Positions 1-64,000 of a stretch of DNA of 64,000 nt are shown in pieces (position 1 is the stretch's first letter; every line of letters begins with the position of its first letter). The position numbers were made by a program, and so were the translations under genes. The stretch lies in contig OZ116705.1 in assembly GCA_964199315.1 (NCBI GenBank), positions 11,470,001 to 11,534,000 on the forward strand. Direction: 5' to 3'. This DNA is from Orbicella franksi. Taxonomy: Eukaryota. Below the pieces are notes generated by a model. It had not been told where the DNA came from. It saw only the letters and a list, made by a program, of their open reading frames with translations, and searched no databases.

Positions 1-316
1 AACAGGCAAACAGGCTCCATCTTCCCCGTGCAACTGACAGCGGGTGGTCAGAACCAGAAGATTCTCACCCAGCAAGAAGTTGTTTGTGGAACAGATATAT
101 TTCAAGGAGCAGATCCGTTGCCATTCCCAGACTGGATTATGATAGTGATGGATATCTGATAAAGATATTGTGTTTTTCTTTATAAAAAGCAAAAAACTCT
201 CTGAAAGTTAGTTAGTTAATGATCTCTTTTGCCTATTTGCTCCGAGTCGGGTTCCGTCAAGTGTAACAACATAAGCAATTGCATTTTAATCCTTTCAATC
301 TTATCTTCTAAAACAG

Positions 317-430
317 ATATCGATGACTGTGCAAGTCATCCCTGTAAGAACAACGGGACCTGTACAGACCGAGTTAACGGATTCAACTGCAGCTGTGCAC
401 CAGGATTTAATGGCACAAAATGTGAAACAG
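317..430 (+). CDS. Calcium-binding EGF exon 1 of EGF/D8C secreted protein (gene begins upstream of window)
   Basis: AG|...|GT, 114 bp, phase 1-1, [38 protein letters not shown] (6 Cys, cbEGF consensus). Confidence 0.92.
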
Positions 431-676
431 GTAACTATATCCAAAATTCATTTTCCTTCGATTTTTATACTGGTTGAAGAGAGGAGAAACATATATTTTT
501 GCTTATGCATATTTGGTTAAAGAAAAGCACACTTTTTTCCCACAACTTTCTTTTGTCTCCATAATTCTGTCCAATTGACCTATCCAAGTCTCTAAGGAGC
601 GAAATTTGGGGCGTTAAACGATCTTATGCATTTTTGGTTATTTTGCAGATATTGTTGTTGTGGGTTCTATCGTATA

Positions 677-1116
677 CGGTACAATCCCAAGTTAAAGCCC
701 TGGGATCATATAACGTCATAAGGGGTTTTGTGTGGGCTTAAAGACGGGGGGTGGGGTGCTTATATCCGGGGGCGGGAATATAAGTGGAATAAAAATAATG
801 TTTCGGAACGACGATATAAAACGTAACTGAGCAACTAATTAAAGCTAACATACCAATACATTTAGAACTATTAGATTTTTAATACATTTATTGTGCGTAA
901 CAATAAACGGAGAATATGTTTTAAAAACATCTATAAAACACTAGTGTGACTGGAACAACTGGAAAGGAACAGAACGTTATCTGATTTATACATTAGATGG
1001 GCTCGTATCCGGTTTTGGGGGAGAGGGGGGGGGGGAGCGCTAATATCTGGAATAATATCTCTGTTAGCAAATAGAAGGGTTTATATCCGGGGAGGCTTTA
1101 ACATGGTATTTTACGG
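677..1116. mobile_element. Tc1/mariner-type MITE in first EGF intron
   Basis: TA flanks; imperfect TIRs (TACGGTACAATCCC / revcomp TACCGTAAAATACC); interrupts intron sequence that is contiguous in the neighbouring repeat units. Confidence 0.6.
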
Positions 1117-1157
1117 TATGACCGTTATTAACTTTCTACCTTATCCCTTTAAAACAG

Positions 1158-1271
1158 ATATCGATGACTGTACAAGTCAACTCTGTAAGAACAACGGGAA
1201 GTGCACAGACCGAGTGAACGGATTCAACTGCAGCTGTGCACCAGGATTTAATGGCACACAATGTGAAACAG
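1158..1271 (+). CDS. cbEGF exon 2
   Basis: 114 bp, phase 1-1, [38 protein letters not shown]. Confidence 0.92.
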
Positions 1272-1457
1272 GTAACTATAGCTAAAACTAGTTAATTTTC
1301 TTTCAAATTCTACGGGTTTTAATCTCTTTCTAAGTTGTTTGCAGTGTTGTATCTTTTAACTTCAAGTATAGTTTTGTTATTGAGTTTTGTTGTTGGTTGT
1401 TGCAGGTTCTACCGAATGTGACCGTTATTAACTTTCTGCCTTATCACCTTGAAACAG

Positions 1458-1571
1458 ATATCGATGATTGCGCAAGTCATCCCTGTAAGAACAACGGGAC
1501 CTGTACAGACCGAGTCAACGGATTCAACTGCAGCTGTGCACCAGGATTTAATGGCACACAATGTGAAACAG
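1458..1571 (+). CDS. cbEGF exon 3
   Basis: 114 bp, phase 1-1, canonical splice sites, near-identical to exon 1. Confidence 0.92.
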
Positions 1572-1761
1572 GTAACTATGACCAAAATTAGTTAATTTTC
1601 ATTCAAATTCTACGGGTTTTAATCTCTCTCTAAGTTCTTTGCGCGCAGTGTTGTATTTTTTAACTTCAAGCATAGTTTTGTTATTGAGTTTTGTTGTTAG
1701 TTGTTGCAGGTTCTATCGAATGTGACCGTTATTAACTTTCTGCCTTATCACCTTGAAACAG

Positions 1762-1875
1762 ATATCGATGATTGCGCAAGTCATCCCTGTAAGAACAACG
1801 GGACCTGTACAGACCGAGTGAACGGATTCAACTGCAGCTGCGCACCAGGATTTAATGGAATGAAATGTGAAACAG
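1762..1875 (+). CDS. cbEGF exon 4
   Basis: 114 bp, phase 1-1, ends GFNGMKCET|gtaatc. Confidence 0.92.
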
Positions 1876-2352
1876 GTAATCGAAACAGATAACCTCACCA
1901 ACCTTATCGTTCGTGTAAATGATAAAACAGCAAAGTTAACAAAGATTGGGAGCCAATCAAAAGGTGTATTTCCTAGAAATATACAGCCACTGGAAAAGGG
2001 AAAAACAAAATGAAAGTCGTCTTTGACTATTATTGCCACGAGGAAACCAAAAGATAAACCTTTTTTACGAGTTGCTGTGAAACTTTCATCTTATTTTCTC
2101 TTCCAGCAGAAATGTTTTAGTTCCTTCTTTACAGCATATTTCCTTGTAAACGTTTGCCTGTCAGCGGACACAAGACCCAAAGTTACACATGCTAAACACA
2201 CTAGGGCGTGTAGTTCCATGGTCATAACCTCCAATCTGGTGATGGGGGGACAGATAGGGAATTGACTGCATGGGTATGGCTTCGATTGAGGACCGGTTTT
2301 ACACCTTTTGTGGGCAGGTGGAGGCGAAATGATGCGAAGAGTTAGTTACTTA

Positions 2353-2408
2353 GACGAGTGAACGAATTCAACTGCAGCTGCGCACTAGACTTTACTGGAA
2401 CACTGTGA
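2353..2408 (+). pseudogene. Decayed partial EGF exon relic in intron
   Basis: gacgagtgaacgaattcaactgcagctgcgcactagactttactggaacactgtga resembles the 3' half of the EGF exon, with indels and no acceptor. Confidence 0.6.
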
Positions 2409-2813
2409 TTGAGATAATCGCTGTAGGTAACAGAAGGTAAAACCACATGCAAGTAACAGGGATGAAACGCCTACAGTCGATGGGCAGATGGCAGTACTGT
2501 GTGGTTGATATCACTGAGAGTTTCCCGTTAGCCAGCCACACGATTACTGTAATAAAATGTATCTGCTATAGGTGTTTCTATATGCCGTGTAATCACTTTA
2601 GAAATGTAAAAACTTGCAGTGGATTTAAGGCGCCAATTCTACTTATTTTCCTTCGTAACAAGGTTCTCTTGAGATTTTTCTGATACTTTTTTTCGCCTTT
2701 TTAATGTGTAAAGTGGTTTATTTCCACCAGAATTCCCTTTTATGCTCGTAATGGGACACTTAACCATCCATTGTGACATTGAAATAGTAACACTTAGATC
2801 CCTTTGTTTTTAG

Positions 2814-2942
2814 ACATCGACGAGTGCGCAGCACAGGTCGACCTATGTGTTGCTGTTGCCAACTCTGAGTGCAAGAATACGGATGGATCGTACAACTGCC
2901 GGTGCAAAGATGGATTTGTAAATAACCGTGCTATTTGTGAAG
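2814..2942 (+). CDS. cbEGF exon 5 (divergent, fibrillin/uromodulin type)
   Basis: tag|AC ATC GAC GAG TGC...GAA G|gtgc; DIDECAAQVDLCVAVANSECKNTDGSYNCRCKDGFVNNRAICE; 129 bp, phase 1-1. Confidence 0.9.
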
Positions 2943-3630
2943 GTGCAACACAGTTTTATCATTAGTAGGGATATCTTCTATTCTGTTTTAATTGGCTACA
3001 GTTAAAAACTTTATTTGTCGTTATGTAAGGACGGTTTGCCACATTTAAGAATCTTATTTAACAAGTAGGCATGTATCAGGAAAAAAGTAATAAATAACCC
3101 ATATGAAGTTAGAATCCACTACATAGTTGATTAACTGAAAGTATCCCACATGATATTCCTCCAGCGGTTTATCCAATGCCAGAGAGTAAACATACCTTAG
3201 TGGAGAAACACTGGCACTGATTGCGATGTTCTTACACTTAGAGCCGATAAATATCATCGCCTGAAGGACAAATTTATTCAGCTATGGCTTACATACAGGT
3301 TACCCATCAACATTTGAACTGGAAATTTCAAATGTAAATATGAAGATTTTCTCGTATAAACAGACAAAAAGGTGGTAATTAATACCTATTGTAGAAGCTA
3401 TATTTCGGTGGCGAGATCTTTTTACAACCTTGTTCCCAGGAAAAATGGAAACGAAGACAAATCATATAGAAATGTTTGTGCATGACCGGATGTAATAAAG
3501 TGATGTAAAATTGAACAAAATATATGAAGTGACTGTATTCAAACTACAAGTAACACACAACGACACAGCACGAAAGAGATATCTACGGATCAAGGGAGTT
3601 ATCTACGTATTACTCTGTTTATTTTTTTAG

Positions 3631-3992
3631 TTGACATATGTAAGAACTACCAAAATCTGACAGATGCAGAAAGAAAACATGACTACGTAACAGTAAACTA
3701 CAAATGTGACGACACACTCAATGGCTGGTATCGCTTCCAAGGAGCTGCAGGCACAAAAATGGTGACCACATGTCCACCGATGAACAGATGTGACACAGAC
3801 TTTCCTGCCTGGTTGAGTGAAGATCATCCTACAGTGGCTGAGGGTACAGTCACAAGAAAAGTCTGCATTCACTGGTTTGAAGACTGTTGCGAACGCTCGG
3901 TCTACATTCAAGTAAAGAACTGTGGCTCCTACTATATCTACAAATTATTTTTCCCAGGGATTTGTGCTGCCCGATATTGCAGTACTGACTAA
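3631..3992 (+). CDS. Terminal exon: uromodulin/GP2/OIT3-type D8C cysteine-rich domain
   Basis: tttag| phase 1; ...CDDTLNGWYRFQGAAGTKMVTTCPPMNRCDTDFPAWLSEDHPTVAEGTVTRKVCIHWFEDCCERSVYIQVKNCGSYYIYKL...CAARYCSTD*; matches the D8C pattern. Confidence 0.9.
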
Positions 3993-6900
3993 TCGATCAT
4001 AGCATATGAGATTTGTGTTTCAGTTAGCTTCAGTTGACTAGTATTAGCAAGAGACTTAGATCATTGTCTCTTGTGGTGCCAAAGCGGGATATTACTTCTC
4101 GACATGATTACCTACAGTAATACTTAACCAAGGCCTGGTTGTTCAAAGCACGACCAAGCTAGTCCATAATTAGTGTTAGTTATTTATAAACTTTAGCCAT
4201 TTCTTTTTCTCCCTAGTTTTGACGACGGCTTACAAGCTTTAAGTCCTCTGAAAATCAGCAAAGAAAATACTTTACCCATGAAAGAAAAAACTTTAAACCT
4301 CCATCAACTCTTAAACCCGGATTACGAACAACCTGAGCACTGTAAACAAACGAAAGGCACATCGAGTTTCAGCCGTTTCTCGGGAGAAGACTTGAGGGCG
4401 TCACATAAGACGCCTGTTTTCTAAGGCAAGACACTGTAACGCTGTAAGGAAAGTTAGTAGATGAATAGCAATCATATCAATACCAATAGCATTAGCAAAG
4501 TAACTCGCATTCTCTTAACGAAAGTAAAGGCTTTAAAGAAATTAGTTGTTCAAGATTGTTTGTTATAACTTGCACAGTTGTCGTATTAGAAAGCTACTAG
4601 AAAATTTGTTTTGGCCTGGTAAAGTCATTGAATGGAAGCAGGTCGATTTTGAACGAGTCTCGAGCGCTTATTCTTGTCGGTGATTTGAGCAATCCGTTTG
4701 CTCTCGTTTCTAGAGAGAGAAATAGAGTGTGATTAGAAAAACTCAAAATCTGATAATTTTTCCAATATTCAGTCATTTGTATAATTTGAAAAGTGAGGGT
4801 TATTTAAAACTTTTTTTGTATCTTTCTTGATTGCACGGAACAACCATTACGTTGTCTTCTCTGAAGAACTGCTATTCGTATCGGTTTAAAAGTTATTCAA
4901 CACATTTTTAACCAGTTTTGATTAAAATTATCAGGCCGTATACAATCAATTTTTTGTGCAAAATAATAACTTCTCGTAAATTTAACTGAGTAGCACAGCC
5001 TAGTCTCTATAGTATAAGCACACCGAGAAGTTTTTCAATTTTTTTTTTAATTAGAACTTTGGTTTCTTTTTAAGTTTGATTTCCTTTTCTTTGAGATTTA
5101 AAATTAAACACTAAACTAGTAGTACACTTCTTCAGGAAGTTTTACAAACATACACTAAACGCCTGTATTTAAGCCACACTAGCGGCTATTTCGAAGACAC
5201 AAACCACTAAGGTTTTGTCGGATTTACGAAAGGAAGCAGGCGGCGTTGTGAAATATTCACACAAGGCGTGACAAAGTTTTTGGCCCACGGTTTTAGCCGC
5301 CGTCGTACCAATGAATGCGATAGCGTCAGGCGCCTGTACAGGACGAGTATAGAGGAGAGTATTATGAATTCCTTGCACGGCTGAAAATGCCGGCTGATAT
5401 GGAATGACGGTGGTAGTACTCTCTAGGTACATTTTGGCGGATTTTACAAAAGAAATTATCTCATCTCTGAAAGTTCCAAGGCTGCTGATTTCTGTTGCAG
5501 CATGTTGAGCTGGTAAATTATGTGTACACAATGTGCATATTAAGAAGCCAATAAAACAAATCTCTTCCAGACATTTTGCCTGTTTCCTCACTCTATCAAA
5601 AAAAAAAACTCTTCCTTCGGTAATCTTACCAAGAAACAATTCAGTTTGTAAGTCTTCTCTTTCTTTTAGGCCAACATCTGTCTCAAAATTCTCTTAGGTG
5701 TTTCAAGTTTTCTAATATTGATATGAGAATATCACTTTTTATCACATCGATTTACATTAAACTTCGTTTAATTCTTCAATGATATTCTTCAAGGATTTTG
5801 CCTTACGTCGTGAAGACATTATTTCCTAATCTTAGTCTTCATATTCCTTAGTTAACTCTACTGTGATAGAATCCAGGCAACGAAGTTATTTCCACAGACA
5901 GGCATCTTTCAGGGAATGATCAAATTCATTACTTTAATTTGTAACATTATCTAAGCTGTAGTGCTAACATAGTATAACGTATATAAACAGAAAATAGTCA
6001 CTTAGAGATATACGTCCAGTACCTTTGTTATTTGATTCCGCATATGTTAATTAATAGGTAATGAATATCAATAACCTCTTTAACTTTTCTGATTTGCATT
6101 ACAGTTTAAATATAGTGGATGCGAGACAATCTCTGGCAGAAACTACAAAATGCCCAAAATTGCCTTGTTTACAAGTTCGATTATACTTAAAAATTGTTAT
6201 TATTAGGACAGTTTTTAACTCTTTAAGTACGTACCTTGTAAGATTTAACGTGTATTAAAAACTTTGAATAATGTTTAGTGGGATTATAGTAGTACAAATA
6301 AGTTATACATAGACATGTATGTTCAGTTATATTTAATGCAGCGCTAGAGTTATGAAGGGGCCAGTGCTTTCGTCAAAAATAGGTTTCCAGCAAGCAAGTC
6401 GAGGATAAAACTAACTCTTACCTTACCAAATCTCTTTCCTGGTATTTTTGGATCCCACGAGGTTATTAGTTCTATTACAGATTCGAGCAGAGACAAATTA
6501 ATTTTGCATCTCACTACAATTTTCAAACTGTACAAATGGCTTGTGTGCAATGAGACCCAATGACGCTGCACTGAGGCCCAAGATCATCTTAGCGGAGTGC
6601 TGAATGACATCACCTGAAGTGCAACGTTTAGTAATGACTTATCGAACATATATTAATATTCAACCCATAGAGAGGTTTAACTGACTGTCGTAAAACGAGA
6701 ACCAAGGTAATCATTCTGACCAATCTCATAAGACACAGAAAATCCAGTGAAGCAATATTGAACTCGAATACGAACTCGAGAAAACATGTGCGGGCGAGGC
6801 TTAGCTAGGATTACTTGAAAATGTGACGCTTAATCTCTCAAAACAATCACTAAGCGTAGCAAGGCAAAATCAAAGCAAATTACTGTGAAGTACCTTGGGA

Positions 6901-8799
6901 ATTGAGGGAAAAACCTCCGTGTTAGTAAAGGCATTCTCTCCGAATGCGTGATACGGTTACAAGCTGTCGTTGTAAATATTGTTTCGCTGTTTAAATGTGC
7001 CAGAAGTCTGGATGGAACGTAAGATGTTAACTCGAAAAGGATCGGGTAATGTGCGGCGGAATCAAAGCATGCCACTTAATCATGGTTCGTTTTAATTCAA
7101 ACATTAACTTGTCATCAGTGCATGTTTTAAAACGCAAAAGACATACGGCGAAGGATATCTTCTCTTGGTTTAGATTTTTCCAAGTTGTATGGAAACAGTG
7201 TACCTATAGAGCTTTGGATGGAAATGTTTGTGAGCTGCGTGCTACTTGAAGGTGGATAAACACGTGATTCGATTGATTAAATTAAACTTACAAACTGTAA
7301 ACTCCATAGTTCAGACAGTTGTTCCATCCAGACATTAGTGCCATATTTCTGTAAATATATGTTAATTAAAAACTCATGTACACGTTTCAAAATGTTCAAG
7401 TAAATAAAATTTGTTTAGAGTAGTTGTTTATGATGCTTTGAGAACATGTATCTATTGTTTTCCGCAGGATTTTAGCTTAATATGCTTGGAGTGACGTTTT
7501 CCCAGTCATGTTGTAATGTAGCACATTTCAATTACCTTCACAAATAGAACCAATCAAAAGGCTTATAGGCGTTTTTCTTATTGCACTTTTGTTTCCCGGA
7601 GTAGCGGCTACAACGAAACAAAAAACCTTTCATGAAGAGTTCCTCGAGATTTTTTTATTTAGTTCGCTGTAGATTTTGTTAGCAAATTTATAAAGACGTG
7701 GATATTTGAAGAACAAAAATTCATTCGATCTTGTTTTACAAATTTTGCGCTGTTAATGATATAATATTGATCAATTTTTGGGGGTCTCCCCTGAAATACC
7801 CAAGACAGACTTGATTGATAAACGAGCCTTTTAGGGAATAGAGACCGGTAACAGCTATACCAAGAATAACAAATGACTTCCGTAAATACTCTGCACATGA
7901 GCGCGAATGTTTGCTCACCGTCGTCCACTCCAGGCAGACTTGAAATCAAGGGCCTGTTCACATGGAGTGGGCGGGGGCGGGAGGGGGGAGGTTTCCCGGG
8001 TAAGTGAAGTGCCCCGCTTACCCGTAGTCGAAAAAGCTAGCCTTTACATGCAAAAACTCAGGTAAAAATCGCTCTGATCTTAAAAGCATGTTTAGAAGCG
8101 TGGATGTTTTGGAACCATGACCAACGGCTGAAAGTTGGGGGGTGGGGATAACAGTATGATTACTCGATTTTATACTGCGTTTTGTCTATCTCCTCCGCAA
8201 AGGTTCGAACGTTCGTTGTGCGAAGTGAGTGCAGGCGAAGTGAGTGTAGGCGCAAAGTCGAAAGTAACCGTGTGCCTGCACTCATATCGTTAAGAGGATT
8301 CTTCCCGCCCGAAAAATAAATCCCTTTCGGCCTCTTTCGGAGGAGAACGTTCCTAGGCTTCGATATTTCGCCGCGATCAATCGTTTTTGGGTCACGTGGT
8401 CCGGGATGAAAAGTTTGGGCCGTCCGTCTCGGATACGTCACCGAAATCAATTGACCGAGCATGCCTGGGAGAAAGCCGTACAGGAACAAAGCAATACTGC
8501 CTTTAGTTAAGGGGGCATTTTTGAAAGTGACTTCATGCCAAAATGAGTGGTCGTTTATCGTTTGCATGATACACCGGTGCAAGTTTTCGCATCTGTTAAC
8601 CCAACCCTGGTCATTAGTTCGCAACATCTGTGTAGCGCTGGCGCAATTTCGCGCGCAGGCGCTAGCTTTGTTTCGCTGGTGAAACATTACTTTGGTGACG
8701 AGTGAAATTAGGAAATGACCTTGCGCGCGTTTTGTCAAAATTCTCATCATTTAAATTAGAAAGAATTTTGACAAACGTAAGTGAAATTATTTCCTAATT

Positions 8800-10220
8800 T
8801 TCTAATTCTAATCAACAATGATTTAGATAAACATATACAGGCAAAAACTAACGATAGATAAATCCGACGTTTCGGCGACATCTTGGCGCCATTGTCAAGG
8901 GAAACTAATTAAATATGCGATTTCAAGAGTAACTAAGAGTTCAGAGTTTCTAATTTGCATAAGTTAGACAAAGACTTTAGCGCGAACTGAGTCTGATTGT
9001 ACATTTAAACAAGGTCGTAATTGTTTAATGAGTAACATCTCATTAATGAGACAATCAAACTTGTTGTGGCATTTTTTCAACACGCTAAAACAATTGCGAA
9101 GGTCATCCGGAATCCTGCCTGCGTGTCTATTATCATAGTGATTGCGTACTGACGAGGTCTTGCTTCTATGTCCATCAACGCGTACGAACAGATGGCCGCG
9201 GGTGTAACCGACATAACCAGCATCGCACTGGTCACACTTGAAGTTATACACAACGCATTGTTGATCAATGAGCTGAGGCTTAGGTTCGCTTGTCGGGAAC
9301 TCCTGGGCAATCTTGCGGCTCGTAAACACCGGTTGAACACTGGTCTGCAGCTTCACACTGAGATCTTTCAACTGTGTCTTCACGATATTAGGAGACTCCT
9401 GGTCTTTAAAGGGTATGACAACCCGAGTAGTGTTTTCTGTCGTAGATCTGGACCGTAATGAGGGCTGGTCAGCGACCTTTAAATTTAGGAAGGTTTTGAC
9501 AGTGGAGTCAACAAGGTGCTTGGGATATTTCAGTTTAGAGAAAACAGACTTCAGTCGTTCGCATTCCTCAGTGAAGTAGGACCATGACGAAGACAGGCGA
9601 TGTGCGCGATCGAGCATAGTTGTCAATAGTCCGCGCTTGTACCTATTATCGACATGACTGTGGTAATGGAGAAGCAGACCACTGTTTGTTGGCTTCACAA
9701 ACACTTTAGTTTCAATACGAGGCCCTCTGTTTAGGAGTTGAGTACCGAGAAAGGGAAGCATTCCATCATTTTCGACCTCCATAGTGACGTTGATGGCGGG
9801 GTGAGCGTGGTTGAGGGTGTTAAGAAAGTCCCTAGCTGTAGACAAATCGGGCATCACAGTGAATGTGTCGTCAACATATCGACGATAGTAAGGTGGCAGT
9901 AAGGTGAGGTCTCGCGGTAGTTCGTTCACAAAATCGAAAATGTCCGTGACTGTGTACTGATTTAACGACAACGGTTTGAGCTTGTTGTCCAACCATTTCG
10001 CCAGAGCATAATTATACGTATTAGTCGCTGATAGGATTGGTCGCATGGCTAATTTCTCCTCAACATAACACCTGGTGACTTGCTGGTGTCCTATGATGTG
10101 TCCTCCTTGTTCACGAATGTACCTTTGGATGAAACCATTACGATTCTCGCAGACAGAGCCTTTAGAAACAACTGGTTTAATTCCGAGTATGATTTGAACA
10201 TTTCAAAGCAAGACCTTATT
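8800..10220 (-). mobile_element. Penelope-like retroelement (RT + C-terminal GIY-YIG endonuclease), internally rearranged
   Basis: ORF 8964-10046 has RRYVDD (RT motif C) and VVYNFKC...GYVGYT (GIY-YIG); RT motif A (SYDVSSLFTNVP) lies on the opposite strand at ~10059-10220. Confidence 0.9.
8866..8898 (-). ncRNA. Minimal hammerhead-ribozyme-like motif (PLE-associated, U3-A8 variant)
   Basis: Revcomp TTGACAA-T-GGCG(ccaagatgt)CGCC-GAAA-C-GTC; palindromic ACGT stem III; just 3' of the PLE ORF; stem I weak. Confidence 0.55.
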
Positions 10221-10459
10221 ACGGACAAATGACAGTGGTGTGCTGAATTTACACCACCGCTATTACACCACGATAATGACGTCAAGGTGGTTGTCTCGTC
10301 ACAACCCAGTATCACGTGGTATAAATCAGCCCATCAGAAAATCGGAATCCGTGCAGTGTATGAAAGTTGAATACTAAATTGTTATATACATTTTTCCATA
10401 TACATTTGACAATAGCCTTGATAAATATCAGCATGTGTACAACGGAATCTTGAGTCGAT

Positions 10460-12604
10460 TTAGCTCGTCGAATTGGAATTAAGAACTTTATCGTAATAGT
10501 CCCAACGAATCTTGGCTGCACTTTCAGAGTCTAAACCATGCTTCTGAGACAAATCAAAGGCAGTTCGAGCATGCGACTCGGCGTCGACTGGGCGCCCCTC
10601 CCGGAAGTACTGATCTGATCGTACGAAGTGATATTGAACTTGCAAACATATTGGCATTTCTTCCACGATGTTTATTTCCATCCTATCGAGGCACCGTCTT
10701 GCCTCTAGGAGGGTTTCTTCGTCGATTGCACGGGACTCCCTCCCGGATTTTGAACGGCAGTCCAATAGTAACATCGCTTTCATCATTAGTGCCAAATCGC
10801 GCTGTTTCAACTTCAGATTGTTCGTGTCCTCGTTTGACGCTCGCGAGCAAAGGTCGGTACATCGATCAAAGTTTCGTTTCGCATGTTCCACGACACAGGA
10901 ATTGTGCGCATATTCAAGAAGCAAGCTGCCTTCCTCATATGCAAGACATGCTTGATCGAGGATAGAGGCATTCTTTGCTAGATGCTTCCTCGCAGATTCG
11001 ATACATCGCTGCGCTTTGCCAAGTGTCATCTCGTCCCTTCGATAAATGTTTGCCAAATAATAACTTGCGCGACCTTTTAAGATTGGCACCAGAGTGGAAG
11101 AAGCTTGTGAAATCATCCCCATGGCTTTCTTGATAAACCCCTCGGCTAATCTCGGTTCATTGTGATAGCAGCAAGCCATTCCCTGCTCAAGAATAACGAC
11201 AATCTTAATATCGGTGTTTCCCGCGTATTCCTTCAGATAACATTCGACCTGCCGATCAAATTCTCGCCACTCGCAGTCATCTCGGAGCGGAAGTAAAATA
11301 TTCCTAATGTGCAAACATCTTTCGTAGAATCCCATTGGACAGCTGGTGTTTTTTTCCACCGGAAGTGACTTTTCTTCGGTCGCGTGACTTTCTAAATCGG
11401 TAGTTGTAGGGGTGTGACTTTCATCCCGAAGTGACGCTTGTCTGTGGCAGTTTCGACCTGGAAATGATGTAACGTCTACAGAACTCGGTTTGGCCGGGTG
11501 GCTTTGCTTCCTGTTTGCTAGTTTTCGGGGTGGAATCTTGCGCTCGCTTGTTTCAACAGCAATGCGTGTTTCATCTAGTAATTCACTCGTCTGTGAGGCG
11601 GTTAGAGTCCTCCACAGTGAAAATGTCACGACATAACGAGTTTTACTGGTTTGAAAACGACACCAAAACCCAACAATACCACGAAAACAATCTAAAGACG
11701 ACTCTCGCTTGAACAAAACACCGTCTCTTATTTCCGTCTTGCCATTCTTTCCGCACTGACAAACGCTGATTTTTACATCGTAAAATTCCCTCTTCTTTGT
11801 TTTTGCTGCAGGGGAGCTTTGAGAAAAGCTATAGTCAACTGCGTTAGTTGTAAAAAAGTTCTCGCAAATTTCAAGTACGATTAAATGATCTTTGCCTGTG
11901 TTTGGAAAGTCCTTGGCATTCCTCACTATGGTAACGGGCTTCGTAGGCAGTCGTAGAACACGAAGGACAGGCCGACTATTATCGAACACATTCGGAAAAC
12001 CTTCTGGATTAACCGTCATTTCATGTTCGTTTCCTATCAAAGCGTAACAGGCTTTGACATCGATATCCATCGTAAATCCTTCAGTATTTGATTTGCCATT
12101 GAGGGGAGGGACTACCCTGACGAATTCAGCGCGAATGTCAATCGCTTGACGAAGGGTTCTCGCATCGTTTACCGGAATAAGTTCTTCGGACGCTCCGTAT
12201 CTTCGTAACACACGAATGACCATTTTCTCTTCGTCGGAAACTTTCGTGAGACCATCGGAAAAACTAGCAGGCATTGAAAGGCCAAGGTCCACTTGCACGC
12301 GATTATCATCCCCAATTTGTAAACAAACAGTCTGTGCTTTCATTTTGATTCGCCTTGATCGGGTTTTCGCACAGGAATAACCTTTCTCACCTTTTTCCTT
12401 CTCTTTTGGTAAAAGTACCTCGACTATCTGTCCTCTAACTTCGCTCCCGTCAACCTGCATTCGCGGCATCGCTCGTCCGTCGGCTTCCACGGGGGCTGCC
12501 AATGCCATATTTTCGACTACGCAATAGGTTGTCGTCGCTTTTGAAACCATAAACGTGACTTGTATCTCACTCGCTTCCGTTTCGTTCTTCTCGCTGAAAG
12601 GCAT
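10460..12604 (-). CDS. RHIM-like / beta-domain / TPR-like protein, copy A (most divergent), 714 aa, intronless
   Basis: Uninterrupted ATG ORF; CLQIGDDNRV motif; shares DHL..L.IC, YDV, G.VG..RF, RY...FSL, LEQ and LLLDC motifs with copies B-G. Confidence 0.88.
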   Translation of the reverse strand: MPFSEKNETEASEIQVTFMVSKATTTYCVVENMALAAPVEADGRAMPRMQVDGSEVRGQIVEVLLPKEKEKGEKGYSCAKTRSRRIKMKAQTVCLQIGDDNRVQVDLGLSMPASFSDGLTKVSDEEKMVIRVLRRYGASEELIPVNDARTLRQAIDIRAEFVRVVPPLNGKSNTEGFTMDIDVKACYALIGNEHEMTVNPEGFPNVFDNSRPVLRVLRLPTKPVTIVRNAKDFPNTGKDHLIVLEICENFFTTNAVDYSFSQSSPAAKTKKREFYDVKISVCQCGKNGKTEIRDGVLFKRESSLDCFRGIVGFWCRFQTSKTRYVVTFSLWRTLTASQTSELLDETRIAVETSERKIPPRKLANRKQSHPAKPSSVDVTSFPGRNCHRQASLRDESHTPTTTDLESHATEEKSLPVEKNTSCPMGFYERCLHIRNILLPLRDDCEWREFDRQVECYLKEYAGNTDIKIVVILEQGMACCYHNEPRLAEGFIKKAMGMISQASSTLVPILKGRASYYLANIYRRDEMTLGKAQRCIESARKHLAKNASILDQACLAYEEGSLLLEYAHNSCVVEHAKRNFDRCTDLCSRASNEDTNNLKLKQRDLALMMKAMLLLDCRSKSGRESRAIDEETLLEARRCLDRMEINIVEEMPICLQVQYHFVRSDQYFREGRPVDAESHARTAFDLSQKHGLDSESAAKIRWDYYDKVLNSNSTS

Positions 12605-14112
12605 TTCGATGCAAGCGTTTCGAAAACCGACGGAAAATTCATGTATGATTGAAACAGTCCGCTTAATTTCGAATCAGCTATCAGCCAGTTGTCTTCAGCT
12701 GTAAAACTAAACACTTTCTGCCGATTTAAATTTTTTTGATCACATGATGCCACATAACGTAAATTCAGGGTATTCCCCGGCTTTTGTCGTTCAAGCTCTG
12801 CAACTCAGCGTATCATCCAACGCAACTGTCCGGTTCTTTTAGGGCAATTTTGTAATTTTTGGTCGAAATTACCTTGCATCAACGTTGAATTTTATCATAA
12901 CACATGATTATCAGATTTTAAACATGTGACGTGCATCGACAGTGCGTGGTTCCGGTTAGCCTGTGAACAGGTACTGGCTGGGGGGATCTGACCGGACTGA
13001 AAGATGGGTTCGCAAAAATTATTTCCTAAAATTCAGCTCACAGCAAGGTAGTGTTTTCAATACTGTTTGAAACGTCTCACTTTAATTCATATCTCTAACA
13101 ATTAAATTCGCAAGCATTCTCATGAATGTTAATGTCAAACCTCGACGTGTGTGTTATTTAATTTTGTTCTGAACTGATTTTAATTTAGATATTGATAACT
13201 TCAAATTCAATTGTCGATCGCAGAGACAGATTGAGAACTTAGAGTCTCAATAAATTCGTCTTAATTATATTCAAATTGTTGCGTTACTTTGAGCGTTTTT
13301 TGTTTTGCTTCGGTAACTTTATTTTTGCCTTTTTTGCTCGGGCATTCGCGGAAACCGTCTAACTCGAGAAATCAGTCTGCGGCTTGCCAAGAGGCAAATA
13401 TTGGTAAGAAGACACTTCTTGGAAAATCGTCCAGTCCCAAAAGTGGAGCGTTTGTACCAGAGTGATTTTTATAGAGAGCCACATTTGACATTTGATTAAG
13501 AGTCTTGCGTGACGAGCCCAAAGAGGGTCTGCGCGCGTGGGAGGCTACATTTGACACATTATGGAATATTTATTTTATTTTTGCGGATGGCTTGAAATAG
13601 TTTATCAATATTTTGACTCGCTTTAAACTTTGTAAGCCATTTTTTTTCTAGAAGTGCATCGGATGCTGAGTATTTATTACTTCAGTAGTAAAAACACAGC
13701 ATAGCTGCGTAAAATTTATCAGAAATAATGGGCACCAGTTGAAATTTGCCGATTATAACTCAGAAAATCACGTGCCTAATTTACATTATCATATGAAAAC
13801 CCGAAGAATTCGCTAAGAACTTTGTCATTAGTTTCAATCTTTACTGATTTCTTACAAGATTCTTATTCACTTGTTCTTATATAATATTATTAGGCGTTGT
13901 TATTTTTAAACACCGAAATCTCTCGCCCAAACTGTGAATACTACATACATGAAGACTTGAAATTTTATTAAAAAACGAATCTGGCCTTGAAGCTTCGTTA
14001 AAAAATACATATATTTGAAGAAACACGGCAAGAAAATTCCTCAATGTGGAAGATGACCGCGGCAAAACACTTGGTAAGATATAAAATGGCATTTCGCAGC
14101 CCCCCTCCTCTC

Positions 14113-14525
14113 CCCCCCGGGAGGGACTCCCTATAATGGCCTGTACGGGGAGTCTCCGCCCGAAAGGGTTACCTTTTTCAGGCTTCAAGTATATAAAAGG
14201 GTAAGGATTGCACAAGTTGAGGTATATGAGAGGGTAGGGAAATCTGTCATTTAGGTATTTAAAAGGGAATTAAATTAAATATTTCGAACAGACTCACCTT
14301 AAAGACTTATCATCTTATTTATTAAACTTTTCTCAATATCTTCATTTCAAGGGTTTATAAAAGAGATGCAATGTTCTTGAATAGGTATGGTGCCTTTTTT
14401 TCAATAAAAGTTATACGAAAGGGATATCCTTTCTGTCAAAATGGCACTCAAGAGGTTAAGGGGTTGGACCTCGAGGCGGACCTCCCCGTATAAAACTTTG
14501 TAGAGTATTACCTCCCCCTCCCCCT
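14113..14525. mobile_element. MITE-like interspersed repeat
   Basis: Loosely inverted ends (cccgggagggactccctata ... gtagagtattacctccccctcccc); no ORF; TSD not resolved. Confidence 0.5.
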
Positions 14526-14648
14526 TCCATTCACGGGGCCGCAGCGGGTTATCATAATCTAAGACAGACAATAGACTGCAAGACTGATACTAAGTGAAAA
14601 GCGTTTCGAGACACAACCATGACAAGAACCGATAAAGTAGGATCGCAA

Positions 14649-14691
14649 CAGTGGACAGCTGTTTCGTCCTTCTTGGGGCTCGTTGGCACTG
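14649..14691 (-). ncRNA. Degenerate minimal hammerhead relic
   Basis: Revcomp CAGTG-CCAACGA-GCCC(caagaa)GGAC-GAAA-CAGCTG-TC-CACTG: 5-bp stem I and palindromic stem III; core has 2 substitutions relative to CUGANGA. Confidence 0.55.
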
Positions 14692-15485
14692 TGTAGCGAA
14701 GATATGTAACGCCAGCCCAACAGCCAACGCTCATAAATTGCAAAATGACCCGTTCACTATATCAAGTTCCGTATTTTGAACTCACTTGCGCCCCGAAAAA
14801 AGCGTTGCCACATCACGTGTTTCGGGGCGCAAGGAGACAAAGTGTCACGATTGGTGTCTCGAAAAGCAAAAAAATAAATGTGGCTGGACAAGGCCAGCCT
14901 AAACATTTAACCGCGTGGCCAGCAACATGCTTCTACTCTGAAATCAACCAGCGTTCAATCGCCGATGCCGTTATTTAATTGGCTACGCTACACACTTTCT
15001 AGTCTGTTGAGAAAAGTGTGCTGTTGTTAACAAAATGACGGCCATTTCTTTGCGTTTTCGATATGTCAGTGTAGAGGATTTAGAAAATGTTTTTAATGGC
15101 TATTAGATTTATACTAATACAATTAGATCACATTTGCATTCGCTCTCGATTTCTATGCGTGATAGTTAATGTGTGATACAAAAAAGGACGTGACAACATC
15201 CGAACAACAGTAATCCAATATATCACAAGTTTTATTTACAATATTAGCATTCATCTGCATTTAAAAAAATCAATGGTCTTTGTATCTACAGCATTTATGT
15301 AAAACTATCTGGATCTTAACCGGTATTTTCCCTATCTCAACGCATAGGAATCCGCGTTTTAGACTACTTGACTTTTCACGCTGTCATTTTCGTCCAAAAG
15401 AGAAACTAAAATTACGAGTCCTTGGACGGCCTATGAGATAGTTTATACTGTCTGTTCATGTTCCATTTCTGGCATGTCATGTGAG

Positions 15486-17276
15486 TTACTCTAAAATTCT
15501 CAACCAATCAGATTCTGTTCCTGACGAGCTGACGTCACCATTCTCCCCTTCACTCTCACTGGTAGGCGATGTTAGAAATGGCCGCGCATCAGTCACCATG
15601 TTCGTTTCACCGCGCGTGAGCGCGCGCAAATGATCGAGACGTTCCTGCGCGTGGCAAATTTCTGTGTTGAAACCGAGCGCTTGTGCCATACCCTTAGCTG
15701 ACGCCGCAAACTTCGTTGCCTCCTCATAGTTACCCTTTCGGTATTCCAGATCTGCGCAAGCCAAGTTGAACTGAACTTTAACACCCTCGGCGATTTCGAA
15801 CCAGTGTTTTGTTTTCAGCGTGTTCAGACACTCTTGCCCTTTCGCGATAAACACATCGCTTACGACGCGTTCTCGCGCGGCTTCCGTGCGGCAATCGAGC
15901 AGGAGCATGGCTATTTTGATCAGAGCGAAGTGGTGCTTCTTCACATAGACTTCACTGTCTTCCATTTCCACACGCAGACACACGTCGATACACTTCTCCA
16001 GGTTTCTAAGAGCTTCATTCACCTGTTTGGGGCTCCTCCGAGGCATGAGCCCAATAAAATCGAGCAGCACGCTTGCTCTCTCATAAACAAGGAAACTCGC
16101 GTCGAGGTTCGAGTAACACGCGTGATTGTTTTGCTCTGCAAGTTGCACCAAGTGGTTAGCCTCTCCCAAGTGCTTCTGTCGTCTTAACACACCTGCTCGA
16201 TAGCCATAACCTCTGGCAGCCAGTAGCTGCGAGTTTTTGGCACGAGGAATCATGGCAAACGATTCATCAATCATTTGCAGAGAGAGTTCCAGCTTGTTTT
16301 GGTAACAAGCTCCCACACTTTGTTCTAATTTAATGGCTATCTGAGTGTCCGTGTCAGTAAACTCACACAACAGACCGCTTGCGTACTTGTCGAAGTCTTC
16401 CCACTTGGCGTTGTCACGGCGTGACTGAAGCTGATTCATTACCCGTAATGACCTCTTGTACAGCTCCACACACTCTTCTGAAAGGGCGGCTGGGCTCAAT
16501 GCAAACAAAGGAGAGACAATCCTCGCTTTCGTCTTTCTCCTTGTCTTGCCTGATTTCGATAATGTCGGGGGCCCTGTTTCTAGCGTGACCGAAATTTGGC
16601 TGATCGTTTCAGTAGGAGTGTGCTTATTGACGATTCTCCTTTTTCTCCCTCTTTTTGGTGGAATGGCGTTCAAAGAAAAATTGATCTTGTATCTGGTGTC
16701 GGGTTCGTGGAAGCGGAACAGATAACCGACAACTCCGATCATGGTCCCGTTTGTGTCGCTTTTAGCGTCGCTTTTGATGCGTTTACACTGATAATCAGGC
16801 AATTTAAGACTAGATCCACTTGTTCCATCGTAACTCACTGCCACTGTTACATCGTAATGGCCCGCGATGTCAAGCGTTTCTCTTGTATGCCGATTCTTAC
16901 AGACCAGCAGTTGTACTAAGTGATCGTGACGATCGGGGAAACCACTTCTGCTTCGACCAACGCTCAAAAGTCCACGGGGTTTCCAGTGTTCGCTCAAAAC
17001 AGGTTGGCCTTCGTTGTCGCTTTTTATCGTGCTGGAGTCACCAGAAAGCATCGAGTCATTCACTGGACGAAACTTCAGGACATTATCGTTGCCAATTTGC
17101 ATGAAACAAGGGTTAACAACGTTTAAAACAATAGCATTATCACTTCCGCTCGAAGCTCGCTCTTCCTCACCTGAATCACTTTCGGAAACGTCAGTCCCAT
17201 TGTAGTCATCTGAAAATTCGTCTGAATCAAACATTTCAGCTGCTACTTTGTCAAAATCTTGATTTACAGCGGCCAT
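15486..17276 (-). CDS. RHIM / beta-domain / TPR-like protein, copy B, 596 aa from ATG, intronless
   Basis: Intact ORF; the ATG at 17276 aligns with the MATG starts of paralogs (the ORF track starts at an upstream GTG, 17309); LNVVNPCFMQIGNDNVL. Confidence 0.9.
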   Translation of the reverse strand: MAAVNQDFDKVAAEMFDSDEFSDDYNGTDVSESDSGEEERASSGSDNAIVLNVVNPCFMQIGNDNVLKFRPVNDSMLSGDSSTIKSDNEGQPVLSEHWKPRGLLSVGRSRSGFPDRHDHLVQLLVCKNRHTRETLDIAGHYDVTVAVSYDGTSGSSLKLPDYQCKRIKSDAKSDTNGTMIGVVGYLFRFHEPDTRYKINFSLNAIPPKRGRKRRIVNKHTPTETISQISVTLETGPPTLSKSGKTRRKTKARIVSPLFALSPAALSEECVELYKRSLRVMNQLQSRRDNAKWEDFDKYASGLLCEFTDTDTQIAIKLEQSVGACYQNKLELSLQMIDESFAMIPRAKNSQLLAARGYGYRAGVLRRQKHLGEANHLVQLAEQNNHACYSNLDASFLVYERASVLLDFIGLMPRRSPKQVNEALRNLEKCIDVCLRVEMEDSEVYVKKHHFALIKIAMLLLDCRTEAARERVVSDVFIAKGQECLNTLKTKHWFEIAEGVKVQFNLACADLEYRKGNYEEATKFAASAKGMAQALGFNTEICHAQERLDHLRALTRGETNMVTDARPFLTSPTSESEGENGDVSSSGTESDWLRILE

Positions 17277-17592
17277 GTCGCTTGCCAAATCAATTTTCTC
17301 GCTTTCCACAAGTCGCTCGTCGAGTTTTCAGTCAAAAGACAATTCTTTCATGTGGAAAAAATTATCGAAACAAATTCATCACCTGACTTGCATGCACAAT
17401 GGCTGAGGGGTGGTTTCGAAAGTAAGATCTTGTGACTAAAAGCTCTACAAATGTCTATACTCGAGATATTTAACCCACGCACGTCTTGAATTGTCCTTTT
17501 CGGTACAGCGTGAAATATTTAGTCTCGTGTTGATATCGAAAGCGGAATAAATTATTCCGCCGCGGTCGGTAATAAATATCAGCTGTCCTGGT

Positions 17593-17603
17593 GGGGATTC
17601 CCC
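17593..17603. promoter_or_regulatory. NF-kB (p50-type) site upstream of copy B
   Basis: GGGGATTCCCC ~320 bp upstream of the ATG. Confidence 0.6.
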
Positions 17604-18300
17604 TATCCTCTTTCAATGAGGTCAAGACCAGAGATGGAACTCTTTATTATTAGTTGTGTAGTCCACTGTTTTGATACTCCGTTCATCTTAACTCAAAATG
17701 ATCGGTATTTTTGGGAACGGACCATTTTGATCATTTTATGAATCGTTTATCCTGGCTTGCCGCTGAGCCAGAGCATTGCTGGAACGGGCTACCTAAAAAG
17801 GGCGTGGCATTCCCTTTCCGTTGTAGATAATGACGTCAACATTTTGGGCCGCGCCAGAGAACCATCCGGGCTTCTCCGAGGTCTTGTTCGAGCTTCTCGT
17901 GGGTCGATGTTCAGGGACTTCTGAGATTGAGCGGAACTTTAACCGTAATAGTAATTTCATCTTCCTTCCAGTCCGTACTGTGCACTCTCGAGAGTTTGTT
18001 TGTTTTTTTTGTTTTGTTTCATGTAAGACTTCACAAATTGTAAACATTTCGCAACTACTTACACGCTCAAAGTTTGAAACAACCGCCCGAATGGATGCGC
18101 AGCTGTAAAAATCAATTAAGCTGCTGGAAAAAGAATTTGAAAGACTTCAAAGATAAGGTATTTAGTTCGTAAGGAATAGCATCGAGTGATATAAACATAA
18201 GAGTGCTGAGTCTGCGCAGTACGGACTGGAAATCGTCTTTCAGCGCTTCCACTTAAGAGTGGTTTGATTATAAGCGCCGCTGTTCCGATAAGCTCGATTA

Positions 18301-18723
18301 CAGTGACACCGTTATTAAGCGGACCCCATATTAAGCGGCCAGCCTCTATTAAGTGGACACCAGCTTGAGTCCCTCAATTTTCTTCCCATATTTACTGTAA
18401 AAAAAACCTGCATTCAGCGGACACCTCTGTTGAGCGGACGCGGACACCAATATTAAGCCATTTTGTTGCACGAAACCTGCAATAAGCGGACACTTCAAGG
18501 GCTTTTTACTTCTAAAAGCTCAGCTCAGACACCTTTAACCCTGTTCAGCGATGTCGTTTTTAAGCTAAGTAGATTATTCCAGATGGATGCATTGACTGTC
18601 TGGACATTGTGCTATGAGCAGTCTTTGATCTTGCACTGTGTTACAAAAGGGTTAATAATTAATTATTACTACTGAACCTGTTTAGAGGGTCCCAAGGGTG
18701 TCCGCTTAATACAGGTTTCACTG
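18301..18723. mobile_element. Tc1/mariner-type MITE
   Basis: TA flanks; TIR CAGTGACACCGTTATTAAGCGGAC / revcomp CAGTGAAACCTGTATTAAGCGGAC. Confidence 0.8.
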
Positions 18724-18986
18724 TATACTGAAACGAATCGCCACAATGAAGACACTGACAGATGATAACAATACACTGATTAGACAATCTTCTGTCTGAT
18801 TTAAAGTGGCTTTGAAGATATTAACTTCAATAGATACAAGCTAGAGTAGTCTCACTCTAAACCGCGTGCTTTATAGTTCAGTTTTGTTTCTGCTTTTCTT
18901 GGCTAATGCATCCACGTTCCTGTTTTCCCTTGGAAACTGGAAGAAGTCGCCGGGGTTCCAAACATTCCTATGCATTCAAATAAGAT

Positions 18987-19133
18987 CAGTGGCGGATCTA
19001 GGGGAGGGGTCTGCGGCCTCCCCCACTTTGTTTTCGGAAAGGAAAAAATTGCAGAAGGAAGAAGCCGGCAGGGCAAGCACCCCACCACCACCACCACCAC
19101 ACACCCTTAGCTCAAGGTCTGGAGCCGCCACTG
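18987..19133. mobile_element. MITE with 5-bp TSD
   Basis: TIR CAGTGGCGGATCTA / revcomp CAGTGGCGGCTCCA; direct repeat AAGAT on both sides. Confidence 0.75.
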
Positions 19134-20713
19134 AAGATCTTGTTACTTTGGTTATATATCAATCTAACTGTACTTCAGTATCAACAGAAAACAATCTAAG
19201 CAGAATAAACTCCACTCTTTAAGCTAAGGTCCGGTTCAGACGTCGTGCTTCTGCCGTGCCGAACTTAATTGCAATTAGCCTTGACTGTAGCACGGCAAAA
19301 AAGAAAAATACAGCTCTGATTCAGACTTCATGCCAGAGTCGAACCAAACTCAAGATTTACTGAAGCCTCGTAACAATTTTCCTCCTAACTCCCCGTGGAA
19401 ACGCAATCTCTCCAAAATACATTAATATAATTTATGAATTTTGTTTGGCGCGATAAAAGCACCACGTTTGAATCGCTGTCGTACCAGAGTCGTGTTATGA
19501 CGCTATTTATCATCAATAAGAGGACAGACGCATAAAAAACTGACGTTAATTCGTTAAATTGTTGGGAGGACCTCGTGGAATCTCCGAAAATAAATGCATT
19601 CATGAATATCCGAGAAGCGTCAAAATGTTTCAGAAATCTTCGCACGATTTCTTTAGGTCGATAAAAGTCCGAAGACCTCAAACGATCTTTGCTGGTTTTC
19701 GAAGTGATCTTTGAGGGATGCTCGTTTACAAAATTTGTGCTGTTGGTCTGAATTTTATTCAGGGCTCAAAAGGAACTGATGTCGCCGAATTTGCATTGCT
19801 GCATTTTTGATCAAACAGAACCAAAATTATGACTACAACATGTTCCCTTATTGCCCTAAATATTTCTCATATTTTCCCTTGGCTCTCCCTCACACCCCAA
19901 TAATAAGTTCCACTTTTCCCTTCTTCGCTGACGTTTCTGTTAATAATATCCCAAGTACCCTTGAATTATACTAAAAAATATATACGTCCCAGTTGTTCCC
20001 TCGAAATAAAGGTCATGTACCTTCGTTCCCCATGACCTCTAGAGGGCCTCAGCATGTGTAAACTCTGTACCAGAATCGAAATATTGAATGATCATAACTT
20101 GCAGCGGTGTAAACAGCAGTTTTATCGGATGTGAAATCCATACCAACAAGATAGTCTACTGGATCTACAATACATCAAAATATTCTATTAATAAGCGAAA
20201 CCATGCTCTATACACTAAAACACCAAATTATTGTACTCTCTGATGTAATTTCTAGTCGAGGAATTTAAATTTTTAAGAATTTAATCAGATTAGAACTTCG
20301 GTCACGTTTTAGTACTGGAGCGTAATGACAAACTCCAGGGACTTCAAGTCAAAAGCTCAAACAACCATGACGTAACCATCTCCAAAAATACATAGCTTGT
20401 TTAATTTTAAATAACGTTATGTTCTTCGTGAAAATTTACCTACATTTAATAAAAAGCTAGTTTTATATGCTACAATGGTTAAAGAATTTGATGTTGAAAC
20501 AACACGTCCCTGTTCAGATTGCGGGAGAACAGGTCTGCATAGCGAGGTTTCTGCCTTTGAAAATCGAATTTGCTGCATGCCTTCCACGCTCTTTTACTTG
20601 AGAGCGTTTACTGTCTGTTTCTCGTTCTCAGTTTCGACTCTGTCAGATATCCGTGCAATATATGCATGCTCATTGTTTAAATTGATGGTCAAGCTTCAAG
20701 CTAGACTAAAGGC

Positions 20714-22750
20714 TCATTTTGACTCAATAAGATGCATCAAATCAGATTCCGCTCCTGACGAGCTAATGTCGGCATTCTCTCCTTCACTTTCACTTTGCTG
20801 CGGACCATTGTCAATTGTGTCACCGCGCGTGATTGCGCGCATGAAATCGAGACGTTCCTGCGCGTGAGAAGCTTCCAGTTTGAAGCCCATCTTTATTGCC
20901 TTCTCCTTCGCCAAACGTGCAAACTCTTCTGCCTCCGAGTAATTACTGCGTCGGTATTCCAGATCAGAACTAGCCAGGTAAAACAGACTTCTATCGCCCT
21001 GCGCCATCTCTGACCAGTACTTTGTTGTCATCGTGTCTAGGCACGACAGGGCTGTGGCGATAAATTCCTTCCTTACCGTGCGTTTTCGCGCTGCATCGGT
21101 GCGGCAATCCAGCAAAAGCATCGTCATTTTCACCAACACAAGTACGAAGTGGTGTTTCATCACAGACATATGGCTGTTTTCTGTTTCCACATGCAGGCAG
21201 ACGTCGATGCACTTTTCCAGATTACGTCGAACTTCATTCACTTGCGTAAGGCTTCGATGGGAAGTGCGTCCGATGAAATCCATTAACATACTGGCTCGTT
21301 CGTAAGCAATCAAGCTTGTGTCGAGGCTTGTTTGACACGCAGCAATGTTCTGCTCCGCTAGTTGCACATAATGCTCAGCCTTCCCCAGGTCGCCTTGTCT
21401 TCTCGAGATTCCTGCTCGATAGCCGAAGCCTCTTCCGGCCAGGAGATGCTGATTTTTAGCTTCAGGCATGGAAATGAACGCCTCATCGATCAACTGCAGA
21501 GCGCGGTCCGGCTGGTTTTGGTAACAAGCTTGCACGCTTTGTTCCAGTTTAATGGCTATATGAGTGTCCGCATCACTAAACATTAGCAATAGATCGCTTG
21601 CATACTTGTCAAAATCTTTCCACTTTGCGTTGTCACGGCGTGACTGAAGCTGATTCACAACCCAGGAAGATCTTTTGTACAGCACAGTGCTCTCCTTAGA
21701 AAGGGAAGGTGGGATCAAAGCAAACAATTTGGAAACCGCGCTCTCTTTAGGCTTTTCCTTAGTCTTGCCTGATTTTGATGATATCAGGGACCCTGTTTCT
21801 AGCGTGACCGAAATTTGGCAGATCGTTTCACAAGCAGTGTGTTCCTTTACACTTCTTAGTTTTCCTCTTCTTTTCCGTGGAGCGGCTTTCAAGGAAAAAG
21901 TGATCTTGTATTTGGTGTCAGACTCGTGGAAGCGGAACAGATAACCGACAACTCCTATCATGGACCCTTCTGTGTCGCTTTCACTTTTGCTTTTGATGCG
22001 TTTACACTGATAATCAGGCAATGTAAGACTAGATTCACCAGCTACATCATAACTTACTGCCACTGTCACATCGTAATTGTCTGCGATGTCAAGCGCTTCT
22101 CTTGTATGTTGATTCTTACAGACCAGCAGTTGTACTAAGTGATCGTTGTCGCAATCGGGGAAGCCAAGTCTACTCCGACCAACGCTCAGAGGTCCACGGG
22201 GTTTCCAGTGTTCTCTCAAAACAGGTTGGCCTTCGTTGTTTCCTTTTATCTTGCTGGAGTCCCCAGAAGGTGTCGAGTTATCCACTGGACTAAAATTTAG
22301 GACATTATCGCTCCCAATTTGCATGATACAAGGGTTAACAATGTTCATAACAATAGCATTCTCACTTCCCCTCGAAGCTCGCTCTTCCTCGCCTGACTCA
22401 CTTTCGGAAACGTTAGGGAAGCCAAGTCTACTCCGGTCAACGCTCAAAAGTCCACGTGGTTTCCAGAGTTCTCTCAACACAGGACCACCTTCATCGCCGC
22501 TTTTAATCTTGCTGGGATTTTTAGAAGGGATCGGATCATCAACAGTTTTAAAGTTCAGCAAATTATCTCCACCAATTTGCAATATACTGGCGTTAATATT
22601 CAAAACAAGGGAGTTGTCACTTCCGCTTGCTGCTCGTTCTTCCTCGCTTGAATCACTTCCAGGATCATCAGTCCCATTGTAATCATTTGAGGCTCCCACT
22701 GCATCGCATCTTTTCACTCGACCTTCGTCAAAATCTCCACTAGTAGCCAC
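20714..22750 (-). CDS. Double-RHIM / beta-domain / TPR-like protein, copy C, 678 aa, GTG at the orthologous start
   Basis: Intact reading frame; two QIG..N motifs 86 aa apart; gcgaaGTGGCT where copy F has gcgaaATGGCT. Confidence 0.8.
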   Translation of the reverse strand: MATSGDFDEGRVKRCDAVGASNDYNGTDDPGSDSSEEERAASGSDNSLVLNINASILQIGGDNLLNFKTVDDPIPSKNPSKIKSGDEGGPVLRELWKPRGLLSVDRSRLGFPNVSESESGEEERASRGSENAIVMNIVNPCIMQIGSDNVLNFSPVDNSTPSGDSSKIKGNNEGQPVLREHWKPRGPLSVGRSRLGFPDCDNDHLVQLLVCKNQHTREALDIADNYDVTVAVSYDVAGESSLTLPDYQCKRIKSKSESDTEGSMIGVVGYLFRFHESDTKYKITFSLKAAPRKRRGKLRSVKEHTACETICQISVTLETGSLISSKSGKTKEKPKESAVSKLFALIPPSLSKESTVLYKRSSWVVNQLQSRRDNAKWKDFDKYASDLLLMFSDADTHIAIKLEQSVQACYQNQPDRALQLIDEAFISMPEAKNQHLLAGRGFGYRAGISRRQGDLGKAEHYVQLAEQNIAACQTSLDTSLIAYERASMLMDFIGRTSHRSLTQVNEVRRNLEKCIDVCLHVETENSHMSVMKHHFVLVLVKMTMLLLDCRTDAARKRTVRKEFIATALSCLDTMTTKYWSEMAQGDRSLFYLASSDLEYRRSNYSEAEEFARLAKEKAIKMGFKLEASHAQERLDFMRAITRGDTIDNGPQQSESEGENADISSSGAESDLMHLIESK

Positions 22751-23004
22751 TTCGCTCGGGAAATTTAATTTTGACGCTTTCTACAATTTTCCCAACGGGT
22801 TGTCAAAACCGATACAACTTTATCAGGGAGTTATCACATAGCCAGCTTCCAAGACGGCTGAGTAATGGTTTAGAAAGCAAGACATCGCCGTAAATTCAGG
22901 CTCTATTTAAGCTCATACACCAGACACGTAACCAGATGATATGAAATCGAAAGCGTAAGCAATTTTTTCGTAGCTGTTTTTTAAAATAGATGTAACCTCT
23001 CCTC

Positions 23005-23015
23005 GGGGATTCCCC
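23005..23015. promoter_or_regulatory. NF-kB site upstream of copy C
   Basis: GGGGATTCCCC ~255 bp upstream of the start. Confidence 0.6.
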
Positions 23016-23827
23016 AGTGCGTGATGTCAGAATCAAACTTATCTTGTGTCGTTTTGACATTCCTTTCGAACATCTGTCGTTTTTATATCTTTACTTTCAC
23101 TTGAAAGTGAGCAGTATTTTTGGAAGGAAACTACTATAGGTATTTCTGTCTTCTGATTTTTTTTTCTTCCTTTTTTTTTTTTTTTTCTTTTAAATCGGTT
23201 CCTTTTCAGCTAGCTAATGATTCATCATTTGTTGAACGTGTTCCTTTTCACGTTCATCACAACTCGTTCCCAGAGCCCGCACTTTTTCGATCAACCGTGA
23301 CCGAACGCGTGACTAAACGACTAAAAAAACACAGGAACACAGGTAACTAACAGTGCATTTATTTTTACTGCTAATAATGTAGTGTACGGGTCCCCTGTGG
23401 ATACACTGAGTTCTCTCTTTCCACTGTAATTTGTGGTCGAGCACTTCAAATTAACAACTTTGATACGGGCTAAATGCCATGCCGGGAATGACAAAGGTCC
23501 AGTGACTTAAAGTCATATATTAAAAGATCAAACAACTACAGGAAAAGCATTTAAATATATACATAGCTTGTTTGGTTTCAGATTACGTGATGTTCGTTAT
23601 TAAAGGCTAGCTTTATTTCTTACATTGGTTGGAAAATTTGATGTTAAAAAAGTTCCGAGAGAACAGTCTGCATGGCAACGGTTCTGCCTTCAAATGTCGA
23701 AATGGATGCCTCTCAGTTTATTTTCAATATTTAATTTGTGCGTTTGCCGTTAGTTCTCGGTTTCCACTCAGTGAGATATCAGTGCTGTACATGTATATGT
23801 GAGGTCATTTCGACTCAATAAGTAACA

Positions 23828-25996
23828 TCAATTCAATATTGCAGTCAGCCAATCAGACTCCGCTCCTGACGAGCTAATGTCGGCATTCTCTCCTTCGCTT
23901 TTACTTTGCTGCGGACCATTGTTGATTGTGTGACCGCGCGCGATTAGGCGCATGCAATCCAGACGTTCCTGCGCTTTTCGCAAGTAGTGGCCCATCTCCG
24001 CCGCCTTGTTCTTCGCCAAACGAGCAAACTCTTCTGCTGCCGTGTAATTGTTTCGTCGATATTCCAGATCAGAACTAGACAGGTAGAAGTAAACTTTGTC
24101 TACCAGCGTCATTTCCGACCAGTACTTGTTTCTCAGTGTGTCTAAGCACCATTGTGCTTTCGCGATAAATTCTTCATTTACAGTGCGTTTTCCAGGGGCA
24201 CCCAACGACCGTTTTCTCTCTAATGCTGTTAGATGCTGTTTTAGGCTATCTGGAGTACTTTTAAAGCTCTGTAGGTTAATTTTAGGTTGCACTAAAAAAA
24301 TTTTATCTGTTCGGATATTCTAGGGGAACTTGAGTATTCTCGAATTTATTAGGGCTTTTTTGTCCATTTCCCGAAAACCTTAGGTCTTATCGCCTTTCCG
24401 AAAATGATAGCTGACCTTTTTTCGGTACTCAAAACGACATTTTCAACAGTCCGAAAACAACAGACATTAAATTTCTCATATCACGAAAGTTCGAGGTGCC
24501 AATTCTCTCAAGAAAATCAGAGGGGATTAAAGGCTTTCCGAACAGATAATTTACCGAAACGATCCGTTGGGTGCCCCTGGTTTTCGGGCGACATCGCTGT
24601 CGCAATCGAGCAAAATTGTTATCATTGCGAGCAACGCAATCACGAAGACCTGCTTCACAAACAAATCGCTGTTTTCTGTTTCCACATGCAGGCAGACGTC
24701 GATGCACTCTTCCAGATTACTTCGAGCTTCATTGACTAGCTTCAGGCTTCGATGGGGAGTGCGTCCGATGAAATCTATTAATATACTTGCTCTCTCCCAA
24801 GAAATCAAGCTTGTTTCGAGGCCCGTTTGACACCCAGCAATGTTTTGCCAGGCTAGATTCACACAGTACTCAGCCTCTCCTAGGCTTCCTTGTGTTCTCA
24901 AGATTTCTGCTCGATAGAAGTAGCCCCTACCTGCCAGAAGCTGAGGATTTTTTGCTTCAGACATGAAACTGAACGCCTCGTCGATCAACTGTAGAGCGCG
25001 GTCTGGCTGGTCTTGGTAAGAAGCTTTCATGCTTTGTTCCAGTTTTATGGCTATGTGAGTGTCTGCATCAGTAAACGTCAGCAATAGATCGCTTGCGTGT
25101 TTATAAAAATCTTCACTCTTAAAGCTGTTACGGCACGACCGAAAATGATTCGTAACCCACCAGGATCTTTTGTACAGTACAGTACTCTCTTCAGAAAGGC
25201 AAGGTAGACTCAAGGCAAACAATAGGGAAACAGTGCTCTCTTTAGTCATTTTCTTAGCCTTGCCTGTTTTTGATGATATCATGGGTCCTGTTTCTAGCGT
25301 GACAGAAATTTGGCAGATCGTTTCACAAGCAGTGTGTTCCTTTAAACTTCTCTTTTTCCCTCTTCTTTTCGGTGGAATGGCATTTAAAGAAAAACTGATC
25401 TTGTATCTTGTGTCAGTTTCGTGGAAGCGGAACAGGTAGCCGATAACTCCTATCATGGATGCGTCTGTGCCGCTTTTAGTCAGCTCACTTTTGATGCGTT
25501 TACACTGATAATCAGGCAATTTAAGACTAGATGCACTTTCTCCATCATAACTTACTGCCACTGTTACATCATAATGACCTCCGATGTCAAGCGCCTCCCG
25601 TGTATGTTGATTCTTACAGACCAGCAGTTGTACTAAGTGATCGATGTCACAATCAGGGAAGCCAAGTCTACTCCGACCAACGCTCAAAAGTCCGCGTGGT
25701 TTCCAGTGTTCTCTCAACACAGGACCATTCTCGTCGCCGCTTTTGACATTGCTTTGATTTTCAGAATGGATCGAGTCATCCACTGATCTAGAGTTCAGAA
25801 AATTGTCTCTAGCACTTTGGAAGATACTATCGTTAACAACATTCAAACCAAAGAAGTTGCCATTGTCGCTTGTTTCTCGCTCGTCGTCACTTAAATCACT
25901 TCTAGAAACATCGGTCCCATTGCAATCATCTGCAGCTCCGACTGCTTGACACCTTTTCACTCGACCGTCGTCGAAACCTTGACTACCAGTAGCCAT
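23828..25996 (-). pseudogene. Copy D, MITE-disrupted paralog with degenerate RHIM
   Basis: Removing the 393-bp insert+TSD restores a 591-aa ORF highly similar to copy E; RHIM core reads FQSARDN. Confidence 0.85.
24193..24579. mobile_element. MITE inserted in the copy D coding sequence
   Basis: Perfect 15-bp TIR CAGGGGCACCCAACG; 6-bp duplication GTTTTC (alternatively a 16-bp TIR with a TTTT TSD); the empty site is seen in copies E and G. Confidence 0.93.
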
Positions 25997-27751
25997 TTCA
26001 GCCAATAAATTTAATTTTCACGCTTTCCACAAGTCACCCAACCAGTTGTCAAAATAATTTTTTTGTGTGTGTGTGAACATTTGGTAAAACACGTGACGGT
26101 CAGACAGATTGGTGAAAATTGGTAAAACATGTGACGGTCGTGGTGATGGCTTCCTGACAGTCAAGACATATTCGTTCGTGACGACCATCACGAGTGCTTG
26201 ACCGTCACGGGTTTTACGGGCGCCGAATATTTCTCACGCAAAACAATTCATTCTCATGGAATAATAAATTACACAGCATCCACGTTGGCTGAATATCGGT
26301 TTAGAAAGCCAGATGTCCATAAATTAAGGTAATTCGCTTGAAATAAAACTGTCAATAGATTTTTGTTCAAACTTTGTCAAATGAATATTTATCATATGAG
26401 AACTTTAATTCTAAAATAAAAGGGGTTGGTGTCCATGCTCGTTAAGGAGTAGTGAGCCATTGAAAATGTTCCATTTTGGCATTATTTAATGCTTGTTACA
26501 AGAACGCATTCCAAGTTATTGTAAAATCTTTATGAACCCAGACTCATGAAAAGCATGAAAACATGCCTCACACTACAGTCAACACTTGTGTCGGACACAA
26601 ATAAGCTTTTTGAGTTTGATTTTGACAGACAGCTGAATCCTTGTTAAAATATTAGAACCAAATTGCTTGCCATGGCTACCAAACTGCAAAATAGAAAAGA
26701 CTACAGTGCAGCTGCTATTTTCCTTATTTCTTTAATTTTCAGCAATAGAAATCAAATCAGTCTTTTCTCACGCAAAGCTAATGATTAGTTGATTAAAACG
26801 ACGTGTGGAAAAAAAATTGGGGTGCCCCAGCTCGTTAGTGGGCTGTAGCCATTTTTCAACCGTCACGTTTTCAATAATGTACGCGTGCACGACGGGGCAG
26901 AGAGCGAAACGCGATACACGAGCGCGGAGCGCGCCCACGAACGCGAAGCTCCTCGCGGTCTATTCTATGGATAGCAGTGTGCCCTTGTAAACAAAATGAC
27001 GGCCGCTTCTTGGCGTTTACGAAGTGTCTGTGAAGAGGATTTAGATAAAGCTTTGCCGGAACGACTAGTAGATTTATACTAAAACAATTAGATTATACGC
27101 TCTCGATTTCCATGCGTGATAGTTGACTCGACTAGTAGATTTCTGCATATGCTAAATCAATTAGATTATTCGCTCTCCCTTTTTATGCGTGATAGCTGAC
27201 TCGGGCTGCGCCTTCGTCAACTATCATGCTCCAGAGCTCATAATCTAATTGTTTAGTAGTGTGTGGTTAGGCTTCACTAGACCTTTTCACGGTCTCTGGC
27301 GCCATCTTACTTGTGGGGCAAACCTGGCAAAAATTACAATAAATGTATGGGGAAAATGGAAAATCTAATGTCGAACAGCTAATGAAAAATTCGAGCTCAG
27401 AAGTATTTATGAATAAAAAATTAAAGATACTAGGTTAAAGAATTTGCAGATCACATTTGAGGCGGAAAATCACCTCTCTATTTAAAAGCCATAATCAAGG
27501 TTTTGAAATTTCCGTGATACATTCTTTTGTCTGTAAAACCGAGTCGCAATCTGCGGAAAAATTCAGAGACATTTTTATGAAAAATTTAAAAGTGCAATTA
27601 CTCTCCAGACAGCGCGCAAGTCTATGTTTTTCAAATTTGGTCAACGAAACCCTCTGTTGAGTATCTGCTCCTTCCAACTCATTAACTACTCAGAACCTCA
27701 AACTTTTAACTTTTCCCACGCATATACTGCAATTTTGCTGTGTTTGCCGTC

Positions 27752-28195
27752 CCTAGGGGGGTTCCAACATGAATAGGACGCGGTTGCTCAACGGAAATTT
27801 GGAAAAGAACCCCTAAAAGGTGCCAAGATGCCGCTTCGTGGGTGTGGCTTGAATTTTTTTTCACCCCAAAGAAGTACCAATTCTAACACAAGACATTAAC
27901 TCCTGTCATATTTTTTTTTTCGCTTATACCATAAAAGGTACCTCAAAAGCTATCGCTGTGGACTTTTTGGGCCTTGACTTGTCTTAACANNNNNNNNNNN
28001 NNNNNNNNNNNNNNNNNNNNNNNNNNNNNNNNNNNNNNNNNNNNNNNNNNNNNNNNNNNNNNNNNNNNNNNNNNNNNNNNNNNNNNNNNNNNNNNNNNNN
28101 NNNNNNNNNNNNNNNNNNNNNNNNAAACCTCTTTTAAACTCCTGAGAATTTCGACGAGCACCCCCGTCCTTTTTACGTGGGAATCTCCCCTGGGG
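27752..28195. mobile_element. MITE spanning the assembly gap
   Basis: Left end ccctagggggggttccaacatgaataggacg resembles the revcomp of the right end ccccaggggagattcccacgtaaaaaggacg. Confidence 0.6.
27990..28124. other. Assembly gap (135 N)
   Basis: Run of N. Confidence 1.
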
Positions 28196-28754
28196 TTTGC
28201 CCCTCAAGCTAGGTCTATTCTCTCCAGTGTTTCGAACCTTTCCTGGTCTTAGTACATGTTTATTAAAAGAGATTTGAACGTAATTTGCAACTGAATGCTC
28301 CATGCATTTAATCGTGTGTCTTGTCGCGTAGTTAAAACATGTTTTACACCACGTGACGCTGCTCCACACCAGAAGAAGCGTTGCGTGACGACCCGAGTAA
28401 CAGCTGTCAAGGAAACAACTTTTACTGTAAAATTAAAAAGCCTGAGATCTCCTCTGTCTCACTGACTTAGGTCTTCAGTAATGTTGCTGCCTCGTGAGAT
28501 GCTTTTCACAAACTTTTACAACTAGCATCAGATCTAGAGGAATGTCTTTAGAAGTTCACAATGATATGGGCCCCAGGACTTGTAAACATGGCGTCGAATT
28601 AGTTACTGTGAAAACAAGGTTTTCTTCAGAAAGTTTTGACGATTTGGGATCTGCATAGGAGGCTTCTCTTAGGTGAAGAAAAATACATTTTCACCAATTG
28701 ATCCCTTAAAAATTTCTCCTTCTAATAAATTTGCTTTTTTGAAGTTTTCATTAA

Positions 28755-29751
28755 GGTGGTATATACCCCAAAATATGTCGATGTTTATGAAAAATTCCAT
28801 TTTTTAAAAAATACAAGATTAAGACCCTTGAACACTTATTAAAAACATTTTGAAACGATCTTGCCGAATTTACCTCTAGGTAAGTGTGAAATTTAAGGAA
28901 AGTACACAGTGGTATAAGATTTTTTACGTAGCAACGGCCATTGCAACGGCTGTTTTAATATATAAGAACGATACTTTGTGGTAAAGCTGTAAAGAGATGC
29001 ACGACTCGATTGCTGTAATTACTTGGGAAAAGGTTTTGCCTGATTTACCATCACGGGCTCATTCATTTTCCTTATGAAAAGGAACATTTCCCATAACTAC
29101 GGAAACTTTTTACAAAATAGAACAACCATTATTCCCCCCCCCCCGCCTGCAGATCCAATCTGCACCTCCCCCCCCCCCGCGATGTTTGGCTTGTTAAATG
29201 CTTAATCCCTCATGTAAGAAATTTCAAGTGCGTTTTTCTCAACTGTCTACTTTTGTACCAACTGACTTCACGCCAACATTTCTACCTTGGAAGGTATTTA
29301 AGAGAAATTCCTGAAATTTGGGGTAATCAAAGATCAATGGCGTCGTGATGCAATAAACTAAAAAAATCATAACATTTTAACATCTGTCACGTGACACTAG
29401 ATAATTTGTTCACTGAGTTTGGTGCAAAATAAGGTTATTTCCAAATAAAGCCTGTGGAAACCACTGAAAACAAGAGTTAACTGTCAAAACTTTAGTTTAT
29501 TACATAGAACGAAACAGAAAATTACAAGATATTCTTGTTTGAAAATCAAATCTTGTTTTGTGAAAGAGCACGAACTGTTGGCGTCAATACCGTGAAACTC
29601 TACATCAAAAGGTTGTGGCTGGTTTCCATAGCAACCATTTTGAGTAAAACTTTCAAAATTTAATTTCTCTTTTTGAGTGCAATAGCACAATTAATCTTTC
29701 TTCACCATATTTAAACAAACGTTTTGGTCCATTTTAGGGTACCATACAACC
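28755..29751. mobile_element. Kolobok-like non-autonomous DNA element
   Basis: TTAA flanks, GG...CC termini, imperfect TIR (ggtggtatatacc / revcomp ggttgtatggtacc). Confidence 0.6.
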
Positions 29752-29783
29752 TTAATAATATCCCTCGGTCCTTTGAATTAATC

Positions 29784-32700
29784 CAGGAGGGAGAGGTCAA
29801 CTTCGCTTGCGTTGCCATGGGATTGCGCGCCCGATGATCTTGGCCATTATGACGTCACTCGTGTGCCGGCCCGTGAAGTTTCAGTGAGCGCTAAAGAATG
29901 ACACCAGACAAGTTTTTCATCCGATGATTGCTCAAAGAATTTGAAAGAAAGCGATCAACAGACCACAGGAACAAGATAACCTGTTAATATTATGTCCAAA
30001 AATACTTTGGTGTTCAAAAACTAGAAGTCAGAAGGCACAAAAACATGCAAAATTTCGAGATCGCTCAATTAAAAACGCGATTGAAAAGTGGAGCTTTGCA
30101 CCCGTTTCTTGGGCGATATCTGGAGAACCCAACAATGAACAACACGAACACAAAAACATGATCTTGATATGGTTTAAAACGTTCGAATAGTGATGAAAAC
30201 GAATCATTTAACATGTGCATAAAATGATCAGTGGGTTTAAACCCATTATTTTGTAGACCATAGCGTGGAGGACCCGCTGATCGATACTCGAAACCCTCGA
30301 ATTATGAGAAAATGCTCCCTTGCAAAGGCATTTGAACTATCAAGTCATACGCTGGGTTGGAAAGTAAATAATGTACCAAGGAATTATTTTTCTGCGCTAA
30401 ATTATCCACAAAACCGTCAAAGATAACATTTTCTTCTGCGAGGCCAACCAGCTCCGAGCAGACGTGTGGATATTTTAGATGGTAAAATGATATAAAATCA
30501 CTCTACAGGAGACCTAGATGAAACGGATAATATTCAGAATAACACGGACCAGACCTCTTGTCAGAAAGGAGCTTCATTTCATGTCAAAATGTTCGTCAAA
30601 TATGAGATTGGAGCATGATCCGTTTCCTCGGGCGTCCGCATGCAGTGCAAAGCTGTTTCTTCTTCTGAACTTCCGACAAGAGAGGTATCCTGAACTGGTG
30701 CTTTGGGTTCTATTTATTTTTCATTTCTCAGTATAGACTGTATAGACTGTAAAAGACAACTGCGTAGGATGTCATATAGAAAGACCTAAAAAATACAGAA
30801 TCTGGTTCCAAGCAGCAAGTGAATTAAAGACGAAAGGATATATGAACAGGGATACTTCCTATGCTAAGTCATTAGCAATAAGAGTTAACTTAACAAGGAG
30901 AAACTTGTTAAGCCAAAATGACTTTTTGCCAAAACAAAGAGTTCAGTAGAAGGTTATGACAAAGCTAGAAAGATCAATATCAGGTGATCTCTTATTAAAA
31001 CCAAACCCCTTGTTTTCTAATAGTATCTGTCTTGACAAACTGTAATAGCTTTACTACCACTAAGTTTGAAATGATAATCAATTCTTTTCTTTATACTTTA
31101 TGCTTTTAATTTTCATCATAAATCTTATGTGAACAAAGATAGCTCTAACAATTATTTTACACTAGACTTAAACTGAACTACAAAGAAGTATTCTCGAGAA
31201 GAGTGTCACAGAGGTTGTACTTGTAAACATGAACTTCAAGCCTGATTTCTCCCCAGCTCCTTCCATCCCAGGTTCCCTGTTGCTTTTTGCATTGATGAGT
31301 TTATTTTTGGCTTCAAGAGAATGATAAGTGTACATTTCCAGCAAATAACACACAGGATTGGGTTTTAAATGTTTAATTGACAGTACATTGACAATAAATA
31401 GATAGCTTTCCATGGTGGTTGCATGTACTGCCAGAAATGGGACCTGCTTGAATGGTCTTGCAAAGGTAGCGGAGGATGGTAACTTAAGGTTTAAAAAGAT
31501 CAAAATAATAAGACTCCTCATAATATTCACCAGTCAAAAATTGCAGTAAATGTTTATATGACCTCCCTTCCCTCTTTGGTTTTCATATCGCCCCTAACTC
31601 TTTTTAACAGAACATGTAAACTAAAAGACAAATTTCCTAATGAGATCCAGCACCAAGAACTCGAGTATGTATTTACCATTAAAAAAATGCAATTCTCACA
31701 ATTAAATGATCCAACCCCCATCCACCTTTTAAGTCCCGTCCAAGCAGATACAATGCGGTAATGTACATGGAGCTAATATCATAATTTATAAAACATTAAA
31801 TAGCTCATTTCCAGTATCAATGTATTGAACTGAGGTCTTCAGATTTTCAGCACCCTCACCTGCACAAAAAAGAAAAATAAAATTTTCTGAAGCATGTCAA
31901 ACAAACTACAACAATCACTCTGCATAAAGCATTTTTGGATCCTTACTTAAAGAAAAGTTACAATATTGTTTAGGAATTAAAATAAATCAGACTTCCAATA
32001 CCTAAATTGTTGATCAACAGTGCCAATTTTGTAAACATAATAAGATTCAGCAACAGGAACTCAAGGCGACCAAGTTTGGTACTCAAGTTTTGCTATATAA
32101 GCATACATAATTGCAGCTGACAGTGAGGCCCCATATTTGATCTTAGGTAACCAAGAAAGCCCTCGCCCCAGTGATCCTAAACGAGCTAACTTTCACTGTT
32201 TTATTGAGAAAGTGAAACACAAGCCACCCTTAGCAACATAACCAAGGTAATCCTGGTAGCCATGATAACCTTTTTTCGTCAAAATACTATGACTGGCCTA
32301 CTTGGAGCAACTCATGGTATGAAGAAATAAAAATTAACTCACAAAACCCCACAGTGATCAAATGACTGAAAGGAAGCCAAAGAAAGAAGGATAACTGAGC
32401 ACTGGAGTATGAAAAAAGGCTTAAGTAATCCTGGAAGGACCACTTCATGTCATATATTAAACACTTGATAAAGTTGCCTCAGAAGGGTCTGATAGGGTTG
32501 CCTTCAGTACCCGAGACCATATAAATGGGGCCTTGTACTCTCTCCTCTGCAGAGGCTCCCTATGGGAAATTGAATATACTCCGAACTACCAGCCTGTGGT
32601 TAAAGCAGCACAAAAGTGGCCTATGAAGAAGAGAAAAGTCTTACAACACTAGACTGCAAACGATGGGTAAAATGTAGACTGCAGGCTTTTTAGGAATATC

Positions 32701-33517
32701 ATATTCCCATTTCCATTTATAAAGAGATCGAGCTGACCATACACCGGCTAACCTGTGCCGTATATTTCAGGCTAAACGGAGCACAAGCTCTATATAAAGG
32801 AAATGGGAATACAATATTCTTAAAAAGTCTGCAGTCTGCATGTTATCCTCTCTGCATTTTAACCACCGTTGTGCAGTAGGCAGGCTTTGTCTTATTTAAA
32901 TAATTAAGCTTAAGTTCTTGTTTGTGAAAGTTCTCATTTCCTTCATTGTGGATAATATTTCTGTTTGCTAGGCCCATTGCAGAATATGTGAAAAGGTTTC
33001 AGTTTTGTGAAAGAACACTCCGAGCACGAGATCGCAGATATTTCATACTCAAATGGACTGATCATTTTTACTGCTAATTCTTCAAAATCATCTTCAGATA
33101 CAATGTTTTCCTATACATATAAGCTATTCTGTGACCAAGTTACACGCTTCTTTACGTTACCGATCACGTAATAAGGGCAATTTTACAGGGCGAATAGTCA
33201 AAATTTTGCCCCACATATTTCCAACGGAGAGCGATGACTGTAACACTTTACATACACTTTCTGCAAGATTTTTCGGTTATAATTAAAATCTACTTACCTC
33301 TAAAGAAAGAAAAATGATAATCACTCCTTGAGATCCAAATACAATACCATTTGAATCTGGAATGATTGGAGAAATCTGCCTCAAAAAGTTGTATCAGCGA
33401 GAGGCGACGACGCCATTTTCGAAAATTTTGTGCATTTGCGCGCTTCTATCGCCGTGACGTCATAATGGCCATGATCATAGGGTCAGCCAAATCTGACGTG
33501 TTCACCTCTCCCTCCTG
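29784..33517. mobile_element. 3.7-kb hAT/P-like DNA transposon, decayed
   Basis: 8-bp TSD AATTAATC on both sides; 18-bp TIR CAGGAGGGAGAGGT(C/G)AAC; perfect subterminal inverted TGGCCATTATGACGTCAC; no intact transposase ORF. Confidence 0.88.
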
Positions 33518-34319
33518 AATTAATCTTAAAAATATTTCTTTTTGCCTCGATATGAATAGTTGTGTTATTTTTTTCCCTATAACCCTTAGCGCGCCCTCAG
33601 GGTGTGTAAACTCTGTGGCATTTGTTCTTACAGAAAAATAACGGCAAGGAGATTCGAAATATTAAATGATCATGATTTGAACCATATAACAACAGTTTTA
33701 TTAGATCTGAGATCCATACCCAAAATAACAAGATGCTCTACTGAATTTACTAAAAATACGCTCTGAGCATGCTCTGCCCATTACAACTCCGACTGCGAAT
33801 TCGTTACGTAAATGTTATGATTTGCGCTGTCTCAGCGAAAAGTGGGAGCTGTCACTTCTCATGATCACAAAAAACTACTCAATGAATTTAATAAGACATG
33901 CACTTTTACGGTTCCTGTTAGGCTTGAACGGTTTTCCCGTAAAATGAGCTTCGGTCAATGTTAGGGATGACAAACGTGCAATGATCATCACATTAACTCA
34001 TATATATTAAAATATCAAACAACTACAGGAACAGCATTTATATAAATACATTGCTTGTTTGGTTTTAGATTACGTGATGTTCGTGATTAAACGCTACCTT
34101 TATTTGCTACATTGGTTGGGGACTTCAATGTTTAAAAAAAACCGAAAGAACAATTAGGTCTGCATGACATTGGTTTTGCCTTCAAAAATCGAAATGGCTG
34201 CCTCTCAGTTTATTTGCGATATTTAATTTGTGCGTTTGCCGTCAGTTCTCGGTTTCCACTTAGTGAGATATCAGTGCAATGCATGTATGTGTAAGGTCAT
34301 TTCGACTCAATAAGTAACA

Positions 34320-36026
34320 TCAATTCAATATTGCAGTCAGCCAATCAGACTCCGCTCCTGACGAGCTTATGTCGGCATTCTCTCCTTCACTTTCACTTTG
34401 CTGCGGACCATTGTCGATTGTGTGACCGCGCGTGATTACGCGTATGAAATCGAGACGTTCCTGCGCTTTAGGAGGTTGTAAGTAGAGGCCCATCTCCACC
34501 GCCTTGTTCTTCGCCAAACGAGCAAACTCTTCTGCCTCCGTGAAATTGCTTCGTCGATATTCCAGATCAGAACTAGACAGGTAGAAGTAAACTTTGTCTA
34601 CCAACGTCATTTCCGACCAGTACTTGTTTCTCAGCGTATCTAAGCACCACTGTGCTTTCGCGATAAATTCTTCATTTACAGTGCGTTTTCGGGCGACATC
34701 GCTGTCGCAATCGAGCAAAAGTATTGTCATTGCGAGCAACGCAAGCACGAAGAGCTGCTTCACAAACAAATCGCTGTTTTCTGTTTCCAAATGCAGGCAG
34801 ACGTCGATGTACTTTTCCAGATTACTTCGAGCTTCATTGACTAGTTTCAGGCTTCGATGGGGAGTGCGTCCGATGAAATCTATTAATATACTTGCTCTCT
34901 CCCAAGCAATCAAGCTTGTGTCGAGGCCCGTTTGACACCCAGCAATATTTTGCCAGGCTAGATTCACACAGTGCTCAGCCTCTCCTAGGCTTCCTTGTGT
35001 TCTCAAGATTTCTGCTCGATAGACGTAGCCCCTACCTGCCAGAAGCTGAGGATTTTTTGCTTCAGACATGAAACTGAACGCCTCGTCGATCAACTGTAGA
35101 GCGCGGTCTGGCTGGTTTTGGTAAGAAGCTTTCATGCTTTGTTCCAGTTTTATGGCTATGTGAGTGTCTGCATCAGTAAACGTCAGCAATAGATCGCTTG
35201 CGTGTTTATAAAAATCTTCACTCTTAAAGCTGTTACGGTATGACCGAAGCTGATTCGTAACCCACCAGGATCTTTTGTACAGCATAGTACTCTCTTCAGA
35301 AAGGGAAGGTGGACTTAAGGCAAACAATAGGGAAACAGTGCTCTCTTTAGTCATTTTCTTAGCCTTGCCTGTTTTTGATGATATCATGGGTCCTGTTTCT
35401 AGCGTGACAGAAATTTGGCAGATCGTTTCACAAGCAGTGTGTTCCTTTAAACTTCTCTTTTTCCCTCTTCTTTTCAGTTGAATGGCATTTAAAGAAAAAC
35501 TGATCTTGTATCTTGTGTCAGTTTCGTGGAAGCGGAACAGGTAGCCGATAACTCCTATCATAGATGCGTCTTTGCCGCTTTTATTCAGCTCACTTTTGAT
35601 GCAGTTACACTGATAATCAGGCAATTTAAGACTAGATGCACTTTCTCCATCATAACTTACTGCCACTGTTACATCGTAATGACCTCCGATGTCAAGCGCC
35701 TCCCGTGTATGTTGATTCTTACAGACCAGCAGTTGTACTAAGTGATCGATGTCACAATCAGGGAAGCCAAGTCTACTCCGACCAACGCTCAAAAGTCCGC
35801 GTGGTTTCCAGAGTTCTCTCAACACAGGACCACCTTCATCGCTGCTTTCAACTGATCTAAAGTTCAGGACATTATCGCTTCCAATTTGCAATGTGCCAGC
35901 GTTTATGTTCAAAACAATGGAGTTGTCACTTCGTGTCGTTTCCCGCTCCTCCTCGCTCTGATGACATCCGGGAACATCAGTCTCAAAGCAGGGATTGATG
36001 TCGAAATTTTGGGAACCAGTAGCCAT
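34320..36026 (-). CDS. RHIM / beta-domain / TPR-like protein, copy E, 568 aa, intronless
   Basis: Intact ATG ORF; VLNINAGTLQIGSDNVLNF. Confidence 0.9.
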   Translation of the reverse strand: MATGSQNFDINPCFETDVPGCHQSEEERETTRSDNSIVLNINAGTLQIGSDNVLNFRSVESSDEGGPVLRELWKPRGLLSVGRSRLGFPDCDIDHLVQLLVCKNQHTREALDIGGHYDVTVAVSYDGESASSLKLPDYQCNCIKSELNKSGKDASMIGVIGYLFRFHETDTRYKISFSLNAIQLKRRGKKRSLKEHTACETICQISVTLETGPMISSKTGKAKKMTKESTVSLLFALSPPSLSEESTMLYKRSWWVTNQLRSYRNSFKSEDFYKHASDLLLTFTDADTHIAIKLEQSMKASYQNQPDRALQLIDEAFSFMSEAKNPQLLAGRGYVYRAEILRTQGSLGEAEHCVNLAWQNIAGCQTGLDTSLIAWERASILIDFIGRTPHRSLKLVNEARSNLEKYIDVCLHLETENSDLFVKQLFVLALLAMTILLLDCDSDVARKRTVNEEFIAKAQWCLDTLRNKYWSEMTLVDKVYFYLSSSDLEYRRSNFTEAEEFARLAKNKAVEMGLYLQPPKAQERLDFIRVITRGHTIDNGPQQSESEGENADISSSGAESDWLTAILN

Positions 36027-37228
36027 TTCAGTCGGTAAATTTCAATTTTCACGCTTGCCGCAAGTCACCCAAAGAATTGTCAAAAAATCAAACTTTTTTG
36101 TGCACTGTTAAAACCCGTGCTGGTCACTGATCAGAGTGATACCCGTGATTTTCAAGCACCCGTGATGGTCGTCTCGGACATGCCTCTCTTGACCGTCACG
36201 GGATCGTCACGTAACTATTCAGTGGAAGCCCACCTTACCACGGCAGTTTTTTTCTGGCCGGAGCAAAAGCTCATCCGGTCATTGTTTTCTTTAAAGAACC
36301 CCGTAAATAAGGTTCCCCCGTCAATACGAACAGATTTTTGTGGCGCGTTGGTGACCGGATTAACGAGGTTGTACTTAGTTGGGAAATTAATTTTCACGGC
36401 TTTGAGCCGGATATACCTCAAGAAAAATTGACCAATCCCGCAAAACGCGAATGTCCCCCTCTAAAATCAAAGGGTGTTTGGAGAAGGTTTTCACGATTTA
36501 GGACCTACAAAGGAGGCCTCTCAGTGGAGGAAAGATACTTGAAAAATTTCTCAAGTTTGTCCTTGGCCTAATAAAAAATTCTTTTCTCTGAAGTTTCTCT
36601 TGGTTTCCGTGAACAGTATCCCTTGTTCCTTTGAACCAATTTGAAAAATATTCTTTATTTCCTCGAAGTAAATGGCCATGTTCCTTAATTTGTACCCCAT
36701 TACCAAGAGCGAGCACTCAGTAAGTCTAAACTCTGTAGCCGCTACAGAAAAAATGAATACAAGTAGAATAAACAGCAGTTTTACTGACTCTGAAATCTAT
36801 ATCCAACGTAACAAGATAGTCTACTGAATCTAATTAAATCGAATAAAATATTCTATTACACTCTTTATTTGATAAGAATACATTTTATACGAAATTTTAA
36901 GATGATATTTTATGAATAAACCCGAGGCTGAGATTTTGAAAAGAATCTAACTTTGTGCGTTAATAGAATTACTGTATATGATTTTAACTAAACCATATAA
37001 AATTCAAAAGCAGCACTAGCCGTATGTTTGATGCAAATAACATTTCTGGAAGAGGTTAGGTGTGTCATATCCAGTATTTATTGCGTGCAGTCTGGCTCCA
37101 AAATACCATCCAGACACCGAAAACATTCGAAAATAGAAATGGCATTACGCTATAATCTAAGAATATTCACAAGAATATTTTCACTGAGCGTAAAATCGGC
37201 AGAAAAGCAATAATATTTAGCCTCGGCC

Positions 37229-37330
37229 GGAGTAGCAATACTCCTAGTCGCTTCATGCTACAGATACCGGCCGGTGGGATAAGTTCTGGCCTGACTACCC
37301 ACTAGGTTCGTATGCAAACTTTACCCCTTT
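37229..37330 (+). mobile_element. 3' fragment of tRNA-derived SINE
   Basis: Similar to the 3' part of the 54801-55090 element (aatactcctagtcgcttcatgctacaga...actttacc). Confidence 0.7.
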
Positions 37331-37644
37331 ACCTAACCTTTACATCCTACATAAAGTGATTGGAGAATGATTTTAAACAGACCCAAGGTTAAGCTTAACC
37401 CAGAGTAGGTCTGTCTTTGCTGCCTTTCACGGTATAAGCTATCTTTAATTTGCTTGTGAGTCTTTACTGTTGCTCAGTTTCGATACAATCAGATATCAGT
37501 GGAGTATGTTAAACTTCGTTAAATTATTTCCTCGAAAGGAGGAATTTCTCGCGCATGCTGTTGTTTATTCCTAACATGGCGCCAGTGCGTGACTGTTAAC
37601 CTGGTCTGCACAGAACTGACGTAGTTTTGACTCAGTGAGCAGCA

Positions 37645-39423
37645 TCAATTCAATATTGCACTCAGCCAATCAGACTCCGCTCCTGACGAGCTAATGTCGG
37701 CATTCTCTCCATCACTTTCACTTTGCTGCGGACCATTGCCGATTGTGTGACCGCGCGTGATTGCGCGCATGAAATCGAGACGTTCCTCCGCTTGGGAAGC
37801 TTCCATTTTGTGATTTGTCTCCACCGCCTTGTCCGTCGCCAAAAGCGCAAATTTCTCTGCCTCCACATAATTGTTTTGTCGGTATTCCAAATCAGAACTC
37901 GCCAGGTAGAACAGAGTCCTATCTCCCTGTCCCATTTCCGCCCAGTACTTGCTTCTCAACATGTCTAAGCATGACTTTGCTGTCGCGATAAATTCCTTGC
38001 TCACGGTGCGTTTTCTCGCGGCATCGCTGCGGCAATCGAGCAAAAGCATTGCCATTTTGACGTACACAAGCACGAGAAAGTGGCGTTTCATCACAGACAA
38101 TCGGCTGTTTTCTGTTTCCACCCGCCGGCAGACGTCGATGCACCTTTCCAGAATACGTCGAGCTTCATTCACTAGTTTGAGGCTTCGCTGGGGAGTGCGT
38201 CCAATGAAATCCATCAGCATACTTGCTCTCTCGTAATCAATGAAGCTTGTGTCGAGGGTCGTTTGACACGCAGCGATGTTTTGCTCCGCTAGTTGCACAT
38301 AATGCTCAGCCTTCCCCAGGTCTCCTTGTCGTCTAAAGATTCCCGCTCGATAGCCGTAGCCCCTACCGGCAAGAAGCTGCGGATTTTTCGCTTCAAACAT
38401 AAAATTGAACGCCTCATCGATCAACTCCAGAGCGCGGTCCGGCCCGTTTTGGCCGTAACAAGCTCCCACGCTTTGGGACAATTTAACGGCTATCCGTGTG
38501 TCCACGTCGGTAAATGTCAGCAATAGATCCTTTGCGTACTTGTCACAACCTTCATAGTTAGCTCTGTCAATGCGTGACTGAAGCTGATTCACAACCCACC
38601 AGGATCTTTTGTACAGCGTTATGCTCTCCTTAGAAAGGGAAGGTGGATTCATCAACGCAAACAAAGGGGAAACAGCGCTCGCTGTTGACCTTCTCCCTGT
38701 CTTGCCTGATTTGGATGATGCCACGGGCCCGGTTTCCAGTGTAACCGAAACTTCGCTGATGGTTTCACCGGGTGTGTGTTTCTTTGTTTTCTTTCTCCCG
38801 CTTCTTTTCGATGGAATGGCGGTCAAGGAAAAACTGATCTTGTATTTGGTGTCAGGCTCGTGGAAGCGGAACAGATAGCCGATAAGTCCTATCATAGACT
38901 CATTTGTGTCTCTTTCAGTTTCGCTTTTGATGCGTTTACACTGATAATCAGGCACTGATTTAAGGCTAGATTCACTTGGTTCATCGTAACTTACTGCCAC
39001 TGTTACATCGTAACCGCCTGCGATGTCAAGCGCCTCTATTGTATGTTGATTCTTACAGACCAACAACTGCACCAAGTGATCGTAGTGACAATCAGGGAAG
39101 CCAAGTCTACTCCGGCCAACGCTCAGAAGTCCACGGGGTCTCAGGAGTTCTCTTAACACGGGACCACCTTCATCGCCGCTTGTAACCTTGCTGGGATCTT
39201 TAGAACTGAGGATCGGATCATCCACGGTTCTAAAGTTCAGGACATTATCTCTACCAATTTGCAATAGACTGGCGTTAATATTCAAAACGAAAGAGTCGTC
39301 ACTTCCGCTTGTTTCTCGTTCTCCCTCGCTTGAATAACTTCCAGGATCATCAGTCGCATTGTAATCATCTGAAGCTCCGACTGCATCGCATCTTTTCACG
39401 TCGAAATTTTCACCAGTAGCCAT
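37645..39423 (-). CDS. RHIM / beta-domain / TPR-like protein, copy F, 592 aa, intronless
   Basis: Intact ATG ORF; VLNINASLLQIGRDNVLNF. Confidence 0.9.
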   Translation of the reverse strand: MATGENFDVKRCDAVGASDDYNATDDPGSYSSEGERETSGSDDSFVLNINASLLQIGRDNVLNFRTVDDPILSSKDPSKVTSGDEGGPVLRELLRPRGLLSVGRSRLGFPDCHYDHLVQLLVCKNQHTIEALDIAGGYDVTVAVSYDEPSESSLKSVPDYQCKRIKSETERDTNESMIGLIGYLFRFHEPDTKYKISFSLTAIPSKRSGRKKTKKHTPGETISEVSVTLETGPVASSKSGKTGRRSTASAVSPLFALMNPPSLSKESITLYKRSWWVVNQLQSRIDRANYEGCDKYAKDLLLTFTDVDTRIAVKLSQSVGACYGQNGPDRALELIDEAFNFMFEAKNPQLLAGRGYGYRAGIFRRQGDLGKAEHYVQLAEQNIAACQTTLDTSFIDYERASMLMDFIGRTPQRSLKLVNEARRILERCIDVCRRVETENSRLSVMKRHFLVLVYVKMAMLLLDCRSDAARKRTVSKEFIATAKSCLDMLRSKYWAEMGQGDRTLFYLASSDLEYRQNNYVEAEKFALLATDKAVETNHKMEASQAEERLDFMRAITRGHTIGNGPQQSESDGENADISSSGAESDWLSAILN

Positions 39424-39966
39424 TTCGCTCGGTAAATTTTTTTTTTTCGCAGTTGTCGTTGCTGCGCAGCAGAGCGAAAACGCATAATATAGGCATGCGC
39501 GGGAGCCTGCTGTGTTTCCAATCTCTGTCGAGATTCTATTTAACTTGCGTGCAGGCTGTGGTTTTTATTCGTTGTAATTTTATTCCACTTTATTTGAGTT
39601 TTTATCTATTTATTTTTGTGTTTAAATTTAGATCTTTGTAATTTAATTAATGAACGAGTATACGGGTATACAGCTTTATGGCCTCTTCTCGGCGTTCTCC
39701 TCTGTGTCATGTCAGTAATTTAGTTAATCAAGGCTGCTCGTGTATGCTTTGTGACAGCTGATACATTTATTTTTTGGAGTATTCTCAATGCTTTTTGCAT
39801 TGTATTTTCATGTCTTATTATATTTTAAATTACTAAACTTCTACTTGGTATAATTTTAGGTAATTCTTATTGTATATATTTTGAATTTTAATTTTTAATA
39901 TACTGTGTCCCTAATAAGCTCCTTGTTACTTAAGAGCTAGATATTCTCAACTGGCACATAAATAAT

Positions 39967-39998
39967 CTTCTTCTTCTTCTTCTTCTTCTTCTTCTTCT
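39967..39998 (+). repeat. (CTT)n microsatellite, possible retroelement tail
   Basis: ~11 CTT units preceded by an AT-rich tract and AATAA. Confidence 0.9.
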
Positions 39999-40379
39999 TT
40001 GTTCATTTAATCTTGCACTCATGTCATTACCCACTTGGTGACTGTGAAGCTCTGCTTTCTGGCTAGTCGCTGTGACGTGCAAGCGAATTTTTAAACGACG
40101 TGGGGAGGAGGGAGAGTGTTTGGCAAACTAACGTCCTCGTTAGCCTGAATGATTCATAAGCCGACAAGCGAGCCCTGTTTATTAGTCGCTAAAATCGCGG
40201 TCAAATCAACTTTCATCACCTTTCATGGAGTTAATGAATAACCCAGGGTCTTACTGACAGATCTCAGCGTATGATAAAGGAGAGAATTTTTACATGCGGG
40301 CCGGATTTCATTTCCTCTCTAAATAGAGTGAAGTTGATATGTTGCGTGACTGCATGTGTCATCTGAACGGCCTCTTCTC

Positions 40380-40390
40380 GGGGATTCCCC
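40380..40390. promoter_or_regulatory. NF-kB site upstream of copy F
   Basis: GGGGATTCCCC in context homologous to the copy C promoter; ~960 bp upstream of the ATG. Confidence 0.55.
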
Positions 40391-41356
40391 TCTGCGAGGA
40401 TGTTAGAAACAAAATTAACTCGTCCTGTTTCAGTGACCGTACTTTAGAAAATCTGTCGTTTTTATGTCCCTCATAGTTTTACTTAAATTGAGCAGTTCGT
40501 TTGGAACTGGACTATGGTCTCGGTTCCTTATTATCCTGCTAGTAGATAATGACGCCACCTTTTGTCAAGGATATGCTCGTTTTCACGTTCATCACAAATC
40601 TTGTTCCCAGATTTTTACGGTTAGCGATTAAACCAATAGTATCGCGGGCTCAAGTAACGAGATTGCGTCTATTACACTAAGAAAAAAAATTGTATTTACG
40701 ACATGTTTTACAATAACCGCAGAAATTCTCGCGCGCTCGTTGACTAATTGTCATTGACAATAAGCGGACTGACACATGAATTTGTAACTTATGTTGACGC
40801 AACGAGCGAGAGCGGACAATTTGACAATTTGTTTTATAACATAACTAAAGCAAAGCGCGCTCTCTGATTGGTTAATTTAGCGTCTACTATTTGCCCATGG
40901 GTGTACGCTGCTGACGTGTGTGCTAATGTTTACAAAGCAAATCTTTTGACAGACACTGTTTCCAAAGTAATGGCTGACGTTCTTCTTCCAGAAATGCGAA
41001 ACTGTCTTCACAGTTGTCTGAAGATGAAACTTTATCGAGTTACTGATGTGCAGTCGGTTGTCATGAATGAATTTTCGCGCAGTTGTTTTCTCTTGTCATG
41101 TAAGACTACACGAACATTTTTTTTGTGATGTAGCTCAATAAAAGGACTTCTGTTGTTCCAATGTCTCAATGTTATGTTATAAAACTCAAGAAGCTAGAGT
41201 CGCACTCGGCTACCGCCTCGTGCGACTCTTACGCTTCTTTCGTGCTTAGCAACCTCCCGCGTGCATCGATAACTCAATAGTGCACGCTATGGCGTTTACC
41301 ATTTGTTAAATTTAAAACTGACGTCAATTAGATTTACCCAAGCCTAAAAGTGGAGC

Positions 41357-41430
41357 TAGTAGTAGTAGTAGTAGACTTTATTGGAGAGGGTAACATTTGA
41401 CACTAACAAAACTGATAAACTAATGGCCCT
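41357..41430 (-). mobile_element. LINE-like 3' end
   Basis: Revcomp ...gagggccattagttt...ccctctccAATAAAgtc(TAC)n tail. Confidence 0.5.
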
Positions 41431-42379
41431 CGAAATAAACACAAAAAGGAAATTAGTTAAAATCACTATGTAAAACGTATAAATATGGCTAATTTACATG
41501 AATTACTAATCATCTTTCCGACATTTCGTCTTTCGACCAAGGCATATCACCCGTACCGAACGGTATTGGACAACAACAACAAAAAGACTCGAGGAAATCT
41601 ACATAAACACTTTATTCATATCACTACCGTCTGAGTATCTGCTCATTACGACTCCGACTGCGAATATTGCTAGTGACAACCAGTTTTATCTTCGCTTGGA
41701 CGTAAATGTTATGATCTGCGCTGTCTCAGCGAAACAGGGAGGTGTCACCTCTCTACTACAGCTCGCGGAATGAAAACATGATCACAAAAAACTACTCAAT
41801 GAATTTAATAAGAATTGCAGTTTTACGGTTCCTGTTAGGCTTAAACAGTTTTGCCGTAAAATAATCATGAAGACTCTAAATTAACAAACTGTTTCTTGAC
41901 TTCTTACACAAGATTCTAAAATTGTTATAATGATCGAGACATTGACTTATCTCTTTCCACCGTAAATAGTGGTCAAGAATAACTTTAGTCTGATCGGAAC
42001 TTCGGTCAATGTTGGGGATAACAAACGTGCAATGACTTGAAGTCATTTATATTAAAAGATAAAACAACTACAGGAAGAGCATTTATATAAATGTATTTAT
42101 CTGGTTTCAGATTAGGTGATGTTCGTCAGATTAGGTGATATTCGTCATTAAAGGCTAGCTTTATTTGCTACATTGGTTGGAGACTTTAATGTTTAAAAAC
42201 CCCGAGAGAACAGCTAGGTTTCCATTACAACGGTTTTGCCTTAAAAAATCCAAATGGCTGCCTCTCAGTTTATTTGCGATATTTAATTTGTGCGTTTGCC
42301 GTCAGTTCTCGGTCTCCACTCAGTGAGATATCAGTGCTATACATGTATGTGTAAGGTCACTTCAACTCAATAAGTAACA

Positions 42380-43121
42380 TCAATTCAATATTGCAGTCAG
42401 CCAATCAGACTCCGCTTCTGACGAGCTTATGTCGACATTCTCTCCTTCGCTTTCACTTTTCTGCGGACCATTGTCGATTGTGTGACCGCGCGTGATTACG
42501 CGTATGAAATCGAGGCGTTCCTGCGCTTTAGGAGATTCCAAGTAGAGGCCCATCGATCTCCACCGCCTTGTTCTTCGCCAAACGAGCAAACTCTTTTGCC
42601 TCCGTAAAATTTCTTCGTCGATATTCCAGATCAGAACTAGACAGGTAGAAGTCGACTTTGTCTACCAGCGTCATTTCCGACCAGTACTTGTTTCTCAGCG
42701 TATCTAAGCACCACCTTGCTTTCGCGATAAATTCTTCGTTTACAGTGCGTTTTCGGGCGACATCGCTGTCGCAATCGAGCAAAAGTATTGTCATTGCGAG
42801 CTACGCAACCACGAAGAGCTGCTTCACAAACAAATCGCTGTTTTCTGTTTCCAAATGCAGGCAGACGTCGATGCACTTTTCCAGATTACTTCGAACTTCA
42901 TTGACTAGTTTAAGGCTTCGATGGGGAGTGCGTCCGATGAAATCTAATAATATTCTTGCTCTCTCCCAAGCAATCAAGCTTGTGTCGAGGCCCGCTTGAC
43001 ATCCAGCAATGTTTTGCCAGGCTAGATTCACACAGTGCTCAGCCTCTCCTAGGCTTCCTTGTGTTCTCAAGATTTCTGCTCGATAGACGTAGCCCTTACC
43101 TGCCAAAAGCTGAGTAGCCAT
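42380..43121 (-). pseudogene. Copy G: E-like pseudogene lacking RHIM and middle domain
   Basis: MAT fused to QLLAG (969-bp in-frame deletion relative to E), TTG>TAG at 42801-42803, 4-bp GATC insertion at ~42555. Confidence 0.92.
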
Positions 43122-44554
43122 TTCAGTCGGTAAATTTCAATTTTCATGCTTGCCGCCCAAAGAGTTGTCAAAAAATCAAACTTTTTTGTGCACTGTTAAA
43201 ACCCGTGCTGGTCACTGATCAGAGTGATACCCGTGATTTTCAAGCACCCGTGATGGTCGTCTCGGACATGCCTCTCTTGACCGTCACGGGATCGTCACAT
43301 AACTATACAGTGGAAGCCCACCTTACCATGTCAGTTTTTTTTTCTGGCCGGAGCAAAAGTTCATCCGGTCATTGTTTTCTTTAAAGAACGCCGTAAATAA
43401 GGTTCCCCCGTCAATACGAACAGATTTTTGTGGCGCGTTGGCGACCGCATTAACGAGGTTCCACTTTAATTGGGAAATTAATTTTCACGGCTTTGAGCCG
43501 GATATACCTCAACTGAAAAATTGTCCAATATTGCAAAACGCGAATGTCCCCCTCTAAAATCAAAGGGTGTTTGGAGAAGTTTTTCACGATTTAGGCTACA
43601 AAGGAGCCACCCAACGGAGGAAAGATACTTGAAAAATTTCTCAAGTGCGTCCTGGGCCTAATAACAAGTAATTCCTTTTTCTGAAGTTTCTCCGGTTTCC
43701 GTTAACAGTATCCATTGTTCCTTTGAACCAATTTGAATAATATTCCTTACTTCCTCGAAGTAAATGACCATGTTCCTTAATTTGTACCCCATTACCAAGA
43801 GCGAGCACTCAGTAAGCCTAAACTCTGTAGCCGCTACAGAAAAAAACTGATGAAGACAAGCAGAATAAACAGCAGTTTTACTGACTCTGAAATCTATATG
43901 CAACGTAACAAGATAGTCTGCTGAATCTAATTAAATCGAATAAAATATTCTATTACACTCTTTATTTGATAAGAATACATATTATACGAAATTTTAAGAA
44001 TATTTTATGAATAAACCCGAGGCTGAGATTTTGAAAAGAATCTAACTTTGTGCGTTAATAGAATTACTGTATATGATTTTAACTAAACCGTATAAAATTC
44101 AAAACCAGCACTAGCCGTATGTTTAATGCAAATAACATTTCTTGCCGCTGTTTGCATTTTATTTCTTGTTAAATTGAAATGGCCAAAGAAGAAGAGTGTT
44201 TCTGGAAGAGGTTATGAGTGTCATATCCAGTATTTATTGCGTGCAGTCTGACTCCAAAATTACCATCCAGACACCGAAAACATTCGAAAGTAGAACTGGC
44301 ATTACGCTATAATCTAAGAATATTCACAAGAATATTTTCAGCCAGACCCCCATTCAAATTTTAACGGTTATACTTTTGAAAATGTATGTTGACTAGCATA
44401 CGAAACGTCAAGTTCATAAAATGCATGTTTTTGAAATGTTTATCAGCGCTGTTTGTTTTAAATTTGTAATCAAGCAGCGATGGCTGAAGACCAAGAGTTT
44501 ATAGGTACCAAAACAGCTTTTTTAACCCCTAAAAGTTACATGGTCCTTACATGG

Positions 44555-44955
44555 TCTGGTTTCGCCCATGGCGAGTTCCGCCCCACCGTGTTCGTCTCCA
44601 CTATAAAATTTCTATTTCGAGTTCGCCTCCAACTTTTCGAGTTCGCCCCAAAATTTTGTGTTGTGACGTAGTTGTTATCGAGTTATTAAACGTTTTCGAA
44701 GAACCATTTCAGTCTATGTATGTTTGATAAGATTGGTTGATGATTGTTTCGCTTGTTGTATCTCGCCATCAGGGAGTCTCGCCACCAGGCGAAGTCACCT
44801 CGCCACCAAGCGAAGTTTCCTCACCACCAGTATACTAATAAGGCAGTGGATAAAAGAACGAGGAATAATCTGTATATGCGACTCGATCTGGTTGGGGACG
44901 AACTCGATCAAGTTCAGTCGATGTGGGGGCGAACTCGCCATGGGGCGAAACCGGC
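44555..44955. mobile_element. MITE with ~30-bp TIRs and internal CTCGCCACCA repeats
   Basis: ggtttcgcccatggcgagttccgccccac vs revcomp ggtttcgccccatggcgagttcgcccccac. Confidence 0.75.
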
Positions 44956-45570
44956 AGCTACCTTTTTATTTAGGAGCCCCCATGGGGTTTAAACATACTC
45001 AGCCGGCCAGGACACAGGTATACTGTGTAGGAGATATTTTTGTTTTAGCACTCAAAAACCTGCCGTAGTGAGGGGGAAACAGTCCGTGATCGCCACGTAT
45101 CATCAGGCTTTAGGGGGTTTCCCGCAACTCGCAAAGTTAAATAGAGCCTCTGGCACCCAGTGTACTAAACTTGACTCGCGGATCAGGCGTTTTTTGACTT
45201 TTGCAGTTTATTCGAGCCTGGAGTTTATTAGAGTTTTTATTCATTATCAGTTAGAGCTTAAAATATCTTATAATTACATGTATACCTAAAGCTTACTGTA
45301 ACTCGAATATAAATTCCTTGAGGGTCTTATTTAGGAATCTACGTGGGAGACCGGGCGTTTATTCGAGACCCGATGTTTAATCCTCCACGCGTTGCCCTAC
45401 CCTACCCGTGACAAATGCTTATGTCGTTATCTTCTACCCAGAATTCAACGGAACAAAATACTGCAATCGAGGCTCAGTTGGCTTGGGTAGGGTTTGATCA
45501 TTTGTAGACGCTCCGAGATTTTGTTTTGCTTGAAGGTCCACATCCAAATTACCACTTATTCTGCAGCACT

Positions 45571-48500
45571 ATGGGGAAGTCAAGCACGCTGCACTGTGAA
45601 GTTCAACTGCTAGATGACCAAAGTACAGTTTTGGACCTAGATGTAAGCTTTTTCTATTTTGTAAACGAGTATTTTGGTTCCAAAATGGTGGATATAATGT
45701 TAGTTTGTATGCAGCGATAAGTTTATGTTTGCTAATAATTACCAATAGTTCGCGATCCTGTGTTATTCTTCTGTGGCTATGAACTACAAAATGAAATTGC
45801 AAAATTTCACAGAATATATAATATTGAGAGTCTTGCAGAAAGATCCGATGCGATGTTGATGAAATTTTTTCGGATTCGCATATGATCACATGGAAGTCTT
45901 TTGTCTTTGCATAGACATATTCCCGTCGAATAATTCTGTAAATTGACAAATTTACCAGGATATTGGAATAATTCGCTTGCTTGGAAAATGTGTAAACTAG
46001 CGTATTTGTGGTATGCGTCCAGCAGTAGTTACTGGCATACAATAGCTGATTGTGTTAACCGTGCTATGACTACAGCTGTAAATAAATTTTCATTTCAAAG
46101 AAGCCGTTACGTTGAAAACATTCCTGAAGGAAAAAAGCTTCTTTTAAACCCAGACAGAGTGATGATAGATCTTTCTGATCCTATCTGATCTTACATTGAG
46201 TTGTGGTCGTTAATTCTTAACCCTGGAAAATTTTTTATGACCTTCATACAAATTTAAAAACAAGCCATTCGTTGATCATAAATTTGCTGGTGTTTGCCAA
46301 TCAAGAACAGGCCTAGAAGTTATCGAATGTCTGCTCTATTAGTACAAGGTTGAAATAATATTTGTTGACATGTTGTCTGTTTGGCAGTTAGCTTTTATCT
46401 GAAACTGATATCCCAACTTCTGGGTTTCTAGCAAAATGATTATTAATAGTTGAAAATTACCGTCAATTAAAATAGCAAAGTGCCTCTCAGCTGTTCAAAG
46501 GGCAAGGAACCAAAGTTTCCCATTATTTTTTTTTTTACATGTAAAATGTACTTTGATCAATCCATCTTCAAACCCAGGAGATTACTGTTTATTTTTCTCT
46601 GAAAACTGTGTACATAATAGAGGCAAACTGTATTTTATGTACAGTGTTTACACGGGGGTCTGGTCTGGTCTGAAGTCCAACCAAACAATTATTATTATTT
46701 TTTGTCTAATTATACTTTCTATAAAGTCAAAATACTTAGAAATTAACCGCTAAAAAAGAGATGCAATGTTATAGAATTGTGATATTGAGTTGAATGTACA
46801 CGTAGATCAGTAAAATCTTTTGTGCAGGGAGTGGTCTTTGTCCTAATTACCAGTTTAAGTCACTTGTTTGTAATATTATTTGCAGAAAAATGCAAAGGGT
46901 CAAGTTTTGTTTGACAAGATCTGTGAGAAAATTGAAGTTGCTGAGAAGGATTACTTTGGTTTGCGATACATTGACGAAAAGGATGGGCAGGTATTTCACC
47001 ATAAAATACATTAATTAACATTTTCCAAATACAGTGGAATCCCAATTTTTTGAACCTCAAAGGGAAACAAAACTTGGTTTGAAAAATCAGGGAGTTTAAG
47101 AAATCAAAATCAGCTTTAGTTTAATGAGAAGTTCACTCTTGGTTGCAGTATAATTGGTTGGACCCATTGAGGCCTATCAAGAAACAGCTCAAGCACGGTA
47201 AGGCTTGTACATGGATTCATAATTCCTTTTTTAACCAAACATAGTGTACATTTTGTCCTTTTCTATACAATATGTTACTTAGAAGTTTTTTTGTTGGACT
47301 ATTGTGAGTTAGGCTCGTCAAGGTAGTTTGTAAAAAGAAAGATTGTAGTCAGGCAGTCCTACATGTACATATAACTTACACTTTAATCTGTAGATAATCT
47401 GTAGAACTCTGTGTGTTCATGTAGACAGCTGTTACTTGAAATGTTATTGCAAATAATTTGATGGCCATTTTTCTAGGCCTGGTGAAACTAATGTAAAAGT
47501 ATACATACAGCAACATTGTATATGTACAACCCAGTGTTTTGTTAAAATAAACTGGAAGATATAAAGTTAAAAAAAGTTAAATCAGGCCTGTGGACAAATT
47601 CTGGAATTTATCCTCCTAGTTCAAAAGGAGAATTTTTTTTCTTTATAGAACCATATCATTTCTACTTTGCTGTCAAGTTTTATCCACCCAACCCAACTGC
47701 TCTTGTTGAAGATATCACAAGGTAAGAAAATAAGATAATAAATTATTGTAACAGAGTGGCTTTCATTTGAGTGTTGAAAAGTAATTGGGTTAATTCGCAT
47801 TTCTACGTTTCACGATTGGCTTTAAAAACTCTCGCCACTTGTCATCCAATCAGAAGTAAAACCAAAACCAATCTTAATTTGCTTGTACACATCTTTCCAT
47901 CCTTCACATCAGCTATTTGTATTTGCTTTGAGTTTTGATTGGTTCACTGTGTTGTCTATGTCCTTTGTGATTGGCTAGAGCAATTACTCTGGGCTTGGTT
48001 TTATGACACTCAATTGAAAACCGCTTTAGTGTAATAACAAATCAGTGTTTTTGCTTTGTTTTGTTTTTTGTTTTTTGTTTTTTTGTATGTTAATTTCTTT
48101 TTGAGTGGTAAATAGATGTAAATTTACAGCACTGCTCAAAAGTAAGTTAGCACCCTCTCCAGAGACTAGACTCTCATACCACGAGACAAGACACGCGTCT
48201 TGCAAGAGCTGTAAAAAACTGTCAATACAACTGCTTGAACTTCTTGTGAGATTTTGATAGCCTATTGTAAAGCAATCATGCAGCAGCACCAAAGAAACAA
48301 CACAGGAAAACTTTGCGCTCTCTGAGGAAGCTTTACTTTTGAGTGCCACCTGAACTCTGTTGCCTACAATGTTCATGAGAGATTGAACTCTTAAAATTTT
48401 GAAATCTACATGGCTTGGGAATGATATCTGTGAATATATGCTACAAATTTTTATGTTTCAAATCAAAAACATTATTGTTTGTCACTTCCACAGTGTTAAG

Positions 48501-51500
48501 ACCTGTACACTGAAATTGCTACCCAGTCTTTTCACGGTTTGAACAGGTGGAAGTACAGACCGTGTAGACTATCAGACTATAATTGTGGTTGTTCATACTT
48601 ACAGTATATGACCTTTATGTGTAATTTTATTCTGAGCAGACCAACATTATTTCATGTAGTATTTATCAGTTTAATTATTAAGTACTTTTGTGTAGGTACT
48701 TGATGGTTTTACAACTCAGAGAAGATCTTCTTAAAGGAAGGTAAGAAGGATGAAAGGCACTAATTAAGAATAAGACTAGGAGCAGCTTTCTATCGCTCAT
48801 AGAAAACGAGGCATAACCAAGTTGGTTATCGCTAATAGAAAACAAAGGCGAGTAGTCTAATTATTGTATTAGTAGATGCTCTAGAGGAGTACCGCACAAA
48901 ACCAAGTACAATTTTTGTATTTTTAAGCCTAGAATTTAGAATAATGTTAATAAAGTTTCAATAGCGGTGTGTGCATGAACGTTGTCCATCAGGGAATAGA
49001 AAACTATGCGAGAACCAATCAGATCCACAGATTTCCAATAGGACACAGTTGAGTAGCTACAAATTTTAAATATGACCTTGGGTCACTATTGCCATAATTA
49101 TAATTACATGTACATGTGATATTTAGTTATTATTTTATTTTGTTGGAATGGTTTGAGTGGCCTGTACAATCTTGTACATGACTGAAAAACATCTTAAGAT
49201 GTACTTATGAACAGTGCAAAATTATTATTGCCAAGATGAATTATGAAAATGATTGTAACTGAACAGACACTCCCTTAAATGAGTACTGTGACTGCCGGCA
49301 AATACCAACACTAGATTTCAATTGCCCATTCTTGAATATGATACCTAATTTCCCAATAAACCTCATGTCCCAGTCCTGATGGTAAAGTAATGTAAAGAGC
49401 AGGTTTTTAGCCAGGATTTGAAAAGCGGGTGTCGAAAATGTGCAATAGGGTCTGCTTAAATGAACAATTTATAAGGCAACGTGAACAATATAACAATTTT
49501 CTTTAAAAACTGGTGTCCACCGGCTGCCTGGACACCTATGGTAAAGAGCATCAAAGAAGTTATTTGAGTTATGTTCCCTTTTTGTAGATTGCAATGCTCT
49601 GTTCCTATCCATGCTCTTCTTGGTTCATTTGTTGTGCAAGGTAAAGTCAGTTCACACATTTTTAGAAAGTTTATTTTACAAAATCAAAAATGATTTTGTA
49701 ATTATTGTTAAAACTGGGTACCATCTTTAGGTTACATGTAGATCGCCACTTAAATGCTCGTTGGCTTGATGTCTTAAGAACAGACAGAAGGGTCTTGTCT
49801 GAAATTCAATTTCCAGAGGTGCTAGATAGAGAGAAGGGGAAGGTTTGTTAATAACAACTTTTTGAACAATGCCCTACAATTTAGATCTGTACTCTTAAAT
49901 GGAGCCAAACAAAACCTGCCAACTACTGAAAAACATATTTTGTTATTATTCGTTTATTTACTATACAGTATCGAAAGTATTGTGAACAACAGACTATTAT
50001 TTTCTTTTAAGTTAACATGTGAATGTACAACTCGCTTACAGACTCTATTACTTTTGGTACACTTTGTATTTGTTGTGTCTAAACTGTCTCATGTATTATA
50101 AAATTGTTTTTGTAGCTGAAGTTGGAGACTATGACCCTGATGAGCATGGAGAAGGTGCAGGATATCTTTCAGAGTTTAAATTCTGTCCTAAACAGGTACT
50201 AAAACTGTAAAAATGTTCATTACCCTTTAATAATTATATCGATTTAGCCTAGCCTAAAAATGATTCTGGTCAAGAGATGCCTTGTTTTGACAGCTGTCAA
50301 TTCACCATAACATACAGTAGATGTCCAATATCAAAGATGTGCGCTGTAAACCAAGGCAGCATGCTTCGCTCCACCTATTAGCTGGAGTATGGCCACCATG
50401 TTGCACAATGCTGTTGTTGTTTTTCATCGTAGCATGCACACACATGCAATCCAAGTTGACCATGAAAAAGCCATGTTGACCATGAAAAAAGAGTTGCATG
50501 GTTATCTATTTCTTTGCATGCATGTGGTTCTGTTCCTATCTATAGTCATGGTACTCCACTTGGCTGCTGGAGCTCCGCTACTTATACATTGTTTAACATG
50601 ATCAATGAATAATATCTCCCAGTTCTGACAACAGGCAGAGTGGACAGGTGATGAGAATAAAAAAGAAATAATCAATTGGGATATGCTGTCTTGATATACA
50701 CAGTGTACATATATGTACTACCACTAAATTCTCAACAAATGGTAAAAGATACTTCTATCCATTAGTAATTCTATAGATATGAACATTTAACATAGACAAA
50801 GTCAGGTGTTTTAATGGCAAATAGAACACTCATAGAATTCATATGAAACTACATCCAGGACTCACGTGGCGTAATTTCCGTGTTCTCACCAGTGAGGATA
50901 TTGATGATGTCATTTTTTATTTTTCCGGTTGTTTGTGCAAACAGTCAGTTTGTGTAAATATGAAAATTATATGGTGGCTGGAAGATATGAATTGTATTTT
51001 CTCATGTTTAAAACAATATTTTACTCGTTTGCTGTGCTCATTCATAAAAATAATATGCTTTTGGCCACTAGGAAGTAAAATTCATATCTGCGTGCTGCTG
51101 TGTAATATCCCCTATGAAAATGTAAACTGTATAATGAAGACTGTATAATTATGTGTATTGAAGGATGAAGCCACTGTGGCGAGTGGTACTGCATTTTCTG
51201 GTGGTAAGATGTCAGTCTGCTGTTAAATATACCTTTTAGTTACATTTGTAAAGTTTCTACTGTAGTAATGAAAATACCTTTCTTGATTATTTCTGTAGCC
51301 AGATGAGATGCTTCAGAAAGTACATGAGTTTCACAAGAAACACAGGTCAGATTTGCCCCCACTTCTGTAATACAGTGGGCAGTTCCAGAAAATATCCATA
51401 CTCCCCTTACAGAAGGGATTGGAATTTCCCGGGGGCGGGGTGTGGGTGGGGTGGGGGGTTCTGTAAGACCAAAAAATTTAAAGAAATGTACATGTTTGAA

Positions 51501-54500
51501 GCTTAATTGGAATTTCGAGACAGTGGGTGGGGGGATCTTGGGGAAAAAAATCCCTTCTAGGAGGGAGGTGTGGATATTTTTTGGAACTACACACTGTACT
51601 AAGCAAAGGGAATACTGTACATCTGAATTTTGTCAAAATTAACTAAACTTCAATGTCACAAGAACCAAAAGATTTCACTGTCCATGACCACAAACTACAC
51701 ATACTGTACAGTCAAACTTCCAGCTCCCATAAGCGACCACCCAAAATGCCAAGCCTAGGTGGTTGCTTACGGGAGGTGGTGGCTTACGAGAGCTTATCTA
51801 ACCCTCTTGGGTCAAATTGTTGCCTCACTAGCATATGGTAACTCCATGCATCAGTGCCCATCTAAACCCATATTAGCATTTAGCAGCCACAAAAAAACTT
51901 AATCTTCCCAAAATTTTCCCAAAACTTTTCCCAGTGGTATTTTATTCAGAGTATCATGGTATGCTTCTGGTATACTTCAACGCCTTATTATCCAATTTCC
52001 GCTCTATTATCTGTCAAGTGGTCACTTGTGGGAGGTTAAAGACAAGAGAAAATTTCAAACGTTTAGCTCTAAAAGTGGTCATGGTCAGTTAACTTGGAAA
52101 CCTTTGGTATTTTGGAAAACTGGTCACTTAGGAGAAGTGGTCGCAACCCGAAGTTCAACTGTATATGTAAACACACTGTTACCAGGCCCTGTCAGATTTG
52201 CAATGAAGTACATTAGCTCTGTGGCTTTCTCTCTGTACCTGTACAGCATACACTATAGACTATAATGCTAGTTGAATATCTGTTGACACTGTACATTTAT
52301 GAAATGAATATATCAACCCTTTTGCACCCTTTTAATTTTGCAGTGTGGTAGTGATCATTATTTTATGTTACACTGTACCTGCACATCCAGCTTCTCCCAG
52401 TAATTGCAATTTCAAATCAGGCACATGACAGTGACTGTTCTTTTCAGCTGTTCATGTATGTGTGAATGGGTTAATGGCAGATTAGAGTGGATTGTAATAG
52501 TATCTGAAATTATTAGACATTTGAAGGAAATGTGGTATTATTTTATCTCTTTACAAGTGAATACGTGAAAGATCATATATTTGAACTGTAGAGAGATATA
52601 TGAAAACATGATTGGTCATCACAGTTGTATGCACAACTTAAGCAATTGTGAAATTAAGCCAGAAAAAAAATCAGACTTGAATGGGATATGAACCCGTGAC
52701 CTCTGTGATACTGATACAGTGCTCTACCAACTGAGTTCTCAAGCCAAGTGGGAGCTGGTCACATTGTGAGTTCATATTATACAGGCCATAGATGGTGAAG
52801 AATACAAGTGAATATATGAAAGATTGTATATTTGAACTGCGGAGAAAGATATGAAGAATTTTTTTCAAGCTTAATTTCACAACTGCTTAAGTTGTGTACA
52901 TATAGATGCAATGATCAATCATGTCTTCATATCTTTCTCTGCAATCAGATCATAACTAAGAACCAATCCAAATGCAAGAATAATTCAACACATTAGATAA
53001 AACTGACTAACATTCAATTCCTACTCTTTAGGGGAATGACACCAGAGGATGCTGAGTTGCAGTATTTGGATAATGCCAGAAAGCTTCCCCTGTATGGAGT
53101 TGACCTCCATCAAGCTGTGGTGTGTAACATTTCATTTTGTGCCAATGAGTTAAAGGAACTTAAAGGAGCTCAGTCACGGTGTTTTGTCTTTTTTTGGCTG
53201 CATACAAAATCTCCTTTAAATGGAAGGAAACTTGAAAATAATAGTTTACTAAGATAGATAAACATCAAAGAGATAATAATAAACCATAAAGGAACAAGGA
53301 TGGTCAAGGATGGCGAAGATTGACATGGATTGCAAACAACAAATTTGAAAAATTTAGGCTAAACTTTTCAAAATGTGCAAACTGTAACTGGGCTCCTTTA
53401 AGACTGGTTCGCACTCATGAGATAAGCACAAACTTGAGTGCAATCATAATCACAAGTATAAGAGTATAAGCACAAAAAAAAGAAAAATTATCCTTTTTCT
53501 TTTGCTTACACGTATGCTTAATTCGCTAGTGTTATGTTTATTTCACAAGTGCAAACTGACAGGAAATAAGTACAAGCTAAGCCCAAGAATTCAACTAATC
53601 ACTGTCTTGTTTCTCCAGCAATGTAACTCTCACTGTGCATGCGTATGCTGCTACTGTGAACGTCCTTGTGCTTGTGCTTGTATTTACATGTGCATTGTGC
53701 CTCAAAAGTGTGAACCAAGCTTCACAGTTTCATGTGAGACATTTCTTGCGTGCATGACAAGAGTGATTGATCAATGTGTGTTACTGACTTTTAAGATCAC
53801 TTTTTGCAACTAATAAAAGTTCCTTAAGGGCCCATTAACCGATCTTTTCGAGCTGTTGCAAGGGAAAATTTATTCTCATATAACCTCGTCATTTTTAGTT
53901 ACTTCAGAGTTATTTCATGTGTTTTAACTTTTTCATGATCAGCAACACTAGTGTTGGCGTCATGAGGCCACACCCATGGTCATGTGACTAATACTGAAAA
54001 AACGCAAAGGCTCCCAGGCAAATTACCTTATCGGATTGTTTTTCATTGATTTAATATTTTAATTTAAATCCTCATTACGCTATGCATGGATTTTGTTTCA
54101 TTTCTAAAAGGTCGGATTTTGAGAGAACTTCAAAATATTAAAAAGTTCGTAATTTTCTGAAAAAAGCATGATTTTGAAAAAGGAATGTATAGCTATGTTT
54201 CCAACGTTGGCTTTAATCAAAATCCGTCAAAAAAGGCTGGATTTAAAGAAAAACTGCATTTCCTTTAGCATTTAAAGAAACTGGAAGTGCACCCGATATA
54301 TATTGGAAGTTACCCTATCAGCGCGTGCACAATTTACACTACCAGCACACTTTGGTAAGATAAAACAAAGCCACATGGAGTTTGTTTTTCTCCTTGTATT
54401 GCTCTTGTTTTTCTTATTTTGTCTTTGCTTGTACTTTTTTTACTTTGCATTTTGTGAAACCCAAAGAAAAACATCTAAAATGGGAGCAAATTTGGAAGTT

Positions 54501-57295
54501 ATTGATTTTTTATTTTCTGCGCTGAGGCTGACGTAAGTAACCGGAAGTGGAATTTCACCTCCTTAGCAACGCACGCAAGTGCGCACATAAATCGGTTAAT
54601 GGGTCCTTAAAAGAGAAAATTATTCACACTGTAATGCCAGAAGACTGAAAGTAACTTTGGTAAAGGTGGGCTATTGATTTTAAGAAAAGAGTTATATGAA
54701 CCACAGAAAATGGAAAAAGTTGCAAAGAAATTTAATGTCAAGAAATTTAATATCTCCAAGTGTAGTCAAAAGAAAATTATGGCAGTAGTTATCAAATTCA
54801 TGGAGGCATGGTGGCCTCATGGCCAGTGTGCTCAGCTCCGGATCAAGCGGTCCAGGTTTGAGCTCTGACTGGGGACACTGTGTTGTGTTCTTGGGCAAGA
54901 CACTATCACAGTGCCTCTCTCCACCCAGTTGTATAAATGGGTACTGGCAAACTTAATGCTAAGGGTAACCTTGCAATGGACTAGCATCCCATTCAGGGGG
55001 GAGCAGAAATACTCCTAGTCGCTTCATGCCACAGAAACAGGGATAAGCTCCAGTTTGATGGACCCCTTGGCTTGCATGCTGACTTTACCCTTATTATACT
55101 TACAGTACTTAGTTATAAATTAATTTTAATTCTTTTATGCTGTTTTTGAGTTGTTGCAATTTTTGATGAAAGATGTTCTTTAATAGGATTTAATTTTATC
55201 AAAGGGGATGTATGGATAAACCTTAATTACAGTGTTAGTAGCTTCTTTTGAGTTTCTGTGACAACTTGTAAAGGAAATATTCAAAAATTTCCCCTTTTTC
55301 GTGGCTGGTAACTGTAGGCAGCAAATAAATAATATACTTCTACCAGAAGGAAACGCTCCTAATGTGATTGTTCCAAATGTGTTTCAGGATGCAGAAGGGC
55401 AGCCTGTGATTATTGGTGTGTCTGCATGGGGTATTCACATCTTCCACAACAACCGACTGATTAACAAATTTGTTTGGTAAGTAGGGAAATCATGCAGGCT
55501 TTGAAATGGAGGGCTTTTTCCAAGCTGTCACTAAGGGCCATAACCCATACCACCTGCTGCAGCTGAGTATGTTTGATGGGCCCTTGATGTTACGGATGAA
55601 CTGGCCTATAGTTGATATAATTCAAGTAAAAGGTAACAAGTTTGTTACAGGTGTGAAAATCAACGCTTCAGTTGATGCAAAAGTTAATGACAGCCCTGTT
55701 TTTAACAGACAAGTTAAACATTATTGACTGACTCAGCTTTACTTGTACAATTATGTACATGTCCTGCAGCCAAAAATGGCAAAATAATTGAAAGTGCATG
55801 GTTGTGCATGTGTAGTACAGTACTCCATGCTTTTCTTTGCAAAGGGAAGTCAGTTATACCCATAATTGTCTTGTCTTTTTATTGGCAGAGTCAACGATCT
55901 TATTACTGGAAACATTTTTTTAGTGATATTTGGTCACTCTTGATTTTCTGGAATTTGAAAAAAAAATGCAATGCATCTTTCTTATTTTGTTTTTGTGTAT
56001 GATTATACTTGTACAGTATAAGGTATCATGCATAATTTATTATGTTTGGGAAATTATTAGACTCTGTATGTTAACATGCCATGTTTGAAAGTTTTTTTTT
56101 ATGTTTTCTGTGGCTATAACCCCTTATGGTACATTAGGCAGAAGTTGCTTTTGACCAAAGTTGAGGAACTAAAATTTTAATGTGTGTATCTTGTGATTTT
56201 GTAACAGGCCCAAGATTGTGAAAATTGCCTTCAAAAAGAAGAAGTTTACATTAACAATCAGACCAGCAAGTGAGGTAAACTTGCCGTAATAATTTTGTCT
56301 TTAATAAATGTCTTTGTACTTACAGTAATTGCTACATGTAGATTTTACTTTTGAATAAAACTCATGTATATATTATTTTTATTGCCTGTCTCATACATTT
56401 TATTTTCTTGCTTACTAATAATATCACATTGTATTTCTTTCTTTACAATACTACACTACAGAGTGATTACTATGTTGCAACAGTGTTGAGCTTCAAGCTT
56501 GGTAGTTTGAGGGCCACGAAAAGACTGTGGAAAGTCGGAGTGGAAAACCACTCATTTTTTAGATTGTCGCAGGCTGATCTGCCCCCTAAAGATGTGGGAT
56601 TCATCAAACTTGGTTCCAAGTTTAGATACAGGTCTGTTGGGAAACTAATTAATGATTCATACATGTACATGTAATCTTGATAAACCCATACAGTTTACTT
56701 TATGTGCTTTTGACAAGAGAGTACACTACATTACCTACTGAGTAAATTCCAAAATCCTTCAATTTTGTAGCACGTACGTATTTTTCATTCTCATCAATCA
56801 ATGTGCTTCTGATCATGGCCTCCCATTTATAGTGAACAAGGAATGGCTACATGTATGAATAAAACTCACTGAGTGCACATTATCCTTTTTTAATGAGAAT
56901 GAAGATGTATACACCTGATATTCATTAGTGCATATAGGGAGTGGTAAATTGATACTTATGTTTTGTTTAAATTTTGCAGTCAGTTTGACCTTTATTTTTA
57001 ATTGTCTTACAATTTTTTTTTTTTCGAATTCAGAGGAAAATAAAAACAAAACTGGGTTGAAACAATTATTATCTTTGACCAAAAGTTAATTCAAACCATA
57101 ACAGGTGTATCATGTGTTGCACAGTGTTTAAATTTTTTTCATGTTTTTCTTTCTTGCTGTAGCTTACATGTATGTGTACATGTATATTATCTTTGGAGCA
57201 GAGTTCCTACCATTGAACTAAATGTGATGCTGTATTTTACCTCCACTACACTGTAGATGGAGATTGATTGACTGACTGACTCGTACATTTACTGG

Positions 57296-57331
<36 letters not shown>

Positions 57332-59469
57332 CTGATTGATTGATTGATTGATTTTGCTTGCTTCTCCACAGTGGTCGAACTCAGCACCAGGCTCGTCACA
57401 GTCAGGAGATCCTACGCAGTCAGCCAGACTTTGAGCGAGTTTCAAGCAAGCGCTTTTCAACTAAAGTCCTTGATGGTAAGTCAAGTTTCAATCTCAACAA
57501 TTGCCGGTTTTCATGTGACATCATCATTTTACAAAGCTAAAAATTACCACTCCTTCAGAAGGTTAAGTTTTATGAGATGTAAGACCCTCTAACAACTTGA
57601 CGTTTTGCACTGTTTACATTGGACAGGGTTCCTCATTTTGTATAGAGCACATTTGAATTTCCAAGTTCATGCATTGCGTGACATTAAAATGGCTGCATGA
57701 GAAGGCTCTCACATAGGTCAAAAGAGTTGTCGTGCAACTTTTTGCTAACTGAACAGTTTTTGCCCTAGAAGAAGTATTAATTTCAATGTGTGGGAGCTCC
57801 AGAGTAATAATTTTTCGTTTCAATAGCAAAACTGAATGACAGATGTTTCTGTCACTTTATGGCCACCGAGGGGCACCAACATGATATCTCCATACAAAGC
57901 TCTATAAATTTGGGTGAAACACTTTTCCAAATAATGCATGAATCCCAGATTCTTGACGTAGTTTATTGAATGGTTAAGATTTTTATTTTTGATGGCCTGA
58001 CAGTGCAGTTTGTTCATCAGCTACATTTTCTTTAAATCTTCTCCTTGAGAAAAATGCAATTTTATGTTTAGTAAAACGTCTCACAGCAGTTTTTTTGTGA
58101 GCCATTGTTATCGTTTGAATCCTTTTCCACAAAACCAAGTCATTTGATTTAAGTGAGTTTTGAGTGAAAGAAGTGATAAATTTGTCGTAATGGTCAACTG
58201 GTTCTTTCATTTGTTTTCAGTACAAACAGGTTTGAGTTTTGCCAAAAGCTTGTAAAGTTGGCAACAGCCGATGTGTGTTCATGTTAATTGCATCTACATT
58301 TGCTGTAGGTAATCGTAGATCAGAAATGATCCAGGAGGTACCCCAGGCAGAAGAAGAAAAGGGAGATGAAGAAAAGAAGGATGATGAAAAGCCTGTTGAG
58401 AAGACAGGTACATGAACTAACATTAAATCACCAGTTTTCTTTCTTTTATGATTTGGTTCCTTGCATTTAGTCGCCTTGGATACCCATTCCTCCTTCCCCT
58501 CCCATATTCTCTTTTTCTCTCCCTTCCCCTCCTTCCCTCCATCCATCCCACACTCCCTTGCTCCCTCCTTTCTTTCCATCCTTTCATCCTTCCCTCCCTG
58601 CCTCCCTTCCTCTCTGTCTACACCATTACCTTCCTGCCTCCCTGCTATCCTCCCTTTCTCCCTGCCTCCCTCCCTACCTCTCTGCCTACCTTTCTTCCTC
58701 CCTCTTTACCCCCTCCCTCCTTCCCTCCCTTCCTCCCTTCCTTCCTCTCTACCACCCTACCTTCCTCCTTCCCCATGTCCCTCCCTCCTTGCCTACCTCA
58801 CTTCTGTCCCTCTTTCCTCTCCTTCCCTTGCTATTTACCTACCCTTATCCCTCCTTTTCTCTCTCTTTCTTCCTTCACTCCCTCGTCTAATTGTTTCCTC
58901 TCTTCCTTTCTGTTAATTCATCTATTCATTTATTTACCCATTTATTATTTACATTGTATTTATCTGTACTAATATTTATTTATTTATCCAGAGGAGCCTG
59001 TTGAAGTACCCATGGCAACAGAGGAGGGGTAAGCCCAGTTCTCAAACTGACTTTAATTATTGAAATAATTCATTAACTTAAAACAAAGAAAATCAACCAT
59101 GAAGGAGGTTTGAATACCCGGTCTTAATTAGCGTAGATTTTGATGATTTACTTCTCCATTTACTCCCTAGTTTTTGTTTTGATTGAGAAGATATATCAAA
59201 CACTTGAGACAGTGTTTCATCAGCTATACAAACACCACGAATTTCATCAAAAATACTACACTGCACTTCGTGTTTTCAATTCTCTTCTCGGTGTTTGGAC
59301 ATCCTGATGAAACACTGTCTCTCATGTTTGATATACTGTATTTAATTTTGCAACAAAGCCATAACTAAAAGGAACTTGGAAAGTGATCACTGCTTACAGG
59401 AGGAATGTTCAAAAGAAGAATGACTTTGTTGTATACTAATAGTAAACATGATTTCTCTTTTTCAGATGA
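45571..59469 (+). CDS. EPB41: Protein 4.1 / coracle-like FERM + FERM-adjacent protein, 16 exons, 393 aa
   Basis: Exons 45571-45642, 46886-46990, 47149-47197, 47649-47721, 48696-48740, 49588-49640, 50116-50195, 51299-51345, 53032-53119, 55388-55476, 56208-56274, 56462-56631, 57372-57475, 58309-58407, 58992-59028, 59466-59469; all GT-AG and phase-compatible, total 1182 nt; motifs KDYFGL, VKFYPP, EDITRY, LYGVDLH, LWKVGVENHSFFR, LGSKFRYSGRTQ. The exact paralog (EPB41 vs EPB41L1-3) is unresolved and the last two exons are less certain. Confidence 0.9.
47753..48027. mobile_element. MITE-like interspersed repeat (intronic)
   Basis: Inverted ends agagtggctttcatttgagtgt / acactcaattgaaaaccgcttta; a related piece lies at ~6667-6850. 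Confidence 0.65.
51376..51593. mobile_element. MITE (second copy at 60183-60357)
   Basis: TIR tgggcagttccagaaaatatcca / tggatattttttggaactacaca. Confidence 0.75.
51709..52161. mobile_element. Tc1/mariner-type MITE
   Basis: TA flanks; CAGTCAAACTT / revcomp CAGTTGAACTT. Confidence 0.7.
52556..52940 (-). mobile_element. tRNA-derived SINE-like repeat
   Basis: Revcomp of 52674-52745 has degenerate A box (ctcagttggtagagc) and B box (ggttcatatcc); internal duplicated segments. Confidence 0.7.
53828..54606. mobile_element. Kolobok-like non-autonomous element
   Basis: TTAA TSD; 16-bp TIR GG(G/A)CCCATTAACCGAT. Confidence 0.85.
54801..55090 (+). mobile_element. tRNA-derived SINE with conserved core (Nin/Deu-like by recollection)
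   Basis: tRNA-like head, ttgtgttcttgggcaagacact, gtataaatgggtactggc, gatggactagcatccc...actttacc 3' end. Confidence 0.7.
57262..57352. repeat. (GATT)n microsatellite
   Basis: Direct reading; ends just before the exon 13 acceptor. Confidence 0.95.
58485..58915. repeat. Polypyrimidine (CCT/CCTT-rich) low-complexity tract
   Basis: ~430 bp of mostly C/T on the + strand, in intron 14. Confidence 0.9.
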
Positions 59470-59728
59470 ATAATCAAAGGAAGAGTAATTTTTGCAAAAG
59501 AATCCCATACTTCGTTGAAATGTTCATTACCAGTTTTTCATGGGAACATATGCAAAATGATGAACTAAGGTGTGATTTCCTTACAGGATTTTGCGTGTCA
59601 AATTTTATCTTCACCTTACTGTATGCCAGAACATATTGATATAACTTTTAAAATGCTTTTACTATGTTGATAGTGTGTTTTTTGTTTGTTTGTTTGTTTT
59701 TCAATATTCCAGCAAGATCTAGGTGTTA

Positions 59729-59904
59729 CAGTTGAACCCCTATTAGCAGCCACCTATTAAACGGCCACCCCTTTTATTAGGCAGTCAGTGATCAGACTCC
59801 CAATGAGGGTTTTTCTATTGTTTTTACCTCTATTGAAGGGCAGCCCCCTTTGAGCAGCCACTATCCATTTCCCTGAGGGTGGCCATTTAATAGGGGTTGA
59901 ACTG
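59729..59904. mobile_element. Tc1/mariner-type MITE
   Basis: TA flanks; 17-bp TIR CAGTT(G/C)AACCCCTATTA. Confidence 0.85.
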
Positions 59905-60182
59905 TATTTTCTTTTTAAAAAGATAAAAATCTAAGCAATAAATATCTTGCTCAATGTTTATTCCATATTTGTGAAACCCTTGACATCCTGATGTCAGCAT
60001 GCAAGTTCTCCTCACTTGTCTCTTCACATTCCTCACAGATTGTTGAGAGAATGTGACAGTTTGTATTATACCCAGACCACAGTTTGTTGTGCAGGGAGCT
60101 TGTATGGTTGTTATTTTCTAAGGCTTAAATAAGAAGGTTCCTCTTTACTAGCTCCCATGATCCACACCTTTGGGGCTCAAAA

Positions 60183-60357
60183 TGTGTAGTTCCAGAAAAT
60201 GTCCCACACTCCCAACCCCCTGGAAATTCAAATTAAGCGTCATACATTTTTTCACATTTTTTGGTCTTGCCGATCCCCCCATCCCCCAGGAAATTCCAAT
60301 CTCTTCTGTGAGAGGGGGGTGGGGGGAGTATATCTGGATATTTTCTGGAACTGCACA
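60183..60357. mobile_element. MITE, same family as 51376-51593, opposite orientation
   Basis: tgtgtagttccagaaaat ... atattttctggaactgcaca. Confidence 0.75.
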
Positions 60358-63199
60358 GTTCAGAGTTATACTTTTATATTCATTGCTTGTTAAAGAGTTA
60401 AGCATTCAACAAACTGAAGATGCTTCAAAATTTCATGAGACCACGACATGCCATTGGTAAAGATAGGATAAAATTTAGAAGTTTTTTACATAGCATTGTT
60501 AGGCTACAGGTTGTCTTTATCACTTGTTGAGGCTTAGATTATTGATAGGAGATCCTCTTGTTGATAGGGTTAGAACATTTTTTGCCATGAATGAAACATC
60601 CAGGTCACTGTGACATAATTCTTCACTTATGCCTGGCAAGTTACATGTTTGTCTCTTGTCAATTTTAATAGATAGGATATCTCCCCACGAATCACCCTTT
60701 TAAGATCAGTTCTCAATTCTCACAGCTCTATTCTTGAGTTTGGCCTGTCGTGTTGGGAGAAATTGGTTGCTGATAGATGCAAGCGATTTGAGGATTAAGG
60801 AAGACATACAAGCAAAAGCTTTGTGGACTTTTTTTGCGAACTGCAAATATATACTATTATATAATATATTTTATTGATTAACCATTAAGGTTATGCTTTG
60901 CTTCTTCCATCGATACTCGATTAGTATACAAGTTTAACTGTCTTGTCTTGTCAGAAGAAATATAAGATAGAGGACAGCTGAAGGGCTTGGCCTTGCTTGC
61001 TATAATGCCATTTTGAGTTCACGAATTTCTTTCCCTTTTTGGGTTAATAATAGCCATTCTTTCAAAGAAGGGTTTGGATCTAAAGAGAAAGAAAGGTTTA
61101 TAGCGCAGGGTAAATAATTTAACTAAAATACAATCTTGTAATCCGTTAAATGAAGCAGATTATTTTTTTTTAATTGAATAAAGGCGCTTCTTGTTAGTTA
61201 CGAATATGCTTACTTGACCTTGTTTTCAACCGCGATTATGACTAGCCTTGCGTGACTCACGTGCCATGAAATTTACCAAAAGTGTCACGCAGTGTGGATC
61301 ACGCAAGCAAGTTGCGGTTCAAGCGGTTGGGTCACGGTATGTAGTCAGTTAATAAGTCATTTCCGAGTTACCTTGTACCCCTCAGACGAGTTCTCGTGCA
61401 AAACCTTTCATATGAAAATGGTTTGAGTCTTCTTTTTGTTATTGCTGTAAGAATGCAATAAGGTTAAAGCTAATTTTGTACAATTGTGTCAAATAAGAAA
61501 CCCATTAAGCTTTTTGAAGAAAGCTAGGCGTATAAAACTTTCTTTTCAACTTTTTCTGTTATTTTAAATTTGTATCTGTCGGGAAACGCCTCAAACAGAT
61601 AGGATCAATTTCACCGACTAAGTGCCGAATCAAACACATGGTCCACAAAGGTTAGATACTACTCGCAGGGACGGAGAGTTTATTGTTTCCACGCATTTTC
61701 GTGTTCGCTCTTCTCCCAAAGGCTATCCAGTAACTTACATTAGGCAATTTCAAACTTACTGCCGATTTATTGTCCGCTTCCAATAGCTTTACGTTATCAT
61801 CCTCTGCCTGCAAAATGTGAAGACTTGTACTTAAACTGGATTAAACCGGTTTAAACTGGGTCCAGATTTGAGTTTCCCTATGGCAGGGTCCGTTTTGTAA
61901 CCCCTGCCTCCTCCCCCGACGAAGGGAGGCCGATTGAGGGGGCGAGGGTAAAATTATACAAGCTATTTTTTATCAGGGGCGTAGCCAGGGGAGGGTTCCG
62001 GAACCCTTCCTTTGGGTGAAGACTTGAACATAAAAAAACTGTTGGGGGCGAGGGTACAATGGCGCGTCTAACGTCCTACTAGGCGAGGCGCACAAGCACT
62101 GATACGGGAAAAAAGTCCAAAGGCTGTGTACACACACTGCTGGGCTCACTGTCTAAACCTCCCAATCGTTCATTCCTGTGATTAACACCTTTTAAGATAC
62201 ATGCTTTTCGAATATTCAATAAAGTTTATAATTTTTTTATAGTATTCGCCGAAGCGTAGCTAGCTTTTGCTAGCCGTAATTGAGAAAGAAATACCCGAGG
62301 CCACCTAAACAAATGTGCTCAACTTGTGTCGAACATGTTGGGTTGTAAGGTAAAAGGACATGAAGTTTTCCTTGCGCTTTTCCCAGTAAGAGCACTAAAA
62401 GCTGTGACAAATGCGCGGCTGTTTGCAATTAAATTCGGGAAACTACCTGAAACTGCCTGGAACGATCGTTTGGCACATTGTGCACATTCATTACGACAGG
62501 CAAATAGAAGTTAGTAAAACAATCGACTTTTTTGCACGAAAGCATTCAAGGCGCCTTTTTTTTGAGGATATATATCTTAGCTGAGTAAATGATAAATCAC
62601 AAGACTTCAGTCTTATCCATTTTTAATTTTGTTAGCGTTTCTTTAGGAAGCGAAATTTGCAATCTCCTCTTGGAAATCCTAGCTACGTTTGAGATAATTG
62701 GAAATTTGTCTTCAAAATCAAGGAAGTGCTATTTCTGAGGACCTAAAATAGTTTTCGGTTGTGGCCCGCAAACAGACAACTTTATGCTTGCAAGGGATCA
62801 TGGGTGATAGGTTTGACCATGACTCCCGTGAAAAAGTCTCCGCTATAGAAACTGATTCTGTGATTATCTTTCTTTTCACGGTTTAAATTTTTGCCGCTTG
62901 AAGAGTCGAGAAACCGTAAAAATTCTGATCCAAACCCTCATTTCCGCGATTATTTTGGTTCCTTGTGAAGAAATTTAATGTATTTAAATGGCGTTTGCGT
63001 CTAAGAGGTTTTAGGTGCCAAGAATATCGGGTGGTAAAGCACTAAGAGTAACGATAGGAACGCAAATAAGCCCTACCATTGTGAGATAAGCATTAAAAGT
63101 TTCCTTAAAGGATGGAGAAGCAGACTCTTACTTTTGTACATGGTCGGAGAGGAGGGGGTGGATAGAATCCTTTCTTTTTTTTTCTTCGTAACGATAAAT

Positions 63200-63450
63200 A
63201 ATGGTAATAGGACTGAGTGGAGTCCAATTCGGTCTGTGATCATACAAGTGATAACAAAATCGGACGACCGCGCAGCGGGAGTCTGATTCGTTTATCACGA
63301 GTATGATTACACACCAAACTGGACGGCACGAAGTCCAGTAACCAATTAATTTTAAAAATTACAATTGCCGAGAAAAGAAGAAAAGCCAAGTTATGAAAGA
63401 ATTAATGGGAAAATTTGCATTAAAAGACTGACAAAGGAGGCGTAAACTAC
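63200..63450. repeat. Interspersed repeat typical of coral genomes
   Basis: ataatggtaataggactgagtggagtccaattcggtctg..., recognised from memory only; no ORF. Confidence 0.45.
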
Positions 63451-63646
63451 AAAAGCTAAAGACTTTACCCAGTTCCCAGCACTTCTTCTTCTAGCATCTT
63501 CTTGCTTCCAGAGTTCCAACTCGCCTTTAAAAGGACAAGTCTTCACACATCAACGGCAACATGGATTGACGAAGATTCTACAATTTGTTATGAATGTGGA
63601 TAAGAAACTCAACCAATCGCTAAAAAATGCGCCAAACAATTGACAC

Positions 63647-63722
63647 CAATCTCGTTCCCAGAGCCCACGTGTCTTATGGTTGGCGCTGACCAAAAGGCAC
63701 GTGGGCTCTGGGAACGAGATTG
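63647..63722. repeat. Hairpin element with perfect 25-bp inverted arms; partial second copy ~63800-63857
   Basis: CAATCTCGTTCCCAGAGCCCACGTG ... CACGTGGGCTCTGGGAACGAGATTG. Confidence 0.9.
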
Positions 63723-64000
63723 CCATGTTTTAAACCAAGGCACGCATGCGCCGTGAAACTGGAACTCCTAAATTCTTGGAGTCTGGAAATTGATTTTTCC
63801 AGAGCTCCGTGTCTTGGCGCTGACCAAAAGGCACATGGGCTCTGAGAACGAGATTGAATTGACACGGATTTTGTTTGCTCACTGTTTTAGCCAGCGAATC
63901 ACGAACCAAGAGAAAAGAAAGACTACATTTTCTTTGGTTTATTTGTTATCCCCTGATGTTTATATTTACAAAGAGAAGAAATAAAAGCTCACGTGGGAAT

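Follow-up and report, generated by a model that had tools for sequence, protein, structure and literature searches.

A conserved NF-kB-type 11-mer upstream of a coral gene family with a RHIM-like motif

In an array of tandemly duplicated genes of the stony coral Orbicella franksi, the 11-mer GGGGAATCCCC, which is the same as the most familiar NF-kB site, is conserved beyond its flanks and constitutes a phylogenetic footprint. Since the 11-mer has remained unchanged while the surrounding DNA diverged, the genes that carry it are strong candidate NF-kB targets. We consider it probable that the 11-mer is an inherited cis-regulatory element under purifying selection, most likely bound by a homodimer of the coral's single p50-like NF-kB, and that it would descend from the promoter that the non-A family genes had in their common ancestor. 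The analysis shows the sequence itself, how well it is conserved, where it stands with respect to RNA 5' ends and that the coral has an NF-kB gene; NF-kB occupancy and inducibility are inferred, as would be any feedback role of the encoded proteins. The window, i.e. the whole stretch of DNA that was analysed, comprises 64,000 nucleotides (contig OZ116705.1 of assembly GCA_964199315.1, positions 11,470,001 to 11,534,000 of the forward strand), and holds the following gene copies:

10460-12604, minus strand: copy A, 714 aa, of a divergent subfamily
15486-17276, minus strand: copy B, 596 aa from the homologous ATG, for which a structure model was made
20714-22750, minus strand: copy C, 678 codons with two RHIM-like motifs, GTG at the start-codon position
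23828-25996, minus strand: copy D, split into two ORFs, tetrad degraded to FQSA, no kB site
34320-36026, minus strand: copy E, 568 aa, with no kB site in its upstream 1.2 kb
37645-39423, minus strand: copy F, 592 aa
42383-43115, minus strand: copy G, a 5'-truncated fragment equivalent to E residues 326-568, with an E-type upstream region directly attached

The GTG of copy C is also present in the RNA contigs, in which no difference was seen at this position.

A scan of the window recovered every site listed in an earlier, sequence-only reading of this DNA, namely exact GGGGATTCCCC on the plus strand at 17593-17603, 23005-23015 and 40380-40390, and a one-mismatch site, GGGTATTCCCC, on the plus strand at 12768-12778. 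In the orientation of genes A, B, C and F, all of them minus-strand, GGGGATTCCCC reads GGGGAATCCCC, and all four sites (three exact, one near) lie upstream of these intronless paralogs. In gene orientation, with distances counted from the first base of the site to the homologous ATG, they are:

12768-12778, minus strand: A-type near-site GGGGAATACCC, at -174, no match to GGGRNWYYCC
17593-17603, minus strand: kB 11-mer GGGGAATCCCC of B, 327 bp before the ATG, identical in all B-type orthologs examined
23005-23015, minus strand: kB 11-mer of C, 265 bp before the start-codon position
40380-40390, minus strand: kB 11-mer of F, distal, 967 bp before the ATG

When up to one mismatch was allowed on both strands, the window gave 7 matches against 0.27 expected from dinucleotide shuffles, none of 100 of which reached 7. 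Genome-wide, the 11-mer was counted 288 times in 497 Mb, compared with 139 for a reversed-sequence control, and this low density places three copies in 23 kb far over background. The local excess is the product of duplication of one promoter module, in agreement with the earlier view that the sites are homologous and not independent occurrences. Membership of a transposable element was ruled out, as the genome-wide copies stand in unrelated contexts.

The test suggested earlier, whether the 11-mer is more conserved than its flanks, gave a clearly positive answer both in the array and across other coral assemblies. Within the window, the flanks of the B site are diverged from those of C and F with the 11-mer intact, as had been noted before, and for the wider comparison we used the 700-bp upstream regions of seven B-type genes from five coral assemblies. 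The 11-mer was the only word of at least 7 nt common to all seven regions, and was always located 303-327 bp before the ATG, even where the remaining promoter could not be aligned; the longest word shared by the 3' flanks was a 6-mer, and shuffled sequences shared words of 5-6 nt. A perfect 11-mer was found in 6/6 B-type ortholog loci within approximately 70% protein identity (five distinct sequences, -303 to -327), among which the triplets flanking the site differ, and a more distant assembly contributed two genes, with 59-62% protein identity to B and promoters that are no longer alignable, that carry the 11-mer at -304 and -310. By column shuffling, an invariant run of at least 11 in the B alignment had a P of ~0.01. 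The B lineage keeps the element without exception. Outside of this lineage, the gene tree has no major non-A subclade without the 11-mer or a variant that keeps the consensus, and a Porites homolog is among the carriers; in some non-A genes, GGGGAATTCCC stands for the 11-mer. Of the 25 non-A genes examined, 15 had a consensus match less than 500 bp from the ATG, with the same orientation in every case. This count is to be read in light of the relatedness of the paralog copies, which makes counts across paralogs not independent. No Oculina patagonica homolog was found in the contig index.

These patterns bear on whether the 11-mer has any function at all, given that its survival could in principle reflect chance, locally infrequent mutation or GC-biased conversion between the paralogous genes. 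The three copies in the window are homologous, tandem arrays make gene conversion plausible, and several paralogs plus one allele-like contig have lost the site, the gene showing no obvious damage. We nevertheless regard a functionless 11-mer as highly improbable: a perfect copy placed equally far from the ATG in seven genes of five assemblies, two of these genes with unalignable promoters, is not what drift would leave, the 3' flanks and shuffles share 6-mers at most, and conversion within a genome cannot hold a sequence identical between species.

Constraint on the element leads to the question of which protein binds it. The 11-mer fits the kB consensus GGGRNWYYCC, as do both tolerated natural variants, GGGGAATTCCC and AGGGAATCCCC, and it is the very sequence of the kB site in the MHC class I H-2 enhancer, a site that is promoter-proximal as well. 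Mammalian zinc finger proteins of the HIVEP/MBP-1/PRDII-BF1 type also bind that MHC enhancer sequence. The MHC H2 site consists of two 5-bp GGGGA half-sites around a central A:T, has been co-crystallised with the p50 homodimer (PDB 1SVC), and showed the top apparent affinity for the p50 homodimer of all sites compared in binding microarrays (PMC9262625). Sea anemone NF-kB has a p50-like binding profile and was assayed on GGGAATTCCC, the core of the variant present in P8b, the L031 C gene and Porites (PMC5700166); the supplementary files of that study, as far as they were available to us, do not contain the 11-mer and hence gave no anemone protein-binding microarray (PBM) score for it. The earlier statements that this is a high-affinity p50-type site and that anthozoan NF-kB is p50-like thus agree with the literature, the former by way of sequence identity with the H2 site. 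In the coral genome, a single locus carries both RHD_DNA_bind and RHD_dimer (C10:23.874-23.878 Mb), and a scan for autoregulatory sites upstream of it, where the TSS position is not fixed, returned only a few generic consensus matches. The coral arrangement differs from the MHC one in that the site stands upstream of an unrelated gene family and the putative binder is a single ancestral NF-kB, as opposed to a p50/p65 repertoire.

An unlikely alternative is that the 11-mer is constrained but bound by a different factor, either a HIVEP/Schnurri-type zinc finger or a factor that acts jointly with the neighboring TGAC(A/C)TCA. Conservation demonstrates constraint and not the identity of the protein, mammalian zinc fingers recognize the same MHC sequence, and TGAC(A/C)TCA is a second element conserved beside the site. 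Against this, the tolerated variants keep GGGRNWYYCC as NF-kB predicts, the 11-mer is the optimal site of the p50 homodimer (PMC9262625), and the cnidarian factor resembles p50 (PMC5700166). Two further candidates were ruled out, the RBP-J/Su(H) type (YGTGGGAA) by the freely varying left flank and EBF by the opposite polarity of GGG...CCC. NF-kB remains the binder that we favor.

The 11-mer is accompanied by additional promoter elements, of which those nearest to the B and C sites are as follows:

17617-17624, minus strand: TGACCTCA, AP-1/CRE-like, 13 bp upstream of the B kB site
23022-23029, minus strand: TGACATCA, 6 bp upstream of the C kB site
17532-17544, minus strand: CGCTTTCGATATC block, ~50 bp downstream of the B kB site
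22943-22955, minus strand: CGCTTTCGATTTC block, read as GAAATCGAAAG on the opposite strand, on the downstream side of the kB site of C

In most copies, the distant L047 and L048 among them, TGAC(A/C)TCA precedes the kB site by 6-17 bp, and CGCTTTCGATATC is the second most conserved block among the B orthologs. The latter is possibly an IRF-like GAAAG half-site. In MHC class I promoters an ISRE follows enhancer A, and the GAAA-containing block downstream of the coral site resembles that order.

Transcript data place the sites of B and C close to promoters. The Logan RNA contigs of both genes are polyA; those of B end at 17439 and 17465 (128-154 bp downstream of the site), and the C contigs extend to 22935 and 22971 (34-70 bp downstream), such transcript 5' ends being a lower bound only. 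Because the contigs end shortly downstream of the sites, both sites are promoter-proximal. A single low-depth RNA contig (X5) reads through the C site. Within the 12% of raw-read run X24 that was analysed, neither B nor C was covered, and the run thus yielded no base-level TSS. In the proposed mechanism, B and C would thus each have the 11-mer in the proximal promoter, with TGAC(A/C)TCA 6-13 bp upstream and a CGCTTTCGAT(A/T)TC block ~50 bp downstream, and given this layout NF-kB activation would raise their transcription.

A position near the promoter is supported for B and C, but not for F, where an insertion intervenes:

39551-40071, minus strand: ~520 bp insertion in the F upstream region of the window, absent from the F ortholog L036
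39691-39700, minus strand: degraded kB copy GGAGAACGCC with the same 3' flank, GAGAAGAGGCC, ~270 bp before the F ATG

The F site is homologous to that of L036, which reads AGGGAATCCCC and is located at -454, and window segments 40496-40072 and 39550-39005 are matched by sequences that adjoin each other in L036. The kB module of F is distal (-967) because the insertion parts it from the proximal promoter, and the insertion itself carries a degraded copy of the module. Consequently, the F site cannot be counted as a proximal promoter site, the proximal copy having decayed to GGAGAACGCC. For the stretch from the F ATG to the distal site, no RNA run held more than 0.37 of its words, and the intact site stands no less than ~600 bp away from the 5' extent inferred for the RNA. 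We also considered whether the distal module could be the solo promoter of a deleted paralog, and rejected this, as 39950-40379 had no above-shuffle similarity when compared with all proximal promoters and 5' UTRs; the comparison with L036 identifies the layout of F as an insertion and not a solo promoter.

Retention of the 11-mer upstream of C, as claimed previously, applies to the window but only in part to a related assembly, in which the orthologous site reads GGGGAATTCCC on one contig (L031) and GGGGAATTACC on the other (L029). These two C contigs are ~99% identical and come from the same assembly, with the site degraded on one of the two. For D and E, no site with one mismatch or fewer was detected within 1.2 kb upstream, and G has an E-type upstream region, which agrees with the reported lack of a proximal site in all three. 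Intact paralogs that lack the element are E, P8a, L030, the F-like gene of L033 and one Porites copy; many intact paralogs can dispense with it. Among the recently duplicated copies C-G, the element would appear to be in the course of being lost, displaced or mutated, with D, E and G devoid of it, that of F pushed 700 bp away and that of C polymorphic in the related assembly.

The near-site reported upstream of A is a different matter. Its position is kept across assemblies, and GGGGAATACCC recurs unchanged in L029, in L032 and in the distant L047 g2, but it is variant or absent in L031, L033 and L034, and the kB consensus is matched at this position in 0/7 A-type genes. It can be retained as a conserved position, and not as a kB site.

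The family proteins combine the RHIM-like motif with a beta domain and a TPR-like domain. The tetrad reads LQIG or MQIG in the copies, the canonical RHIM core being (V/I)-Q-(V/I)-G, and Q60 and G62 of the motif are almost invariant in 35 homologs; LQIG is a natural RIPK3 variant in fish and amphibian (PMC12119088). In the structure model, the N-terminus is disordered, with short strands of low confidence predicted at residues 57-61 and 67-71. Searches of the N-terminal pieces gave no Pfam match to the RHIM profile, even at E up to 10, and Pfam and PDB-independent protein searches gave no RHIM match either; a protein atlas search found weak TPR look-alikes only, and Foldseek of the AF2 model against Swiss-Prot models returned generic TPR matches only (TM <=0.4). 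The resemblance to RHIM is at the level of the motif only. Vertebrate RHIM proteins (RIPK1, RIPK3, ZBP1, TRIF) likewise have an x-Q-I-G core in a short beta-prone segment, with V or I as the first residue of the tetrad in contrast to the coral L or M, while the coral proteins are without a kinase, death, Z-alpha or TIR domain and without a Pfam RHIM match.

Links between RHIM-type motifs and NF-kB are known from the fly Imd pathway and the vertebrate RIPK pathways, and Pirk is a Relish-induced negative regulator of the Imd pathway. By analogy, NF-kB could induce the coral proteins, whose RHIM-like motif would then damp the pathway. The likeness would be one of proposed logic, an NF-kB-type site upstream of a gene with a RHIM-like product that could feed back; the coral proteins are ~600 aa with beta and TPR-like domains. 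The (L/M)QIG tetrad conserved in a predicted disordered N-terminus with short predicted strands is in keeping with such a loop, and vertebrate RHIM proteins do act on NF-kB signalling (PMC12119088). We consider it very unlikely all the same, as the RHIM-like motif has no Pfam match, the results are neutral as to the direction of effect, and a large TPR-like domain plus a beta domain would be no less expected of an inducible sensor or adaptor, acting feed-forward, than of a small inhibitor.

Direct NF-kB targets in corals are essentially unknown, and a recent review urges that they be defined by ChIP-type and knock-down work (PMC13042239). The targets predicted in the sea anemones Nematostella and Exaiptasia (e.g. 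TRAF3-like, BCL3 and heat-stress genes enriched in kB sites) are likewise cnidarian candidates with proximal-promoter kB sites; those, however, rest mainly on a motif in one genome, whereas the coral site is also footprinted across assemblies and paralog lineages, and the coral RHIM-like family is not among the targets named there (PMC13042239). A short element footprinted by evolution in a transcribed promoter is a concrete and cheaply testable case, and it offers studies of bleaching and disease a candidate gene for reading out NF-kB activity. Moreover, it would tie an uncharacterised, coral-expanded family with an amyloid-type motif to a central immune transcription factor, making RHIM-like signalling in cnidarians experimentally approachable. 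The array is in itself a natural experiment, with the site present (B, C), displaced (F) and absent (E), all comparable in the same RNA-seq data. Tentatively, and with rather more doubt than conviction, we can envisage that stony corals possess an ancient innate-immune circuit in which the single p50-like NF-kB drives a family of TPR proteins with a RHIM-like amyloid motif via a composite enhancer conserved across Scleractinia, made up of the Jun/ATF-like TGAC(A/C)TCA, the kB 11-mer and the IRF-like GAAAG block. If this were true, RHIM-type signalling would have been linked to NF-kB before bilaterians arose, and corals would have a natural NF-kB reporter in the B promoter.

Two minor features of the window complete the description:

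27990-28124, no strand: assembly gap between D and E, ~5 kb from the nearest site and ~2 kb upstream of the D ATG
17413-17421, minus strand: TTTCGAAAC, at approximately -145 of B

The gap touches no family ORF or site, and bears only on the copy count between D and E. The word TTTCGAAAC is invariant in the five distinct closer B orthologs, and also occurs at -20 in A (12617-12625).

The seven paralogs are intronless, lie on the minus strand within 10.4-43.1 kb of the window (G000:C8:11470001-11534000), which comes from a coral genome of 497 Mb, and are present in RNA runs labelled coral. The kB 11-mer, which reads GGGGAATCCCC in gene orientation, was found at the positions that the sequence-only reading had named, as was the near-site of A.

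10460-12604, minus strand: copy A, intact, divergent subfamily
12768: near-site GGGTATTCCCC, 174 bp before the ATG of A
15486-17276, minus strand: copy B, intact
17593: GGGGATTCCCC, 327 bp before the ATG of B
20714-22750, minus strand: copy C, frame open, GTG at the start-codon position
23005: GGGGATTCCCC, 265 bp before the start position of C
23828-25996, minus strand: copy D, split into two ORFs
27990-28124: assembly gap in the D-E spacer, distant from every kB site
34320-36026, minus strand: copy E, intact
37645-39423, minus strand: copy F, intact
40380: GGGGATTCCCC, 967 bp before the ATG of F
42383-43115, minus strand: copy G, fragment

As had been claimed, D and E lack the element, with no site of at most one mismatch in 1.2 kb upstream. 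The window holds seven matches vs 0.27 in shuffles, so this set of sites cannot have originated by chance; genome-wide, the 11-mer occurs in 288 copies per 497 Mb, about twice the reversed-sequence control. Because the window sites are homologous, as was also recognized earlier, it is their retention, rather than their occurrence, that needs explaining.

Retention of the 11-mer clearly exceeds that of its surroundings, both within the array and across other coral assemblies. The alignment of B with C stops at the site and that of C with F starts there, bearing out the claim that the flanks of B have diverged from those of C and F around an intact 11-mer. Orthologous loci were reached via homologous proteins in five other ENA coral assemblies, one coral metagenome scaffold and Porites harrisoni. 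Among six B-clade loci, which include two contigs of one assembly that are ~99% identical (L029 and L031), the perfect 11-mer lies 303-327 bp before the homologous ATG in every case, and its immediate flanks vary (ATA/ACC, ACA/GCC, ATC/ATC, TTA/CAG). In a more distant assembly, two genes whose proteins are 62% and 59% identical to B carry it at -310 and -304, in promoters that are otherwise unalignable with that of B. Without alignment, the sole word of at least 7 nt common to seven B-type 700-bp upstream regions falls within GGGGAATCCCC; in the 3' flanks of these genes the longest common word is at most 6 nt, and in shuffled upstream regions it is 5-6 nt. For an invariant run of 11, column shuffling of a five-sequence B alignment gave P ~0.01.

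When aligned to 17100-23099, contigs of public RNA runs place the B and C sites in the proximal promoter, which counters the concern stated beforehand that the sites might lie far from any promoter; contig ends are lower bounds only on transcript 5' ends. For C, polyA or unspecified RNA contigs fitting at ≥99% extend to 22935 and 22971, stopping 70 and 34 bp short of the site on its downstream side; a single metatranscriptome contig of low depth crosses it, and may represent read-through from D, or DNA. For B, contigs extend to 17439 and 17465, stopping 154 and 128 bp short of the site, again on its downstream side, with zero depth past that.

The site of F was counted with those of B and C, which are indeed proximal, but it has been displaced: unlike its ortholog (L036), F has ~520 bp (39551-40071) inserted between kB module and proximal promoter. 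This insert holds a degraded module copy, GGAGAACGCC (39691-39700), with the same flank, GAGAAGAGGCC, as the intact module. Across 39424-40400, RNA runs contain at most 0.37 of sampled words, and runs of unrecorded library type (presumably DNA) 0.98. On this indirect evidence, the insert and the low RNA content, transcription of F probably begins close to the degraded copy, leaving the intact site ~600 bp or more upstream. Module duplication recurs, with three cases comprising window F and the B orthologs of L032 (two perfect copies, 8604-8614 and 9677-9687, 1073 bp apart) and L033 (7263 and 8002, one perfect and one degraded).

Upstream of A, the window, L029, L032 and a distant A-type gene (L047) all have GGGGAATACCC, at the same distance to the ATG; one G is lost in L031, L033 has GGGGATTACCC, and L034 is also variant. 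Although position is kept, the kB consensus is matched in no A-type gene examined, and the near-site may be a different or weak element.

On the gene tree A forms a separate clade, and every major subclade of the remaining genes contains the site.

State of the kB site in non-A genes
B clade: perfect, 6/6
L034 inverted paralog: perfect, -304
C, window: perfect
C, L031 (L031:5616): GGGGAATTCCC
C, L029 (L029:9764): GGGGAATTACC, degraded
F, window: perfect but distal
F, L036: AGGGAATCCCC
F-like, L033: no site
D/E clade: perfect in L035; no site in D and E
Second array, same chromosome, P8b: GGGGAATTCCC at -424, plus GGGATTTCCC at -254
Second array, same chromosome, P8a: no site
Porites: GGGGAATTCCC at -184 in one of two tandem homologs

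Of 25 non-A genes, 15 have a consensus-matching site within 500 bp of the ATG, and its orientation is the same in all of them. The simplest reading is an ancestral element that the B lineage has strictly retained and that recent duplicates have lost repeatedly; several of these duplicates are in decay in any case (D, G, and C in its start codon). The earlier account is corrected in three respects: the site of F has been displaced, that of A does not count as a kB site, and retention is lineage-specific. L029 and L031, which are probably haplotypes, differ at the C-ortholog site (GGGGAATTACC vs GGGGAATTCCC) and at the A near-site, so both sites may be polymorphic in that species.

NF-kB would fit as the binder. 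The view of the 11-mer as a high-affinity p50-type site agrees with published work: it is the MHC H2 kB site of the p50-homodimer crystal structure 1SVC; among the sites compared in binding microarrays, its apparent affinity for the p50 homodimer was highest, and of three natural sites it alone was activated by p50 homodimers (PMC9262625). Likewise, the sea-anemone NF-kB binding profile resembles that of human p50, unlike c-Rel or RelA, in keeping with the p50-like character proposed for anthozoan NF-kB; the sequence assayed was GGGAATTCCC (PMC5700166), the core of a natural variant in three lineages here. Natural variants that persist retain GGGRNWYYCC, and the consensus-breaking changes GGGGAATTACC and GGAGAACGCC are found in copies under apparently relaxed constraint. 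A single locus of the genome combines RHD_DNA_bind with RHD_dimer. A zinc-finger factor of equal specificity may bind the 11-mer instead. The best reading of the 11-mer is that of a conserved NF-kB-type promoter site of B, C and their orthologs, and that B/C-type genes would be NF-kB targets is a well-founded hypothesis. That the proteins are RHIM proteins, or act in feedback as Pirk does, is speculative. Pfam searches of these proteins returned weak TPR signals and no RHIM match; in the AlphaFold model of B, the N-terminus is disordered, with two short strands where the conserved (L/M)QIG motif lies, and is followed by a beta domain (residues 90-235) and a TPR-like helical solenoid (residues 267-554).

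In most copies, distant ones included, TGAC(A/C)TCA precedes the kB site by 6-17 bp; ~50 bp downstream of that site stands CGCTTTCGAT(A/T)TC. These resemble Jun/ATF and IRF half-sites, respectively, from which a putative composite immune-type enhancer would follow, as a lead only. Further conserved blocks in the B promoter are CGCTTT-CGATATC at ~-265 and TTTCGAAAC at ~-145 (17413-17421). The latter also occurs at -20 in A (12617-12625), inside the palindrome GTTTCGAAAC, is invariant in closer orthologs of both clades, and may be a core-promoter or factor site common to A and B. Farther upstream, ~230 bp from the kB site of B, a perfect CRE palindrome, TGACGTCA (17831-17838), is kept in B orthologs other than L032, in which the distal region has been replaced.

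Several copies show other peculiarities. The GTG of C (22748-22750) is ATG in all other copies and in C orthologs, and RNA contigs across it agree with the genome; since the next in-frame ATG stands just before the second RHIM-like motif, C may yield a shorter, single-motif protein, or none. In D the tetrad has decayed to FQSA. As G matches only residues 326-568 of E and is directly adjoined by an E-type upstream region (89% identity to 36027-37183; G and this region together, 42383-44340), it looks like an E-like copy minus its first ~325 codons. A 360-aa ORF just past copy A on its 3' side (8964-10046, minus strand) contains a YVDD motif like that of reverse transcriptases and is probably a retroelement remnant. 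The B-C spacer (18100-18900, 19500-19700) hosts an abundant transcribed repeat family, as indicated by an RNA-contig depth of up to thousands and by numerous loose ends and short skips. The close paralogs P8a and P8b lie 6.4 Mb from the window (G000:C8:5045061-5051721), and another, with an in-frame TGA, on C11:3960244-3962001.

Elsewhere in the genome, 11-mer copies have unrelated contexts, several being followed by CTTTCGA, and some are clustered. The copy at G000:C1:16065614 (L041:2615) precedes by ~940 bp a 429-aa ORF whose match to the TNFR cysteine-rich domain (TNFR_c6) is sub-threshold, and the C3 copies at 12.62 and 12.72 Mb have ACTTTCGA within 6-8 bp after the 11-mer.
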